From a virus (Duplodnaviria > Caudoviricetes): a stretch of DNA of 64,000 bases. Location: IMG/VR virus record IMGVR_UViG_3300031998_000004; one strand, 5' to 3'. A program made the position numbers and the translations under genes. The stretch's first letter is position 1. Each line of letters starts with the position of its first letter. Shown piece after piece: positions 1 to 64,000 of the stretch. The notes below the pieces were generated by a model. It did no database searches. It saw only the letters and a program-made list of their open reading frames with translations, and had not been told where the DNA came from.

Positions 1-2
1 AT

Positions 3-1727
3 ACGGGGTGTACAATTAAAGAACTTGTTGAGGCATCAGAATCCGGGATGCTTGGAAGAGCTACTTATGCATATTCTGACTTTATGTATTGCAAACATCT
101 CGGGCAAATACCGAATAACTACCTTGTTACATTAAGGCGTTTTCCCACACCGGTGGATGATTACATATCGTCTGCGGGTACCCGCCCTGGTACAAGAAGA
201 GAAGTTGAATCATCTAACCCGGTACAAATGGGATGTATGGTTACTTGGATGAATACTCCCGGTAATAATCTCGAAGAGATATTGACCTATTCAGTTAATA
301 TGCCATACGAACAAAAACAGGCTCAATGGGAACAAGCTAATACAAGTGCAGATAATGGAAGCGGAATACTTAATGGGGCGGCTGCTTTATTTGATAGTAC
401 ATATAGAAGACAGTATCAAGCGGGATTTTCTGGTGGAGCCATTAATCCATATGTAGAAAAATTGTTTGGTGGTAAAAATCTTGGAATTAATCCTCCATAT
501 AGTGGAATGTTTGGATTTAGAGATCAAAATAAAGTATATGGTCCAGTAGATGCTGTTAAGAAAATTTATTATCGTGGACAAGATGGTATCAATTTTGATC
601 AAAATATCAAACTAACATTTGAATACGAATTAAGATCTTATGATGGCATTAACGGAAAACAGGCTATGCTTGATTTAATAGCCAATATTCTTAATGTTAC
701 ATATACCACAGGTACGTTCTGGGGGGGTGGATATTATGGTGGTGGCGCACATCAGAACAACGTATTTGCCAATCTTAATATTTTTAAAGCAAATGGTGGA
801 TTTACAAGTTTTGTTGATGCATTTTCAAAAGACCTGAGTAATTTTCGAAATTCCGCAACGGGGAGCACGCTACTCGGGGCATGGAGAGGTAATGCAGATA
901 GCATACAAGAAGTAATAGCGTTGATTAAAGGATTTTTAAACGATCTTGGTGGTATGTTGATTGGTGGTATGTTGAATAAGTTGGGTAGACCTCAAAAAGC
1001 AATGGTTAACTCACTCCTATCTCCAGCACCTACCGGCCTATGGCATCTCACCATTGGAAATCCATTTCATCCCATTATGTCTATGGGAAATATGATTTTA
1101 AAAAACACAACAATCACCCATACCGGTCCGCTCGGACTCGATGATTTTCCAACGGGACTCAAAGTTGTATGTGATTTAGAAAGAGGAAAACCTAGAGATA
1201 TACGAGAAATCGAATATATGTATATGAATGGAAATGATAGAATATATCATACCATGGGTCCAAAAATTTTGGATATGTATACACATGCGGAAACATATAA
1301 AGGAGAAGGGTTAACAAGTTTTTTAACACCCGACTCATTCTCATCTGTAATTAGTGCAATAGAAAAAAGAAACTCACCAACCGATGGCAATGATAAATCA
1401 AATGATGGATTAACCGCAGTCGAAGTTTCATCGGAAACGGTTTGGGATGAAAAAACTGGTGGTGTCAAAACCGCAGGAAAAACAACAATAAAACCTGGTT
1501 ATATTACATATGATGCAAATGGTAATAGAACAGTGAATGAGAACCTTGCTAGTACTTTAGGATTAAGTTATGGATCAATTCGAGGAGAAGGAGCAGGATA
1601 CAATTCATTAAATCTCATGAAATACTTTGGTACTGACGACGCATATCCGATTTACGTACAAGCTTGTGAGCAAGGGTATGGCGCTTGGAAGAAACAAGAA
1701 GGTACTACTGATAATAGTCTTCAATAA
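3..1727 (+). CDS. Large conserved jumbo-phage protein, probably virion/baseplate-associated (5'-partial)
   Basis: Frame is open from base 3 (TGCTIKELVEASESG-M48); Gly-rich; directly upstream of the gp4-like gene. Confidence 0.45.
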   Translation, partial: TGCTIKELVEASESGMLGRATYAYSDFMYCKHLGQIPNNYLVTLRRFPTPVDDYISSAGTRPGTRREVESSNPVQMGCMVTWMNTPGNNLEEILTYSVNMPYEQKQAQWEQANTSADNGSGILNGAAALFDSTYRRQYQAGFSGGAINPYVEKLFGGKNLGINPPYSGMFGFRDQNKVYGPVDAVKKIYYRGQDGINFDQNIKLTFEYELRSYDGINGKQAMLDLIANILNVTYTTGTFWGGGYYGGGAHQNNVFANLNIFKANGGFTSFVDAFSKDLSNFRNSATGSTLLGAWRGNADSIQEVIALIKGFLNDLGGMLIGGMLNKLGRPQKAMVNSLLSPAPTGLWHLTIGNPFHPIMSMGNMILKNTTITHTGPLGLDDFPTGLKVVCDLERGKPRDIREIEYMYMNGNDRIYHTMGPKILDMYTHAETYKGEGLTSFLTPDSFSSVISAIEKRNSPTDGNDKSNDGLTAVEVSSETVWDEKTGGVKTAGKTTIKPGYITYDANGNRTVNENLASTLGLSYGSIRGEGAGYNSLNLMKYFGTDDAYPIYVQACEQGYGAWKKQEGTTDNSLQ

Positions 1728-1730
1728 TTT

Positions 1731-2180
1731 ATGGATATTAAAAACTTTAAGCCATCAAAGTCTTCTCGTTACAGTCAAGGTTATATCAATGCAGGATCTT
1801 GCAAAAAGATCTTCCCCCAATTTGAACATGATAAAGTGATATACCGATCATCGTACGAGAAGACTTTTATTTATTGGTGCGAACGAAGTCCACGAATCAA
1901 ACACTGGGCCTCGGAGTGTATTTCTGTCCCCTATCTCGACCCAGAAGGCAACTGGCATCATTATTATCCCGATTTCTTTGTAGAGTATGCTGATGGAAAG
2001 TATGCTGTGGTAGAAATAAAACCATCCTCTCAAACAAAGCAACCTGTTAACGAAAACAGTTGGTTTGCGAAAGAATGGCGTAAAAATTTCTGTAAGTGGA
2101 AATCCACTAAAGAGTTCTGTGATAGTAAAGGTTGGGACTTTAAGATCCTAACCGAGAAGACTATTGCAATGATGGGTTAA
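1731..2180 (+). CDS. Head completion nuclease, T4 gp4 / TnsA-like
   Basis: Motifs YRSSYE, WASE, YYPDF, VEIKP, and C-terminal FKILTE. Confidence 0.85.
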   Translation: MDIKNFKPSKSSRYSQGYINAGSCKKIFPQFEHDKVIYRSSYEKTFIYWCERSPRIKHWASECISVPYLDPEGNWHHYYPDFFVEYADGKYAVVEIKPSSQTKQPVNENSWFAKEWRKNFCKWKSTKEFCDSKGWDFKILTEKTIAMMG

Positions 2181-2397
2181 TACTTCTCCAATCACCAGCA
2201 AGAAAATTCCCAAGATCTTCAGGTTTCCACCCACAACAATCAATCACATATGATGCACAAATTTCTATAGCTCGTTTAGTATCTTGACTTAGATACTGCA
2301 TATTACTATCTGTTTCCTTACACCTCTCATAATATTCGATTCCGCCTCGCTTGTAAGCAAAGAGCAAATTTTCGAAATAATGTTCTTCGTTACTCAT
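2161..2397 (-). CDS. Hypothetical protein
   Basis: 78-aa ORF in a tightly packed minus-strand run. Confidence 0.6.
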   Translation of the reverse strand: MSNEEHYFENLLFAYKRGGIEYYERCKETDSNMQYLSQDTKRAIEICASYVIDCCGWKPEDLGNFLAGDWRSINPSLQ

Positions 2398-2399
2398 AA

Positions 2400-2666
2400 T
2401 TATTCAGCGGGTTCGTAAGTCTCTTCAAATATATCCGGTTTGCAAGGATAGAACTCACCACGGACTCCTTTAATAATCCAATCACCTTGACTGGCATGCA
2501 TAGGACCTTCAAGTGTGTGAATATGAATCTCTGATTTCATTTCCCCATCTCTCATATGGTTGGTTATACGGATATCAGCTCGATTAACAAATTCGAGCAC
2601 TTCATTGACATTTTCTCCTGTCCACTGCAGGGCTTCAATGACTACTGGTTTCTTTCTGTATTTCAT
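2400..2666 (-). CDS. Conserved phage hypothetical protein (KYRKKPVVIEA...GEFYPCKPDIF family)
   Basis: Matches a widespread phage family from memory. Confidence 0.8.
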   Translation of the reverse strand: MKYRKKPVVIEALQWTGENVNEVLEFVNRADIRITNHMRDGEMKSEIHIHTLEGPMHASQGDWIIKGVRGEFYPCKPDIFEETYEPAE

Positions 2667-2676
2667 ATTTTTTTAT

Positions 2677-2883
2677 TTAATTTTTAGGTTTTTCTGGTAA
2701 AGGCATCCAATACTCCACCTCCAAAGCATCACATTCGTGGTCGTCACCATCAAATGTATCCCAACTCTTGTAGTAAGCGTTCCAATAAAGGATAGTTACT
2801 TCTCCGCGATACCATACAAGACAAGGAGTATCCTCTGTATATGGTGGTCTTAATATTTCTGTTTTAATCCATTCCATATTCAT
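2677..2883 (-). CDS. DUF551-like protein
   Basis: N-terminal MEWIK...P and C-terminal VEYWMPLPEKP. Confidence 0.7.
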   Translation of the reverse strand: MNMEWIKTEILRPPYTEDTPCLVWYRGEVTILYWNAYYKSWDTFDGDDHECDALEVEYWMPLPEKPKN

Positions 2884-3338
2884 AAATTAAATTTTAATTC
2901 TTCTTGCAATTCCTTTCTTTTATCTTCGAGTTGTTTTACTTGCATTATTTGTTGTATATTTACCTTTACGGCACCACTCGTGTTAGTTTGATTGGATATA
3001 CCATAAATATCTCGAATTTGTGATTCAATATCGCGTATTGATGCAAGTATTTCTTTACACCGATTTTTCTTCTTTTCAATCTCCTCTTTATCCGATGAGG
3101 TCATAACACGATCTTTTATACCTCTTAACCAATCAATTTGTTTATATTTGAATTCAATACCCTTTTTGGTATTTTCTTTTTCCTCGATGGTTGAATGTGG
3201 ATCTTCGAATGTAAACTCGTAAGCATCTATTAATGTTAAAAGTTCTATCTCTATAGAACTCAATATTTTATCATCATCCTCGGTCCAATTCATATTACTT
3301 ATTAACTCTTTGTTTATCGCCCTGCCACTGACCATCAT
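2880..3338 (-). CDS. Hypothetical coiled-coil protein (true start probably slightly downstream)
   Basis: ORF packing; Glu/Lys-rich helices. Confidence 0.55.
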   Translation of the reverse strand: MMVSGRAINKELISNMNWTEDDDKILSSIEIELLTLIDAYEFTFEDPHSTIEEKENTKKGIEFKYKQIDWLRGIKDRVMTSSDKEEIEKKKNRCKEILASIRDIESQIRDIYGISNQTNTSGAVKVNIQQIMQVKQLEDKRKELQEELKFNL

Positions 3339-3798
3339 ACATATGAGATTCTCCTACTGGATAACTCTCAAACACGAGGGCCTGAGCCATCCTGGCACCT
3401 TTGTCAATACTGATAGGGAGAATGACATGAAGGAAACAACCAACGTTATCTGTATGGAACCCCGCGTCGAACTGTCCCGAATGACATATTGCTCCGCACC
3501 TTACAAGACTCGACCTGGTCTTGATTTGGAGAGTTGCATTGTTAGGAATATTACATCCTTCCTCAAATTCTACTTCATAGTATCCCGGACTAAGGACATA
3601 TGTCTTGTCATCAAAAGGACGCATTGATACTGACGGTGGAGTAATGGTTTTTCCGGTTTCTGGTACGTGCCCACTAGCCTTTTCATTTACAATTTTAATA
3701 TCCTTAACCCGCAGGTCTATACCCTGTTGCTGCATACCAGCAACTACTGATTTAGTAATAATACCTCTTTCAACAATCTGTGCTCCTGTTAACTGCAT
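3295..3798 (-). CDS. dUTPase / dCTP deaminase family protein
   Basis: Motifs GIDLR, RSSLVR, FDAGF, RMAQ and C-terminal YDGQWQG. Confidence 0.85.
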   Translation of the reverse strand: MQLTGAQIVERGIITKSVVAGMQQQGIDLRVKDIKIVNEKASGHVPETGKTITPPSVSMRPFDDKTYVLSPGYYEVEFEEGCNIPNNATLQIKTRSSLVRCGAICHSGQFDAGFHTDNVGCFLHVILPISIDKGARMAQALVFESYPVGESHMYDGQWQGDKQRVNK

Positions 3799-4546
3799 AC
3801 TCTTTGTTTATGTTTAGTTTATTGTAATCTCTATCAAACATTTTAATATCTAAAAGAAACTCATTAAATAAAGTCTTCCAAGGAATACAGATACACACCC
3901 CGTACCACTCCTTATCTCCAACTCTCGTCCAAGACTTTAAGAGTTCTGCATTATGTCCCCAAATCTTACAAGGATATACACCATTACAACTATGGTCTCT
4001 ACCTTGTTTCTTTTCCTCCGCCTGGATAAACCTATCAATAGTATCCCAATCCCATTCAGTTGAGACTTTTTTCACCATATCATAGAAGTAACGATTTGCA
4101 CATACTTCGTAGAAATGTTTAGGTGTTACGTAGAGATAGTAATCAGGACCTTCTCCCGTGTTGGTTGGTTTAACTGCCCAACCTTGTTTCTTTCCTTCGA
4201 AGTCACTCCAGAGTTCAATACACATATCCCCAGTATCCCATTGACGGAACTTTTCAGAGAAGTTCAACCAGAACACATCAAGGGATTTTGCATACAATTG
4301 TATAGAACAGTCTACATCCAGATCTTGAAGAAACCGTTGACTGGGGTTTTTATAATCATATCTACGAATCTGTGTTGCGTGTAGATATCTCGTGTAAAAT
4401 TCATCTGCAATGGGTTGTCCGATCTTTTCCACGTAGAGACAATCTCGAAAGCTCTCACCCGTGGAAGTATAATCTTCCCATCGACCAGTTAAAGAGTTTT
4501 CACAACGCAAGTTTTTTGGGTTTTCCCATAATATATCATTACTCAT
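3770..4546 (-). CDS. Putative PD-(D/E)xK-fold nuclease
   Basis: D-V-D...S-E-K-F-R...D..IE..S...GW pattern. Confidence 0.45.
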   Translation of the reverse strand: MSNDILWENPKNLRCENSLTGRWEDYTSTGESFRDCLYVEKIGQPIADEFYTRYLHATQIRRYDYKNPSQRFLQDLDVDCSIQLYAKSLDVFWLNFSEKFRQWDTGDMCIELWSDFEGKKQGWAVKPTNTGEGPDYYLYVTPKHFYEVCANRYFYDMVKKVSTEWDWDTIDRFIQAEEKKQGRDHSCNGVYPCKIWGHNAELLKSWTRVGDKEWYGVCICIPWKTLFNEFLLDIKMFDRDYNKLNINKEYAVNRSTDC

Positions 4547-4556
4547 GTCATAAAAT

Positions 4557-4584
4557 ATAAAAAAGAGCTATTTAATATAGCTCT
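4557..4584 (-). terminator. Intrinsic terminator
   Basis: AGAGCTA-7nt-TAGCTCT hairpin with an A-run (U-run on the minus strand) after the methyltransferase. Confidence 0.55.
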
Positions 4585-4587
4585 CTT

Positions 4588-5415
4588 CTAATTAGTCTTC
4601 TTTGAAAACACTGCTTTTATGTGAGTAAAATCTGTATCTCCCAACGTAATAGAGAAATCTTCTTCAATCTTGTCTTTTATGAAAGGAACAATGAATCGAA
4701 TGAAATAATCAAGATTGTAAGAATCTTTGAACATGTCTAAAAAATCTTCAATATCGATAGGGAAATAGTTTTCGTTGACTTCTCTATTCCAATTAATCTG
4801 CCAACGATACTTGAGAAGATAATGAAGAGCGTTATGTTTGTTTTCAATAGGCCCCCACTTTTCACAGAACTGTTCCCTCCTTTCCTTAGGTACGTTGCCC
4901 TTTGCGTCCCATTTGATATTGTTTATCCATTCAACCGGAGTGGGAGTAGCGAGGGTGTCCCAGGGAACCATCATATCACGAACACATATATAATCGAATC
5001 CTGTGTCGAGCACTCTCTTCCAGAATGTATCAATGTCTTCGCGACTCTTGGCATAGGAGTAAACTTCGTGAACCACTGAAGAGAGAATGAGCACTTTCTT
5101 TTTATCATTGCCCAAAAGTTCATACCGAACATCGTTCCAATCGGAAGTGAAAAGTACGTTCTTGGGAGATTCTGAAATCTTCGTACGCGCGATATCAATC
5201 ATCTGTTCGGAAATGTCAAATCCAATGTACTGATTATAAGGATTCAAGGAATGATAGAGTGCATCGATAAGAGAGCCATCAGCACAGCCGAAATCTACAA
5301 AGACATATCCGAACTCATTAGGAAGGTGCTCGAGAAAGAACATTTTATCCTCGAGACCTTTCGCCATGTTCTGATTGTAAACCTTCAGGTTTTCGAATTT
5401 CTTACCTACTTCCAT
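4588..5415 (-). CDS. Class I SAM-dependent methyltransferase
   Basis: VDFGCADG motif I, GFDISEQM, LSSVVHE. Confidence 0.8.
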   Translation of the reverse strand: MEVGKKFENLKVYNQNMAKGLEDKMFFLEHLPNEFGYVFVDFGCADGSLIDALYHSLNPYNQYIGFDISEQMIDIARTKISESPKNVLFTSDWNDVRYELLGNDKKKVLILSSVVHEVYSYAKSREDIDTFWKRVLDTGFDYICVRDMMVPWDTLATPTPVEWINNIKWDAKGNVPKERREQFCEKWGPIENKHNALHYLLKYRWQINWNREVNENYFPIDIEDFLDMFKDSYNLDYFIRFIVPFIKDKIEEDFSITLGDTDFTHIKAVFSKKTN

Positions 5416-5418
5416 ACC

Positions 5419-5658
5419 TTAGTTGAATTTAGGGAGAACGAGATAAGCATCATGAAGATGCTTGAGGAGATTATCGACTGTGATATGATCGGTGTGCCAA
5501 CCATTAATTATGATACGATCCGGAAAGATTTCAAACTCGTCATTATGAGTTACTCGACCACTGGTATAGCCTTTCTCTTTAAGAACTATTCTGATGTCGC
5601 TTACAATCTCCTCATGTAACCGCCAAAATGCATTTTCGTTTTTTACGTAAAGATCCAT
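5419..5658 (-). CDS. Hypothetical protein
   Basis: 79-aa ORF preceded by a conserved upstream motif. Confidence 0.6.
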   Translation of the reverse strand: MDLYVKNENAFWRLHEEIVSDIRIVLKEKGYTSGRVTHNDEFEIFPDRIIINGWHTDHITVDNLLKHLHDAYLVLPKFN

Positions 5659-5674
5659 AGTACAATTATTTTAT

Positions 5675-5690
5675 GAATTTAATTAACAAA
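5675..5690 (-). promoter_or_regulatory. Conserved upstream motif TTTGTTAATTAAATTC
   Basis: Identical copy at 17178-17193; variants at about 8 further sites upstream of minus-strand starts. Confidence 0.55.
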
Positions 5691-5708
5691 CCCACTTCCA
5701 ATCTTTAA

Positions 5709-6620
5709 TTAGAAATCAAACAAACTCATCTCAATACTTCCATCAGGGTTAAGTGTTTGATAACCAATAGCTTCCAAGATTCGATTGAACGGATCAATCA
5801 TATATTGACGGAACATCTCATCACGAGAAACAGGCGCATACTGATCAGCCCACTTCGGATACTTGCCTCTCTGGAATGCAAAGTATTGAACATCGCTTTT
5901 CGGACTAGCTCCTAGTGGCCTGTACATATAAATCTTAAACTTACTCCCACCATACATTGGTTCACCAGGAAGATTGTATTTCTGTCTTAACCAGTTATAT
6001 GTGCCAAGAGCTCGTGGGCCGGGTGGGCATTTGGGATTCACTTTCAATCCGCTAGGGTCAGAGTCATTCGCTATATATTTGGTGTATCCATTGACTCCAA
6101 TACTTGCACAGATATCCTCTAGAGGAGCTTCGAAAAATTTCTTCTTCTCTTCCTGCATCTTGATGTTAAGTTTTTGAGTCATGAATTGTTCGTCTTCCTC
6201 TTCAAGCAAATAACGAACCATCCGCTTCAGACCTTCGCGAGCTGCCTTAGGAACACTAGATTTGATCATTTCGAGACCTTTGACTTTCAGTGGAAGATTA
6301 TCTGTGTCGAAGGCCTTGCCGTCTTTCCAGAGAAGGAGTTGCGCGTAACGTTTCTTTGTATCTAATCTAACTTCTTGATAATTAAGGGTTTCCAGTTCAA
6401 AATTTTGAACGCTTTTTGCATGCCGCCCTTTATAATATTCGTTCATGAACTCTCTATTATGAGCATCAAGAAATTCTGTATTAAGGCGAACAAGAAAATC
6501 TCTTATTTGTTCAATAGACCATTTTTCAACTCCTTCAATTGTTTGAATAAGATTATTATAACACAAGTATGCGCTATCTGTGTCACCTCCAGTTATAGTA
6601 ACTAATTGTTTTTCTTGCAT
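5709..6620 (-). CDS. Family B DNA polymerase, C-terminal subunit (motif C, thumb)
   Basis: GGDTDS, KKRYA, KGLEMIKSS; ends in EMSLFDF, a clamp-binding-like tail. Confidence 0.9.
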   Translation of the reverse strand: MQEKQLVTITGGDTDSAYLCYNNLIQTIEGVEKWSIEQIRDFLVRLNTEFLDAHNREFMNEYYKGRHAKSVQNFELETLNYQEVRLDTKKRYAQLLLWKDGKAFDTDNLPLKVKGLEMIKSSVPKAAREGLKRMVRYLLEEEDEQFMTQKLNIKMQEEKKKFFEAPLEDICASIGVNGYTKYIANDSDPSGLKVNPKCPPGPRALGTYNWLRQKYNLPGEPMYGGSKFKIYMYRPLGASPKSDVQYFAFQRGKYPKWADQYAPVSRDEMFRQYMIDPFNRILEAIGYQTLNPDGSIEMSLFDF

Positions 6621-6632
6621 GTTAAAATATAT

Positions 6633-7763
6633 TTAAATATCAAGATTAATTTTTAATGTATTTTTTATGAAATCTTTAATATTAATTCCGTTTTTATAAT
6701 CAATTTCCCATACAATAATTGTATTAATATTTCTGAGTTCCTTTAATTTTTTTATTTTATACTCATCATTATCCCATATCTCTTTGGCGGTAATTTTTAA
6801 ATTAAATGGATTTGGATGATCTTCTTTTTTATAAACCCGAGGATCTGCGTGAAATGTAGTTCCGTTGAATTCTATGCATAAATTTAATTCATCAATAAAG
6901 TAATCTAAAAATACATATTTATCTTTTAAATTAATACCAAATTCTCTATTTTTTGTTGCATAATATGTTGTGTATTTTGGAGATAAATATTTATCTAATT
7001 CATTAAAAAATATTTGTGAAATTTCTGAATAATATTGAGGCGCTTTGTTAATTTTCTCCATATACATGTTCATTCCGACTTCTTCTCCATACCTTTTAAT
7101 ATAAGCTTCAATCGTTTGTGATTTTGCTTTGTTAATACTATTCGCTTTTTCTTCTCCATAAGTTTTCACCATATATTCCCAAGATTTTGTTTCTGATTGC
7201 CTTTCACAATACTTATTCCACATTTTTCTTCCTTCTTCCTCTCCATGACGATTAATAAGATTTTTTAATGTAACAGCCCGCGATTTATTGTATTCTTTGA
7301 ACTGCTTTTCTGTCCACCCATATTTTTCTTTTTTATATTCAAATGTATTGGTTTTAGATTGTTTTTTACAATATTCATCCCAAATTTTATTTCCTTTTTC
7401 TTCTCCATACTTTTCAATCATATGTTTCTGAGTCATCGCATATTTTTCACGAGTTCTTAAATATACATCTTCTGGAATATCAAATGCATATTTTGTAGAT
7501 TCACACATTGTACAAAATGAACGTATCGGAATTTTTATATTTGGGAATTTTTTAAGTAGGCATTTTTGACATATTTGTAATGGATATGTGATGTCTTCTA
7601 CAATTTTAGAAGTTAAATAACTTTTACCTTTAATATGTAATTTATTATACTTATCAACATATACACATGTATTATCATATATTATATCTTGACCACAACA
7701 TTTGCATTTACTCCTTACAATATTATTATCATTTAATATTTTTGTGTATTCCTGTATCTCCAT
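6633..7763 (-). mobile_element. Free-standing homing-endonuclease-like gene (Vsr/DUF559-type C-terminal nuclease) between the two polB halves
   Basis: CxxC pairs, repeated KYGEE.G helices, LDYFIDELNLCIEFNGTTFHADP, IVWE; very AT-rich. Confidence 0.8.
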
Positions 7764-7852
7764 AAATCAATATATTATTTAAGTTAATAATAATTAATTC
7801 GTAGATGAATATTTAAATATTTTTATTTTTGTATTAAACCAGTATCTCCATA
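7751..7852. repeat. 14-bp imperfect direct repeat CC(T/A)GTATCTCCATA (7751-7764 and 7839-7852)
   Basis: Read directly; one mismatch. Confidence 0.7.
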
Positions 7853-9826
7853 TCATGACATTTTCTTAACAGTTATTCCTAATTTTTTATGTAACTCTTT
7901 AGCGTCGTACCAGTTATTTTGAAACCATTGTGGTATATGATCCATCATAATATGTATGATATTTCTAGCTTCTGCTGTTATACAATTTGCGAGATTCATA
8001 TGGAACCAGAAAAAAGCAATATGAGAGCTGCCCCCGTAAAGTGAGTTCATAATGTACTTCACTGCTTGTTCATATGAACTTAAATATTCTATCTCATCAT
8101 GTAGTTTAATAGAAAACTCTTTTAATTCATCGCACATCTTCAAAAGATCTCCAGTGTTCTCAATATGGTACCCAATCTCATCAACTCCTTTCACTACGTC
8201 ATCTGGATACTTCTTATTATCGACTACTTTACCATCAAGAATATGTTTAGTGTCATTCATCACAGTAGCATCCATCTTCTTATATAGATACTTTGCTCGG
8301 TTTCTGTTTTGAGCAAGCTGAGTTTGAATAATCCTAAAAGCGTAATCCTTATCGTTCTTAAACACACATCCCGTTACACTGACAAAGTAATTAGGATCTT
8401 TCCGATATAGATCGAGTTTCTCGTCATTTAAAAACTTTCCGATATAATCTCCCAACTCAGGTTTCTCAAGAGAACCTTTATTTTTATATACTTCTGGACC
8501 AACAACAATATATTTTACCGGATCGGCTCGATACGGATCTAGTTTGGCATCATCCCAATATGCACCTACGTAGTTTTCCACACTGATATTAGTTGTACGG
8601 ATGGTTGATGGATATAGAGAAGCAAAGTCATTACAACAAACAAACTTATGTTTACCTGGTGTTGGTATCCGGACATAAGCCCCTAACAATCTCCCTCTAT
8701 CTACCTGTTTCTCCTCAGGAACCACTTTAATACCGTTTTTATAGAAATAATCCCAGAACATTGCTTCAGACAACGCAATCTTACTAAAACACTTACCTAT
8801 CATCTCGTTACAGTAAAGCGCCTGAGCATAGATGTTTTGCATCGTCTTAAACTTCTTATCAAGTAACTGTACAAGAAGACTATCAATACCATTATAGAAT
8901 ACATATCGGTCATAGTCTCCTCTATATAAGTCATCCAAAGAACCGTCATACTCAATCTTATGAGAATGAATCATCTCCCCAGCGACAAAATCCAAACTCA
9001 TGCTTTCTTTAATCGGCATCACCACATAGTCGAAGTTTTCTATAACATCCATCATATCGAGCACAAGTGTATGACATGGTATAGATAGTCTCACCTTCTC
9101 CTGTCTCTGATCGGTGTAGTTCTTCGATGTCAATGTCTTATTCATCGAACACATCCCAAACCAGATATTAGGAAAATAGAACTTACAACGGTTCTGTATA
9201 TACTGCCAGTCAAAGAGAATTGAGTTCCATCCAGCAAGGACTGGAACAATAGCAACAATCTTTTCTAGGAAATACCTAAGCATTGACTCTTCACTAGGAA
9301 AGACCACATACTTAATCTTTGGCATCGGAAGTCCCAGTTCGTGGAAGTATTCAAGGTTATTTATATACTCTTCAAACCTACTCTGAAGGAGAGCATCCCC
9401 TCCGGGACCAAGGGGACGAGTTCCAAGGATCATCACATTACATTCAGGAGACACAATAGAAATGGTTGTGATGGGGAACTTCGCTTGTGTGGGATCAGGG
9501 AACTCTTCTACATCATCTGGAGAGAGCCTAGTGAGTGTCTCAATATCAAATGTATACAGTTTTGGATTAGTTTTTCCACGCAAGAGCTTCTGGTATTGCT
9601 CTGGTAGTTCGGTTATGTAATTGCGAATATCAAACCTGTGCGGACGTTCGGTCCAACGGACATCACATTTGCTTCCGTCCCAATTAGTGAACTTGCCTGT
9701 TGGTGTTTTGTAATAGGATTTGAATCTTTCAACGTTGAAATTAAGAACTTGTTTTGCGCCGTTTTCCTTGATATAGGAGATGGAAAGATTCTTTTTGTTA
9801 GAATTATAGTTGTAGTCGAGTATCAT
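7853..9826 (-). CDS. Family B DNA polymerase, N-terminal subunit (3'-5' exonuclease, motifs A and B)
   Basis: FDIET (ExoI), GWNSILFD (ExoII), YNGID (ExoIII), NDFASLYPS (A), KYIMNSLYG (B). Confidence 0.92.
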   Translation of the reverse strand: MILDYNYNSNKKNLSISYIKENGAKQVLNFNVERFKSYYKTPTGKFTNWDGSKCDVRWTERPHRFDIRNYITELPEQYQKLLRGKTNPKLYTFDIETLTRLSPDDVEEFPDPTQAKFPITTISIVSPECNVMILGTRPLGPGGDALLQSRFEEYINNLEYFHELGLPMPKIKYVVFPSEESMLRYFLEKIVAIVPVLAGWNSILFDWQYIQNRCKFYFPNIWFGMCSMNKTLTSKNYTDQRQEKVRLSIPCHTLVLDMMDVIENFDYVVMPIKESMSLDFVAGEMIHSHKIEYDGSLDDLYRGDYDRYVFYNGIDSLLVQLLDKKFKTMQNIYAQALYCNEMIGKCFSKIALSEAMFWDYFYKNGIKVVPEEKQVDRGRLLGAYVRIPTPGKHKFVCCNDFASLYPSTIRTTNISVENYVGAYWDDAKLDPYRADPVKYIVVGPEVYKNKGSLEKPELGDYIGKFLNDEKLDLYRKDPNYFVSVTGCVFKNDKDYAFRIIQTQLAQNRNRAKYLYKKMDATVMNDTKHILDGKVVDNKKYPDDVVKGVDEIGYHIENTGDLLKMCDELKEFSIKLHDEIEYLSSYEQAVKYIMNSLYGGSSHIAFFWFHMNLANCITAEARNIIHIMMDHIPQWFQNNWYDAKELHKKLGITVKKMS

Positions 9827-9913
9827 AATTGCTCAATGTAATTTACTTGTTAGATTCAAATAAATATATGTATCTTACCTTTATTATTTAAATGAGATTT
9901 TAACGCATATGAT

Positions 9914-11440
9914 ATGAAATTACTTACGAACATAGTTTTATATAGTAACACCAGGATTACCCAACCGTATATGATTGAGTTATTTCCTGGTGATTCATCG
10001 ATATCATTAAAGGATGAATTTTACTTTAAAATAAATGGTTCTAAAGATTACTACGATAGTGAATCTTATTTAATGCTTTCTAGTAATTTTCCTCAATATA
10101 TTAAAAAGGAAAATGAATGGTATAAACCCAATCAAACACCAAAAGAAACCTATCAGTTAACACCCGCTACGTTAAAAGTGTATTTTCCACAATATTCTGT
10201 TGATACCTTTAAAAAGGATACGACATATATGTTAACTGCTTATACATATATTCATGGCAAAAAAATTCAATTAGGGTGTTTTGAGTTTAAAAGAAAGGAT
10301 TGTTTAGCTTGTCCTCCTATTAAATTTGGTGGGATGAATGAATATTACGAATATATGGATTTCAAAATAGCGGATCCTTTTTCTATTCATTTTGAAGATG
10401 AATCCGTTGATATTAGAAGACAATTAGGAGAACCAGATAGAACTAATAATACAGGATCAATATTATATTTATGTATTGATGTTGTTGATTATGTTGATGA
10501 TCATTATATTAAAAACGAAGAATGGAATAACTGTCAAAACGGAATACAAATAACCGATTCCGATATACTTCGATTAGAAACAAAATATGACCCGGATACT
10601 AATTTTTTGAATATGAATATATTCTATAACAAAACATACGGGAATGATTTTGTTGATTACATATATGAAACATACGGTGTTTCAAATACAGCACTTGTAT
10701 GGGAGTATGTTATTATGGATAATAATGATATATATTATGAAGAAAATTCGGTTACTTATATGAGTAAAAATAATGAATATTCGTTTCATTATGATTTTGA
10801 TATGAGTTTTGAATCGGGTGCATATGATTCTGATGAAGGTGCTGTTCCGCTTGGTGGAGTTTTTAAATCGTTTGATGATTGGAAACCCGGTATGTATATA
10901 AACAGCTCCGTATCTTTTTATGAACGAAAAGAATTTGATGGCACCGATAATTCTATTCCGTTTATAACATTACTTTCAAATAGAATCCCTATAACACAGG
11001 AAATGTTTGCTGAAATAATTCGTGATTATTCATTTCCTTCGAAAATAGACCTAACAAATTTAAATATGGATAATATAACAATTAATACATTTAATCAAAT
11101 ATCTCAAGAGACCATAATTGTTCCAAAACCAAATGATTCCACAAAAAATCATATTATGCAACCTATATTTTATCAGACCAGATCATTGAATGAGACAATT
11201 ATTCATCCCGCGGTTTCTGAAAATATTTGTATCAATTTGGATTCTTATAAGTCTTTAGTAAAAAGGTTTATATTACAAGTAGAAGGCGTGACCTTTAAAG
11301 AAGCAGGCCGAACTAATAAAGGAGTTATATTTAAGGTAATTGGTAGTTCGCTTCCAAAAAATTCAAACGAAGGAACTTTATACGTATTAGATCAAGACTT
11401 GAATTTAGTGACTTCTGGGAAATACACTTATGCTTATTAA
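9914..11440 (+). CDS. Hypothetical virion structural protein
   Basis: First gene of the baseplate operon. Confidence 0.5.
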   Translation: MKLLTNIVLYSNTRITQPYMIELFPGDSSISLKDEFYFKINGSKDYYDSESYLMLSSNFPQYIKKENEWYKPNQTPKETYQLTPATLKVYFPQYSVDTFKKDTTYMLTAYTYIHGKKIQLGCFEFKRKDCLACPPIKFGGMNEYYEYMDFKIADPFSIHFEDESVDIRRQLGEPDRTNNTGSILYLCIDVVDYVDDHYIKNEEWNNCQNGIQITDSDILRLETKYDPDTNFLNMNIFYNKTYGNDFVDYIYETYGVSNTALVWEYVIMDNNDIYYEENSVTYMSKNNEYSFHYDFDMSFESGAYDSDEGAVPLGGVFKSFDDWKPGMYINSSVSFYERKEFDGTDNSIPFITLLSNRIPITQEMFAEIIRDYSFPSKIDLTNLNMDNITINTFNQISQETIIVPKPNDSTKNHIMQPIFYQTRSLNETIIHPAVSENICINLDSYKSLVKRFILQVEGVTFKEAGRTNKGVIFKVIGSSLPKNSNEGTLYVLDQDLNLVTSGKYTYAY

Positions 11441-11784
11441 TGATTGATTTCAGTTTGTATAAAAAAACAGGCACTGCCACTATCAACGACGAAATCGATT
11501 TGCTTCTTCAGCAGGTCGATATGATATTTAATACGACACCTACAGAAGTATTAGGAGATAATGAGTTTGGTACCGAATATGATAGGTACCTATATGATTT
11601 AAAAATGTCCGCCGAGAATATAAAACATGTTGTTGAAGGCGATTTATCTAACATAAATACTATGGGTTGGACTTATAATGTTGATACATATTTATTACAC
11701 GGCACAGAACAAGATATTCTTGTTATAGATATAGCTTTTATAAAAGGATCAGAGGTGGTTAAAAAAACATACAAAATATCTTAA
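11440..11784 (+). CDS. Baseplate wedge subunit, gp25-like
   Basis: 114 aa; T.P.EVLGD.EFG pattern; directly before the gp6-like gene. Confidence 0.7.
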   Translation: MIDFSLYKKTGTATINDEIDLLLQQVDMIFNTTPTEVLGDNEFGTEYDRYLYDLKMSAENIKHVVEGDLSNINTMGWTYNVDTYLLHGTEQDILVIDIAFIKGSEVVKKTYKIS

Positions 11785-11785
11785 T

Positions 11786-13462
11786 ATGAAAATATTTTCA
11801 TTATTGGAAACTCAATACGGCAAATTCATAACTTCCGTCAAAGACTATTTATCAAAATCACTTTCTAGTATTGGTGAATATTATGGAAGTTCAACAATAT
11901 TTGGGCAACTCATAAATGTACTACAAGGAGTTGTTCAAAATATTATGTTGTATATAGAAGACGCGATGACAGAACAAAACAAATGGTCTGCACAAAGAAA
12001 GAAATCTATATATGGGTTAGCAGCTCAATCCGGATATGAACCATATCTTGGTAAGGCCGCTGGTGTACAATTAAAAATAACATACGTAGCGTCGAACTCA
12101 CAGAGTACGGATATAATTTTGAGAAACCACGAAGAATTAACATGTACTCAAAATGGGTTACAATATAATATTATATTACCTCAAGAAGCAATCGTACTGA
12201 ATATTCAAAAAGATAATTCATCCAAGTATTTATATGCGGTTCAGGGTAGATTCGAATCACAGACTTTTATCAGTACTGGTGGTAAGTATTGGACCAAGAA
12301 TTTCCAATTTGTTGGAAATATAGATACTGATTATATATCACTATCTGTCAATAATGAACCTTGGGAATACGAAGCATCCCTTTATGATATGGCTCCCGAT
12401 TCAAAAACATTTACTTATAAAGTGGGTTATAATGGTGGTATAGATTTGATATTTGGAGATAATACCCATGGAAGATCATTAAAGAAAAACGATGTTATAA
12501 AAGTAACATATCTTATTCATGAAGGTGAGGGTGGAAACCTGGATCCTTCTCAAGAGACTTATTTTGTATTTAATAACAATTTAGGCACTATAGCCGGAGA
12601 TAATGTTGATGGGAACTCAATATTTAATATATCTTTTGCAACATTAGATGGTATTACAAGCGGATCTGATACAGAAGCGTTGGAATCAATTAGAACTAAT
12701 ATAGGATATAATAGCAGGTCTCTTGTACTAGCTAGTCCAGAAAACTATAAAAATTACTTATCTAAATTCTCATTTGTAGGATATAATCGTTCCTGGTCCG
12801 AACAGGGGTCATTAATTATTAACACTCTTGCAATGAAGAATTATAAACTTAACATATCTAAAGGATTAGATTATTTCAATCTTAAAGAGTCCGATTTCTT
12901 CTTATCCGATTCACAAAAAGAATCTATCATAAATTCTATAACTCAAAGTGGAAGACAATTGGCTGGATCTACATATAATATCATTAATCCCGAATTATGT
13001 AAGTATTTCCTTACTATATATATTAAACCAAAATCCAAACATTACGATAAAACATATTTGGAATCAAAGATTAGAAATTTGATTGGTGAGTTCTTTACGA
13101 ATATAGAGTCGGATCAATATATTCCTAAATCGGATATTGAAAAATACATTCTTGATAATGTTTCAGAAGTTGATGGAGTTAATTGTTATTTCTTATCGGA
13201 GAAAAATGAAACGGCATTACAAACACTTCGATATGATGAAACAAAATATGTATGGGATCCGATAGCTGAAAAATATGATATAGTAATAGAAAAGCACTAT
13301 TTAACCCCCGGTGAGAATCCAGGAATTGGTCTCGATGCTCATGGTAATATCGAATTACATTCGGATCATGAATTTCCTGTATTGATGGGTGGATGGGATT
13401 GGCTAAATGATAACAAACAAGAAGTTCCTGTGGTTGATCCACTAAATATAATATTCGAATAA
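11786..13462 (+). CDS. Baseplate wedge protein, T4 gp6-like
   Basis: AQRKKSIYGLA..SGY, LIFGDN.HG, GSDTE.LESIR motifs. Confidence 0.8.
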   Translation: MKIFSLLETQYGKFITSVKDYLSKSLSSIGEYYGSSTIFGQLINVLQGVVQNIMLYIEDAMTEQNKWSAQRKKSIYGLAAQSGYEPYLGKAAGVQLKITYVASNSQSTDIILRNHEELTCTQNGLQYNIILPQEAIVLNIQKDNSSKYLYAVQGRFESQTFISTGGKYWTKNFQFVGNIDTDYISLSVNNEPWEYEASLYDMAPDSKTFTYKVGYNGGIDLIFGDNTHGRSLKKNDVIKVTYLIHEGEGGNLDPSQETYFVFNNNLGTIAGDNVDGNSIFNISFATLDGITSGSDTEALESIRTNIGYNSRSLVLASPENYKNYLSKFSFVGYNRSWSEQGSLIINTLAMKNYKLNISKGLDYFNLKESDFFLSDSQKESIINSITQSGRQLAGSTYNIINPELCKYFLTIYIKPKSKHYDKTYLESKIRNLIGEFFTNIESDQYIPKSDIEKYILDNVSEVDGVNCYFLSEKNETALQTLRYDETKYVWDPIAEKYDIVIEKHYLTPGENPGIGLDAHGNIELHSDHEFPVLMGGWDWLNDNKQEVPVVDPLNIIFE

Positions 13463-13466
13463 TCTT

Positions 13467-15767
13467 ATGATAAAATTCTTTAATGAGGAAGGTAACGTAT
13501 TTGAAGGAAAATCTCCATATATCCATTGGTTGAATAATGGACAGTCTATTGGATTGTGGTATAATCTTAAGTTATTTGTTATAACAGATTATAAACCAAC
13601 GACCCCGGAGACTCCTCAATTATCATATTATGGATTGAAAGATGATAGTATATTCAGATTTATCAACAAAAACCTTCTAGGAACTACAACAGATATTAAT
13701 GAGCTTACTTGTTTGGATTTCGTTGATGCAGGTGGAGTAGAGTATATAGATTCTAATTCCGGCAAATCATATACGGTATATCAAATACTTATAGTATGTA
13801 CCTCGGATATTTCTGGACAGTTTACGGATTCGTTTATTCTTTCCGATGGAGAATCTACAATAGATGTTAATATTGGGGCTGACTTCTATATGGAAAACGA
13901 GATGTTATCTATTAATCTTGGAAATAAGGGAATGGATATTTCCCCACTCATAAATAAAGCATTTTATGAGAATGATTATAGGGAAAATAATATAGATAAC
14001 ATATTGATTAACAGAAAGTTTAAAGAACTACTCGCAAATTATATTGATATAATTGATTGTAAAGGTTCTTATCGTTCTCTTTATAATTCTCTTGAATGGT
14101 TTGGGTGGAAAGATAAGGTTTCTTTATATGAAATATGGAAATCAAATGATACTTATTTTGAAAAAAAGTTAGAAGTAACGTTATCTGAATTTTATAAAGA
14201 ACTCATATATACACATTCTAAAACAACCCACATTTCTCTCGTAACATTATTTCAAACTACCGAACCAGGCGACAGTTTTGATATTGAGAAAAACCCCATT
14301 GTTGCTGAAATAGAAAGACAGTGGACTAATGAAGAACTAATGGTGAAGATATCTCTTCTTGGAGCATTCTTTGCAAAATACTTTATGCCTATTCATTTGG
14401 ATCTTTATAGAGCTTCATTAGAATATCTTGTATTTACTCCACAAGTAAAAGCATCTTATGGGTCCTCAAATAATTCATATAATTTCTTCGAAGATACCGG
14501 TGTGGTTGATATCAAAATGGATAATATAGTAACTATAGGAAATATCGAACCCGTTGCTGTCGGTCCTGATACTATGTTTGGGAGAACTTGGGAAAATGAG
14601 CAAAATAATTTTGTTCCGATTGGTGTTGATTTTATTAATGATATTGACAGTGTTTCTAATACTGATTTAACATCATTTTATAGCCAATTATATAACGGCA
14701 TTGGGGTTGTGATCCCAGTAACGGTTACGGTTCCATTATCTGATGTATATGATGGTGTAAGTGTAGAAACTATTTATTTATATAAGAACGGTATCGAATC
14801 TAATCCTATTGTATTAACCGATAGAAAATTATTTATGTCTGATGGTGAAAAGGCAGAATTTACATTTAATCTCCTTTCAACTAAAGAAGAAAAGGTGTCT
14901 TTCTCGTTGGAACTTCACTCATTATCCGGCCATACTTGGACAGCGTGTGCGAGTTATAAAGCCGTTGATCCTACAGGCAGTTATTTGAAAGTGTGCAGGG
15001 TGAGTCCTAAACAAACACTCACTGGTGATTTTGTTGACAATATGAATGGGAATCCATGGGGAACTCAATATAATACTATTCAAGTTGAACCATACTCGGG
15101 TACAACAATCGATCCTTCCAAGTATACTGCACAGTATCTTGTTCAATATCTTCCAAATAGTAATACAGCTAAAGTACAACAATTGTACCATGAAATAATT
15201 ATTGGAGAAAATGAAGATACTGGTAGTGATTATGCGGAGAGGGAAGTGAGCGGAATGAATTATGATAACTATTGGAGAATTGGGATTGGTCCGTTATATA
15301 ACGACGACTCAACCAAAAACCATAAATACACGTTATATGTCAATAAGATTGCGGGCTCTTGGGGTAGTCAGGATTCTCAAGATATAATTAATGAGTATTC
15401 AAACGCGTTAGTTAGACATGATAAAACTCATCTTCCACAACTATATGACTTTAATGATATAGAAGAGAGTAATCCACAAACCTTGAATAGTTATACATTT
15501 TCGGGCGATGATCTTTTCTGTATTATTCCACAGTTTAGTCAGACTCTCGGAAGAAATATTGATTTAGAAACCATTCGTTGGGAGTTCAAGAATATGTCCA
15601 CTCTACAAACCATATCATATAACATTCCTATGACTCAACCAATTCTTACAAATAATGAATACAAAGAACTCGATCCCGGTTATTGGAGTATTACTATGTA
15701 TTATAGATTGGTTGGTTCGGGAGCAGAACATGTATTAACCAAAAACTCCGCGTTTAGGATAAAATAA
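13467..15767 (+). CDS. Putative baseplate protein (gp7 / tail-I-like)
   Basis: KGSYRSL.NSL.WFGW motif; follows the gp6-like gene. Confidence 0.55.
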   Translation: MIKFFNEEGNVFEGKSPYIHWLNNGQSIGLWYNLKLFVITDYKPTTPETPQLSYYGLKDDSIFRFINKNLLGTTTDINELTCLDFVDAGGVEYIDSNSGKSYTVYQILIVCTSDISGQFTDSFILSDGESTIDVNIGADFYMENEMLSINLGNKGMDISPLINKAFYENDYRENNIDNILINRKFKELLANYIDIIDCKGSYRSLYNSLEWFGWKDKVSLYEIWKSNDTYFEKKLEVTLSEFYKELIYTHSKTTHISLVTLFQTTEPGDSFDIEKNPIVAEIERQWTNEELMVKISLLGAFFAKYFMPIHLDLYRASLEYLVFTPQVKASYGSSNNSYNFFEDTGVVDIKMDNIVTIGNIEPVAVGPDTMFGRTWENEQNNFVPIGVDFINDIDSVSNTDLTSFYSQLYNGIGVVIPVTVTVPLSDVYDGVSVETIYLYKNGIESNPIVLTDRKLFMSDGEKAEFTFNLLSTKEEKVSFSLELHSLSGHTWTACASYKAVDPTGSYLKVCRVSPKQTLTGDFVDNMNGNPWGTQYNTIQVEPYSGTTIDPSKYTAQYLVQYLPNSNTAKVQQLYHEIIIGENEDTGSDYAEREVSGMNYDNYWRIGIGPLYNDDSTKNHKYTLYVNKIAGSWGSQDSQDIINEYSNALVRHDKTHLPQLYDFNDIEESNPQTLNSYTFSGDDLFCIIPQFSQTLGRNIDLETIRWEFKNMSTLQTISYNIPMTQPILTNNEYKELDPGYWSITMYYRLVGSGAEHVLTKNSAFRIK

Positions 15768-15793
15768 AAAAGATGACCGTTTGGTCATCTTTT
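15767..15793. terminator. Bidirectional intrinsic terminator
   Basis: AAAAAGATGACC-GTTT-GGTCATCTTTT between convergent genes. Confidence 0.85.
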
Positions 15794-15815
15794 ATTGTAA
15801 TTATGAAATAGTGAA

Positions 15816-16133
15816 CTATTCGGTTTCTGCTTGAGACCCTTCCTCCTCATCTACTTGCCTCATCATCTGATTGGCTATATTTTCAATAATGTATTCGCAT
15901 ACATCATGCCGCCTATCCGTGAAAACCAGCTGTTTGGTGTCTTTATTGATAATAGCATATCCGACCACATGTGCTTCTTTATCTGCCCCTTCCCATAGCT
16001 GGACTACAAAACAAGGCACCCTTAATTCTGCACAATATTCGGTAAGCCCCCTATGAATACACATTTCTTGTCCATCATGAAATCCGGGCGAAGTCTCGGT
16101 TGGTTTAAATTTGTATTGTATATTTTCAATCAT
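15816..16133 (-). CDS. Hypothetical protein
   Basis: ORF packing. Confidence 0.6.
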   Translation of the reverse strand: MIENIQYKFKPTETSPGFHDGQEMCIHRGLTEYCAELRVPCFVVQLWEGADKEAHVVGYAIINKDTKQLVFTDRRHDVCEYIIENIANQMMRQVDEEEGSQAETE

Positions 16134-16150
16134 ATTCTTTTCATTTATAT

Positions 16151-16612
16151 TTATCGTCTTCCTCCACCAGAATGATGATGTCCTGAAGGCGGCCCACCGT
16201 GTCTCCCACCGGAGTACCTAGGAGTGTTTCTATGGTGTCCGTTGCCACGTGGAGTGGTGTAACGATAATGGAAGTAATAAGTTGGTCTTGGTGTTGAATA
16301 ATACTGATGATGTGGTCTGCGATAGTCATAGTAATAAACATCATTCCGTTGGTTGACAACTGTACTAACTAGAATAGTCTTCCCACATACAACATAAAGA
16401 TGTCCGTTTATATCAACAAACGAAACAGTGGCTGTTGTACCAGTTACTTCATAACTCTTAACATAAACATGCGGATAATAAGCGCGTTGCCCACTTCCGT
16501 CATCAAGTACGGTTACATTGTTGTATGTATCTTGATAGTATCGGGTTGTTCCACAGGATATCGCAAGTAATGAAATAAGAATTGTAAGAAAAATTGCCTT
16601 AAGTGTCTTCAT
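16151..16612 (-). CDS. Putative lipoprotein with His/Arg/Gly/Tyr-rich tail
   Basis: MKTLK, hydrophobic stretch, LAISC lipobox. Confidence 0.65.
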   Translation of the reverse strand: MKTLKAIFLTILISLLAISCGTTRYYQDTYNNVTVLDDGSGQRAYYPHVYVKSYEVTGTTATVSFVDINGHLYVVCGKTILVSTVVNQRNDVYYYDYRRPHHQYYSTPRPTYYFHYRYTTPRGNGHHRNTPRYSGGRHGGPPSGHHHSGGGRR

Positions 16613-16623
16613 AATATTGTTAT

Positions 16624-17163
16624 TTAATCATCATCTCGACCATTAATTCTTGCAGACTCTTCCTCAAGCCATGCAGCAAATAAAACAGAGTCCCAATCCT
16701 TGATGAATCCGTCCTTTTGGATAGTGATTTTAATATAATCTCCATATCCACTATCGTCAATCGCAAGGAAATTAGGGACATAATCATTCTCCACAGAAAG
16801 AATCGCTTCATCATACCAGTTATCCGGATTTGGTCCATTATGGACGCGCCTGGTTATCTCCCATGAGCACTCATCGCAGACTTTGAAGTGCATGCGGATT
16901 TCTTTTCCACAGGTATAGTCATAGTTCTCCACCTTACCAGTTTCAGGATTGATAACGAGCCTGAGCAGATCTCCGTCTACCAGACCAATCTTATATTCCT
17001 TGTTGTATCGACCAAGAAGGTCTTTAATAGTATCCGGGTCGGTGTCTTCTTCGAACTCCTGTCCATCGATTTCACAGTCCTCCCAGTATCGTACATTTGC
17101 ATAAACAATCACCTTGTTAATGGTAACAGGACCAGGCTTGAAAGTAAAATTCTTGATAATCAT
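16624..17163 (-). CDS. Conserved phage hypothetical protein
   Basis: VRYWED, HFKVCD, YVP, GYGDYI motifs. Confidence 0.7.
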   Translation of the reverse strand: MIIKNFTFKPGPVTINKVIVYANVRYWEDCEIDGQEFEEDTDPDTIKDLLGRYNKEYKIGLVDGDLLRLVINPETGKVENYDYTCGKEIRMHFKVCDECSWEITRRVHNGPNPDNWYDEAILSVENDYVPNFLAIDDSGYGDYIKITIQKDGFIKDWDSVLFAAWLEEESARINGRDDD

Positions 17164-17177
17164 AGTTATGTCTGTTT

Positions 17178-17193
17178 GAATTTAATTAACAAA
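17178..17193 (-). promoter_or_regulatory. Conserved upstream motif TTTGTTAATTAAATTC
   Basis: Extended match TCTGTTTGAATTTA..TTAACAAA with 61761-61784. Confidence 0.55.
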
Positions 17194-17194
17194 T

Positions 17195-17581
17195 CTATTT
17201 AACATATTTAGTATATATTTGGTCAAACGTCTTCCATGTACAATACATATTTGGGGTTATCTTAAAAATATCTGATTCCCTTTTGATTGTGCACTTGCGA
17301 TGCAGCATCGTTATAAACTCTTCGGGGGTGTAATGATAAATTTCTTGTATTGCGGGTACCGTATCTCTAACAACAGTACCATCCCAAGTTAATTGTCGTT
17401 CCCGTATGTTTTTCTTGGTGAATAATATATTTGCTTCATCCCAAGAGACATCACAATCCATATAATAGAGTTCGGTGTCTCCAACGGAGCACTCATCATA
17501 GAAATGACCGGGTGTCAACGGACCGGTCTTCGAACAAGCTATCAAAAGAACACATATGAGTATCCACAAGCGCTTCATCAA
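17195..17581 (-). CDS. Putative lipoprotein
   Basis: MKR, hydrophobic stretch, LIAC lipobox. Confidence 0.6.
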   Translation of the reverse strand: MMKRLWILICVLLIACSKTGPLTPGHFYDECSVGDTELYYMDCDVSWDEANILFTKKNIRERQLTWDGTVVRDTVPAIQEIYHYTPEEFITMLHRKCTIKRESDIFKITPNMYCTWKTFDQIYTKYVK

Positions 17582-18021
17582 TAGTCCTCCTCAGCTACTG
17601 GCGTACCATCGGGATAGACCGCTTCTATCCAATCCCCTTCCGCGTATGCGTGATCCCATATAGGAGTCTTATCGCGCATGTCCTTTGGGAGAGTTATTGT
17701 TTTTTCTTCCCCATCTACCTTCATGTGAAACTTATCCCACATCTCAAGAAGAACCCCATATTTATAAAGATCGACGTATGCTACTTTAAGATCGTGTTTA
17801 ATTGCTTCCAATCGTTCATCAATCCACTCCTCTGGGGATCCTTCATAGTCCGGGTCCATAAACTTCTGTGGCTCGGTCATATACGCGAGTTTATAAAGAG
17901 CATTCTCTGCTTCTTCCATACCTTTCTTTGTTTCATCAATCGCGTCTTCAAGCTCTCCGCGAGTCTTAAATGACTCACCATAAAAACTATAAGGAGCTAG
18001 TACGTGCATCTCTATACTCAT
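17578..18021 (-). CDS. Hypothetical protein
   Basis: ATGA overlaps with neighbours. Confidence 0.65.
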   Translation of the reverse strand: MSIEMHVLAPYSFYGESFKTRGELEDAIDETKKGMEEAENALYKLAYMTEPQKFMDPDYEGSPEEWIDERLEAIKHDLKVAYVDLYKYGVLLEMWDKFHMKVDGEEKTITLPKDMRDKTPIWDHAYAEGDWIEAVYPDGTPVAEEDY

Positions 18022-18404
18022 AATCCGAAAAATTTATTTAATATAATATTGAATAGATTCTGGTCATCGTAGTACATACAAAAAGTAGAGCCGATATCTT
18101 CGCGTACCCCATCCTTCTCTTGCCAAAAATCTACTTCGATAAACGGATCTTCCATCTCCGTCTTAACATCTTTCATCACCCCTTCACCGTACACCTCTAC
18201 ACAAGAGATAACATGGATGGTCTGTCCCGGTTCATCATGTCTTTGTCCGTTAACTACTACAACACTACCCGGAGTGTGAACTTCTCTTTCTACTCGCCAG
18301 GCAAGTTTCTCCGCATCTTTGACAAAATCGTCTTCTGCCAGTCTCCCTTCTATAAATTTAAGGAAGTCTTCTTTTGTTGGTCTTACTGTTACTTGTTCAT
18401 CCAT
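18018..18404 (-). CDS. Hypothetical protein
   Basis: ORF packing. Confidence 0.65.
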   Translation of the reverse strand: MDEQVTVRPTKEDFLKFIEGRLAEDDFVKDAEKLAWRVEREVHTPGSVVVVNGQRHDEPGQTIHVISCVEVYGEGVMKDVKTEMEDPFIEVDFWQEKDGVREDIGSTFCMYYDDQNLFNIILNKFFGL

Positions 18405-18405
18405 A

Positions 18406-18708
18406 TTACTTCGGGAAATATTGTTTATATTCGAGTTTCATATGTCCGTAGACCTTATCGGAAAACTCCTTTCTCCACTCACTATCTCCTATCTTATCAA
18501 AGAATCTCTGGCTGTAATCAATATAACTCTCTACCATAGCATAGAACCTGCTATTGTGTAAAGCTTCTGTTGCTTCCTCTATACTATCAAATACTGATCT
18601 ACCATTATCACTTACAAAGAGTTTGTCATCAATAAATACCCTCCAAATGGTTGGAGTCCAATAACTTGTTGTGTTGCCATCTCTGGCCTGTTTCATGTTA
18701 AATTCCAT
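18406..18708 (-). CDS. Hypothetical protein
   Basis: ORF packing. Confidence 0.6.
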   Translation of the reverse strand: MEFNMKQARDGNTTSYWTPTIWRVFIDDKLFVSDNGRSVFDSIEEATEALHNSRFYAMVESYIDYSQRFFDKIGDSEWRKEFSDKVYGHMKLEYKQYFPK

Positions 18709-18720
18709 GATATTATATAT

Positions 18721-19116
18721 TTAAGATTCATCTAATGTTAATCCTTTCTCTTCCATCTTCTCCACAAGGAGATAAAATAGATTGTAATCAATTCGGTTGA
18801 TATGAGCGCAGCTACCACACGTCTCACAGATATCACGACAGGTGAGTTCGTTCTCGGGTTTTCCAAGAGCTTCCGAGATTGCTTCCTTACCATATGCTAT
18901 ATGGTCTCCTTCACTATCTAGACAGAGTCCGTCTAGGTGTCTCCAAAAATTCCTACTACACCCACATCGCTGACTCTCAATAAGTACATCCCAGAACTGA
19001 GCTATCGTCTTGATACCCAACTTCTTACACATCTCAAGAAGGGTCTTCTTACATGTCTTATAAGAAGGACCTTTCTCAATATTACTTTTTATTACTTCTG
19101 TGAGATTGATATCCAT
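18721..19116 (-). CDS. Hypothetical Cys-rich protein
   Basis: CGC and CRDICETCGSC clusters. Confidence 0.6.
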   Translation of the reverse strand: MDINLTEVIKSNIEKGPSYKTCKKTLLEMCKKLGIKTIAQFWDVLIESQRCGCSRNFWRHLDGLCLDSEGDHIAYGKEAISEALGKPENELTCRDICETCGSCAHINRIDYNLFYLLVEKMEEKGLTLDES

Positions 19117-19151
19117 GATATTATATATTGAAACCTACAGGGTTTATTAAG

Positions 19152-19775
19152 CTACCATCTCTCTGCGAGAATTTTCTCTAGTTCTTTTCCTTCTTTTTTA
19201 GCGTACTGGTCTTCAATGTTTTCGTATTCATCTCGTTCGAATTCATTGTACATATTGGTTGCCTTTTCAACCCGAGGTTTTCTTGGTTCCTCTACATATC
19301 CAATAGCATTCTTACCATCGCCCCACCTAAACTGCAACCATCCTTCGTATTCTCCGTCATCCCATTTATAATCCTCAGGTATCTCGTCGGGACCACGAAA
19401 GAGCATGTCTTTGAGGATTAATTTATTGGTGCGGTTATCGTAGTTATAAAGTTTTTCCTCGCCCCACACCCAGGTCATGGTTTCACGATCTGCAAGCAGC
19501 CATCCCCAAGCCCTTTGTGTGGGTGTTTCAAAGACGTAGTTGGAGTCATAGTGCTTCTCCATCCACTTGAAGTGATCACGACGAGGAGCTTTATCAAAAG
19601 TACCACAGTATTCCTCGAAGAGCTCAATATGTGTTCGAGCTTCATCAGCGGTATCAAACTCTACCCTTTCTTCGTCACATACAACACTGTTTCTGGTCGG
19701 ATCCTTATAGTTCCAACCATAAATCTTATCTGCTTTCCTACCCCAGATGTTAGTTATTAGTATGTATCTTTTCAT
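19152..19775 (-). CDS. Hypothetical protein
   Basis: ORF packing. Confidence 0.65.
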   Translation of the reverse strand: MKRYILITNIWGRKADKIYGWNYKDPTRNSVVCDEERVEFDTADEARTHIELFEEYCGTFDKAPRRDHFKWMEKHYDSNYVFETPTQRAWGWLLADRETMTWVWGEEKLYNYDNRTNKLILKDMLFRGPDEIPEDYKWDDGEYEGWLQFRWGDGKNAIGYVEEPRKPRVEKATNMYNEFERDEYENIEDQYAKKEGKELEKILAERW

Positions 19776-20458
19776 TTGGATTCTTTATCTTTTCTAAAAC
19801 TAGTCTTCGGATCAAACCCATGAGAAAGTATCTTTTGCTCATCTGTCATCACTCGCAATCCATTTTTGTTGCCGTACAGATATCCATAAACATCATTTTT
19901 AACGTTGGATATTGACATTCCTGATTCTTTCCAATATCTGTATCCTTCCTCCCAGTAATTTTTATCGGACCTGGTTGCTTGTTTAACAAATTTAATTTTA
20001 TACTGTTCCATGAGGTCAAAAAAGTTTCCGACCTGAGATTGTAAAGATTTGAGCATAGTGTCACTTAATGCATGATCACCTTCTGCAATCTCCCACGGCC
20101 TAAGACTGTCTTCATTTTGATAAACTATATTCTCCCCGTATCTTATCAAGAACTTGAGAATGTAGTAAACGCCATTGTGATGAAAAGTCACAGTATACCA
20201 ATGCCTTTCGGTTGGTTTCTTACCAGTACTTTCATCAATCTTCTCTATAACCTTTTTGGTGTAATAAAATCCCAGAGGAGACTCTTTTCGAATTTCCTTT
20301 TCTACTGTTTTGATCTTGTTATTGTTCATCTCCTGTCCAGTGACATAGTTTCCAAGGACCGCAGTTCCTTCAGGACAGTGAGCAACAATAGACTTTTCGA
20401 TCTTCTCGATAGTTATGTTGTTTGCATTAAATAAACGCGTTACTTTTTCTTTCCACAT
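19772..20458 (-). CDS. Hypothetical protein
   Basis: ORF packing. Confidence 0.65.
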   Translation of the reverse strand: MWKEKVTRLFNANNITIEKIEKSIVAHCPEGTAVLGNYVTGQEMNNNKIKTVEKEIRKESPLGFYYTKKVIEKIDESTGKKPTERHWYTVTFHHNGVYYILKFLIRYGENIVYQNEDSLRPWEIAEGDHALSDTMLKSLQSQVGNFFDLMEQYKIKFVKQATRSDKNYWEEGYRYWKESGMSISNVKNDVYGYLYGNKNGLRVMTDEQKILSHGFDPKTSFRKDKESK

Positions 20459-20527
20459 ATTATGGCTATTTGAAATAGTTACTATTTTGGCAATTTGAAA
20501 TATTCAGACTCAGGTTGTTCGGTATGA

Positions 20528-20704
20528 TTATATTTCTATTTTTCTACCACATTTAGGGCAAATGATAATTTTTGCCATGTATGTTTCACCCACATAGGAT
20601 ATAACCCCATAGCATCTCTCTTCTGTCTTGATATCTGATTCATTATATTTAACATATGAACCACAATCATAACATTTCACAACATTGTTAATTACCTTTG
20701 CCAT
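20528..20704 (-). CDS. Small zinc-ribbon protein
   Basis: CYDC...CPKC; start taken at MAKVINN. Confidence 0.6.
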   Translation of the reverse strand: MAKVINNVVKCYDCGSYVKYNESDIKTEERCYGVISYVGETYMAKIIICPKCGRKIEI

Positions 20705-20720
20705 AACTAAATCGAAATAA

Positions 20721-21293
20721 TTATTTAAACCAATTATAGGAGCGCTTGGCGTCAATCGGCCATATTTCATCCAATATGTTTTTAAACAACGGAATATACT
20801 TTAATTTAGCACCATCAATAAAACGCCTTTCACCAATAGCAACTTCGCGAGCAACTGATGGCCATAAGCGATAAAATTTTTCCCATTCTTTGTTAGAACG
20901 TTTCATAGATGGTACACGAATGCGTTGGTGCCTATCATTTCTATCAAATTTGGAGTCATCCATAGCTAACTTTTCTCTGATTGAAGGGTAATCTCCTTCT
21001 TGAATGTCATAATCGGCAACCTTTTTGTATTCATGCTCGTAGCTGGGGGAATTTGGATTGATTACTTCAAGACAATATGGGTTATTCCACAATTCAAACT
21101 CTTCCTTAATGACTTTTTTTATTTCGTCCTCAAGAGTTTCTTGTGATTTCCGCATAAATTCTTCGTTATCGTCGTATTTAGTGAAAAAATTATCAGGTCT
21201 AAAAGACCTTTCTGCGGTTTTCATATAATTGTAATCAACCCCTTTATGATAAGGGTTGATTCTTCTTTGTGGGCGATATTTACTTCCTTGCAT
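20721..21293 (-). CDS. Hypothetical protein
   Basis: ORF packing. Confidence 0.6.
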   Translation of the reverse strand: MQGSKYRPQRRINPYHKGVDYNYMKTAERSFRPDNFFTKYDDNEEFMRKSQETLEDEIKKVIKEEFELWNNPYCLEVINPNSPSYEHEYKKVADYDIQEGDYPSIREKLAMDDSKFDRNDRHQRIRVPSMKRSNKEWEKFYRLWPSVAREVAIGERRFIDGAKLKYIPLFKNILDEIWPIDAKRSYNWFK

Positions 21294-21326
21294 AAGGCAA
21301 ACGAGCGTAAAGATTATATACTCTTA

Positions 21327-22163
21327 TTATAACGTTCCGTTAAATTCTTTCTCCGCAGTCTTCTTTTCGAGCAGAGCCTTTCGCTCTTCAGCACTCTCCA
21401 GTGCACGGAAGTCACAAGTCTTGATCTTCGTCATGATCCTACCACCGTTCCTCTTCAGTAATCCAAGAGGCATCTTGAGAACCAAACCTTCAGCATCATA
21501 GTCTTTGTTCTGTGCGATGGTAGACTTGAAGCCTTTTTTGACATACTCGATGGCTTCGTCAATGGTGAAGTAACCGATCACGGGCACAATATCCATACCA
21601 AGTCGCCCCGCAATATCTTCAAGAGACTCACGCTCAAGCCAGAACTTACCGATCTGGATATCGAAGAGTCGGAAGTCTACATCGTCCTTGATATAGTTTC
21701 CACCCTTCTGAATACCAGCACCATAACCTTCACCATAGAGAATGATAGTGTCAGTAGGACCTACACCATCGCGAGTGAAGACCTCAACGAGCTTCTCGAC
21801 CGGCCACTTCTCATAGATATTCTTCAAGAGCTTGTCATTGAGTTGTGCTTTAGTGGTCTTACCGTGGACCTCCATTTTATATTCATATTTAGGAGAACCA
21901 CCATTAGGATCAACTGGACCTATTTCAGGAATAATATAGATACTCATATTCGTACCATCTACTTTTTCGGTACACTCAAACTTGATTCCGGTCTTCCTTG
22001 CCCAGTCGAATACCGGATCAACAAGGGATTCATCAGGACGGATACAGTTGTAGTAAGGGGAGGTTTTGTCCATCTCCCTCTTAAAACAAGTGTCAATATG
22101 TGGATAAGTCCTGTGAAGTGCTTCAGATACTGTGTTATTCATCTTCTTTACAAATTTTTTCAT
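21327..22163 (-). CDS. ATP-dependent RNA ligase (Rnl2-like nucleotidyltransferase)
   Basis: Motif I EKVDGTN, GEGYG, FRLFDI, EGLVLK, TKIK. Confidence 0.85.
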   Translation of the reverse strand: MKKFVKKMNNTVSEALHRTYPHIDTCFKREMDKTSPYYNCIRPDESLVDPVFDWARKTGIKFECTEKVDGTNMSIYIIPEIGPVDPNGGSPKYEYKMEVHGKTTKAQLNDKLLKNIYEKWPVEKLVEVFTRDGVGPTDTIILYGEGYGAGIQKGGNYIKDDVDFRLFDIQIGKFWLERESLEDIAGRLGMDIVPVIGYFTIDEAIEYVKKGFKSTIAQNKDYDAEGLVLKMPLGLLKRNGGRIMTKIKTCDFRALESAEERKALLEKKTAEKEFNGTL

Positions 22164-22368
22164 ACATTCGCTTTGACTGTTCTATAGCATCTGTCATTGT
22201 TCGAACAGTATCGCAATTTGACCAAATTAAAATAGCTCCAAAAAATATGAGGTCTTTTTCTGTTAGCATAGCTCCTATTTTTAGTTTATATTTAATTATC
22301 AAATTTCTTCGTAATCTTTAATCTTCGAATTCTGGAGGAAAAGATTCATTTATCATATTAAATATTTT

Positions 22369-22962
22369 TTATTTATCTTTTGAATCATCCAATACATATA
22401 TCTTATTCAGGTTTCTTCCTAGGCCATCATAGTCAAGTCCATAACCAACCACAAAATCATCGTCTATAACTATACCGATCATCCAGTGATCGAAATAATC
22501 TCCACGTAAGAAACCCCAGTGAGAAAAATCCGGATGTCTTTCTTTATATACTTCAATCTTAAAGAGAAGGGCTGCTGTGACTACATCTGCAGCACCGTAA
22601 CTACGGAAATAATTATTCAAGTAATCAATAGTGGCTCCTGTATCTATGATATCTTCTACTATAACTACCTTTCGTCCTCGTACTGTGTTGTCTGGATGCT
22701 TCTCAAACTTAATCTCTTCGCGTTCTGTTCCGTTATATGATTTAATCTTCACAGTATCAAAGAGAACGGGGAACTTGAGTTTGGTGAGCAGTGAAGCAGC
22801 GAACGGAACAGCACCGTTCAGGACAGTTACAAAAAGCACTGGTTCGGTTTCGTGTTTGAATTTTTCATTAAGTGCAGCTGCCACATTCCTTGTTGCTTCT
22901 TCAATATGTGGGGTGGAAATAAGAGCTTTGAATGTCTTGTCTTTAAGTGTTACTCGTTTCAT
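22369..22962 (-). CDS. hpt: Hypoxanthine/purine phosphoribosyltransferase
   Basis: VLNG, VIVEDIIDTGAT PRPP loop, FVVGYGLDY...RNL. Confidence 0.9.
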   Translation of the reverse strand: MKRVTLKDKTFKALISTPHIEEATRNVAAALNEKFKHETEPVLFVTVLNGAVPFAASLLTKLKFPVLFDTVKIKSYNGTEREEIKFEKHPDNTVRGRKVVIVEDIIDTGATIDYLNNYFRSYGAADVVTAALLFKIEVYKERHPDFSHWGFLRGDYFDHWMIGIVIDDDFVVGYGLDYDGLGRNLNKIYVLDDSKDK

Positions 22963-23330
22963 GCCTGTCCCTCCTCGTTAAGCCAATCGTATAATTCTTG
23001 ACTTTCGTATATGGTGTCAAGATCATTATCTGAAAGTATAGTACTTAATAGATTCTCGTGTGTTGACTTATGTGTCATAATCAAGTCTTTTAGTTCGTTA
23101 AGTCCATCCTTAGAAATGGGTTCAAACCAACTCCCGTCCTTGAGTCTCACACCATAACGATAACTAGAATTGGAACGATCCCAAATCATGATAATATCGT
23201 TAACGTTAATAACTAATGTACTATCCTGTCCTCCGAGTCCATCAAACCCATCTTCTATCTCGACCCAAGGCCAATTTACTCTTTTGATATACTTCTTTCT
23301 CATATAATATAGTTTATTCTGTGTCTCCAA
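22959..23330 (-). CDS. Hypothetical protein
   Basis: ORF packing. Confidence 0.55.
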   Translation of the reverse strand: METQNKLYYMRKKYIKRVNWPWVEIEDGFDGLGGQDSTLVINVNDIIMIWDRSNSSYRYGVRLKDGSWFEPISKDGLNELKDLIMTHKSTHENLLSTILSDNDLDTIYESQELYDWLNEEGQA

Positions 23331-23928
23331 TTATCAATTCATGTGCGTATGGAAGCCCTTCAATCCATCTCAAGAACTCTCCCCAGTCCTCTTTCAACTT
23401 ATGTCCACGTCTCTGAAAGTATATAGTCTGAAGTTGTTTGTAGTTAGTTGAGCACCTCTCCCACATCTCAAGTCCGGCAGGACAGTTACTTACAACTCTC
23501 ATCCATGCTTCGTACTGATCTTCTGGAGTTCCTGAATCACAAACGATATTATAATCTGTAATTAGTTTTTTCATTTGGAGAACAGATACTGCAGTGACAT
23601 ACTTATTACAACATTTGGTGAAATCCATCTTGGTCAAGCGATGCATCTTCGACATGGAAGTGACTATATCCAAAAAGTGATAACGCTGCAATTCTGGAGA
23701 GATATACTGCGGATACTTGAGGTCAAATGAGACTCGGATTCCTGTTAGGAAATTATCGTGGCATTTCACAATACCATTTTTGCTTGCCTGGACTAATTTC
23801 TTTGCTCTTTCGAATGACTTCTGAAAATCTTCTTCGGAATAGTCAGAGAGCTCAAGTCGCATAGCATTACGGCACGCTATAATCGATTCTTTGAGGTCAT
23901 AAACTTTCGTATTTCGAATTTCTAGCAT
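23314..23928 (-). CDS. ThyX-fold (flavin-dependent thymidylate synthase-like) phage protein
   Basis: HDNFL, ELQRYHF...SMSKMH, NYKQL..IY.QR..H.L.EDW pattern; canonical RHR motif is divergent. Confidence 0.5.
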   Translation of the reverse strand: MLEIRNTKVYDLKESIIACRNAMRLELSDYSEEDFQKSFERAKKLVQASKNGIVKCHDNFLTGIRVSFDLKYPQYISPELQRYHFLDIVTSMSKMHRLTKMDFTKCCNKYVTAVSVLQMKKLITDYNIVCDSGTPEDQYEAWMRVVSNCPAGLEMWERCSTNYKQLQTIYFQRRGHKLKEDWGEFLRWIEGLPYAHELIIGDTE

Positions 23929-23977
23929 AGGCCTATATAATTTATCATATTTTGGATTACTTGTGATTTAAACGAAT

Positions 23978-24781
23978 TTAAACGCATTTCTTGTCGTTCC
24001 AAATCCTGATATGGATTCGGTCGGAATATGACCATCCGTTGGCGAGTGCTGCTTCTGCTGTCTCAAGACACCTACCGGCTATCTGTTCCTGTGTAACTCC
24101 TTCAGGCATCAACCAAGTGTTTTTGTTGGGATTGTTTCTCTGCCAATATTTAATTTCGTTGGTATCACCAAGATTAACAAATTTAGATATTTTGGAGTAT
24201 ATATCCTGTATCTCATCAATACACTCAGGACCACTATAGACAAACTTAAACTGATAAGGAACGCCGCTTGTAATTACATTAAAGAGGTTCTTATAATTGA
24301 TTCTCAATTCATCATGTCTCTTTGCTTGTTCTTCTGTAAGGAATTTATGTGCTGTGTCCACACTGGTTGCGAGTTTTGGAGATACACTATAAAGAGAAAT
24401 CTTAAACCCTTTTGTCAGTGGACCAAAAACAGGGAATGTTCCGTTTGTCTCAATAGTTACGATCCAATCATTTTTAATCTGGAATATATCGGTCAAAAAA
24501 TCCTTTAATCCCTCTCTCTGTAGAAACGGCTCACCACCAGTAATAACAATATGTGTGGTGCGGGGATGTTCTTTTGAAATCTTTATAAAAGCATCAATCA
24601 AGTCTTGCTCGTTTGAGTAAATTGGTTTCTCTGGGTGGAAAGAACTGTACGCGGTATCACAAATAGAATCCTTAAATACACATCTAAGATTACAGCCTGT
24701 GGTTCTTACGAAGATTGAAGGTACTCCCATGTACCTTCCTTCACCCTGAATTGAATGAAATAACTCTATGATATTCAACAT
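23978..24781 (-). CDS. queE: 7-carboxy-7-deazaguanine synthase (radical SAM)
   Basis: ELFHSIQGEG, GCNLRC...CDT, ITGGEP, IETNGT, SPKL. Confidence 0.92.
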   Translation of the reverse strand: MLNIIELFHSIQGEGRYMGVPSIFVRTTGCNLRCVFKDSICDTAYSSFHPEKPIYSNEQDLIDAFIKISKEHPRTTHIVITGGEPFLQREGLKDFLTDIFQIKNDWIVTIETNGTFPVFGPLTKGFKISLYSVSPKLATSVDTAHKFLTEEQAKRHDELRINYKNLFNVITSGVPYQFKFVYSGPECIDEIQDIYSKISKFVNLGDTNEIKYWQRNNPNKNTWLMPEGVTQEQIAGRCLETAEAALANGWSYSDRIHIRIWNDKKCV

Positions 24782-24782
24782 A

Positions 24783-25376
24783 TTACTTAAGTTTAATTTG
24801 CTGTTTAACGGAAGGATTAGTAATGTATTTGCCAGTACTAATAAAATCCCTCAATGTCTGCGACCAATCTCTCTTAACTCCCTCCGAGAATACTATTTCG
24901 TCTTCCCACTGGTCTAACCAGTTAATATCTTCATCAAACTGATCACACCTGGCCATACCAGTGACCGTCTCGTTATACTCTACTCCGATACAACGAATTG
25001 CACCCTCACCATTCTCAAACTGAGTATTGTCAAGAATCCTATTAATGTAATGCATGATGAAGATACTTAACATCTCTGCACTAGGGTTAAATGGAATAAG
25101 GATGTACCTGTCGTTGAACTTTTTGAAGAACTCAACATACTCAGGATCGTCCTTTGTACAAATCAGGGCGCAGTGGTCCATAGAATCTATCCAAGAGCCA
25201 ATAGTATTTTTCATTAATCCAAAGTCCATCAACATCTGTGCATTATCAAGCTGACGACCTTCAAAGAACACATCAATCACGGCACTATGACCATGATGTG
25301 AATGAGAACAGCGATAAGAACTACATGATCTAACAATATGAGAACTTTCACAACGGTAACGTTTTCTGATTATCAT
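24783..25376 (-). CDS. queD: 6-carboxytetrahydropterin synthase
   Basis: ESSH...C...HGHS, MDFG..K, DH, NPSAE; adjacent to queE. Confidence 0.88.
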   Translation of the reverse strand: MIIRKRYRCESSHIVRSCSSYRCSHSHHGHSAVIDVFFEGRQLDNAQMLMDFGLMKNTIGSWIDSMDHCALICTKDDPEYVEFFKKFNDRYILIPFNPSAEMLSIFIMHYINRILDNTQFENGEGAIRCIGVEYNETVTGMARCDQFDEDINWLDQWEDEIVFSEGVKRDWSQTLRDFISTGKYITNPSVKQQIKLK

Positions 25377-25402
25377 AACATAAATATATTTGTAAAAATA
25401 TA

Positions 25403-25610
25403 TTAAATAATGTCTTTAACTTTATTTATCAATATATCTATGTCACAAGTAAATACTTCCATCCAATTGAGATTATGATCTTTGGCCCATTGTCTTTTTA
25501 TGGGATCTCTTTCAGTCCATGTTTTTATTTTATCATGATAATTTTTCTTATATAAACGAATTTGCACTAAATTGACCACGTTTAAGAGTTTTTATATCAG
25601 GTATAATCAT
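25403..25610 (-). pseudogene. Internally deleted, frameshifted homing-endonuclease remnant
   Basis: MIIPDIKTLKRGQFSANSFI, then after a 1-nt shift KKNY-HDKIKTWTERDPIKRQWAKDHNLNWMEVF; N-terminus parallels MIIPETFNTRGQRTESFIKKNY of 56990-58768. Confidence 0.7.
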
Positions 25611-25714
25611 ATAAATAAAAAATGTAACGTTCAATGTATCAATTGGTTATATTAAAATAATAATTTAAAATTTAGTGTCTTAAAATATTTGAAGTCCTTT
25701 TGTTATTTATATTC

Positions 25715-26152
25715 ATGAGTATATTTGATAATGACATAATAGAAAGACCCCTCCACGTAAGAGACGGATTTGACATTCGTATAGAGGAGTTTAATCGTCA
25801 TTGTTTTTATACATGGGTGTGGGAAAAGAAGGGAATTCATTGTTCTGGCGGTCATCCTGTTGGTGTTACATTACAGACCCTAACGGATGCCGTAACAGAC
25901 ACTTTGGGTGACCTCTCTGTGGATAACTTTGAAAAATGGATCACTGAAGCTCAGATTGGAGGACCCAAAATTGGAGCCGCAAAACACGCCATAAAATACT
26001 TCAAGAAACTCATTAAGAGAGAATATTGGAGGAGTCTGGGAGCCTTTGTAGAAAACGGAATCTTTGAATTTTACGTACGCGATGATGCGTTTGATGCCTG
26101 GGCTCTCCGGAGCGCTCTCCCTATTATGAGAATAATATTTTACAGAAAGTAA
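25715..26152 (+). CDS. MSIFD-motif family protein
   Basis: Starts MSIFDNDII. Confidence 0.7.
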   Translation: MSIFDNDIIERPLHVRDGFDIRIEEFNRHCFYTWVWEKKGIHCSGGHPVGVTLQTLTDAVTDTLGDLSVDNFEKWITEAQIGGPKIGAAKHAIKYFKKLIKREYWRSLGAFVENGIFEFYVRDDAFDAWALRSALPIMRIIFYRK

Positions 26153-26583
26153 TGGGAATATTTGATGTAAAAGAAAATATCAAACGAGAGTTTACTGTTG
26201 GAGACGTGTATGATGTGGATGTGGTAGATCTCGGAATGTCAGGAACCCTCGATGATAACGCTCGTCTGGTTTTCAAAGGATATAGTCTTGATGAAGTGCT
26301 AGGCGAGATGAAACAAACCAAACTCAAGACATTTGAAAGGTTCTTTAAGAAACCCACTTGGATATGGATAAGTGATTTTAAGTTCATTACCCTAACAGGT
26401 TGGAGACTAAAACGGTGGCTAGGGAAGTGGGTGAAAAAGAGATATATCACTGATCCGGATAATCTTCGTACCGACGTTCTCGGTGCTATTAAAGGAGTAT
26501 ATGTGTATAACGGTGAGATTATAGAATGGGCCACCGAGGCTTGTTTTTGGTTTAGGTTTTGTAAAAAAGAAGCCGATTTCTAA
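26152..26583 (+). CDS. MSIFD-motif family protein (MGIFD)
   Basis: Starts MGIFDVKENI; TAATG overlap. Confidence 0.65.
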   Translation: MGIFDVKENIKREFTVGDVYDVDVVDLGMSGTLDDNARLVFKGYSLDEVLGEMKQTKLKTFERFFKKPTWIWISDFKFITLTGWRLKRWLGKWVKKRYITDPDNLRTDVLGAIKGVYVYNGEIIEWATEACFWFRFCKKEADF

Positions 26584-27447
26584 TTACGAATCATCTATCC
26601 TATAAAATTTCTTATACTTCTCCTTTACCATAACAGAAGTTAGTTCTTTTATAAGTTTCCTGGCGTACTCGTCTACTTCTGGTCTTTTGTTGTTATATAT
26701 ATAGAAATAAGAAAGATTGCTATATCGACGGCAGTTTGCGTTTGGACCACCACGGAAATATTTTTGTCTAATGTATTCCCCTATTGTTTTTGTTGGATAG
26801 TGATTTATCCAAGCATTGGTATATATGGATTGATCATGAGTATCTAAACAAATAGCTTGAAAACTATTATTACACGGAACTCCACCAGCACTCACCGCAG
26901 ATAAATTTTTATTTTCATAATATCCGTGCCCAGTTACTTCTCCCCCAGTATAATCAATACTCCCCCTAATAAATGATTTTGCATAGTTCTCTTCCCTAGA
27001 TATGTGTATATCCTTAAATCTAGATACTACAGAATAATTTCCATTAATTACATCCAAATCGGTGTTTGTTGTATATATCTTCCAACACAATCTAATAACA
27101 TCGACTTTTTCGAATAGAGAGTCGTTCAAAAATTCTTTTATATTGTTATGATATTTCGGTTCTAACACAACGAACTCATCAATATCAATAAACAATAACC
27201 AATCAAAACCCTTCTTATATTTTAAGAAAGCTTCAGTATATGCTCGGGGTTGGACACTTTCAATGTTCAAATAGTCTAATATTATAACTTTATCGTTTTT
27301 TATTATATCACTCACTTTTTCTCCGGAATCGTCATCGTTGTTGTCACATATGATAATTGTATCAAATCCCAGTCCGAGATGATAATCAATCCACTCATTG
27401 ATATATAAGTTCTCTTGTCTGGCTATAGCTATTATTCCTACTTTCAT
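26584..27447 (-). CDS. GT-A fold glycosyltransferase (GT2/GT92-like)
   Basis: EN.YI.EW..YH..LGFD..I.DN, WLLFIDIDEF (DxD), INHY; start at MKVGIIAI. Confidence 0.85.
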   Translation of the reverse strand: MKVGIIAIARQENLYINEWIDYHLGLGFDTIIICDNNDDDSGEKVSDIIKNDKVIILDYLNIESVQPRAYTEAFLKYKKGFDWLLFIDIDEFVVLEPKYHNNIKEFLNDSLFEKVDVIRLCWKIYTTNTDLDVINGNYSVVSRFKDIHISREENYAKSFIRGSIDYTGGEVTGHGYYENKNLSAVSAGGVPCNNSFQAICLDTHDQSIYTNAWINHYPTKTIGEYIRQKYFRGGPNANCRRYSNLSYFYIYNNKRPEVDEYARKLIKELTSVMVKEKYKKFYRIDDS

Positions 27448-27509
27448 ACATAAAATAATAAAGGCCTTTCTTTCGAAAGACCTTAAAAAATAGAAATCAT
27501 ATTGACTAA

Positions 27510-28574
27510 TTAAGCGTTTTGAACTGTCCACCCAGCAGGAATACCGTCTACTCCTTCTGTCCAATCAGTCATAGAACTTGCTTTAACAAATGTACCGGTT
27601 GATGAAACTCCATCCACCCAGCTGGATGTGCAATACTGCGCAGAAATATCAGTTGCGAGACATTTTATATAATTAAGACTTGTGCATCCGGCAAACATAC
27701 TATGACACATCTCATATGGTAGTGTTGCTAATGAAATGACAGGAGCTGTTGTTAAATTAGTGCATCCATAAAACATTTGATTATATAATCCTTCTTTCGT
27801 AGATGCGGGAAGTATTAAATTAGCTGCAGAAATTAGATAAGTATCTTCATAAAACATACAATAAAAATCCCATCCGAACCGTACGGTGGGCTCTTTGCCT
27901 ACGAAATTGTCTCCCCATTCCAATGATAATATATTTCCATAAATTTCATAATCTGCAGTACTTCCGTCTAAAATAGATGTAGATGTACTCGACCCCATTG
28001 CCCCACTATATGTTGATCTAAATTGAATGGTGTCGTTTTCATTTACGGCAATAGTGACATTTGATTCAGGGTTAGATGGGGTCGTCCATTCCTGGTTATT
28101 GAGTTTATAATCAAAACTTGCAGAATCGTCATAATATCGTGATCCACCAAACACTATATTACCATTACCTAAAGCCTTCACCGTAAAGTACATGAGTGAA
28201 TAGTCGGGCTCTAATGTAACAGTCTCTGTATGATCCGCGTTTAGTGTATACGTTCCGGATTGAGTCGTATAACCAGTCTTACTAACTGACCAAGTTATTT
28301 CTGTTCCTGCTGCTGCGGTAAGAGATGTTCTTTCTGATCCATTAATCACTACAGTTGCATCGTTTGGAGTAGCTGTAATAGTGAAGGTAAAATCAGTAAC
28401 TAAACCAATCTCTTCGGCTATTACTTCCGTGGGAACTGATCTGGTTATCAGACCCAAGTCTTTTAAGGTATCTATATCACCAGCACTAGTAATGTATGCT
28501 AGTATATTTTCAGCAGGAACTACGTGAGTTACATACTTAAAGATTTTTAATTCGTTGATGTTGTCTGTATTCAT
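27510..28574 (-). CDS. Ig/PEGA-like plus BspA-type leucine-rich-repeat protein, probably virion-surface
   Basis: TITATPNDATVVING domain; MFYGCTNLTTAP and MFAGCTSLNYI repeats. Confidence 0.7.
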   Translation of the reverse strand: MNTDNINELKIFKYVTHVVPAENILAYITSAGDIDTLKDLGLITRSVPTEVIAEEIGLVTDFTFTITATPNDATVVINGSERTSLTAAAGTEITWSVSKTGYTTQSGTYTLNADHTETVTLEPDYSLMYFTVKALGNGNIVFGGSRYYDDSASFDYKLNNQEWTTPSNPESNVTIAVNENDTIQFRSTYSGAMGSSTSTSILDGSTADYEIYGNILSLEWGDNFVGKEPTVRFGWDFYCMFYEDTYLISAANLILPASTKEGLYNQMFYGCTNLTTAPVISLATLPYEMCHSMFAGCTSLNYIKCLATDISAQYCTSSWVDGVSSTGTFVKASSMTDWTEGVDGIPAGWTVQNA

Positions 28575-28607
28575 TTCGAAATATTTTATTTATAAACAAA
28601 TAATCAT

Positions 28608-28639
28608 AAAAAAAGACCCTCTCTGAAAGAGAAGGTCTT
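28608..28639 (-). terminator. Intrinsic terminator
   Basis: AAGACCCTCTCT-GAA-AGAGAAGGTCTT with an adjacent A-run. Confidence 0.65.
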
Positions 28640-28665
28640 GTGTAGTGGAATGGTAGATACTATCT

Positions 28666-29919
28666 TTATTCAGCATCTGCGAGTTTTGCAGCGAGCTCAC
28701 TAAGGATTGCGAGCTTGGCGGGATCGTTCTTGAACTTCTCAGTCAAAGCAGCGATTCTCTCTTTGTAACCATTCTTTTCGTTTAACTTTGCTTCTTCCTC
28801 AAGTCTCTTCTTCTCTTCCTCATCAACATTTGCCATGTGAGCCTGAACAGCTTCGGTATAAACCTGACCGAGTTCTACATTGGTCTTTGATTTGATGAAT
28901 GAAAGTGTTGAGACAGCGTTCTCGTTAACCGTCCATTTCATGTTGTGATTTGACTGAAGGAGTGTTGCATAGAGGTCGGTACCACTCTCGATAACAACGA
29001 ACCTATCCCGGTTGGTTGTGTAGATAGCGGTATTGTCGAGATTTGCAATGCTCTTGTAGTTCTCAAAGGTAAGAGCGAGTGCTTCAAGCGCACTAGCGAT
29101 ACTACGATTAACACTACCAGCAACTACAAGATTGTTGTGCTCACGGAGTTCAGCGGGAGTCTCAAAGACATTCTCGATTCCGTTGATTCCAACGCGCTTG
29201 CAAGTGATCTTCTCGTCGGCTTCGCTGATTGTGTACTCACCGTTACCGATCTTTGCAGTAAGTGTGCCCTGATCAAAGGTTACCATGTTGCTCTCAAGGA
29301 GTGAAGAGACAGTCTTGAAGGTGTTTGAAACTTCATTCCATCCAGCTTCCTGGATCTTCTTGCTCTCGTCAATCTTATATACTGTACCAGCAACCTCAAA
29401 GAGGAATCCATCACCAGCATTTTCAATAAGAGAAATTGGATGAACTGCTGTGTAGTCGGCTGTTGACTCAACGATTGGAGTATCAGCGTAAACCTGTTTT
29501 GCGATATTTCTGAATGCTTCGCAGAACATAACATTCTTCAATGCACCAGCTTTGATGTACTTAACAACGGTCTCTTCGTCGGCTTCAAGAAGGTTCTCTA
29601 CCTGCTTTGCAGCATTACGGTTGAGGTAGTTGTAAGAAGCACCATTACCATTAATACTCTCACATGCGGTTGCAAGTGCCCAGCTTGTCTTGTTGCTTGA
29701 AATATAATCGGAGACCTGTTCGAGAACAGCGTTAACTCCGTTATCAAAGCGCATTGTTGCAGCTTCCTTAACAAACTGATTTACAAGTCCGCAAGTAGCA
29801 TTATTAGCCATCAAGAATGACTTGTATTTGTTTAACATATCGTTACCACTCTGAGTCTGACCGGCCGACTCATTCAAAATAGAAGCAAATTCTAATCCGG
29901 CTAATATCTTAACGTTCAT
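28666..29919 (-). CDS. Putative head/prohead-core protein
   Basis: Multiple (L/I/V)xE sites (LNES, LLEA, IVES, LLES); strongly biased codons; own terminator. Confidence 0.45.
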   Translation of the reverse strand: MNVKILAGLEFASILNESAGQTQSGNDMLNKYKSFLMANNATCGLVNQFVKEAATMRFDNGVNAVLEQVSDYISSNKTSWALATACESINGNGASYNYLNRNAAKQVENLLEADEETVVKYIKAGALKNVMFCEAFRNIAKQVYADTPIVESTADYTAVHPISLIENAGDGFLFEVAGTVYKIDESKKIQEAGWNEVSNTFKTVSSLLESNMVTFDQGTLTAKIGNGEYTISEADEKITCKRVGINGIENVFETPAELREHNNLVVAGSVNRSIASALEALALTFENYKSIANLDNTAIYTTNRDRFVVIESGTDLYATLLQSNHNMKWTVNENAVSTLSFIKSKTNVELGQVYTEAVQAHMANVDEEEKKRLEEEAKLNEKNGYKERIAALTEKFKNDPAKLAILSELAAKLADAE

Positions 29920-29956
29920 ATTTATTTGGTATGTTTATTTATCTAATAATAAATGT

Positions 29957-30562
29957 CTATATATCTTTTATTGACAAATCTGTCAGAAGCGTCCATATAC
30001 CATTTATGTATTTGTTAACATCAGAACGAGCAACTATACTAATTTCTATTTTATCAGTATCTAGTCCTTTCCAATTTTTATTTCCCACTTTTATGTCTTT
30101 ATGTCTCAAAGTTTCCGGGTCTAAACTATTGTCGATATATGATATATACACTTCTATTTTAGACCTTACCGGAGTATTTCCCCACTTGGTTCCTTCAGGC
30201 CATATAATTCCCGCTTCTTCCAATATATCGTTTAATGCTGTTGTATCTAACTCAGAGTCATTCGCGAGTTTCTGATGGTCTTTAAGTGTACTCGGTATTA
30301 CAATAGTGTTTTTGAGAATAATCGCAATAAACTTTTGAAGGTCCGGTGGGAATGTGGTTTTGGAAAAATTCTTATTAAATGTCGGAGACCCATCTAATAC
30401 CCACTTCTTCTTCACAGCACCTTGTGCAAAGTAATGAGTCCACCCTCCATCACGCGAATCTTTGAACTTCTTTATATGTCCACCAAATAACGCATATAAA
30501 GAAGTTATATCATCTTCTGCTAGATTCTTATCAAACAAACTTTCTCTTAAACTTTTCATCAA
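29957..30562 (-). CDS. MKxLxE-SLFD family protein
   Basis: Starts MMKSLRESLFDKNL. Confidence 0.75.
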   Translation of the reverse strand: MMKSLRESLFDKNLAEDDITSLYALFGGHIKKFKDSRDGGWTHYFAQGAVKKKWVLDGSPTFNKNFSKTTFPPDLQKFIAIILKNTIVIPSTLKDHQKLANDSELDTTALNDILEEAGIIWPEGTKWGNTPVRSKIEVYISYIDNSLDPETLRHKDIKVGNKNWKGLDTDKIEISIVARSDVNKYINGIWTLLTDLSIKDI

Positions 30563-31122
30563 CCGACTCTTAATTTCTCAAACTCCCATCTCATAAACCA
30601 ATCAGGAAGTCTTTTAAGTGATTTGCACCCATTAAACATACCATTACCCGTATCGACTACCCTTCTTACATTCCATTTAGAAAGATCGGAGTTGAATGTT
30701 TTGCAATTATAAAACATAAAATTCATAAATTCAACCCTTCTTACGTTCCATTTAGAAAGATCGGCGTTGAATGCTTCACAATTATAAAACATGCAGTTTG
30801 TATCTTGTACTTTACTTACATTCCATTTAGAAAGATCGGAGTTGAATGTTTTGCAATTATAAAACATATACCCCATATCTTCAACCTTACTTACATCCCA
30901 TTTAGATATATCTATATTTTTTATTATATTTGAAAGATGCGCAAACAAATAAGACATATCTGTTATCTTACTAATATCTATAATATTGAGATTAGCATCC
31001 GGTCCTTGAATTTTTAATTGCTCTTCTATACAATTAATTAATTCACCCTTTGTTTCAGGATGATATAATATATCATTCTTAACTATATCTTTATCAAAAA
31101 GGCTTTCTACTAGTGTCTTCAT
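30559..31122 (-). CDS. MKxLxE-SLFD family protein with BspA/DUF285 repeats
   Basis: Starts MKTLVESLFDKDIV; repeats of DLSKWNVSKV..M..MFYNC..FN. Confidence 0.8.
   Translation of the reverse strand: MKTLVESLFDKDIVKNDILYHPETKGELINCIEEQLKIQGPDANLNIIDISKITDMSYLFAHLSNIIKNIDISKWDVSKVEDMGYMFYNCKTFNSDLSKWNVSKVQDTNCMFYNCEAFNADLSKWNVRRVEFMNFMFYNCKTFNSDLSKWNVRRVVDTGNGMFNGCKSLKRLPDWFMRWEFEKLRVG
30665..30868. repeat. 75-bp-period coding repeat (DUF285 units)
   Basis: 30665-30718 identical to 30815-30868, with a diverged copy in between. Confidence 0.8.
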
Positions 31123-31676
31123 TAATCATCTTTTAATTTTTCAAACTCCCATCTTAAAAGATCGGTGTTTCCATAAGGACCATAAGTCAGGCAAACTGCA
31201 ATAGTCCACTTTGAAGTAATTATATCAAAATGAAATTTCGTATTTCCGTTTATGCCTCTCTTCTCACCCTTCCATTCCGGTAGTATGTATTGGTCTAGTT
31301 TCTGGCACATCTCATCACGGAATCTACTATTAAACTCTCCAAACCTACACTCCTCAAGAAACGGGATACACATAAGAAGTCTTGCGAAGAGTTCGGTTTT
31401 CTTAGTTGACTGTACTGTTCTGATATTAGTATTACTCGCGTTAGCATAAGCATACATTCCCAAGTCTATCTTCTGACCACCAAACTCCTTTACATCTTTC
31501 ACCACTTTCTTCCAATCAATCACCCCAAGGGCATTATCTTGTTTTGGTATAGGGAATCCTGGAGCTAATCTCAATACCCACTGACCATCAAAGAACGCTA
31601 TGTCTTTGATTTGATGTACCGGTACTTTCTTTTGTACTAGGTCTGTATCAAATAGGCTTTCAACTAATGACTTCAT
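31122..31676 (-). CDS. MKxLxE-SLFD family protein
   Basis: Starts MKSLVESLFDTDLV. Confidence 0.75.
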   Translation of the reverse strand: MKSLVESLFDTDLVQKKVPVHQIKDIAFFDGQWVLRLAPGFPIPKQDNALGVIDWKKVVKDVKEFGGQKIDLGMYAYANASNTNIRTVQSTKKTELFARLLMCIPFLEECRFGEFNSRFRDEMCQKLDQYILPEWKGEKRGINGNTKFHFDIITSKWTIAVCLTYGPYGNTDLLRWEFEKLKDD

Positions 31677-32227
31677 ATCTCTTCAAATGCAATTGTACAT
31701 TGGATATCTTTTCTCCAAAAACTAAACGTAATAATATTTTCTTTTAATCCATTTGGTTCCCCAAAATAATAATTCCCTCCGCGACCAAGCATGTTATCTC
31801 CTTTCAAATTTTTGAAATATTGAGAAAGTATATTATATGCTTCTTTTATAAAACCACCAATATAAGGAAATCGATTACTTTCTTCTTTAGTACATATATA
31901 TGGTATGTTATTTATTGCCGCAATAAAATAACCTATATCATCACAAAATTTTTTTCCTGCGACTCGAGCATCGAATCGTTTTGTCATCTCATGATCAAAA
32001 TGAATATCACTATTTATTTTAATAGGAGTCGGAAAATTCTTTTTAAGTAATGATGTTTTAATAGTATTTGTCAACCATTCATAATCCCTATCAGTGTGTC
32101 GTTGATCATCATTTTTATAATCACCATCGATAATGTATACTCCTTTCACTCGATAATAATCACCAAATGTAGGAATATCTTTTTCCACAAGATCTTTATC
32201 AAATAAGCTTTCTACTAATGACTTCAT
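31673..32227 (-). CDS. MKxLxE-SLFD family protein
   Basis: Start re-assigned to MKSLVESLFDKDLV. Confidence 0.75.
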   Translation of the reverse strand: MKSLVESLFDKDLVEKDIPTFGDYYRVKGVYIIDGDYKNDDQRHTDRDYEWLTNTIKTSLLKKNFPTPIKINSDIHFDHEMTKRFDARVAGKKFCDDIGYFIAAINNIPYICTKEESNRFPYIGGFIKEAYNILSQYFKNLKGDNMLGRGGNYYFGEPNGLKENIITFSFWRKDIQCTIAFEEI

Positions 32228-32232
32228 ATATA

Positions 32233-32261
32233 AAAAATAAAGGGAATCATTTAGATTCCCT
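32233..32261 (-). terminator. Possible intrinsic terminator
   Basis: AGGGAATC-5nt-GATTCCCT plus A-rich run. Confidence 0.45.
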
Positions 32262-32402
32262 CGATTTCCTGGCGTTTCTTTTTGGACCATCTAATAAATC
32301 ATTCCAATAAGGATCAATCTGTAGGTCCTTTAATAGAAAGGACTTCAAGTCCACCTCTGGAATGTTTATCTTCGGTACTTTTGGTTTCCTGTCTTTCGCC
32401 AT
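32247..32402 (-). CDS. Small hypothetical protein (51 aa, not in ORF track)
   Basis: MAKDRKPKVPKINIPE...; fills the gap 2 nt after the upstream stop. Confidence 0.5.
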   Translation of the reverse strand: MAKDRKPKVPKINIPEVDLKSFLLKDLQIDPYWNDLLDGPKRNARKSRESK

Positions 32403-32404
32403 CT

Positions 32405-33103
32405 CTAACCTTCAGTAATTTCATCATCTCCGTCTACGGCAAGGTGAGTACCACAAGGACATACAGGTCCTTTCTCACCGTACTTCTTAAACATCTTCTT
32501 GGTTACCTTACAGCTCCATCCACAGTTAGGACAAGTGTATGTGTATGTGTTCTTTTTCTTCTCACCGCTCTCATTCTTATGAATCACGACAGGCTTACCA
32601 GGATAAGCACCCCACTGTCCAACCAACCTCTTATATACCTCCTCAAGAATATCTCTTAAGTAGTTTGTGGGATGATAACTATTATAGGGTTTGTCAAAGT
32701 AGTACTTCTGTGCGAGTGCCTTAAACTTCTTTGTACTAGCTTTCGGTTCATTAAAGAACGCATGAATACACTCAAGAGCGAGCGCACCTAACATATCAAT
32801 AGGATCTTTGATGGTGTAAGACACAGATATGGTTGTGGGAAAGAAATCCTCAAGAGTCACATCTTCACCATCAAATGGTTGTACACACTCAGTCATTTTC
32901 TGGCCACCACATTTACCCGCGCCTATCTGATATCCGTGATTAAGAATATCAAGATCACCTTCAAAGAGCTGTGCATCAAGCTCTTCTACTGCATGCCTGA
33001 GCCACTCCTCACGTGTCATTCCATCCCTGGGTTTTGCTGTTGCTGTAAGTTTTTCAATCTCTGTTAGCGGGCGAATCTCCGCATTTACTTTAGCTTCTGT
33101 CAT
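32405..33103 (-). CDS. SprT-like protein with degenerate zinc motif and C-terminal Zn ribbon
   Basis: TREEWL N-terminus, LECIHA in place of HExxH, CPNC...CPCG. Confidence 0.6.
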   Translation of the reverse strand: MTEAKVNAEIRPLTEIEKLTATAKPRDGMTREEWLRHAVEELDAQLFEGDLDILNHGYQIGAGKCGGQKMTECVQPFDGEDVTLEDFFPTTISVSYTIKDPIDMLGALALECIHAFFNEPKASTKKFKALAQKYYFDKPYNSYHPTNYLRDILEEVYKRLVGQWGAYPGKPVVIHKNESGEKKKNTYTYTCPNCGWSCKVTKKMFKKYGEKGPVCPCGTHLAVDGDDEITEG

Positions 33104-33123
33104 ATTAAAATATATTAAAATTG

Positions 33124-33417
33124 TTAATTTTCTTTGCCGAGATTTTTTATCTCCTGTAACTGATTGATAATGACATCTATAGACTTATCATCATAAAATA
33201 TAAATCGTACTGGATGATAACTATCAATATCTTGTCTTTCGTCATCAGGAATATTTCCTCCTATCTCATACTGTTTGTCCGCAGGGCTCAGAAAGAGTTC
33301 TCGTTCGATCTCTCCTGTTTCGTTATTTATGTTAGCGCATCCACCAACAATAATCTTTCCACCAAACACCACAACCAATTCACCGTCTTCGGTTGCATAA
33401 AATCCACTTTCTACCAT
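33124..33417 (-). CDS. Hypothetical protein
   Basis: ORF packing. Confidence 0.6.
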   Translation of the reverse strand: MVESGFYATEDGELVVVFGGKIIVGGCANINNETGEIERELFLSPADKQYEIGGNIPDDERQDIDSYHPVRFIFYDDKSIDVIINQLQEIKNLGKEN

Positions 33418-33448
33418 AGTTATTCTGTTTTTCCTTTCTCTATATTAC

Positions 33449-33655
33449 CTAAATCTTTATGATAAATTTCTTACCGCACTTATTACAAGTCATATGCCAA
33501 ATTCCACAACTGTTAGTTGCCTCAATAAATTGTAGTGAAGTATTCTTACTACCACAATGAGGACATTTATCGTTATGGAAAAAGCCATATATTAACAATC
33601 CAATCAGGACGCATATTAAAAACATACAAATCCAAAATCCTATAGAATGTATCAT
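33449..33655 (-). CDS. Membrane-anchored zinc-ribbon protein
   Basis: N-terminal TM helix, CPHC...CNKC. Confidence 0.6.
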   Translation of the reverse strand: MIHSIGFWICMFLICVLIGLLIYGFFHNDKCPHCGSKNTSLQFIEATNSCGIWHMTCNKCGKKFIIKI

Positions 33656-34398
33656 AATTGTGTTGGTTTAAATTTTCCGTCTTCTATTATTAAATATTCT
33701 TTTAGGTCACAATCACATACCCAAATATTTATAGCGTCGTCGGGCACTTCCCAAGAACTGTCTGGGTTGTTCTTTGCATCCTCGCGACACACGTCAGTGA
33801 GATTAACTATATGTCTGAGAGTGGTATGTCCAACTACTTGATCGTAATGAGGAAGAGCATACTCGAGAAGAGTCTGTGGACGGACCCACGTGGGGCCTTG
33901 TGTCTCACTTATACCATAGTAATCGGAGAGTTTGCAAGGACGGAAACCAAAGAGTTCACTTGGTTCAAGATTGTTAATGTCTTCAACACACTCACATCCA
34001 CTATCGTGAAACCATCTACCTGTGATACCGGCGTGAGAAAATACTATATCATCAAAGACGTAAACCCATTGAGTATCACGGAGATACCTATCTCGGATCT
34101 CCGGTTTGGACATCTCCTTCTCTACTCCTCTAAAGAATCCACTACATTCAGCCCAACTATATCCCAGGTGTTGCATATCGTGGTTACCTCTCAAGAGTAT
34201 AACTTTGTCTGGGTTCTCTTCTTTATATAAAAGTATATCTAGGAGATTGTTGAGTTGTTGATCAACAGTAATATCTCTTTGATGAGTGCTCACATAATCC
34301 CCAAGAAATACAAAAAGATCTGCATTCTGTTCGCGATCGACTATAGTCTGCCAACTATCTCGACCGTGTACGTCTCCTATAACAACTATCTTACTCAT
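33652..34398 (-). CDS. Calcineurin-like metallophosphoesterase
   Basis: GDVHG, LGDYV, RGNHD, SHAG, VGHT. Confidence 0.9.
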   Translation of the reverse strand: MSKIVVIGDVHGRDSWQTIVDREQNADLFVFLGDYVSTHQRDITVDQQLNNLLDILLYKEENPDKVILLRGNHDMQHLGYSWAECSGFFRGVEKEMSKPEIRDRYLRDTQWVYVFDDIVFSHAGITGRWFHDSGCECVEDINNLEPSELFGFRPCKLSDYYGISETQGPTWVRPQTLLEYALPHYDQVVGHTTLRHIVNLTDVCREDAKNNPDSSWEVPDDAINIWVCDCDLKEYLIIEDGKFKPTQL

Positions 34399-34430
34399 AC
34401 TATTATATATTTAATTAAATCTGTTAATTT

Positions 34431-34733
34431 ATGGATTACCAAGTAATGCCTACCTGCATAACTGTATATAACTCTTATGAGGTATCTAAAAAAGAATTTG
34501 ACCCATTTCTCAATGAACTCCGTGAAGGATACGAGGGCAATTTAGTATTATTCTATAGAACCAACAAGAGTCTCACCGACGAATGGGCATGTCATAACTT
34601 CTTATACGATATCGACTTCCTTGGTATTCTGAGGAGTCATACCAAAGATGTTGATATGCAGTATCCACTGGCTTGGTGGGAGAAGATAGCGTATCCATGC
34701 TTGGGTTGGTTCTGTAAATTATTTATCAAATAA
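34431..34733 (+). CDS. Hypothetical protein
   Basis: 100-aa ORF on the opposite strand with a downstream hairpin. Confidence 0.6.
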   Translation: MDYQVMPTCITVYNSYEVSKKEFDPFLNELREGYEGNLVLFYRTNKSLTDEWACHNFLYDIDFLGILRSHTKDVDMQYPLAWWEKIAYPCLGWFCKLFIK

Positions 34734-34833
34734 AATGGAAGGAAAAAGTTCGGACTTGGGTGTATCTGGAGACTCGGCAGGTCCTTATCATAGACAACAT
34801 TCAGTCAATAAAAGACCTAGTTGTTACAATTAA

Positions 34834-34859
34834 AGAGGTGGAGAAAACACTCCACCTCT
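34834..34859. terminator. Stem-loop between convergent genes
   Basis: AGAGGTGGAG-AAAACA-CTCCACCTCT perfect 10-bp stem. Confidence 0.7.
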
Positions 34860-34904
34860 CATTTCGCATTCCGTTTACACTAATTCTCAAACTCCTACTT
34901 CATC

Positions 34905-35147
34905 TTACTTCCCAGACGAGACTGTTCCCGAACCGGATTTGAATAATAGAGCCGATAAGAAGGTTACTCCCCAGGCCTGCCAAAGTGTGAGTTTAGTGAG
35001 TCCGAAAATCATCGGCATCAGCCAGTTCCAGAGCAACCACACAGGGATTGCGAAGACAATAGAGATACCGAACGCGAGAGCGAGCGCCGCGACAATAACT
35101 GCAACGGCCGCACCAATTCCGATTGCTTTCATACTTGTTTTTGCCAT
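34905..35147 (-). CDS. Small membrane protein
   Basis: Hydrophobic; LWNWLMP.IFGL..LT.WQA.G motif. Confidence 0.7.
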   Translation of the reverse strand: MAKTSMKAIGIGAAVAVIVAALALAFGISIVFAIPVWLLWNWLMPMIFGLTKLTLWQAWGVTFLSALLFKSGSGTVSSGK

Positions 35148-35158
35148 ACTTACAATAA

Positions 35159-35590
35159 TTATTTCTGATTATAATGTTTTAAAATTTCCTCCGAGAATGT
35201 GGTAATATTGCCATTGACATCCATATAACCATCAAAGCAATTCATCACCATAAGAGATACATCTTCTGTCTGAGCCCAGGAAGGAATATAGCCTATGACC
35301 GGTTTTCCAAGAGCCTTTGCAAATCCCATCTCCCATACTGTACCAGTATCACTATAATGTCCGGTGTACATAGCTATGACCATATCTGAGTCTTTTATAG
35401 CCTGCACATCCATATCAAATACCTTCTTTGCCCATACTGGATTTGACATTTCCATCCCGCCGGGAATTTCGTGTTCCATTGGAATAAATAGTTCTGAATC
35501 GGGAAAACCAAAACGAACTTTGTTGATCATGTCTGTAAGAGACATACGTTCATTTTCGTTAAAGAACGGACCCGCGATGTAAATTTTCAT
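35159..35590 (-). CDS. Nucleoside 2-deoxyribosyltransferase / nucleotide N-hydrolase family
   Basis: IYIAGPFF, D...I..SD, DTGTVWEMGFAKALGKPV. Confidence 0.88.
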   Translation of the reverse strand: MKIYIAGPFFNENERMSLTDMINKVRFGFPDSELFIPMEHEIPGGMEMSNPVWAKKVFDMDVQAIKDSDMVIAMYTGHYSDTGTVWEMGFAKALGKPVIGYIPSWAQTEDVSLMVMNCFDGYMDVNGNITTFSEEILKHYNQK

Positions 35591-35880
35591 TACTTCCTTA
35601 CTACTTTAAAGGTTGCGGTTGTATCAATCTGACCATTGTGATTGGTAATGGTCGTATCACGAACAATCTCGTACTTGTCGTAGTTGTATTCGTAATGATC
35701 ACAAACATATCGCGTGTAGATACCTCCGACTACCATATACATCAAACCGACTATCGCAACCACCCATCCGAGCCAACTTTTTCGACTATCCTTTTCTTTG
35801 ATAGCCCATACTACATCCGCACAAAGCCAACCGAATAATCCACCAATAAAAAACAAAAAAAGTAAAAGAAAAATTTCCAT
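35590..35880 (-). CDS. Membrane protein
   Basis: Two hydrophobic helices. Confidence 0.6.
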   Translation of the reverse strand: MEIFLLLFLFFIGGLFGWLCADVVWAIKEKDSRKSWLGWVVAIVGLMYMVVGGIYTRYVCDHYEYNYDKYEIVRDTTITNHNGQIDTTATFKVVRK

Positions 35881-35882
35881 AA

Positions 35883-36263
35883 TTAATGATTTTTAAGATA
35901 TGTTTTAAGATTTTCCGTTATTTTATCGATACCATAATAGATATCCATCTTACAAAGAGCATCTCCGGTAAAATCGTATGCTTCTGTTAATGTATTATTG
36001 ATCTCCCCAATCATTTTATTTGCAGAAGTTTGACCATTCATATTAAATTGTGTTACCCAAGCACAGAATGTTGGAGGAAAGTAAATCAAAGAAGCAGATC
36101 CTCTTTCCACTGTGATTATCTTCTCCCAGAATTCTGAGTCTTCCCCCCATTTAGACGGGGCACCCCACTGTTTAGATTTCTTGAACCCCATCTTCCTGAG
36201 GAATCGTTCCGAGATCTTCTGATTACCTCCCCGAACACTATTATATGTATCAAATACGCCCAT
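35883..36263 (-). CDS. Hypothetical protein with MGVFD start (possible MSIFD-family member)
   Basis: Starts MGVFDTYNSV. Confidence 0.6.
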   Translation of the reverse strand: MGVFDTYNSVRGGNQKISERFLRKMGFKKSKQWGAPSKWGEDSEFWEKIITVERGSASLIYFPPTFCAWVTQFNMNGQTSANKMIGEINNTLTEAYDFTGDALCKMDIYYGIDKITENLKTYLKNH

Positions 36264-36264
36264 A

Positions 36265-36480
36265 CTAGTCAGGATCTATCATACACCAGCAATCGGGATC
36301 GTGAACAACACCAGCCCACTTATAACCAACAGCGAAGAGGATATACTGATGTTCTTCGCTAGTGAAATGCATTGCAGTCACATCCATCGTATCGTCAATG
36401 GAATGCGCTGATTTAACGGGGGCGGATGAACACCCGGAAAGACCGAGCACCACAGCAAGTATTATAAATAATTTCCTCAT
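36265..36480 (-). CDS. Small lipoprotein
   Basis: LSGC lipobox; C-terminal GVVHDPDC.C. Confidence 0.65.
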   Translation of the reverse strand: MRKLFIILAVVLGLSGCSSAPVKSAHSIDDTMDVTAMHFTSEEHQYILFAVGYKWAGVVHDPDCWCMIDPD

Positions 36481-36503
36481 GAATTAAATTAACAAACAAC
36501 AAC

Positions 36504-37328
36504 CTAAAATTTAGCTTCTTTCATAATTCTTTGATATGCGGTATGAGGGTCTTCTCCGGGAAGCATTTCGCGTCCAAACGCAGTACATCCGCCCTTCCAT
36601 GAACCCGCTGCTTCACCAATCTCACTTGTGAGTTCGATCTCGAGACATCTACGCCTGTGCCTAAATATGGGTAGATAGTAAGTGGCTTTCGGTCTCCACT
36701 CTCGTTCCGCTACGTAATACATACCGATACATCTCTGTAGGGTTCCGTCTTCGCAGATGTACTCATATGGTGCTTCCCAATAGAAGGACGGCAAACTGTA
36801 TATGTCTGATAATGAATTGGTTGAGAGCGGTCTACATCCGTATTTCTTGGCTCTAACCCGGCGCTTCTTCCATTCGTCGCAAAACTCAATGTATTTCTTT
36901 CCGTCTTTCCCTTCTATGATAACGTGATGACAATCCAGATCCCAAGGCATATAAATAGTCTTGCTCCAATTCTTCCAAAATAACACTACCTGGTTGAATA
37001 GACTCTTTGGATCGGGGTTGTAGAGATACCCACCAAACCGATATGTTTTGTTTTCCCATCGTTTATTAGCGTCGGTTGGAACCTTCCACCATGGAAAATG
37101 AACGAAGAAACTATGCCACATACTATGAGCTACCAACTGCATGTATTCTTCGTTGTCATATTCCGGTTCGAACTCGAATCCAAGATTATAATATCCTTTA
37201 TATATGGTAAAGTTTTTGGTTACACGGATTTCTCCGCTACGGTGTTTGTTGCCTTCAATCCACTTAAAGGTCAACCAATCGGTTAAGGTCAATAACCCAA
37301 TTATTCCAAGAACCCAAATCCACCACAT
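36504..37328 (-). CDS. Hypothetical protein with N-terminal TM helix
   Basis: Start re-assigned to MWWIWV to avoid overlap; GSWKGG motif. Confidence 0.6.
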   Translation of the reverse strand: MWWIWVLGIIGLLTLTDWLTFKWIEGNKHRSGEIRVTKNFTIYKGYYNLGFEFEPEYDNEEYMQLVAHSMWHSFFVHFPWWKVPTDANKRWENKTYRFGGYLYNPDPKSLFNQVVLFWKNWSKTIYMPWDLDCHHVIIEGKDGKKYIEFCDEWKKRRVRAKKYGCRPLSTNSLSDIYSLPSFYWEAPYEYICEDGTLQRCIGMYYVAEREWRPKATYYLPIFRHRRRCLEIELTSEIGEAAGSWKGGCTAFGREMLPGEDPHTAYQRIMKEAKF

Positions 37329-37329
37329 A

Positions 37330-38262
37330 TTAAAAATCTCCGTAATAAACCTGACTACAAAGTACTCCATTATCCCTCCACATCTTAACAACACGGTCTC
37401 TATCATCAAAGACAGTTACAATATTATAGTATGGTTCGATCTGTTCTTTGTAAATCTCTTCTTTTACTATAGCGTCGTTTCGATGGTCTCCTTCTTTCCT
37501 GAATATGACTTCCCACTGAGGAATCTTTCTAGGAAAATCTTTTTCGAATTCTAATGTGAGATAACCAAAGTCATCTGCAAGATTTTTGGTTATCCATTCT
37601 TTAGTATCCTTCATACACTGTGCTGTTCCCTCACGACCAGATACAAATATAATCTTCATATGATATGCGAGATACCGCAGCAGTTTCTTCATTCGGGGAT
37701 CAAAAGTATCTTCTTTCACTCGTGACAAGTCATATGCGTTCCTACCATTATGAATAGCCACGGTTCCATCCAGATCACACACAATCACATCTTCTTTCGT
37801 GGGGTCTGGTAATTTGATATGGCGAGTATCCTTATGTCCGAGCTTGTTCGGGAAGTAATTTTTGAAGAATCTCTTAATAGTTTCCTCACCAACACTCCTC
37901 CCACCATTCTCTCCTCTCTTCCTATCTCTCTCGAGCGCCTCTTCGTAAGAGATTTCAAAGAGTTTATATTCTATTTCTGCGTTATGTTTCTCAGCAAGAT
38001 CATTCCATTTAAGAATGGTCTTGGGATTAAGATTAGTAGCATCTATAATAACATTGAGATAGTTGTCAAGAGCCATTTCTATCTGGTTCTTTTCAACATC
38101 GGATATATAGTTCTCCCTCTCCGGAACCCAGTACACACCAGTCCCTTCGCGGATACTATCACGACAGACTATAACATAATCTTTATGAGCCTGAGCAAAC
38201 TCCTTTGCCCAAGTACTTTTCCCACTCCCGGGAACTCCCTGTAAAACAATTATCTTACTCAT
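37330..38262 (-). CDS. pseT: Polynucleotide 5'-kinase / 3'-phosphatase
   Basis: GVPGSGKST P-loop, RD, DATNL; HAD DLDGT, SGR, FDDR. Confidence 0.92.
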   Translation of the reverse strand: MSKIIVLQGVPGSGKSTWAKEFAQAHKDYVIVCRDSIREGTGVYWVPERENYISDVEKNQIEMALDNYLNVIIDATNLNPKTILKWNDLAEKHNAEIEYKLFEISYEEALERDRKRGENGGRSVGEETIKRFFKNYFPNKLGHKDTRHIKLPDPTKEDVIVCDLDGTVAIHNGRNAYDLSRVKEDTFDPRMKKLLRYLAYHMKIIFVSGREGTAQCMKDTKEWITKNLADDFGYLTLEFEKDFPRKIPQWEVIFRKEGDHRNDAIVKEEIYKEQIEPYYNIVTVFDDRDRVVKMWRDNGVLCSQVYYGDF

Positions 38263-38597
38263 ATTACTTATAAGGACACATATCACAACTCCACGTACAC
38301 CTTTCACATGGTAGATTAGATATTGTACGAGAGTCTGACTGTGATGATTTGTTAATTTTGATTTCTGCGGGTCCTTCCCAATCCTTCTTTCTCCAAGAAG
38401 GAAGGTAAGACGACCAATATGGTGTGGGTCTAGCCATTACTTTTTGAAACGATCTATAAAGTACAACCACCCACACCTGACACTCTCTCTCCAAGAGATA
38501 CCTGTGGTGAGTCTCATTAAGATGATATCTCCTATAAGAGTAAACAGTGCTGTAATAACAGCCGCAATAAAAAAGTAGTAAAGAAATCCGAATAGTA

Positions 38598-38888
38598 TCA
38601 TTTGTCTTCTTTTTTGAATTCCATTATATTAAAGTCATTATCCAATACTCTCCTGGCGTAATCGGGTATCTTCAATCCCAACTTCCTCCATATAAACTGC
38701 ATCACAATCTTACTCGTGTCTTTAATGAGTTTGGTTCGTTGTGGATCCATGAAGTATATTCCTCCAGTGTTAACCTTACCCATCTTATCGTCCCACTTCT
38801 CCAGGACTAACTTGAGCTCATCTTTAATCGCTTGATAAAGAAGCTCTTCACTGTTTTCCTGTGGTGTATTTTGATTGAATATTGACAT
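38598..38888 (-). CDS. MSIFD-motif family protein
   Basis: Starts MSIFNQN. Confidence 0.6.
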   Translation of the reverse strand: MSIFNQNTPQENSEELLYQAIKDELKLVLEKWDDKMGKVNTGGIYFMDPQRTKLIKDTSKIVMQFIWRKLGLKIPDYARRVLDNDFNIMEFKKEDK

Positions 38889-38903
38889 TACATATAAATA
38901 TAT

Positions 38904-39074
38904 TTAACTCATATCCTTATGTTTAATCTTACGAGTATACTTTTTTCTATTTTTGAACACCTTGCGGAAATTGATAGGATGACCATAGAGTTCTATCTCG
39001 GCCTCTCGAGAACCACGTCTCGAGGCCTTGATAAAATCCCTTTCATTTGCTATCTTTATCCTTATACGTGTCAT
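38904..39074 (-). CDS. Small basic protein, ArfA/BrfA-like ribosome-rescue candidate (56 aa, not in ORF track)
   Basis: MTRIRIKIANERDFIKASRRGSREAEIELYGHPINFRKVFKNRKKYTRKIKHKDMS. Confidence 0.55.
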   Translation of the reverse strand: MTRIRIKIANERDFIKASRRGSREAEIELYGHPINFRKVFKNRKKYTRKIKHKDMS

Positions 39075-39076
39075 AA

Positions 39077-39307
39077 TTAAAACATATCTCCTTCGGAGTA
39101 CTCATTAAATATAAGTTCTGTTCCTGTAAATTTAAGTTCGTAGTATCCCATCCCGAAACTGTAATCGGGTAGGAGCTCAAGCGCCCGTTCTTTTGTGATA
39201 GGATATTTCTGTGCCCCTTTCCAGGCAAGCCCGTAGCGGTAAAAACAAGCACCACCGTTAATAATCCACAATTTTGCTTCTTCGTTTGTTGACATATCTT
39301 TATGCAA
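39077..39307 (-). CDS. Hypothetical protein
   Basis: YRYGLAWKGA motif; ORF packing. Confidence 0.6.
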   Translation of the reverse strand: MHKDMSTNEEAKLWIINGGACFYRYGLAWKGAQKYPITKERALELLPDYSFGMGYYELKFTGTELIFNEYSEGDMF

Positions 39308-39971
39308 TTAAGTTTCCTAACATTTCAACTAGTTCTTCATCACCACGGATGAAAAGAATCATCTTCTTTATCTTCTGACTCACCAGACCTTCGCTTACTC
39401 CAAAAGCCTTCGCCACATCCTTACCCTTCTCATCTGCGAATCCCTTTAGACCGAAGATTCTATAGAACATCTCACAATCCCTCTCGGAGAACTTGTCTTC
39501 GAGCCTTGTATAGAGATATTCGTACACGTCTCCATCACTGAACTTATCCTTTTCATACACGCCATACTTATACTCTCTGCATCCCTTCCCATCATCATCT
39601 CCGCCAGTCACGCTTGCTTCACCACTGATAACCGAAAGTGACACAGAGTTAAATGTTGCTTCTCCGGCCTCCTGTGCTTTTTTCTGTGCATATGCGCTCA
39701 TGCTCACAGTCCTCAGTTCCTTATCCAGGGAACTCAGGATATTGTTTCGAATACTCCATCCAGCGAACTGCTTGAAGCTCAACTTGCTCCTCTCGTCATC
39801 ATAATTCATCATCGCGAGAACAAACCCTTCATACGCCATACTCTTCACGGAATCCCAGTCTATCTTGACCTGGCTGACAAACTGCTTGGTGAGCTTATTC
39901 ATCAGGGGTTCATACTGCTTGACGAGGTCCGTCTTTTCCTTCTCTGTAATGTTACTGTAAATCTTACACAT
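39300..39971 (-). CDS. RNA polymerase sigma-70-family factor
   Basis: Region 2 (LVKQYEPL...EGFVLA..NYD...FKQFA.W.IRN.I) and region 4 HTH (KDVAKAFGVSEGLVSQ). Confidence 0.85.
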   Translation of the reverse strand: MCKIYSNITEKEKTDLVKQYEPLMNKLTKQFVSQVKIDWDSVKSMAYEGFVLAMMNYDDERSKLSFKQFAGWSIRNNILSSLDKELRTVSMSAYAQKKAQEAGEATFNSVSLSVISGEASVTGGDDDGKGCREYKYGVYEKDKFSDGDVYEYLYTRLEDKFSERDCEMFYRIFGLKGFADEKGKDVAKAFGVSEGLVSQKIKKMILFIRGDEELVEMLGNLIA

Positions 39972-39997
39972 ACTTATTCTATTTTATGAATCTTATA

Positions 39998-40813
39998 TTA
40001 ACAAAACTGCTCTTTTTCTTTAGTATCACCAATGTATTCTAATTCGACTCTCAATGAAATACTAACCGGGCATCCAACCTTTGTCCACACACATTGCGCT
40101 AGGTGTTGATCACCATACAACCGACCGAGTCTGTTTTCTTCGAAATCTGAGTACGGCCAAAATATATCCCCGAGTTTTTTATGTCCGTTAATTTTTATAG
40201 TAATGATGTATGAGTTAAATATATCATTAGTACCCGAATATGTAAACGATTCAAGATTACGCACAAATACCCGAGCATCTAAATCGGGATCCAGCCAATT
40301 CTCAACTCCTTCTCCCAACGAAGTCATTACCATATTCCACCACTTCCTTTCCGACACATGTCGTTCATCGGTTTGATACTGGTAGTATTTCATTGGATAT
40401 TTGCCATCAACGTACATCCACGGAGCGTTACGGTCCTGAAGTGGTATAAAGATATTATCCATATGTCCTTGTAGTCCGGCCGCGACTAAAAGCCTTATAT
40501 CTCTATATTCGGTTTTCTGAAGAAGTCCTTCTTTGAATAAAGTAAAATACTGTATCTCTCCCTGATTACAGACAAATCCGACATCATACATCGGCCATTC
40601 ACTCAAACGATCTATCTCAGGAAAATCCGGAACCACTTGCGTACCAAACATAAACCGTTCACTTTGAGGACAGTGTTCCCAATGTGTTGTGCCCGACTCC
40701 TTTGCGGTTGTCGGTTGCCAAATACTATCTCCGTTGGGATACGTAACATTAACTATCTTTACTACTTTCTGTAGCAACCCACCCTGGGCTAAATCCTCAT
40801 CAAATAAAGACAT
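39998..40813 (-). CDS. MSIFD-motif family protein
   Basis: Starts MSLFDEDL. Confidence 0.7.
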   Translation of the reverse strand: MSLFDEDLAQGGLLQKVVKIVNVTYPNGDSIWQPTTAKESGTTHWEHCPQSERFMFGTQVVPDFPEIDRLSEWPMYDVGFVCNQGEIQYFTLFKEGLLQKTEYRDIRLLVAAGLQGHMDNIFIPLQDRNAPWMYVDGKYPMKYYQYQTDERHVSERKWWNMVMTSLGEGVENWLDPDLDARVFVRNLESFTYSGTNDIFNSYIITIKINGHKKLGDIFWPYSDFEENRLGRLYGDQHLAQCVWTKVGCPVSISLRVELEYIGDTKEKEQFC

Positions 40814-41480
40814 CGTTATCTGTGTTTGAATGTTTTCTATGAAGTCTTAAAAAGAATATTATGGTTGGTCTGGATGATGCCCATAATTTTGTTTTATCCA
40901 TATCGCACCAAAAACACTCCTCATTATTTATGGAGTTTATTGTGATTTCAACCTTAAATCGATTCACATCCGATAAATACCCATTATCAATAGAAGTACA
41001 ATGGACATCTGCAGAACACTCAGACCATATATGTCTTTTAATATTCTGTTCCATGTGACTTGCAACAATATTCCAATATGTTGAATATTTTGCTAGGGAT
41101 ATAAAAGGGCTAGTTGACCAATAAGGTCCGTAGCCGTGGTTTTCTGTGTCGGTTATTACCTCATCCGGTTCAGTCAGCGGCAGTGCTATGTCGAACTCAC
41201 CATCGAGACCGGCGAACCTTATAATATCTTCAAGTTTTCTAATATTTATATCAAATATCTCGATATAACTAACCCATCTACGTTTATCTCCTACATAGCA
41301 ATCAATTTTGTTCTCGGTTACCACATAATCCAATATGCCACGATCTCGAGGCCCAAGCATTCGTGCTCGTGTAGTATATCCGATTGCATCTCCTTCGGAG
41401 GCTTTGCAGTTTTTGAAATAACAAAAGTCAACACTGAAAGCGTTGTACATTTTGTCTTTGAAGTCACTGAATATACTCAT
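40800..41480 (-). CDS. MSIFD-motif family protein
   Basis: Starts MSIFSDF. Confidence 0.65.
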   Translation of the reverse strand: MSIFSDFKDKMYNAFSVDFCYFKNCKASEGDAIGYTTRARMLGPRDRGILDYVVTENKIDCYVGDKRRWVSYIEIFDINIRKLEDIIRFAGLDGEFDIALPLTEPDEVITDTENHGYGPYWSTSPFISLAKYSTYWNIVASHMEQNIKRHIWSECSADVHCTSIDNGYLSDVNRFKVEITINSINNEECFWCDMDKTKLWASSRPTIIFFLRLHRKHSNTDNDVFI

Positions 41481-41653
41481 TATAGAGGCATGTTGGACAA
41501 TCTCATTATTTCTTCAGCCTTCTTTGCAGATTCGATATAGAGCTTTACTGCATAGGCCAAATATTCTTTATCATACAGAGCCTGAATAGGATCAATCATT
41601 TTCCATTCAATCAGGACGTCGATGATGTCTGCGATTTTTTCTTGTACTGTCAT
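41480..41653 (-). CDS. Small hypothetical protein (57 aa, not in ORF track)
   Basis: MTVQEKIADIIDVLIEW...; TAATG overlap with the next gene. Confidence 0.55.
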   Translation of the reverse strand: MTVQEKIADIIDVLIEWKMIDPIQALYDKEYLAYAVKLYIESAKKAEEIMRLSNMPL

Positions 41654-41665
41654 ATCTGTTGTGTT

Positions 41666-42184
41666 TTAAGCTTCAATGGTTTTGAATATGTAAGTGTGTT
41701 TCTCAGCCAACCACTTCGGTAAGGTAACATAGACCTTGTTATTCTTACGCTCCACGGTGCACTGGCTCTTGGGAATGCGGTTCCAGTTGGTGCAAATGTG
41801 ATGGTAGAGATCAAAGCCCTTCCCACAGGCGTACTTGTAGGATTTAGAGCTACCGCTAAGGAGAACCCCTTTCTCAAGGACGTATGTGACCTTCTTGGCC
41901 CCCTCTTCCTTGGCCTTCTTCCAAGCTTCTTCCCTCTCCCTCTTCTCGCGCTCTACTCTCTCCTTCCACTGGCGTCCCTGTTCCAGGTACTGTTCGTAAG
42001 TAAAGGTGGAATTCAGCAAAGCCTTCTGACCGCAAGCCGTCAGGGTACCATCCGGGCGAATGTAGTTCTCAATAACGAACGCAACCATCAGACCGTCGGT
42101 GATCATATATGCACCTCTGCTAGTGCGATTGAGAACTGTAATGCCGCTTTCGTAGGTGTGGGGGAATGTGATCTCTGTATTCAT
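41666..42184 (-). CDS. Hypothetical protein (possible early gene)
   Basis: Higher GC; conserved upstream motif at 42207-42222. Confidence 0.65.
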   Translation of the reverse strand: MNTEITFPHTYESGITVLNRTSRGAYMITDGLMVAFVIENYIRPDGTLTACGQKALLNSTFTYEQYLEQGRQWKERVEREKREREEAWKKAKEEGAKKVTYVLEKGVLLSGSSKSYKYACGKGFDLYHHICTNWNRIPKSQCTVERKNNKVYVTLPKWLAEKHTYIFKTIEA

Positions 42185-42242
42185 AACTCTATCCTTTATC
42201 TGTTATGTATATATTTACCAAATCAACGGCATAAATTTAGTG

Positions 42243-42276
42243 AAAAAAAAAGGAGAAAATCCAAAAATTTTCTCCT
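42243..42276 (-). terminator. Intrinsic terminator
   Basis: AGGAGAAAAT-6nt-ATTTTCTCCT preceded by A8. Confidence 0.75.
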
Positions 42277-42302
42277 CAAATTCAATATATTTTTTCTTTA
42301 GA

Positions 42303-42962
42303 TTAGAAATCAAGTTTATAAGGATTAGCATCTATCTTGATGGTCAACTTACCCCAGAACTCACTTCCCTGTTCGTATTTTGCAGTGAGGTTTCCTTTAG
42401 ACCACATATTTTCTCCTTCAGATTTCCAGGACTCAAGTTTATTCAATACATTTTTATTTTCTGCACCCGTGCTTACAAACGTAAACTGATCAACAAAATA
42501 ATAATTTGGATCAACATATCGGAATCCAAGATTTGTTAATTCGGGTTTCATGGTTTTGAAATTAGCTGCGCGACCGAGCTCATCTTCCAGATCACTCACA
42601 AGCACAAACTCAGCAAGATAAAAGTTATCCCGGCTATATCCACCGTAACTCGTATTTGATACAAACATAACCGTTTTATCAGGAGACACTATTGAACTCT
42701 TATAACTTACATCGGAACCGTCAGGAGTTATCTTCTCGCAGTCATCATACTCCATCCACCCAGCATCTTGAAGTTTGCTTATTACGTCACCAATCATCTG
42801 TTCGGCACGGTATCCACCTTTGGCTTTATAAGTGAGTTTATAAGGAGTAAAAGGTTCCTGTTTAAATGATGCTGGAACAGTGAATCCATTTTTCTTAATT
42901 GCTTTTTTAAGATCAGCAACATTACCTACGGCTTCGGTTATGTATTGTGTGAAATTATTCAT
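42303..42962 (-). CDS. Putative internal head protein with T4-type capsid-targeting leader
   Basis: MNNFTQYITE-A resembles T4 MKTYQEFIAE. Confidence 0.55.
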   Translation of the reverse strand: MNNFTQYITEAVGNVADLKKAIKKNGFTVPASFKQEPFTPYKLTYKAKGGYRAEQMIGDVISKLQDAGWMEYDDCEKITPDGSDVSYKSSIVSPDKTVMFVSNTSYGGYSRDNFYLAEFVLVSDLEDELGRAANFKTMKPELTNLGFRYVDPNYYFVDQFTFVSTGAENKNVLNKLESWKSEGENMWSKGNLTAKYEQGSEFWGKLTIKIDANPYKLDF

Positions 42963-42965
42963 ATG

Positions 42966-43508
42966 TTACTTTTTCTTATTTCCAAATATACTTATATTAA
43001 ACTTCTCGTACTGACTGACAGCAAAGACGTCTAATATATAATTAGCAGATTTTCTCAAGATAGTAAATTCTTTATCACCCCCAATCCACTCGTACGAGCG
43101 CATTACTTCCGTATATCCGTCAAACTCAGCGGGTGTGTCTTCAATCTTTCTAGCGCCGTTCTCTGTTAAGTAATCTTCTATGATCTTGATTGTTTGTCCT
43201 GGTTCACGACCGGGTCTCTCCGTCCAAGCGAGTGTAATCTTATATATTGATTCTTCAGGTACAGATTCGGATTCATTTTTAATAGGTTCATTAATTGGTT
43301 TACGACTATTTATCTTTTCATATTGTTCAAGAGCAGTTTTAATATAAGAAGAAGTATCGTTTACTTCAATTCCGAATTCTCTCAATTGTTGACAAATATC
43401 GAGATAATATTCTACTTGTTTTTTACAATCGGTTTTTCTTCGGAGATGATTTTTGATAGTCTCTTTTACGTTATAATGCTTTTTCTTTAGTTCTTGAATC
43501 TTGTCCAT
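42966..43508 (-). CDS. Hypothetical protein
   Basis: Start at MDKIQE. Confidence 0.6.
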   Translation of the reverse strand: MDKIQELKKKHYNVKETIKNHLRRKTDCKKQVEYYLDICQQLREFGIEVNDTSSYIKTALEQYEKINSRKPINEPIKNESESVPEESIYKITLAWTERPGREPGQTIKIIEDYLTENGARKIEDTPAEFDGYTEVMRSYEWIGGDKEFTILRKSANYILDVFAVSQYEKFNISIFGNKKK

Positions 43509-43546
43509 ATTATGTTTGATTATTGATAAAAATATATTAAATTTGT

Positions 43547-44161
43547 ATGTTATCTCTATCGTTATCTCCAAGATATGACTTATTTAAATTTGCTTTACCG
43601 AAGACTTTTCTCCCAAAGGAAGTGAGTGATAAGTATCAAAAGATACTCAATCAAAATGCTGGTGTGCTTGCCACTCCCATAGACTATCTTAATGAGAGTA
43701 TTAAAGGAGTAAACATTCCCGGCATTTCTGATCTTATCATAGAACAAACTCAACATTCGTCTAATAGTATTAAAGGTCTTGGCAAATTAAATGTGGAACC
43801 AGCAAGATCTAATTCATATAAGTCAACAGCAAACCCTCTTGATAAGATTAATAAGGAAATAACAGTCACATTTCGCTTCAATCAAGGGTTCTATAATTAC
43901 TTTATGTTATATGAAACAATTTTTTATAAATATTGCAAACCAATTGATTATCCGGATGAAGATGTATTATATATAGAACTTTTAGATGAAACTGGTCGAA
44001 TAACATCTCGAATAAAATTCTTTGATTGTGTGTTGGATGGTATTGAAGGATTGGAATTTGATTATTCTAAAATTGAGCGAGATACTGGTACATTTAATAT
44101 AACATTTAAGTTTAACAATATAGATTTCGTCTTTGTTGATGAGAATGGAAATGAGATATAA
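43547..44161 (+). CDS. Putative tail tube / tail-completion (gp19/gp3-fold) protein
   Basis: V.IPGI, ITVTF, LEFDYS...FNITFKF beta-rich pattern. Confidence 0.5.
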   Translation: MLSLSLSPRYDLFKFALPKTFLPKEVSDKYQKILNQNAGVLATPIDYLNESIKGVNIPGISDLIIEQTQHSSNSIKGLGKLNVEPARSNSYKSTANPLDKINKEITVTFRFNQGFYNYFMLYETIFYKYCKPIDYPDEDVLYIELLDETGRITSRIKFFDCVLDGIEGLEFDYSKIERDTGTFNITFKFNNIDFVFVDENGNEI

Positions 44162-44167
44162 CCGATA

Positions 44168-44848
44168 ATGAAAACCCTAGTAGAAAGCATATTTGGTGAT
44201 AATGTTACTAACAATCCCAATGTAACTACCGTGCAAGATGCAGAAAAGGTTGTTGTGGATACTCTTGAAAGGTGTCTTAAAATGAAATGTCTTGATATTG
44301 CTGAGTCATCTCAATTTTTTCCTCAATTAAAGCAGAGCATGATATGGAAAAATGGTAAGTGGGCACTTGCTATGTGTCCTATGGATGAGGATTCTCAAAA
44401 TGTGTCTACAAACATATACTTACAATACAATCTTGATTGGCCCAGATACATTAAACCCGAAGAGAAAACGAAAATAGAAACATCAAATTTTTCTATTAGG
44501 ATTCTTATAAGAATCAGTCCCTGGAGAAACGATCAAATTATATTGAAAGAAATTGGTGTTGAAGTATATGAAGGATTTGGTTATGAATCTGGTACAGAGA
44601 TTTTAGATACTTCAATTTCCCATCATACTCGTCTCAAAGATATTATATTTAACACAAACACATTAGGTATAGTGAAATTCTTAGGAGAATGCTTTTTAAA
44701 GTTTAAGATGTACGTAGAGAATGATGTGTTTAATGAGGTATTCCGTCATCTTTATGCTAAACAAACAACCAAAGGTCAAACCAGTAGAAAACATGATAAT
44801 CTTGCAGCACAGGAGTTATCAAGAGTATTTAATACAATTGTAAAATAA
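44168..44848 (+). CDS. MKxLxE-SLFD family protein
   Basis: Starts MKTLVESIFGDNVTN. Confidence 0.75.
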   Translation: MKTLVESIFGDNVTNNPNVTTVQDAEKVVVDTLERCLKMKCLDIAESSQFFPQLKQSMIWKNGKWALAMCPMDEDSQNVSTNIYLQYNLDWPRYIKPEEKTKIETSNFSIRILIRISPWRNDQIILKEIGVEVYEGFGYESGTEILDTSISHHTRLKDIIFNTNTLGIVKFLGECFLKFKMYVENDVFNEVFRHLYAKQTTKGQTSRKHDNLAAQELSRVFNTIVK

Positions 44849-45501
44849 TGAAACCGTTAGTAGAAAGCTTATTTGATAGTGATCTTGTTCAACAAGGCGT
44901 ACCCATAAATATAGACTATGTATACGAAGAAGTATTTGCTGCTCTTAAAAAGTATAACTTTGAAGATTGTCCATATGAGAAATTAAATACTGGTTATGTT
45001 CCGAGCAAAGATATCATTATGCCAAATTCTCATAGTGATTATTTTTCATTTACAGTTTTACGACCGAATTACAAAATTAAATCATATGCGTCTGGAAGAT
45101 TCGGTACTGCAGAAGAAGTACTTACAGGAATATCTTTTGTAATAGGAACAGACGATCTTAAAGATGACGACACCAGTGTATATCTCCTCCGAGCTGACGT
45201 TCATTGGGTCGATATTGTGGGAGGTATGTGTTTTTCGACAAGTAGACTATTGTGGAGTGGAAATGATTGGGAACATTACTCAAAACTCAAAACAAACAAG
45301 ATAACGTCGGAAACTCTCGGAGATATCATCGACTATATCAAGTCGCGAATAGATAAATGTTTTCAAATGGTCACGAGAGATCGACAAGAGATATATAATA
45401 TCAAATTTGGACAAGCAAACAATGGTGGTGACCCGTGGTTAAAAGGTAGAAAAGATAATGTTTGGTATTTAGAGAAAATGAAAAAGGGACTCCGGAGATA
45501 G
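44848..45501 (+). CDS. MKxLxE-SLFD family protein
   Basis: Starts MKPLVESLFDSDLV. Confidence 0.75.
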   Translation: MKPLVESLFDSDLVQQGVPINIDYVYEEVFAALKKYNFEDCPYEKLNTGYVPSKDIIMPNSHSDYFSFTVLRPNYKIKSYASGRFGTAEEVLTGISFVIGTDDLKDDDTSVYLLRADVHWVDIVGGMCFSTSRLLWSGNDWEHYSKLKTNKITSETLGDIIDYIKSRIDKCFQMVTRDRQEIYNIKFGQANNGGDPWLKGRKDNVWYLEKMKKGLRR

Positions 45502-45511
45502 AGTCCCTTTT
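45482..45511. terminator. Bidirectional intrinsic terminator
   Basis: AAAAGGGACTC-8nt-GAGTCCCTTTT. Confidence 0.8.
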
Positions 45512-45542
45512 CTTATTTATGCAACAAAGTCTAACTCGCATA

Positions 45543-46619
45543 TTAGACAAAGACCAGGATGGGCTTGAGGTTGCACTTCACAAGGACCCCATCCTCGATG
45601 ATGTACGGATCAACGTGCTGCACCTGTCCAACTTCCTTGTTATAGAAAGTCTCTTCGTCAAATGAAGAAAGACGGACAGCAACGTTATCTCCGGGTTTGT
45701 AATTGACAAGCTCGTCAGGAGCTACCTTCACCATACCAGTGATGTTCAGATCGGTGACCTCAACAAAGACCCCACATTTCTTACTTGAGTTAATGACTCC
45801 CGTCACAACACCACCGTGCACTACCTTGGAGTACTTGTCCCACTGAGGTGAGTCCTCGCACCAGCGTTTGAACATCTCGATCATCCTTTCGTTACCCAGG
45901 AACGTCAAATAGGACTTTACAGAACATATAAGTGACATTCCATCACCTTTCGGAATGTAATTAAGAACGAACGCATCTACGTCCTTACCAATAAACTGTT
46001 CGAAGTCATCGGTGATGTTAAGAACGATCTGGCTACCAGGAATGAACGCATCTACTACATACTCTTCGCCAATGAATCCTGATGTAGAAGGAATAACTGC
46101 TTTACCAATAAATCCACCTGCAGTAAGCTGAAGATTCCTAACTTTAATAGTCCTGGGATCTCCAAGTACATTCTGACTGGTGGGATTAGAGACAGTATCC
46201 TGAATCCAAGCATCGGTCATTGGTTTGATGGGGTCGAGAGTGATTCGGTCTTTCTTGACATCAACAACCACAGCATCTATAGCCTCCTGTGAACCACCAC
46301 GGAGTTTCCTATACTTATATAGGTTAGATGCACACATCACCGTACCCTTGTAGTTGACATCTTCGAACTTGACGGAGTCCTTCGTGACGTTTGCAAGTCT
46401 GGTTTTGATGATATCACCAACTTTGTATTCTCGAGGGAGTTCATTTGCTTTACCATTGACTCCGGTAAGGTCTATTCCGTAAATTGTCTGGAAAGCTTCT
46501 GTTACTGTGTTGTTTCTGAATCGATCTGAATAAGATTTAATTCGCTTTTTGTCGTCAGCGAACTCCGGCCACTGGAACTGATCTCCAGGAACGGAACGAT
46601 TTGAATTTGAATGTTTCAA
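45543..46619 (-). CDS. Ribosomal protein bS1-like protein (about three S1 domains), TTG start
   Basis: YKVGDII, AFIPGSQI, GVFVEV...GMV...YKPGDNVAV. Confidence 0.75.
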   Translation of the reverse strand: MKHSNSNRSVPGDQFQWPEFADDKKRIKSYSDRFRNNTVTEAFQTIYGIDLTGVNGKANELPREYKVGDIIKTRLANVTKDSVKFEDVNYKGTVMCASNLYKYRKLRGGSQEAIDAVVVDVKKDRITLDPIKPMTDAWIQDTVSNPTSQNVLGDPRTIKVRNLQLTAGGFIGKAVIPSTSGFIGEEYVVDAFIPGSQIVLNITDDFEQFIGKDVDAFVLNYIPKGDGMSLICSVKSYLTFLGNERMIEMFKRWCEDSPQWDKYSKVVHGGVVTGVINSSKKCGVFVEVTDLNITGMVKVAPDELVNYKPGDNVAVRLSSFDEETFYNKEVGQVQHVDPYIIEDGVLVKCNLKPILVFV

Positions 46620-46670
46620 TTTTCGTGTGTTTTAATACGTTAAACTTATATAGACTATAATATATAGAAT

Positions 46671-46937
46671 TTACCTATTATATTTAAATTCAGACTTCGG
46701 TGGTATATCCAAAGCTATTCTGGAACGACCATCATCAGGAATCTCTCCTTCCACTCGATTCCAAAGAATAATTGTATCCTGACCGTGTATCTTTTTTACA
46801 AAATCAACAAACTCATTATACACAGACTCTCCTTTCTTTATTATCGGAAGGTCTGTTACATATTCTTTAACGAGTTTTCCTTCTGGAGATACTACTCCTA
46901 TTTCGTAATAAAAACTATTTTGAGTACTTTTTGACAT
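46671..46937 (-). CDS. Hypothetical protein
   Basis: ORF packing. Confidence 0.6.
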   Translation of the reverse strand: MSKSTQNSFYYEIGVVSPEGKLVKEYVTDLPIIKKGESVYNEFVDFVKKIHGQDTIILWNRVEGEIPDDGRSRIALDIPPKSEFKYNR

Positions 46938-47067
46938 CTCTTTCTGCTGCTTTGAGTTTAACTTTCCAAGCTCTTTTCTTCCTTGGGTCCATTTTCTTTC
47001 GCCCAGCTGTCTGCTTGGCTACCTTCAAGTCCCATTTGGCTATTTTGAGTTTTTCTTCTTTAGTCAT
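46915..47067 (-). CDS. Small very basic protein (50 aa, not in ORF track)
   Basis: MTKEEKLKIAKWDLKVAKQTAGRKKMDPRKKRAWKVKLKAAERDVKKYSK. Confidence 0.5.
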   Translation of the reverse strand: MTKEEKLKIAKWDLKVAKQTAGRKKMDPRKKRAWKVKLKAAERDVKKYSK

Positions 47068-47069
47068 AA

Positions 47070-47222
47070 TTATCTTCCCATTCCTCCTTCAGCAATGGAA
47101 ATAATTTCATCATCCAACATTAACACATAAGCTTCTCGATATGGAGCCCACATACCTCCTACTAAGGTATGTTCTAATTTAAGATGATCTTTCAAATATT
47201 GTCTGATTTCCTTCTCATCCAT
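47070..47222 (-). CDS. Small hypothetical protein (50 aa, not in ORF track)
   Basis: MDEKEIRQYLKDHLKL...; fills the gap. Confidence 0.5.
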   Translation of the reverse strand: MDEKEIRQYLKDHLKLEHTLVGGMWAPYREAYVLMLDDEIISIAEGGMGR

Positions 47223-47994
47223 TCCTATGCTCCCTATAATAAGCGGCTAACTTCCTCCAAGTATAAGGGCTAGCAACTTTATCCTTAAACCACTGAATGT
47301 ATCCAGGGTCGGACTTACATACTGCCATAAACTCCTGGTCCCTATACTTACCAATATTAAATACTATCCTTTCGGGTTCACCTGCATTAGCTGCATTCCT
47401 GATTGATCCTTCGGGAGAATAGAGATTATTCTCTGGCCACTCTTCAATCGGGATTCCGGACGTGTCGTCTTCTTTAATGACATCTTGCTGACATTTGAAT
47501 ACTTCTATTGTTGCTCCCACATCCGCGAGACTGTTATGTGCGTCCTCGAGACACTCTCCAGTGTAGTTGAAGTAGACGTTGGATAGTTTCCTAGGGTTGA
47601 GTCTTACCTCGATTCCGTAACTATCATAAAAGACCTTATCATCCATCGGGAAGTTCTTTCCAATCAGCAGTAGGTCTTTGTATATCATATTGACATCGAA
47701 GCGGTTACCATTAAAGGTGAGCACATCAGCATCATCAAACATTTCAATAAACTCATCTGCTACTGTGGACAGGAGAACACCGTTCTCTTCGATAAACTCT
47801 TTAGTAAGGCCATGTGCTTCAAACGCACCTTGTTTAATCTCATAAGCCCTGAGCGGACGAATGTAATGGTCAAAGGTCTTGACATGTTCGTAAGTGTCTT
47901 TCTTAAATTTAATAGCGGATAACTGAATAACGTAATCTTCCGTTTGCGAGAGACCCGTGGTCTCAACATCAAATGCAACAATGTAATGATTCAT
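47215..47994 (-). CDS. DEDDh 3'-5' exonuclease (DnaQ/Exo X-like)
   Basis: FDVETTGL, HG, FNGNRFD, AHNSLADV; C-terminal GKYR. Confidence 0.9.
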   Translation of the reverse strand: MNHYIVAFDVETTGLSQTEDYVIQLSAIKFKKDTYEHVKTFDHYIRPLRAYEIKQGAFEAHGLTKEFIEENGVLLSTVADEFIEMFDDADVLTFNGNRFDVNMIYKDLLLIGKNFPMDDKVFYDSYGIEVRLNPRKLSNVYFNYTGECLEDAHNSLADVGATIEVFKCQQDVIKEDDTSGIPIEEWPENNLYSPEGSIRNAANAGEPERIVFNIGKYRDQEFMAVCKSDPGYIQWFKDKVASPYTWRKLAAYYREHRNG

Positions 47995-48030
47995 GTATAA
48001 ATATACTTATATTACTGTGATTATTTATCC

Positions 48031-48300
48031 ATGAAGGATATTAAACAATATATACTTGAACGAGACGCTAATACCCTCCCCGCTCGTATCACAGTAGATG
48101 ATGATAAGGAGAAGGGTATCTTGAAGGTTTCTTTTGGAAAGAATGGTTGGGGTTTGAGTAATGAGTTCTCACAGATTGGAGAGATCGTCCAGGAGTACTC
48201 GAGACAGAATAACATCTATATCAGAAAATGTATCATTGACGAACTTGATGATGTATATGATATAGAGTTTACGTATTCAAATAAACACTTTAACGACTGA
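48031..48300 (+). CDS. Small protein with T4-type capsid-targeting-like leader
   Basis: MKDIKQYILE; first gene of a block of MKxLxE genes. Confidence 0.55.
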   Translation: MKDIKQYILERDANTLPARITVDDDKEKGILKVSFGKNGWGLSNEFSQIGEIVQEYSRQNNIYIRKCIIDELDDVYDIEFTYSNKHFND

Positions 48301-48788
48301 TGAAAAGCTTACAGGAAAGTCTATTTGACAAAGACATAATCCAGAACTCTGATGTCAGACTTGGGGAACTCTATGAGATATCTCCTGTCATTCACTACTG
48401 TGGTGTTACCAACAACATCCGTGAGGTGTTGGGGATGTTTGATGAGAAGGCTTGGGCTCGCGCAAAGTGGCCTCTTCACGTTCGCGAAGATTGTAGTTTT
48501 ATTGAATACTGGTCGGATATTGAACCAAGGAGACTTGTTCCTTTTATAAATATGTTCTTCAATCTCCCGATGTCAGACATTAATAAACTCTTTGAAAAAC
48601 CATCTACTGGAAGCGAGCATCTTGCAAAGTGTCTTGAGAAGTATTATTCATATCATGGTGCGAAAGCAAAGCACATCTATATTGTTGGCCGAAAATTAGA
48701 TAAAGATAGACTTATTGAAATAACAGTGTATAAGGATATTCTCGTTCCTAGTCCGAGTAGTATAAAATTAACATTTGAGAAACGATGA
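48300..48788 (+). CDS. MKxLxE-SLFD family protein
   Basis: MKSLQESLFDKDII; clear paralog of the next gene. Confidence 0.8.
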   Translation: MKSLQESLFDKDIIQNSDVRLGELYEISPVIHYCGVTNNIREVLGMFDEKAWARAKWPLHVREDCSFIEYWSDIEPRRLVPFINMFFNLPMSDINKLFEKPSTGSEHLAKCLEKYYSYHGAKAKHIYIVGRKLDKDRLIEITVYKDILVPSPSSIKLTFEKR

Positions 48789-49279
48789 AAACTCTAATGG
48801 AAAGTCTACAAGAAAGTCTATTTGACAAAGACATAGTAAAGGGCTCTGAGGTAAAACTTGGAGAACTTTATGAGTTGTCTCCTGTTAGACACCATAATAT
48901 GGTAATTAACAGTATACATAAAGTCCTCAATATGTTTGATGAGAAAAAATTGAAGAAAGAGAATTTTACTTTTAAGACAAACAGAGATCATGATTTCATA
49001 GACCTTTATGGATATCACACATGCATTGCTGAGTTTGTTGATATGATTCTTAATATACCTATGCAAGATATCAATAAGATATTCGAAGAACCATACAATG
49101 GAAACAAGCATATCGCTTCTACTATCGAGAAGTACTATTCAAACGGTGGATATTATGCAAAAAACATTTATATAGTAGGTAGAAAACTTAGTGCGGGAAA
49201 ATTGATTGAACTCACAGTATATGAGAATATCAATAATAGTTCTCCATCAAGCATAAAATTAACATTTGAAAAACGATGA
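48785..49279 (+). CDS. MKxLxE-SLFD family protein (duplicated leader)
   Basis: MKTLMESLQESLFDKDIV; ends SSIKLTFEKR like the previous gene. Confidence 0.8.
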   Translation: MKTLMESLQESLFDKDIVKGSEVKLGELYELSPVRHHNMVINSIHKVLNMFDEKKLKKENFTFKTNRDHDFIDLYGYHTCIAEFVDMILNIPMQDINKIFEEPYNGNKHIASTIEKYYSNGGYYAKNIYIVGRKLSAGKLIELTVYENINNSSPSSIKLTFEKR

Positions 49280-49851
49280 AGACATTATCGGAAAGTCTAT
49301 TTGATAATAATTTAGTAGAGAAAGATATACTTGAGAATCCCGAGTTTAAGAAATGGATTAATCAACCGAATACTCTTTGGTATATTTATTATTACTGGGA
49401 GTGTGGGGAAGAAGATTGGTTAAATGATTTCATGAAAGAAGATTGGCGAGTATACAAACCACTTGTTGATGAATTGTTGGAAATAATAACTAATTCTATG
49501 GGTAAGGTGTATACTTGGTATATGATTAATTTAGATCAATTTTATTATTCCGATGAGGTAAAAGACAAGTTTGCTGATGAGGCTGAGTTTTATGATATGA
49601 TGAATGACGCGAACTCCATAATTATTCATAGTCGCTCGGAGACAAAAGATGGAATATCGAAATCTGGTTTTCGTGGTCCTCTTCCGAAAAACAGCAGTGT
49701 GACTGCTCTTCTTCAACAACTTGAAGAGAAATTTACAAAACCCGGGCTTGTTGACGGAGGATTTTTCCTCACTAATGAAGATACTATAATAGTACTAGCG
49801 TTTCCAAAAAGAACCCCAAAAAATATACTTAAATTATTTAATCTCGATTAA
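49276..49851 (+). CDS. MKxLxE-SLFD family protein
   Basis: MKTLSESLFDNNLV. Confidence 0.75.
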   Translation: MKTLSESLFDNNLVEKDILENPEFKKWINQPNTLWYIYYYWECGEEDWLNDFMKEDWRVYKPLVDELLEIITNSMGKVYTWYMINLDQFYYSDEVKDKFADEAEFYDMMNDANSIIIHSRSETKDGISKSGFRGPLPKNSSVTALLQQLEEKFTKPGLVDGGFFLTNEDTIIVLAFPKRTPKNILKLFNLD

Positions 49852-50060
49852 TGATACCGATCAAATCATATATGGCTGATGCTCTTGTAGGGAAACGATT
49901 ACACTTCAGGTGCGATTGTCTCCTAAACATAGACGTAGTCGGAACAGTCAAAGGGTGGAGCCTGTATCATGATGAGATTATATGGGATGTGTATACCGAT
50001 GAAGGTAAGTTTATTAGGATTGGTGAGAATCATCCAAATATGTTTATAAATGAATTGTAG
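49851..50060 (+). CDS. Small hypothetical protein
   Basis: TAATG overlap. Confidence 0.55.
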   Translation: MIPIKSYMADALVGKRLHFRCDCLLNIDVVGTVKGWSLYHDEIIWDVYTDEGKFIRIGENHPNMFINEL

Positions 50061-50064
50061 CAGC

Positions 50065-50640
50065 ATGAAAACCTTACGAGAAAGCTTGTTTGATAAAGAT
50101 ATAATCGAGAAAGACCCAATTGATTTTACTGAGTTTAAGAATCTTTGTAAGAGACCCGAGACTCGTGCGGATATATTTAAGATTATCATGGCTATTATGA
50201 TGACTCCGAATAATTACATACCCGATTGGTACATAACTACTTATAAAGAAAATGATAGAGTCCTGGACTATATTATTAATGCTTTGCGTGATCAATTCAA
50301 AAAGAATGGTTGTACTTGGTTTGATGTTGAAGATGGAGACTTCGAAGAAGCTGGTGATGAGATGACTGATGAGGAAATCGACAAGGCAAACGAATGGTTA
50401 AGAGAGTTCTTCAATAAAGCAATAGAAGATGATTGTGGATGTAGGTTTAAGATATGTAAAGGTAAGATTCCAGACTTCCTCAAAAAACTCTTCAAAAATA
50501 CAGGGTATTGGTTCGATAAACTGAATCAGATAGATACTTGGGCTGTTGGGTATTATAGAAATGGAGAACAAATCCTATCATTCTATGGCTGTCCAAAAGG
50601 TCTCGATCCTACCGTTAAAAAACTATTATATAATCAATGA
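50065..50640 (+). CDS. MKxLxE-SLFD family protein
   Basis: Start at MKTLRESLFDKDII. Confidence 0.75.
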   Translation: MKTLRESLFDKDIIEKDPIDFTEFKNLCKRPETRADIFKIIMAIMMTPNNYIPDWYITTYKENDRVLDYIINALRDQFKKNGCTWFDVEDGDFEEAGDEMTDEEIDKANEWLREFFNKAIEDDCGCRFKICKGKIPDFLKKLFKNTGYWFDKLNQIDTWAVGYYRNGEQILSFYGCPKGLDPTVKKLLYNQ

Positions 50641-51188
50641 AGACTCTCAGAGAAAGCCTGTTTGATGATAATCTTGTATCAAAAGATATAAGATTGGGAG
50701 ATCTGTATGAGTTGGAGTTTGTTCATTTACAAAGTCCTTATTGTTTTAATAAACTATATACAAAAAGAATTATCTCACAGAATTCGAAATTGGCTGACGA
50801 AAAGGACCTTAAGAAATATTGGTATTATTATGGTTCGGATAAGAATTATAAAACCCCACCACCAGAGATGGAAGCCGTGAGTAATGTAATTATTGGAGAA
50901 ATAGAAAAATTTCCAATGTATAAAGCACAAGGCGAACCACGAGGAAATGGGTTTTTGTATGTGTTTATTCAAGGACCAGATGACCCGTTTTCTAATGCAC
51001 TGAGACAATATTTACACGAATTTATAGACCCATATATTGTTGCGATGCAACCACATCGGATTTATGTGGATACTAATTATAAGTATCATAAACAAGAAGG
51101 ATACATTCAAGTTAAAATTGGTAAAAACACAAATCGAGGAAGATCAAGTATTCCAGATAGTATAGAATTTGTATTTAGAAAAAAATGA
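50637..51188 (+). CDS. MKxLxE-SLFD family protein
   Basis: MKTLRESLFDDNLV. Confidence 0.75.
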   Translation: MKTLRESLFDDNLVSKDIRLGDLYELEFVHLQSPYCFNKLYTKRIISQNSKLADEKDLKKYWYYYGSDKNYKTPPPEMEAVSNVIIGEIEKFPMYKAQGEPRGNGFLYVFIQGPDDPFSNALRQYLHEFIDPYIVAMQPHRIYVDTNYKYHKQEGYIQVKIGKNTNRGRSSIPDSIEFVFRKK

Positions 51189-51844
51189 AACACTTAAAAA
51201 CATATATAGAATGTGATGCTGGAATCACCGCGACTCCCACAAATACCATGGGTATGGGTAATCCAGGAGAGATCGCTCCAGACACTCTTTCCGAACCCAT
51301 CGGTGGAACAGCGAAGTCTGAAGTGGAGAAGAAAAAGAAAAAGAAGAAAATGAAGTCTCTGGCGGAATCTCTTTTCGATATTGACAATAATGTTACAAAC
51401 GACTTAACTTTTGGTGGAACATTTAAGTTGGTTAATATAGAAACAAAAGACTCATTATCTAGGCCAGGACATGGACAAACTAGAGGCAGAATGGTGAAAA
51501 TGAAAAGTAAACCTGAGGATATGTACAAGGTGAGTTTAATATCAAAACACTCTGGCTTGAAGGTCAATAAAGATATGGAGTCAATAGCAGCTGCTCTAGC
51601 TGTTATAGTTGAGAAAATCCCATTTACTGCTGAGTCTATAAAAATGTCTTTATATGATTTTTCTCAAACAACTTTAAAACCACTCAAACAATACTATTCA
51701 TCTAATGTAGGAGCTGGATATTTGAGTATGGGTGCTGATGTATATGCACACACACCAGACTGGAAGAGAGATGTCGATGTGTTAGATGCCCATGAAGTGG
51801 ATATAGATTTCTTGAACATAAAATTACACTACGTTAAAAAATGA
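51185..51844 (+). CDS. Fusion: small leader peptide, poly-Lys linker and MKxLxE-SLFD family protein
   Basis: MKHLKTYIEC...KKKKKKK-MKSLAESLFD (internal ATG at 51350). Confidence 0.7.
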   Translation: MKHLKTYIECDAGITATPTNTMGMGNPGEIAPDTLSEPIGGTAKSEVEKKKKKKKMKSLAESLFDIDNNVTNDLTFGGTFKLVNIETKDSLSRPGHGQTRGRMVKMKSKPEDMYKVSLISKHSGLKVNKDMESIAAALAVIVEKIPFTAESIKMSLYDFSQTTLKPLKQYYSSNVGAGYLSMGADVYAHTPDWKRDVDVLDAHEVDIDFLNIKLHYVKK

Positions 51845-52368
51845 AGACATTAGTGGAGAGTTTATTTGACGACAATATTAAAAAAGACATCCATCTCGGA
51901 GACTTACTCGAACTCGAAAAATGGGATACACCAGAGGCATGGGATGACGATATAATATCTAAAATGTTGAGAGCAAACTACGATATGAAGAAAGCAAAAT
52001 CCCTCATAAACAAACCCAAGTGGAAGAAGTTTTTAGAACCATATCGTGATGAATATAAAAAACCCCCAACTAATTATATTAATGCTAAATACAATTGGGA
52101 AACGATTTGTTGGTATTTGACTTGGGTGGCGCTGAGTTGTGGTTCTGGAAAAGAAGCAGAGACAAAACTTGTAGAATATTTGAAAGATATATCTTACGAA
52201 GATGAATTGGCTGATGAATTCACAATCAATGAGGTGGAAGTAATATCTCTTAATCGATCATTTATGAACGGGCTACCAAGAATGATAGTATTCAAGTTCC
52301 ATACGAGATACGACAATATAAAAGAAGGAGTTAAAATACTTTATATGACATTAAAAAAGAAGGACTAA
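51841..52368 (+). CDS. MKxLxE-SLFD family protein
   Basis: MKTLVESLFDDNI. Confidence 0.75.
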   Translation: MKTLVESLFDDNIKKDIHLGDLLELEKWDTPEAWDDDIISKMLRANYDMKKAKSLINKPKWKKFLEPYRDEYKKPPTNYINAKYNWETICWYLTWVALSCGSGKEAETKLVEYLKDISYEDELADEFTINEVEVISLNRSFMNGLPRMIVFKFHTRYDNIKEGVKILYMTLKKKD

Positions 52369-52385
52369 CGTCCTTCTTTCTTTTT
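52356..52385. terminator. Bidirectional intrinsic terminator
   Basis: AAAGAAGGAC-TAAC-GTCCTTCTTT plus T-run. Confidence 0.8.
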
Positions 52386-52613
52386 ATCCACCAACGCGGC
52401 TATGTATGTTCCTGCCGCAGCCACCATACATATTAATCCAAAACAAATCAGAAACATCATTTACTTGGTTGACTTATCGTTTTTTAATTCAGGGAACTGT
52501 GTAAGGAGGACTAACCGAGCCTCTTCACTGAGGTTCTGTGCGAGGAGCTTACGTGCCTGTTCTAATTCTAACTCTCTACTTTTCATACTATTATAGGTTT
52601 ATTTATAATAATA

Positions 52614-53024
52614 CTAACACCCATGCGCATATTTACCGAAACGTTTGTATAAAATAGTCGAAATCTTCTTTTTAACGTCTCGGTTCACCTGATAGTAACG
52701 TTTCTGGTTGTAAACCAAGCAAGGAAGTTCCAGACCCCTGATAGTCTCTTCAAAGACCGGGTAAAGATGATATGTATCCATTCCGGGTACATCTCCATAC
52801 ATTGAACGAAAGATACTATGTTCTTCTTTGAAGGTCCCCGTAGGAATCTTGGTGGTCTTCTTTGCTCCCCAAAATAATTTTTTCTGTCTGGGAGTTAACG
52901 CAAATGAACCCTCACGCGGAATCAGGGTACTACCACTGTTGGATATCTTATAGTTCTTAAGGATCATCTTATCGCTCTCTGCCTGGAGCTGTTTGGGATC
53001 AAGGTGGTTGTCAAATACACTCAT
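52614..53024 (-). CDS. MSIFD-motif family protein
   Basis: MSVFDNHL. Confidence 0.7.
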   Translation of the reverse strand: MSVFDNHLDPKQLQAESDKMILKNYKISNSGSTLIPREGSFALTPRQKKLFWGAKKTTKIPTGTFKEEHSIFRSMYGDVPGMDTYHLYPVFEETIRGLELPCLVYNQKRYYQVNRDVKKKISTILYKRFGKYAHGC

Positions 53025-53027
53025 ATT

Positions 53028-53453
53028 CTAAAATTTATAAATTTTCTTATGTTGAAAGGCTCTTCTTCTTATTACTTGAGAGATCCAATATTCATTAAAT
53101 GCATTATATAAAGGCCAAAGTACCGCTTTATCAAAATAAATTTGATTCTTAAAAATCAGTTTTCTTATGTCCGGGTGTCCAAACCCATGTGCGAATTTAG
53201 AAAAATCCCATTCCGAAGGAAGATCATAATTATCAAGCATCCTTGCTATATCAGCAACACCTTCATTCATATAAAAATCCCAAACAACACTTATTGGAAC
53301 AAACATCCTACCAGAGCGGCTCCTAAGCGCATCAGTAAATGTTCCAGACTTCTCTACTAAAACAATTGCTCCATAATCGGTTGAAAAAAACCAATTGTAA
53401 TGCTCAAGAATGAAGTCGTCTTGATTGGTGATATGATCACTAAATATACTCAT
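53028..53453 (-). CDS. MSIFD-motif family protein
   Basis: Start at MSIFSDHI. Confidence 0.7.
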   Translation of the reverse strand: MSIFSDHITNQDDFILEHYNWFFSTDYGAIVLVEKSGTFTDALRSRSGRMFVPISVVWDFYMNEGVADIARMLDNYDLPSEWDFSKFAHGFGHPDIRKLIFKNQIYFDKAVLWPLYNAFNEYWISQVIRRRAFQHKKIYKF

Positions 53454-53461
53454 ATATTTAA

Positions 53462-53899
53462 TTACCAAATAACTTCAGAATCTTTAAGTATATATAAAAA
53501 CAATTGCTCCGCAAGATGACTCATCATTCCATGAGGAATAATATAGAAAGGAGTATCTTTGTATGTAATAAATTCACCAATATCACTAAATAACTTCATC
53601 GGATATATAACAACGCCCACATTATGTTCTTCTAGTTCCCGTTCGACTATAAATTTAAATTGCTCATCAGTAATCTTCCCAATATATCCCGGACACATAG
53701 TATATATAATGTTCATCAATTCATCAAAACAAAGTAATCTCTGACCATTATATTCTTTTTCATATTCGCGACGTGGAAGAAGTTCAACAATAGTGCAGTG
53801 TCCTTTTCCGTCCGGCCCCACAGCTGGTATAAACCTTTGATTTATTAAACGGTATTCGGCTTCTTTGTCATACCCGTCTATTGAAGAAAATATACTCAT
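53462..53899 (-). CDS. MSIFD-motif family protein
   Basis: MSIFSSI. Confidence 0.7.
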   Translation of the reverse strand: MSIFSSIDGYDKEAEYRLINQRFIPAVGPDGKGHCTIVELLPRREYEKEYNGQRLLCFDELMNIIYTMCPGYIGKITDEQFKFIVERELEEHNVGVVIYPMKLFSDIGEFITYKDTPFYIIPHGMMSHLAEQLFLYILKDSEVIW

Positions 53900-54366
53900 T
53901 TCTTATGCGTGCGTTTGAAATACTTCGAGTTACACGTTTCTTTGGATATATAATTAAACATCGTCTCAATGATTCTATTTTTAAGACTAGATGGATTGGC
54001 ATCATACAAATCGGTTTTAATATAGGTGTCTCCTTTATATTGCAAAACGCCACACTCCGTAATCATTCTATTAAATCGAACCATAAGATTTCCCTCGTCC
54101 AGTTTACTTAATTCAATCTTGCCTCTGTCTTTTTTCGAGACAATATCTCGTATACTATCGAGTGTTCTACCTACATAGTAAAAGAAAACATACATCGGGT
54201 TATAATATACACTACCATGAGGATAACTAAACTTACCATCAAGATTTTTAGGAAAGAGTCCTTTCCGAATCCTTTTCCCCTTCACATAATCCCATTCGAG
54301 ATTGTAAAGCTGCTCGATAGTATCATCGTTGGTTGCCTGGATGTTGTCGTTGCCAAATATACTCAT
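53896..54366 (-). CDS. MSIFD-motif family protein
   Basis: MSIFGNDNI. Confidence 0.7.
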   Translation of the reverse strand: MSIFGNDNIQATNDDTIEQLYNLEWDYVKGKRIRKGLFPKNLDGKFSYPHGSVYYNPMYVFFYYVGRTLDSIRDIVSKKDRGKIELSKLDEGNLMVRFNRMITECGVLQYKGDTYIKTDLYDANPSSLKNRIIETMFNYISKETCNSKYFKRTHKK

Positions 54367-54369
54367 GAC

Positions 54370-54828
54370 CTACTTATAATCGTAATTAAGTTTATACTTA
54401 TATATCGGATATATACTACTTATATACTTTGCAAAGGACCTAATCAACCAATAATGATTTTGTTTTTCGTAATATTTGTGTTTTTTGTAAGTGATGTATT
54501 TTCCGTTTTCAATATCCTGAAAAAAGATCTTTTCAAGATCACGGATATGCCTCAACTCAACGTGTTTTCTAACCTTAATGTTTGCTGCTCCTTTTTTGTG
54601 AGATGTTCGAAGATCTATTTCAATCATCGTAACAGCCCCCTGATATATATCCCAAAAGTCAGTATTTCTCTTATCTACATACTCTACACCATCATATCTT
54701 ATAGACCACACATCATTATATGCAGGGTCTTCACTCTTGAAAAAACTGTATCTTTTCATCTGGTCCGCGTGTTCTTCAAGAAAGGCGTCGTTAATTCCTT
54801 CTTCGGTTGTTCTATCAAATACACTCAT
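54370..54828 (-). CDS. MSIFD-motif family protein
   Basis: MSVFDRT. Confidence 0.7.
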   Translation of the reverse strand: MSVFDRTTEEGINDAFLEEHADQMKRYSFFKSEDPAYNDVWSIRYDGVEYVDKRNTDFWDIYQGAVTMIEIDLRTSHKKGAANIKVRKHVELRHIRDLEKIFFQDIENGKYITYKKHKYYEKQNHYWLIRSFAKYISSIYPIYKYKLNYDYK

Positions 54829-54831
54829 ATC

Positions 54832-55290
54832 TTATTCAAGTGGTCCGTCCCAATGGAACTTGTGTTTCTCACAATACTTTAAAATCAAGTTAATTTCATA
54901 CATGGTATGAAAACTACGAACATCCCGCCAACAAAAATAGAGGAGCCCTTTGTACATATGCGCTCTTATTTCTCCATTATCATATGCCTTTTGAATAGCT
55001 CGGAGGTAGTGTCTTTTATCTATACGAATATTAGAAAATTCCTCTACATGATACTGTTTTGCCATCTTATAGGTTCTCCAAGGCCTCCAATCATTATACG
55101 CAGCTATAGCAGTGCAGTAATCTCCGCGATCCCATATATCATGGGGTGCTTTGTTCATTCTTGGATATAACCATCCATCGCTCCTACCCCATGCACCATT
55201 CCACAAGGGAGCGTCCGAGTCCTCAGATCTTTCGTACCACTGGCTAAGGATTTCGTCAGATTCTACTATATGATTGGTAAATATACTCAT
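54832..55290 (-). CDS. MSIFD-motif family protein
   Basis: MSIFTNHI. Confidence 0.7.
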   Translation of the reverse strand: MSIFTNHIVESDEILSQWYERSEDSDAPLWNGAWGRSDGWLYPRMNKAPHDIWDRGDYCTAIAAYNDWRPWRTYKMAKQYHVEEFSNIRIDKRHYLRAIQKAYDNGEIRAHMYKGLLYFCWRDVRSFHTMYEINLILKYCEKHKFHWDGPLE

Positions 55291-55685
55291 AGTCCGTGAT
55301 GTCTTAAAATTATGTCTCTATCCATATCGTTTTCAAAACGACATAAATCTCCAACATTGTAATAAGTCTCTCCATTCAGAATCAGGATTCTAACATCACC
55401 GCTGGCTACCTTTCTGGAGAGTTTGTTGATATAAGTCTGTCTTCTAGGTTGATAGCTGATTCGGAACCCAGCAAAGTAGTTTCGTTTTCCGGCGAGATAA
55501 GTCTCCCAAGCTTCTTCAAGTATAATATAAGAAGTGTGTTTGTATGTGGAGCCACGATCTCCCTTATCGATAAGGTAAGTCCGGTCTTCTCTCTTACCAC
55601 GATCAACATTGGTATAATATCCCAACTCGAACTTTTCGAGAATTATATCGTCTGCTTTGGCTATATGATCTTCAAATACACTCAT
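55287..55685 (-). CDS. MSIFD-motif family protein
   Basis: MSVFEDHI. Confidence 0.7.
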   Translation of the reverse strand: MSVFEDHIAKADDIILEKFELGYYTNVDRGKREDRTYLIDKGDRGSTYKHTSYIILEEAWETYLAGKRNYFAGFRISYQPRRQTYINKLSRKVASGDVRILILNGETYYNVGDLCRFENDMDRDIILRHHGL

Positions 55686-55751
55686 GTATATATTTACTAA
55701 AACTCTCTCAAATCTTTAGTTTTTGCTATCATACTTCGTGTATAACAAAAG

Positions 55752-55789
55752 AAAAAAGAAGAGATGATAAAATGGTCATCTCTTCTTTT
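55752..55789 (-). terminator. Intrinsic terminator after ssb
   Basis: AAAAGAAGAGATGA-8nt-TCATCTCTTCTTTT. Confidence 0.8.
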
Positions 55790-55810
55790 CAAGCGCTTTA
55801 AATCGAATCT

Positions 55811-56902
55811 TTAGAAAGGAAGATCCTCACCAGGAGCAGCACCGAAAGCGGTCTCTATCTGTGCTTCGGGAGAAGCGGGAGCTTCTGCTACAGCAGCACC
55901 GGCTTCAATGAGAGGGTTGCCCTGCTTGAAATCCTCGTAAGAGATGTTCTCAGGATTCTTACCAGCAAGAACAATCTCAATCCACTGATTGACTTTCTTC
56001 TCGGTATTCTCATCCCATTCCTTCCAACCACACTCCTGACGGAGATCAAACGCATTCTCCTTTACATAATTGTAAGCAATCTCGTAAAGAGGACGGAGCT
56101 GAGGACGAAGTGCTTCAAGCTGGTTAGCAGCTGCCTTACGCTTGGCTTCGGTCTTTGCACCAGTGCTATCCTTGATAGCAGTTACATAGTTGTCAATCAC
56201 CTCGAGCTGCTCTTCGGTGAAGAGAGGAGTACCATCAGTCTTGATGATAGGTGCGTAATCACCAAAATCACAGAGATTGTAGTTAATCTCACGCTGCTTA
56301 CGCTGAGGATTTGCAGGGTCATCCGGACCAGGAACAACCTCCATGTTGAGTTCGAGACCAATAACATAATCCATTACAGGATAAGGGGTCTTCTTGGAGT
56401 CCTTACTCGGAGCCATGCGTGCCTTGAGCTTATCATGAATTGCCTGGGGAAGCTTCATTGCCATGAACTTACCAACGAGATCCGGCTTATTCTCATCTTC
56501 GAGAATCTGTACGATCACATAGTCGCTTTCATTTTTCTGGAAAAGACTCTTTGCACGTTCCTTCTCGGCATCGTCTCCTGAAAACCATAGCTTCTTCCAC
56601 GCCCTAAAAATCGGACAGTTTTTAAACTCCGGGTCGCTCGGTCCATTACCAAGGCGACTTCTTACGAGCATGCTTCCGTCTGCACTCTTAAGAAAATAAG
56701 TTGCCTGATGAACGATTGAGTCCTTGGGTGCGGTAGGATTATACACCACTCGCGCCTTACTGAGATAGTGACCAGACTCCGACTTGGTGTCCTTGGGATT
56801 AGTCTTGTAGATGTTAGCGTCATAGGAACGCTGCTCGGGTTCGTTGAATGCGGATACATCCTGAGGATTGAAACCCATTACCTCATCAATAAAATCTGCC
56901 AT
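55811..56902 (-). CDS. Single-stranded DNA-binding protein (gp32-like) with acidic DLPF tail
   Basis: CPI...W..L, VQILEDENKPDLVGK, NY..C.F; Ala/Glu linker and C-terminal EDLPF. Confidence 0.75.
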   Translation of the reverse strand: MADFIDEVMGFNPQDVSAFNEPEQRSYDANIYKTNPKDTKSESGHYLSKARVVYNPTAPKDSIVHQATYFLKSADGSMLVRSRLGNGPSDPEFKNCPIFRAWKKLWFSGDDAEKERAKSLFQKNESDYVIVQILEDENKPDLVGKFMAMKLPQAIHDKLKARMAPSKDSKKTPYPVMDYVIGLELNMEVVPGPDDPANPQRKQREINYNLCDFGDYAPIIKTDGTPLFTEEQLEVIDNYVTAIKDSTGAKTEAKRKAAANQLEALRPQLRPLYEIAYNYVKENAFDLRQECGWKEWDENTEKKVNQWIEIVLAGKNPENISYEDFKQGNPLIEAGAAVAEAPASPEAQIETAFGAAPGEDLPF

Positions 56903-56989
56903 AATTTGTTTAATTTATTTGAACTAATTTATTTGGTTAATTGTTGAAAATTGGCATTTCCAACTCTTTAAATAATATAGTAAAAATTG

Positions 56990-58768
56990 TCAATTATTTA
57001 ATTTTAAAATGTATTTTGTTTGTCCGCTATCATAGATTCTATAGTATCCTTTTGCTTTCATTATTTCAAACTCCGATTCACTTGGATTTTCGCCATTTTT
57101 TACCAATTCAGACTTTCTAAATTTAAATCTATGATATCGATTCATGTCTTTATCAATATACCAATATGAGTGTTTTGTAATTGATAAATAAGAAAATCCA
57201 AGAGTTTTATATAATTCTCCATTACTTATATCATTAGAAGAAAATGATTCAATAGAATTTGGATGATAATTATTAATAAAATACTTTAATAATTTACTTG
57301 CTCCTCCTGCTATACTTGTATTTAATTTATTACAAAATCTATATAATTCCCAATCATTTTGTTTACCTTTATTACCTAGAGATCCTCTCTTTTTTCCAAA
57401 GGCCATTAATGATACCAATTCATCGCCATAATACAAACCAACACGGATGGAAGAATTTACGTACCCTTGTAGATGATTATCATTTAAAAATTTTAACGCA
57501 TCAGAATTTGACACTATTTTAATATTGCATTTTCTAGCATATATCTTTCTTTGATATAATCCCAGGTTATGTAATAATATAGATTCTACTATATTGGGTT
57601 TATTTAATATTTGATCCTCCCAAAATGACAATAATTTAATACCAATTTCTCGACATTTTTTCCATTTATTATAATGATAATTACTATCTTTTAATGAATG
57701 CCAATAAATACCATTACATTCGATCGCAATATTGTGTTCCGGGATAAATATATCTAATTCTTTCCCATTTAATATACTTTTATTATTTGTCTCATAAAAT
57801 ACATTATATTTGTCGAGAATATCTCTTATAAATAATTCTATAGTAGTTCCTTTATTAGTATTGCCGGGACATAACACAACACATAACTCTCTATTTTCAT
57901 AATTTCTTACAAAGTATTTATCATAGGGAATAATAAATTCTTTTTCATTACATTTATTGCATTCTGGATGGGGACATTTACATTTAAAAAATTTACCGTC
58001 GAAATTTTCAATCCTATCAATTATTATATCAGAATTATTAATATGGTTTTGAATTCTTGTTTGTTTTGACTTATCATTCAATTCTTTATTTTGAAGAGGA
58101 TATATTGAGCCATATTTTTTAAGACGGGTTTGTTTGCCTTTTTCCTGTATTTCTTGAGATTGAAATGGATACTCTACTCCGAATTTTTTTAAATTATTCT
58201 GTTTAATTAATTCCAAATTAATATAATTTTCATCTCCGTATTTCTCTAATTTAGTATGTTTTGCTTTTTCAATAATTTTTTGTTTCTCCTCATCTGAACG
58301 AGTAGAAACTGTTTCATTTATTTTCTCTCGAATCTTCTTGTTAGACAAAGGAAACTCACACCCATATTTTTCTAAACATGTTTTTTTGCGCTTTTCTAAT
58401 ATAATATCATTGTAGTTTTCTCCATATCTATCAATCATGGTTTGTTTACATCTATTAACAAACCCATTATCCATTAGATATCTCTCTTTAAACGTTTCTT
58501 TTTGTTTCCGTAGTTTTTCTTTATCCGTATTTGCACAGTTAGAACAACAATATTTACCATACCCATGAGAATATGATATGAAATTAAGTTTTTTACCACA
58601 ATTTAAACAAACCGAATCTTTATCAATATGATATACATATTTGTATAATTTTTCGGCAAACACCCCATCAAAATTGTCCATCAAGTATTGATAAAATTCC
58701 GGATAGTTCTTTTTTATAAAAGATTCGGTTCTTTGCCCTCGAGTATTAAATGTTTCGGGTATGATCAT
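56990..58768 (-). mobile_element. Hef-like homing-endonuclease gene (KYG repeats, Vsr/DUF559-type nuclease, C-terminal GNAT-like domain)
   Basis: ELDIFIPEHNIAIECNGIYWHS, FWED; IYARKC...NHLQG...ELYRFC...GGASKL; very AT-rich. Confidence 0.8.
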
Positions 58769-58817
58769 ATCTATATAATAATATGGGGCACTTCTTTATT
58801 TAAATAAATATCAAATC

Positions 58818-59213
58818 TCACCACTTCATAGGATCAAAATTATTAATTTTCTGTTCCTCTCTAACAATCAATTTGCTTGGGATATTGACATTCAATATTT
58901 CAACATATCGAGAAATCCATAAAATGTTCTCCCTCCCATTAACATGATCAACAATCGCTACTGTAATATTAACATTCCAGTGATCATTATAATCGTGTAC
59001 AATCATCTTGGGATAACGATAATCACATTCCTCTAAATTACTATATGTATGATTAGCATAGAATAAATTATTGAATACGTTTGCAATCCTCTCCGGATCA
59101 AACATACAATAATTAGCAGTCTCTGAGAAATGTCCCAAAATCAACCCTCTCATTTGTGACACTATCTTCTCAAGAGTTATTTCATTGGTTATATTATTAT
59201 CAAATATACTCAT
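58818..59213 (-). CDS. MSIFD-motif family protein
   Basis: MSIFDNNI. Confidence 0.7.
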   Translation of the reverse strand: MSIFDNNITNEITLEKIVSQMRGLILGHFSETANYCMFDPERIANVFNNLFYANHTYSNLEECDYRYPKMIVHDYNDHWNVNITVAIVDHVNGRENILWISRYVEILNVNIPSKLIVREEQKINNFDPMKW

Positions 59214-59230
59214 ACAAAGGGGACTTTCGA

Positions 59231-59680
59231 TTATAACAATAAAACATCTCCCATCTCTTCAATCCGTTCAATCCGCTCATAAAGCAACTCTTGTTCTATA
59301 AGATCTGGATTAAACTGGGATATATACGGTATTAATAAATTCATCTAATATGAACTCATAGTTACCAGTACCATCCCAAGGACAATAGGGATCATCAAAT
59401 AGTTCAGCAATTAAACCAATACACTTTACCCTCATACGTCCAAAATTATATTTTTTCAATTGTCATCCTATTCATCAAGGCTCAAGAAAAATGTCTTCGT
59501 TGTATCTAGAATCATGGGCGAATACATCATAGACGCATATACAGGAGCTCGCTTACCGCCTTTTGTAGACCAATGACCAATATCAGTGGTTGCCCATATC
59601 AGGTCTCTTAATTCCTCCATGGTCTTTACTCGTCTGATATCAGATTCATCTTGAATCAAGTCTGGATTAAATATACTCAT
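59231..59680 (-). pseudogene. Disrupted MSIFNPDLI gene plus a decayed paralog fragment
   Basis: 59468-59680 stops at 70 aa; another frame continues QLKKYNFGRMRVK...YIPV; a further fragment reads ISQFNPDLIEQE. Confidence 0.5.
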
Positions 59681-59970
59681 CTAAATTCTACTGGTTCTTC
59701 TATATTAAATTTTTGATGATTAGGCCATGTTGGCTGGGTAACCTCGAGCTTCAAATGACCGAATCCCTCCCTATAACAAACTATATGCAAATGCGAATAT
59801 GCCTGTTGAACTCGTCGAACTATTTTCTTTACAGCCAATCCCGGATTATAACCAATATCATACATAATCCCTTCCGTGAGATTAAAGCCAAACTCCTCTT
59901 CACATAACATTTCAAAGTACGTTTGTGGGTCTGGTAGGGTCTGGATTATGTCTTTATCAAATATGCTCAT
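59677..59970 (-). CDS. MSIFD-motif family protein
   Basis: MSIFDKDII. Confidence 0.7.
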   Translation of the reverse strand: MSIFDKDIIQTLPDPQTYFEMLCEEEFGFNLTEGIMYDIGYNPGLAVKKIVRRVQQAYSHLHIVCYREGFGHLKLEVTQPTWPNHQKFNIEEPVEFR

Positions 59971-60422
59971 TGTATATACTTTTCTCGAAGCTCTTTATAC
60001 TTTTCTCGAAACTCTTGAACTTGTTTTGCAACAAGATCTAAAGTCTCTTCTGGTATTTGAAGAACTATGTGTTGTAATTGTAAGTTCCCTCGTAATCTGT
60101 AACTTACTATCAAGTATTCTTGTATAAGTGGTTTCGAATTATCCTGTTCTTTACATATGTCGTATTCAATCAGGTTGGCAAAAGGTCCTTTCCAATCGGT
60201 TGGTGGAGTGGGCTCTGTACATAAATTCGACATATATTGATCTAGGACATACGACAGAAACCCTGAAGGACTAACCGCAGGCGGTGAAGTTAGTTGAGGT
60301 TCATTCATATACACATCCACAAGTCTATTAAATTCTTGTTGGATTTGTATCCCTACGTTATCAACCACATACGGGCTATATCCCAAGTCCTTTGAAACTA
60401 TATCTTTATCGAATAGGCTCAT
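59967..60422 (-). CDS. MSIFD-motif family protein
   Basis: MSLFDKDIV. Confidence 0.7.
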   Translation of the reverse strand: MSLFDKDIVSKDLGYSPYVVDNVGIQIQQEFNRLVDVYMNEPQLTSPPAVSPSGFLSYVLDQYMSNLCTEPTPPTDWKGPFANLIEYDICKEQDNSKPLIQEYLIVSYRLRGNLQLQHIVLQIPEETLDLVAKQVQEFREKYKELREKYIQ

Positions 60423-60781
60423 ATCGTTTGTAGTGGAGTAAACTTAAAATTATAAAGTTCTGTATGTATTGGCCCTTCAAGATTCTGTTTATAATACCGG
60501 ATATCAACAACAATATCTAATCCCGCATGTCCATATTTGTGTGGAAGGAGTGTAATGTGGAAGTCATTAACGTCTAAATCATTTCTTTCAAAAACCTGCT
60601 CATAATTACTTCTAACCAAATTCCGCAATATTTCTTCCATAAAAACAATTCCCCAGAACTTACCTTTGACCACATAATCATTAATCCATATTGCCATCTG
60701 TGCATGGATATGTTTCTTTATTTCCTCAAACATCTCTTCTACGGAAGTTTTGTTGGATATGTTTTCGCTAAATATACTCAT
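60419..60781 (-). CDS. MSIFD-motif family protein
   Basis: Start at MSIFSENI. Confidence 0.7.
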   Translation of the reverse strand: MSIFSENISNKTSVEEMFEEIKKHIHAQMAIWINDYVVKGKFWGIVFMEEILRNLVRSNYEQVFERNDLDVNDFHITLLPHKYGHAGLDIVVDIRYYKQNLEGPIHTELYNFKFTPLQTI

Positions 60782-60783
60782 AT

Positions 60784-61278
60784 TCAATACAAATAGAAAT
60801 AGGAATAATTCCAATCTGTGACTTTTTCTTTTAGACAATTCATATCCTTATCGAAACGAAGAATTACTTCGCCTGTGGGTTCACATGAGCTCTCAATTTC
60901 ATCTTTCATTCGTTGACGAGCTTCTGATATTTCAGCCCAACCAAGAGTATTCATTTTGTGTGAGTAACGCGCCCTGATATGTTCTTCCTGACTATCAGAA
61001 ACTTTAATTACAATGTAAAGTTCTCCGTCTATATATCGGTATTTTCCAAAAGAACCAATATAAGCGTCAGCGTCAGGCACATACAAATTATATTTTGGTA
61101 AGAGTTCATAACACCAATCATTAATTTTGTTGTAATTAAGATTTGCTCTGTTATTATCTCTGTTTCTGATAAAATATGATTTGTATGAGTCAATCTTTGC
61201 TCTCAAAGCAAGCATAAACTGAAACTTTCTTTTTACGTCTAACCGACGTTCAATTATGTTTTCACTAAATAACCCCAT
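60784..61278 (-). CDS. MSIFD-motif family protein
   Basis: MGLFSENI. Confidence 0.7.
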   Translation of the reverse strand: MGLFSENIIERRLDVKRKFQFMLALRAKIDSYKSYFIRNRDNNRANLNYNKINDWCYELLPKYNLYVPDADAYIGSFGKYRYIDGELYIVIKVSDSQEEHIRARYSHKMNTLGWAEISEARQRMKDEIESSCEPTGEVILRFDKDMNCLKEKVTDWNYSYFYLY

Positions 61279-61281
61279 ATC

Positions 61282-61728
61282 TTAAATCGTCCACCATTCG
61301 TGTTTAAGTTTTTCTATATTGTATTCCAACACCTTTCCATACTGATTAAGAACAATGTGGATGTTTCCATAGTTCTCCCAATAATTTTCATCACCGAAGC
61401 CGCTATAGTCATCCGTAGGGATAGTAATAAAGTAATACCCGTCTTTCCACTCAACCCAGGGATATTCTGTTTTATAGTCAAACCTCCTATCTTTGGGATC
61501 ATACATCTGTCCTTCGACACATAATATATTATTATATTTTGTGCTATTCTTAATACTTACAATATACATAAATATAAGATTACACACATTTGCTGGTCCA
61601 TGAGTCTTTCTTGTTGCAAGAATATCTTTGCGATGTGCCTGTAACTTATCAATCACACTAAAGCAAAACTGATCGATGAGAGGAACGTGTACTTCTTTCT
61701 CGATTATGTCACTATCAAATAGACTCAT
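61282..61728 (-). CDS. MSIFD-motif family protein
   Basis: MSLFDSDII. Confidence 0.7.
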   Translation of the reverse strand: MSLFDSDIIEKEVHVPLIDQFCFSVIDKLQAHRKDILATRKTHGPANVCNLIFMYIVSIKNSTKYNNILCVEGQMYDPKDRRFDYKTEYPWVEWKDGYYFITIPTDDYSGFGDENYWENYGNIHIVLNQYGKVLEYNIEKLKHEWWTI

Positions 61729-61776
61729 GTATTAAATCAACTTTATTGATCGATTCAAACTCTGTTTGAATTTATA

Positions 61777-62130
61777 TTAACAAAACTTCACAAAATATAT
61801 AGATTTTATTCTCCCGTTACTTCCCATTTGTATCTTCCACTTTACCCATACACCATACTTGCTATAGATGCGTTGTACTGTATTGTCAAGCGATTCTTGC
61901 CATGATTTGGGAAGATGCTTCATATTATGAAACATTTTTTTAATATCCTTTTTACTGTATGGTGGTGTATCAGAACTATCTACATCGATGAAATGACCAC
62001 TCGTACGATCCCACGCGGTTTGAAATCCGCGTCTCTTGAGGTATTCGCGAGCAAGAATGTCATAACAAACATTATTCCAATTGGTGTCTTTTGGAATAGA
62101 AGGGGTGATGTTATTAGTGAATATTCCCAT
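61777..62130 (-). CDS. MSIFD-motif family protein
   Basis: MGIFTNNI. Confidence 0.7.
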   Translation of the reverse strand: MGIFTNNITPSIPKDTNWNNVCYDILAREYLKRRGFQTAWDRTSGHFIDVDSSDTPPYSKKDIKKMFHNMKHLPKSWQESLDNTVQRIYSKYGVWVKWKIQMGSNGRIKSIYFVKFC

Positions 62131-62386
62131 TTGAGTATTTATCTATTAATTTATCAAGATTAGCAAATTCGATTTTTTTCCAATATCCGTGTCGTCTAAA
62201 TGGATCGACCCAATTAACATATACATCACTTTTTCTTAATTCTCCTATAATGTAATTCATTTTAGTGACACACATATTCTTATAAAGATCTCCATTCAGT
62301 TCATTGTATGTCTCCCCCCATCGTTTGAGATCAAGGAGTTTTTCAAGAACTGTTTCATTAGTTACGTTATCACCAAATATGCTCAT
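62114..62386 (-). CDS. MSIFD-motif family protein
   Basis: MSIFGDNVTN. Confidence 0.7.
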   Translation of the reverse strand: MSIFGDNVTNETVLEKLLDLKRWGETYNELNGDLYKNMCVTKMNYIIGELRKSDVYVNWVDPFRRHGYWKKIEFANLDKLIDKYSNGNIH

Positions 62387-62724
62387 AGACTAGGCACAGG
62401 AAGTTTAAGACAAAGAAACACATTATCTGGACTAGGAAGAAAGTCTTCTTGAGATTCTGAATAGATTATAGATAAGGAAATCCTCGAAAAACAATTCTCA
62501 TAAACTACATAATTCACAATTACCTCAGGATGATACATATTGAATTTATTAAAACGATATATCACCCCGCTCAGAGCGCGTTGGCAAGCTTTCTCGGTTT
62601 CTATTATATTCCCACCATTCTGTATAAAGAGAAGTTCAAAGTTATCAGTATACCACCTCTTGAGAAGATCATGAAACTTCTCCAACGGAGAAGGTGTAGT
62701 TATATTATCGTCAAATACACTCAT
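62383..62724 (-). CDS. MSIFD-motif family protein
   Basis: MSVFDDNI; PLEKF.D shared with the next gene. Confidence 0.7.
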   Translation of the reverse strand: MSVFDDNITTPSPLEKFHDLLKRWYTDNFELLFIQNGGNIIETEKACQRALSGVIYRFNKFNMYHPEVIVNYVVYENCFSRISLSIIYSESQEDFLPSPDNVFLCLKLPVPSL

Positions 62725-63125
62725 AAGACCGGTTTTTGATGAATATCAAAATTCATATGAAGGAATATTTTTGCTTTGTCGTGTACATATATAGTAGGGT
62801 CATCGCCGTAGTAAAGAGTGACTTCTATATAGTATTTAGATTCTCCCGGATGTCGATCATAACGAGTGTGAAATGTTAAATGAACCCATGGCTGATAAAT
62901 TTTATGCGCCTTGAACATGTCTTTGATCTTCTGCGATTCCCCTAACTCAGCGATACTATTTATATGTCCGTTAACCATAGCGTTAAATTCAGTTGCAGTC
63001 CATGATAGATTATAACTTGATTTTTCGTAGACGCAATAAAAATTTTCTTCGAGATAGGATTTTATAAAATCATAAAATTTCTCTAGCGGAGTTTTGTCTG
63101 TTATGTGTTCACTAAATACACTCAT
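62721..63125 (-). CDS. MSIFD-motif family protein
   Basis: MSVFSEHI. Confidence 0.7.
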   Translation of the reverse strand: MSVFSEHITDKTPLEKFYDFIKSYLEENFYCVYEKSSYNLSWTATEFNAMVNGHINSIAELGESQKIKDMFKAHKIYQPWVHLTFHTRYDRHPGESKYYIEVTLYYGDDPTIYVHDKAKIFLHMNFDIHQKPVL

Positions 63126-63490
63126 TTTATTATTCCATTTATACCAACATTAAACTCACAAAGATACTCTTGGTGTACATGCATGTCACCAGATGGTTTA
63201 GCATAATAAAAATATACAGTATATAGGGTTTTATGATTATGGCTGGTTTGAAATACTTCAAAACGATATATTTTTTCATCGTTATTTTTTGGATCACTGC
63301 TATAATCGTAGCTATAATCATAAAACAACAATCTTTTACATACTAATTCCTGCCTGATATAGTAATACATCAATTGTTCATCAGCATTGTAGCGTATCAT
63401 CTCTCTTGGAATGACTCTCCCTACAATCTCTTTACATTGATCGTAGAGTTCGTCAAGTGGGTGTTTGATATTATCACAAAACAGACTCAT
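63122..63490 (-). CDS. MSIFD-motif family protein
   Basis: MSLFCDNI; paralog of the next gene (F.VGINGII). Confidence 0.7.
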   Translation of the reverse strand: MSLFCDNIKHPLDELYDQCKEIVGRVIPREMIRYNADEQLMYYYIRQELVCKRLLFYDYSYDYSSDPKNNDEKIYRFEVFQTSHNHKTLYTVYFYYAKPSGDMHVHQEYLCEFNVGINGIIK

Positions 63491-63854
63491 CGATTATTCC
63501 ATTTATACCAACAGTAAATTGAGCAAGAGGTTTTCCTTGTTGCCCCCACAGATCATTAATAATTTCATCCAAAAAATAGAATCTTACTACATATGTGGGT
63601 ATTCCCCGAATATACGCTCCAGTCTTTACATCTACCTCACTGATTTTATTAATATCTGATGAATTTCTTTCGGGCCACCACCTATTTGCTAGCAACCCTA
63701 TACAGTTTAATTCGAACATTATATCTCGTTGCATTGTCTCACATCTACCATTATAATGCATCATATTACCGGGAATAATTGTTCGACATATATCTTTACA
63801 CGCGTCGTAGAGGTGGTCAATAGGAAGCTGAATATCTTTATCAAATATGCTCAT
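63474..63854 (-). CDS. MSIFD-motif family protein
   Basis: Start at MSIFDKDI. Confidence 0.7.
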   Translation of the reverse strand: MSIFDKDIQLPIDHLYDACKDICRTIIPGNMMHYNGRCETMQRDIMFELNCIGLLANRWWPERNSSDINKISEVDVKTGAYIRGIPTYVVRFYFLDEIINDLWGQQGKPLAQFTVGINGIIDESVL

Positions 63855-64000
63855 GTATTTAATTAACAATTAATACCGAAATATTTAAAGTATTGTTTCA
63901 CCACTTTCTCATCTATATGACTATATCGATCATATTGCTCCTTTTCCTTAAAATTACCAACCACTTTCTCCGGAGCACCAAGTAGGTATTTCATTATCCA

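Follow-up and report, generated by a model that had tools for sequence, protein, structure and literature searches.

Introduction

Many proteins meet at sliding clamps, which are hubs in this sense, and individual clamp-binding proteins of phages have been described, among them MuC and Mor of phage Mu and gp33 and gp55 of T4. The bacterial β-clamp motif has the consensus Q-aliphatic-x-[LM]-[FL], and it is found at the N-terminus in Hda (PMC11139829). In phage Mu, functional clamp motifs lie at residues 2-6 of both MuC and Mor, the latter with only D-L-F of the consensus (PMC12867686), and in T4 the polymerase, gp55 and gp33 have a common clamp-binding tail (PMC2988020). A second kind of short signal is also known from T4, whose internal proteins bear the targeting sequence M-K-T-Y-Q-E-F-I-A-E, with a hydrophobic residue at position 4 and an aromatic residue at position 7 as the targeting residues of IPIII (PMC9026906), and whose Alt protein is cut after residue 6, at I-T-E (PMC5694885).

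The window analysed here, a stretch of 64,000 nucleotides, belongs to the 240-kb genome of a T4-like rumen phage, of which about 150 kb was read. It encodes many small proteins with a common N-terminal tag, in a leaderless form (S class) and in a form preceded by a short leader (L class). The first-pass annotation of this DNA did not recognise a described system, which is only partly right, as the N-terminal clamp motifs of Mor, MuC and Hda were already known.

Distribution of the tag

A six-frame regular-expression scan of open reading frames of at least 40 codons matched exactly the 39 tagged frames previously counted between 25715 and 63854 (Table 1), while the same scan found none in positions 1-25000. 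The S class, with M-[SG]-[ILV]-F at the start, comprises twenty-six of them, and the L class, in which M-[KE]-x-L-x-E-[S]-[LI]-F is present, the other 13. The leader signature L4-x-E6 is present in 13 of 13 L-class genes and in 0 of 26 S-class genes, and the residue before the serine is always Glu in the leader forms and always Met in the leaderless ones. A residue tally of the 26 S-class tags bore out the earlier statement that position 2 is exclusively Ser or Gly, and the three near-identical L/S pairs named at that time were all found (44168/62386, 31122/60422 and 44848/61728).

From residue composition, 0.13 tagged starts would be expected among 109 genes, and shuffled DNA gave 0 matches. 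Within proteins, M-[SG]-[ILV]-F occurs once in 20,186 residues, and [SG]-[ILV]-F-x is found at background rate (11 seen against 9.2 expected). Among the tagged genes the tag is confined to protein N-termini.

The genes are arranged largely in tandem. S-class arrays lie directly downstream of the nuclease and gp32 genes, on the same strand, and the array that begins at 59468 runs past the window end with six more S-class genes, up to the RNase H/flap nuclease gene. The fused layout of the 219-residue frame, in which the L-class tag is internal, was seen again in six other database clusters. In the roughly 150 kb read there are about 35 S-class genes, about 20 L-class genes and 2 genes with long leaders, a lower bound for the genome, and the tag is carried by more than 50 otherwise unrelated small proteins. 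It is also widespread in viromes of the gut and rumen, since the number of distinct database clusters with the L-class N-terminus is at least 181.

Table 1. Tagged genes and associated replication genes in the window.
Feature	Position	Strand	Remarks
C-terminal piece of split family-B DNA polymerase	5709..6620	-	last seven residues (5712-5732) E-M-S-L-F-D-F
N-terminal piece of split family-B DNA polymerase	7853..9826	-	
Two S-class genes	25715..26583	+	25715-26152, 26152-26583
Four tandem L-class genes	29957..32227	-	starts 30559, 31122, 31676, 32227
L-class gene	30559-31122	-	one of the four above; DUF285/BspA-type repeat body
S-class gene	35883..36263	-	M-G-V-F-D; tagged homologue in G002
S-class gene	38598..38888	-	Ser codon TCA
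Two S-class genes	39998..41480	-	starts 40813, 41480
Two L-class genes	44168..45501	+	44168-44848, 44848-45501
Five L-class genes	48300..51188	+	starts 48300, 48797, 49276, 50065, 50637
219-aa ORF	51185..51844	+	L-class tag internal at codon 56 (51350)
L-class gene	51841..52368	+	
Seven tandem S-class genes	52614..55685	-	downstream of gp32-like gene, same strand
gp32-like single-strand-binding protein	55811..56902	-	between two S-class arrays
S-class gene	58818..59213	-	
Twelve tandem S-class genes	59468..63854	-	

The tag peptide at the C-termini of replication proteins

The split family-B polymerase of the phage ends in the tag peptide, and 119 of its homologues end in I-Q-[ML]-x-[LM]-F at or adjoining the C-terminus; the polymerase tails of the clade match the β-clamp consensus exactly. 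Similarly, the RNase H/flap nuclease encoded just past the window end terminates in E-S-I-F-E-E-I, and about 120 nuclease homologues keep the C-end I-[EQK]-x-[IL]-F-[DE]-x-[ILF], with Ile and Leu alternating. A third tail, D-[IV]-L-F-[DE]-A, is found at or near the C-end of a sigma-like factor, both in the genome of the phage and in related contigs, of which there are four, with two that hardly differ from each other. The tag peptide is thus present on three presumed clamp clients of the same phage. When a scoring matrix derived from the nuclease tails of other phages was applied, the 39 tags lay at the 99.95th percentile of the 5-mers of the window proteome, and with a polymerase-tail matrix at the 99.7th percentile; non-tag N-termini scored far lower on these matrices. 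The gp32-like protein has the C-end D-L-P-F, which resembles the tail of bacterial SSB.

The first-pass annotation had proposed a docking signal and left its receptor open. That the polymerase and the flap nuclease end in the tag peptide points to the sliding clamp as the receptor. We put at about even the chance that the tag serves, at the N-terminus, for docking on a sliding clamp, probably the β clamp of the host. The clamp would most likely be host DnaN, because the polymerase tails are bacterial β-clamp motifs and because complete or near-complete relatives show no clamp or loader: neither a clamp of the gp45, DnaN or PCNA type nor an ATPase resembling a clamp loader turned up in G008 (100% complete, with terminal repeats, 197.5 kb), in G007 (97% complete) or in other relatives, and PF02916, PF09116, phrog_223 and loader-like ATPases gave no match in the relatives or in the roughly 150 kb read of the 240-kb genome.

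The core of such a motif would read [E or M]-[SG]-[ILV]-F-[DE/polar]; behind it come first an acidic or amide residue and then an aliphatic one, all on a flexible N-terminus. In the S class the tag, directly after Met, may be regarded as a copy of the polymerase tail M-S-L-F-D, and in the L class, after a short leader ending in Glu, as a copy of the nuclease tail E-S-[IL]-F-[DE], so that, judged from these sequences, both classes can be explained without proteolysis. The phage polymerase, the RNase H/flap nuclease and probably the sigma-like factor would be clamp clients through their C-terminal tags, and the tagged proteins would gather on clamps loaded onto DNA where it is being replicated, or would compete with the clients of the host at these sites. 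Clamp binding itself, the identity of the clamp and the functions of the cargo domains are what we infer here. Together, the tails and the tags suggest that a whole arsenal of phage proteins is addressed to the replication clamp.

Several observations count against clamp docking. None of the 39 tags fits the strict consensus: the Gln that is important for the affinity of clamp motifs in E. coli is missing, Met or Glu stands at consensus position 2, and of the 26 S-class tags 21 have Ile or Val at position 4, in contrast to the Leu or Met of clamp motifs and polymerase tails. The tags do fit the looser form x-[SG]-aliphatic-F, as Mor of Mu does, and in structure predictions they occupy a disordered terminus, which, with loops, is where clamp motifs lie. 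Furthermore, the motif is fixed at residue 2 or straight after Glu, which would be needless for a simple linear motif, and a free N-terminus could therefore matter. Nor do changes at the variable position of the tag go along with those of the polymerase tail from lineage to lineage, G009 having M-D-L-F in its polymerase and E-S-I-F in its tags. The phage may also encode a clamp of its own outside the roughly 150 kb read. Finally, we know of no precedent for more than 50 competitors for one hub.

Possible leader cleavage and capsid targeting

In the model of the first-pass annotation, taken with a receptor other than the clamp, the leader would be a propeptide for capsid targeting as in T4, which the prohead protease cuts after L-x-E, and Met would be removed from the leaderless class. 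Both routes would expose a free N-terminal S-aliphatic-F-D for binding to another partner, perhaps the scaffold core, the ejection machinery or some target in the host. Each of the 13 L-class genes has a leader of the propeptide kind (about 6-19 residues ending in [LI]-x-E), and their N-terminus parallels the start of T4 Alt, M-E-L-I-T-E-L-F-D-E-D. Longer leaders in relatives, M-K-x-[IL]-x-E-Y-I-N-E followed by S-L-F-D, resemble the targeting sequence of the T4 internal proteins. The constant Glu or Met before the serine and the limitation of position 2 to Ser or Gly are likewise as such processing would have it. A gp21-type prohead protease gene (Peptidase_S77/phrog_207) lies about 18 kb beyond the window start; its product, of 492 residues, gives weak PF03420 and PF20034 matches, and the homologue in G002 matches phrog_207 at 2e-44 and PF03420 above the cut-off. 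With the likeness of the leader to Alt and to the targeting sequence, the presence of this protease makes cleavage and packaging possible. In addition, the T4-late-promoter-like TATAAATA at 47996-48003 stands upstream of the L-class array (48031-52368, tagged genes from 48300), as it does upstream of the head-fibre gene, and the tail gene cluster encodes a 547-residue protein with a leader followed by G-M-F-D-F.

Yet capsid targeting leaves unexplained that polymerase, nuclease and sigma-like factor have this same peptide for a tail, and the position of S-class genes downstream of replication genes, on the same strand, is unexpected for capsid cargo. The short leader has L4 but S7 in place of the aromatic residue by which IPIII is targeted, whereas in relatives the leaders of ten residues show [LI]4 and Y7; moreover, the L class has Asp at position 10, a residue that in T4 blocks processing there. 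More than 50 packaged species would also be far above any known phage. We regard this explanation as unlikely.

Clamp docking and packaging need not exclude each other, as the L-class leader may also be a protease-cleaved capsid-targeting propeptide through which some tagged proteins are injected. In the fullest form of this idea, more than 50 diverse clamp-addressed effectors would act on the host β clamp, some of them made early and others packaged by means of a cleavable T4-like leader, injected, and their tag unmasked by the prohead protease; the DNA-loaded clamps of the host would then serve as a landing pad from the first minute for take-over, anti-defence or DNA-modifying functions. This, too, we hold to be improbable as a whole.

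Conservation of the tag and diversity of the tagged proteins

There may also be no address at all. The N-terminus could be the slowest-evolving remnant of one tandemly amplified family, kept as the first structural element, for the efficiency of translation start where the host makes no use of Shine-Dalgarno sequences, or as homology for cassette recombination. The tandem arrays of genes of similar length and the AT-rich start ATG AGT ATA TTT GAT would fit such an origin, and the conserved F-G-D-[LI]-[YF] about 20 residues into many L-class proteins implies that a large part of the L class is one family. The serine codons bear on the same point. Their variety had been taken as a sign of selection on the peptide; all four codons reported are indeed present, but AGT or AGC accounts for 32 of 35 and TCA or TCT for 3 of 35. 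Because AGT and AGC dominate and the variants are one-base neighbours, as are the codons for S, G and I/V/L, the codons mostly indicate common descent and only weakly indicate peptide selection.

Selection on the peptide is better supported by conservation, in which the tag exceeds the bodies, with 61% identity against 36% in 48 homologue pairs with related contigs. The proposal that the tag is a shared peptide outside any common fold agrees with two family models, in which pLDDT is below 50 over the tag: disorder is predicted for residues 1-17 in the L-class family and 1-9 in the S-class family, before the folded bodies. The diversity claimed for the cargo also held, most bodies having no detectable similarity once the tag is removed. 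A DUF285 repeat protein, an NDK (with a leader variant) and the tail-cluster protein are unrelated bodies that carry the tag, and in some proteins it occurs doubled or internally. Leadered and leaderless versions exist within one body family (P0241; G007), and in some homologues the leader is lost while S-aliphatic-F is kept. These observations count against a remnant; other genes of the same genome manage without such a start, and the match to three C-terminal tails cannot be an effect on translation start. We consider a remnant quite unlikely.

The tag could also be recognised by a protease or chaperone of the host, for instance as a degron for ClpXP or Lon or as an N-end signal of the ClpS type, and so give the proteins a short, timed life. 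Such a role would suit a disordered, hydrophobic and then acidic peptide fixed at the extreme N-terminus, but we know of no degron class with this sequence, and it offers no reason for essential replication enzymes to end in the same peptide; we hold it to be very improbable.

Comparison with known systems

Should clamp docking be correct, a quarter of the genes of a jumbo phage would carry one hub-docking peptide, which would be new in scale and logic: orphan proteins that evolve fast would be addressed, in modular fashion, to DNA in replication. The tag would provide a one-step handle by which dozens of proteins annotated without function could be given a place of action, and the tags would form a natural library of clamp-binding peptides for Bacteroidota. 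It would further suggest that this T4-like lineage relies for its replication on the clamp of the host and not on one of the gp45 type.

As in the T4 targeting sequence and the Alt propeptide, a short conserved M-K leader ending in aliphatic-x-Glu is borne by highly diverse small proteins, and Alt, once its six residues are cut off, begins L-F-D-E-D, much like the L class. Unlike in T4, the leaderless majority cannot use a propeptide route, the genes are ten times as many, and cleavage and packaging are candidate steps proposed from the genes.

The system of gp45 clients in T4 (gp43, gp55, gp33, ligase and RNase H, with an S-L-D-F-L-F-type tail) is similar in that one hydrophobic-acidic peptide is common to the polymerase, a sigma-like factor and enzymes of Okazaki-fragment processing. 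It differs in that neither gp45 nor a clamp loader could be detected in the complete or near-complete relatives of this phage, in that the motif here is of the bacterial type, and in that small proteins with an N-terminal tag do not form a large set in T4.

In sequence the tag resembles the bacterial β-clamp motifs (Q-L-[SD]-L-F, beside which a six-residue form also counts as such a motif), being a pentapeptide at a disordered terminus that ends in aliphatic-Phe, with acidic residues next to it; it departs from them in having no Gln, often Ile or Val before the Phe, and a fixed place at residue 2 or after Glu. Finally, whereas in Mu and in the case of Hda one or two regulators or enzymes carry such a motif, here the tag is found on more than 50 unrelated orphan proteins of one genome.

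Tagged N-termini in the window

The six-frame scan recovered all 39 ORFs with tag N-termini, an (S/G)-(I/L/V)-F-(D) peptide, that the first-pass annotation had reported at 25715-63854, and none in positions 1-25000. In the S class (26 ORFs) the peptide directly follows the methionine, M-[SG]-[ILV]-F, while in the L class (13 carriers) it follows a short leader ending in glutamate, M-[KE]-x-L-x-E-S-[LI]-F; one L-class tag is internal, 56 codons into its ORF. Composition predicts 0.13 such starts among 109 genes, shuffled DNA yielded none, and inside the window's proteins the motif occurs at background rate only. Three near-identical pairs of leader-bearing and leaderless N-termini, cited in that annotation, are likewise present. 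The portion of the phage's own genome that was read, about 150 kb, contains roughly 35 genes of the S class, 20 of the L class and 2 with a long leader, and an L-class profile searched against 1.84 billion proteins matched 181 clusters at 50% identity, nearly all with the same first 14 residues.

Residues by position in the two tag classes (counts after each residue; x, any residue)
Class	n	Residues from position 1
S	26	M26; S22/G4; I15/V6/L5; F26; D12/S6/other; x; D8/N8/H5; I15/L3
L	13	M; K; S/T; L13; x; E13; S13; L12; F13; D12; x; D/N; L/I; V/I

The tag precedes diverse protein bodies

When the tag was cut off, 84 tagged proteins from the window and six related contigs fell into about 50 sequence groups. 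At least two members were present in 21 of these, most commonly one window protein and its counterpart from a related contig, and 29 proteins were single. All-against-all BLAST showed similarity mostly confined to the first 20-30 residues. Pfam and PHROGs searches with all 39 tagged proteins gave no body match except DUF285, a repeat protein of the L class, and Foldseek searches of the PDB with both family models gave no match at E < 0.001. In the AlphaFold2 models, both from shallow alignments, the low-pLDDT tags precede different folded bodies: residues 1-9 fall below pLDDT 50 in the S-class family (pLDDT 81, pTM 0.77), as do residues 1-17 in the L-class family (pTM 0.62). Since the tags lie outside the predicted folds and the bodies are diverse, the tag is, on these models, a flexible appendage. 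Burial of the motif in a common fold, which the first-pass annotation had set against its own proposal, is not what the low pLDDT and differing bodies indicate.

In part of the L class, F-G-D-[LI]-[YF] is conserved as a further element some 20 residues in; this part is, as judged from sequence, a true family. Other arrangements also occur. A doubled tag, seen in orthologues from several contigs, consists of leader, tag, S-K-T-Q-x-M-E and second tag, and the internal tag stands behind a conserved 55-residue pre-segment. Pre-segments and small proteins of this kind open with an M-K leader, after which T-P-x-N-T-M-G-M-G-N-P is conserved, and a 54-aa T4 ORF has a similar layout of leader and G-G-N-P. 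A leader variant and a G-M-F-D-F motif occur together in a 547-aa protein encoded within the cluster of tail genes. The nucleoside diphosphate kinase (NDK), whose gene lies about 21 kb outside the window, past its start, has about 17 extra N-terminal residues, a leader variant whose onset is like that of the L class but which lacks the phenylalanine; its orthologue in the related contig G002 has another short leader.

Both tag forms resemble C-terminal tails of replication enzymes

The C-terminal piece of the split family-B polymerase ends E-M-S-L-F-D-F. In 119 database homologues the C-terminal sequence is D-G-S-I-Q-[ML]-x-[LM]-F, to which some add a further D-F. Pol II and Pol IV have the motif by which bacterial proteins bind the beta clamp, Q-aliphatic-x-[LM]-[FL], at the extreme C-terminus (PMC11139829), and the polymerase homologue tails are this motif in the same location. 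The RNase H/flap nuclease, encoded at the head of a long S-class array just past the window end, ends E-S-I-F-E-E-I, and the C-terminal end is conserved as I-[EQK]-x-[IL]-F-[DE]-x-[ILF] in about 120 homologues. The sigma-like factor encoded by this phage and by four related contigs, of which two are nearly identical, finishes with D-[IV]-L-F-[DE]-A-x4-5. In T4, a gp45-binding tail is common to the polymerase, the sigma-like factor and the Okazaki-fragment enzymes (PMC2988020), the same trio that shares a tail here; the T4 tails were found when checked directly in its genome.

The S-class form M-S-L-F-D equals the polymerase tail and the L-class form E-S-[IL]-F-[DE] the nuclease tail. Scored with a matrix built from other phages' nuclease tails, the 39 tags lie at the 99.95th percentile of all window-protein 5-mers. 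Because each class matches an enzyme tail, proteolysis is unnecessary to account for the two forms. We consider it an even proposition that the tag is a clamp-docking motif, with host DnaN as the likely clamp. Against this reading, the tags lack the glutamine, Ile or Val often precedes Phe, and the placement at residue 2 is rigid. The lack of clean covariation between tag and polymerase tail, compared in the window and in the related contigs G007, G008 and G009, also speaks against it, and covariation was dropped as evidence.

G008, whose polymerase tail reads Q-M-D-L-F, has no large S and L arrays; two adjoining genes there begin with M-K-D-L-F-E, a start resembling that of Mu Mor. The gp32-like single-stranded DNA-binding protein ends D-L-P-F, resembling the bacterial SSB C-terminal tail; all homologues seen in its clade end [DG]-[LA]-P-F, and in some homologues of the flap nuclease a comparable x-P-F end follows their own tail.

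The phage, its host and the candidate clamp

The window belongs to a metagenomic contig of 240,263 bp with matches in bovine gut/rumen runs. The phage, a very distant T4-like myovirus, encodes the split polymerase, the gp32-like protein and a baseplate wedge protein resembling gp6, and, outside the window, a Gp23-family capsid protein, gp13, terminase, gp46/47-like proteins, ligase and a prohead protease. No DNA similarity to isolated phages was found, and the nearest isolate polymerase, from Flavobacterium phage MaF61, is 27% identical. The genes lack Shine-Dalgarno sites, the signal peptides of three small predicted lipoproteins are of Bacteroidota style and end in Cys, and one polymerase homologue was binned within a Parabacteroides MAG; together these features make a Bacteroidales host likely.

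A clamp was sought with Pfam and PHROG models for gp45, DnaN, PCNA and DnaX-like loaders and by local phmmer with T4 gp45, a procedure that recovered T4 as positive control and whose genome-search prefilter may miss very divergent clamps. G008 (197.5 kb with terminal repeats, 100% complete), G007 (97% complete), G009, G001 and G002 yielded no gp45-, DnaN- or PCNA-type clamp and no loader-like ATPase. Neither was a clamp or loader gene found in the own contig over record positions ~57-208 kb of its 240 kb. We infer that the lineage relies on host replication hubs and that the clamp is probably host DnaN. A complex prediction of two E. coli beta clamp copies with one S-class protein scored 0.01, below the mark, from a 3-row alignment and with a stand-in clamp from another host, and bears on binding in neither direction.

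The polymerase gene, split here by an inserted ORF, is unsplit in G007, G008 and G009; G002 has a different insert, which looks like a homing endonuclease, and some polymerase homologues contain the intein-related Pfam domain PF14890. The genome has large DUF7487/HNH-type homing endonuclease genes at scattered positions, one of them between gp32 and an S-class array, and several occur in G001. A reverse transcriptase gene two genes upstream of the major capsid gene may be a diversity-generating retroelement or retron, and with its QueE-like, QueD-like and QueC genes the phage probably produces a 7-deazaguanine DNA modification.

The T4-late-promoter-like TATAAATA occurs 18 times against 10 expected, including sites upstream of one L-class array and, exactly matched 13 bases 5' of the start, of the head-fibre gene; an ATTATTT element lies close to some gene starts. 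These signals are not strong enough to infer expression timing. The run search gave an RNA run with 6% of sampled words.

Coordinates of the features discussed
Feature	Record	Positions	Strand
Polymerase, both pieces	window	5709-9826	-
Polymerase C-terminal piece	window	5709-6620	
Inserted 376-aa ORF, phrog_22677	window	6633-7763	
Predicted lipoprotein	window	16151-16612	
Predicted lipoprotein	window	17195-17578	
Predicted lipoprotein	window	36265-36480	-
QueE-like, QueD-like, QueC genes	window	23978-25376	-
QueE-like, QueD-like, QueC genes	locus L024	4797-5543	
Head-fibre dimeric domain protein	window	27510-28574	-
TATAAATA before head-fibre gene	window	28587-28594	
Leader signature without tag	window	48031-48300	
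Leader signature without tag	locus L014	5009-5443	
ORF with internal tag	window	51185-51844	
Pre-segment or small protein	window	51185-51349	
Pre-segment or small protein	locus L044	12454-12630	
Pre-segment or small protein	locus L049	13679-13870	
T4 ORF of similar layout	T4	18952-19116	
gp32-like protein (also loci L043-L053)	window	55811-56902	-
DUF7487/HNH-type gene	window	56990-58768	-
S-class protein in complex prediction	window	61282-61728	
NDK	locus L022	15319-15741	
Reverse transcriptase (RVT_1, 391 aa)	locus L039	15759-16934	
Two M-K-D-L-F-E genes	G008	147662-149264	

The leader and other explanations of the tag

The L-class N-terminus parallels the start of T4 Alt, M-E-L-I-T-E-L-F-D-E-D, which gp21 cuts after I-T-E-6 (PMC5694885), and the prohead protease encoded here is of the gp21 family. 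In relatives, a ten-residue leader, M-K-x-[IL]-x-x-Y-I-x-E, stands ahead of S-[IL]-F and is closely like the T4 internal-protein capsid-targeting sequence (PMC9026906). The signature M-K-x-[IL]-x-x-[YF]-[IL]-x-E is much more widespread, being found on many small ORFs without a tag in G001, G002, G007, G008 and G009. One body family (P0241; G007) has both leader-bearing and leaderless members; the leader is therefore optional, whereas S-aliphatic-F is kept directly behind Glu or Met. Most L-class genes share their strand with the baseplate genes, and most S-class genes share theirs with the polymerase, gp32 and nuclease genes. The leader would fit a cleavable packaging signal. That the tag itself is an address, for the capsid or for some receptor other than a clamp, would suit the parallel with Alt, and we think it unlikely.

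The serine codon is AGT or AGC in 32/35 cases, so most tag similarity is by descent, and the argument for peptide selection that had been drawn from codon diversity is weaker than claimed. Better evidence of selection on the tag peptide itself comes from 48 pairs of homologues with related contigs, in which the tags share 61% identity and the bodies 36%. That the tag is no more than a remnant of a gene family or a feature of translation start is improbable. A degron or chaperone signal, although compatible with a flexible N-terminus, seems very improbable for sequences that copy enzyme tails.

Comparison with known systems

A literature search with the motif strings returned nothing relevant. 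The nearest functional precedents for a clamp-docking tag are phage Mu MuC and Mor, with clamp motifs at residues 2-6, Mor having only D-L-F of the consensus (PMC12867686), and Hda, with an N-terminal clamp motif (PMC11139829); in form, the L-class leader comes nearest to the T4 capsid-targeting sequence and to Alt. Relative to these, what is new is the scale, over 50 genes or about one in four of the ORFs read, the use of the tag as a module on unrelated orphan bodies, and a T4-like phage that is likely reliant on the host clamp.
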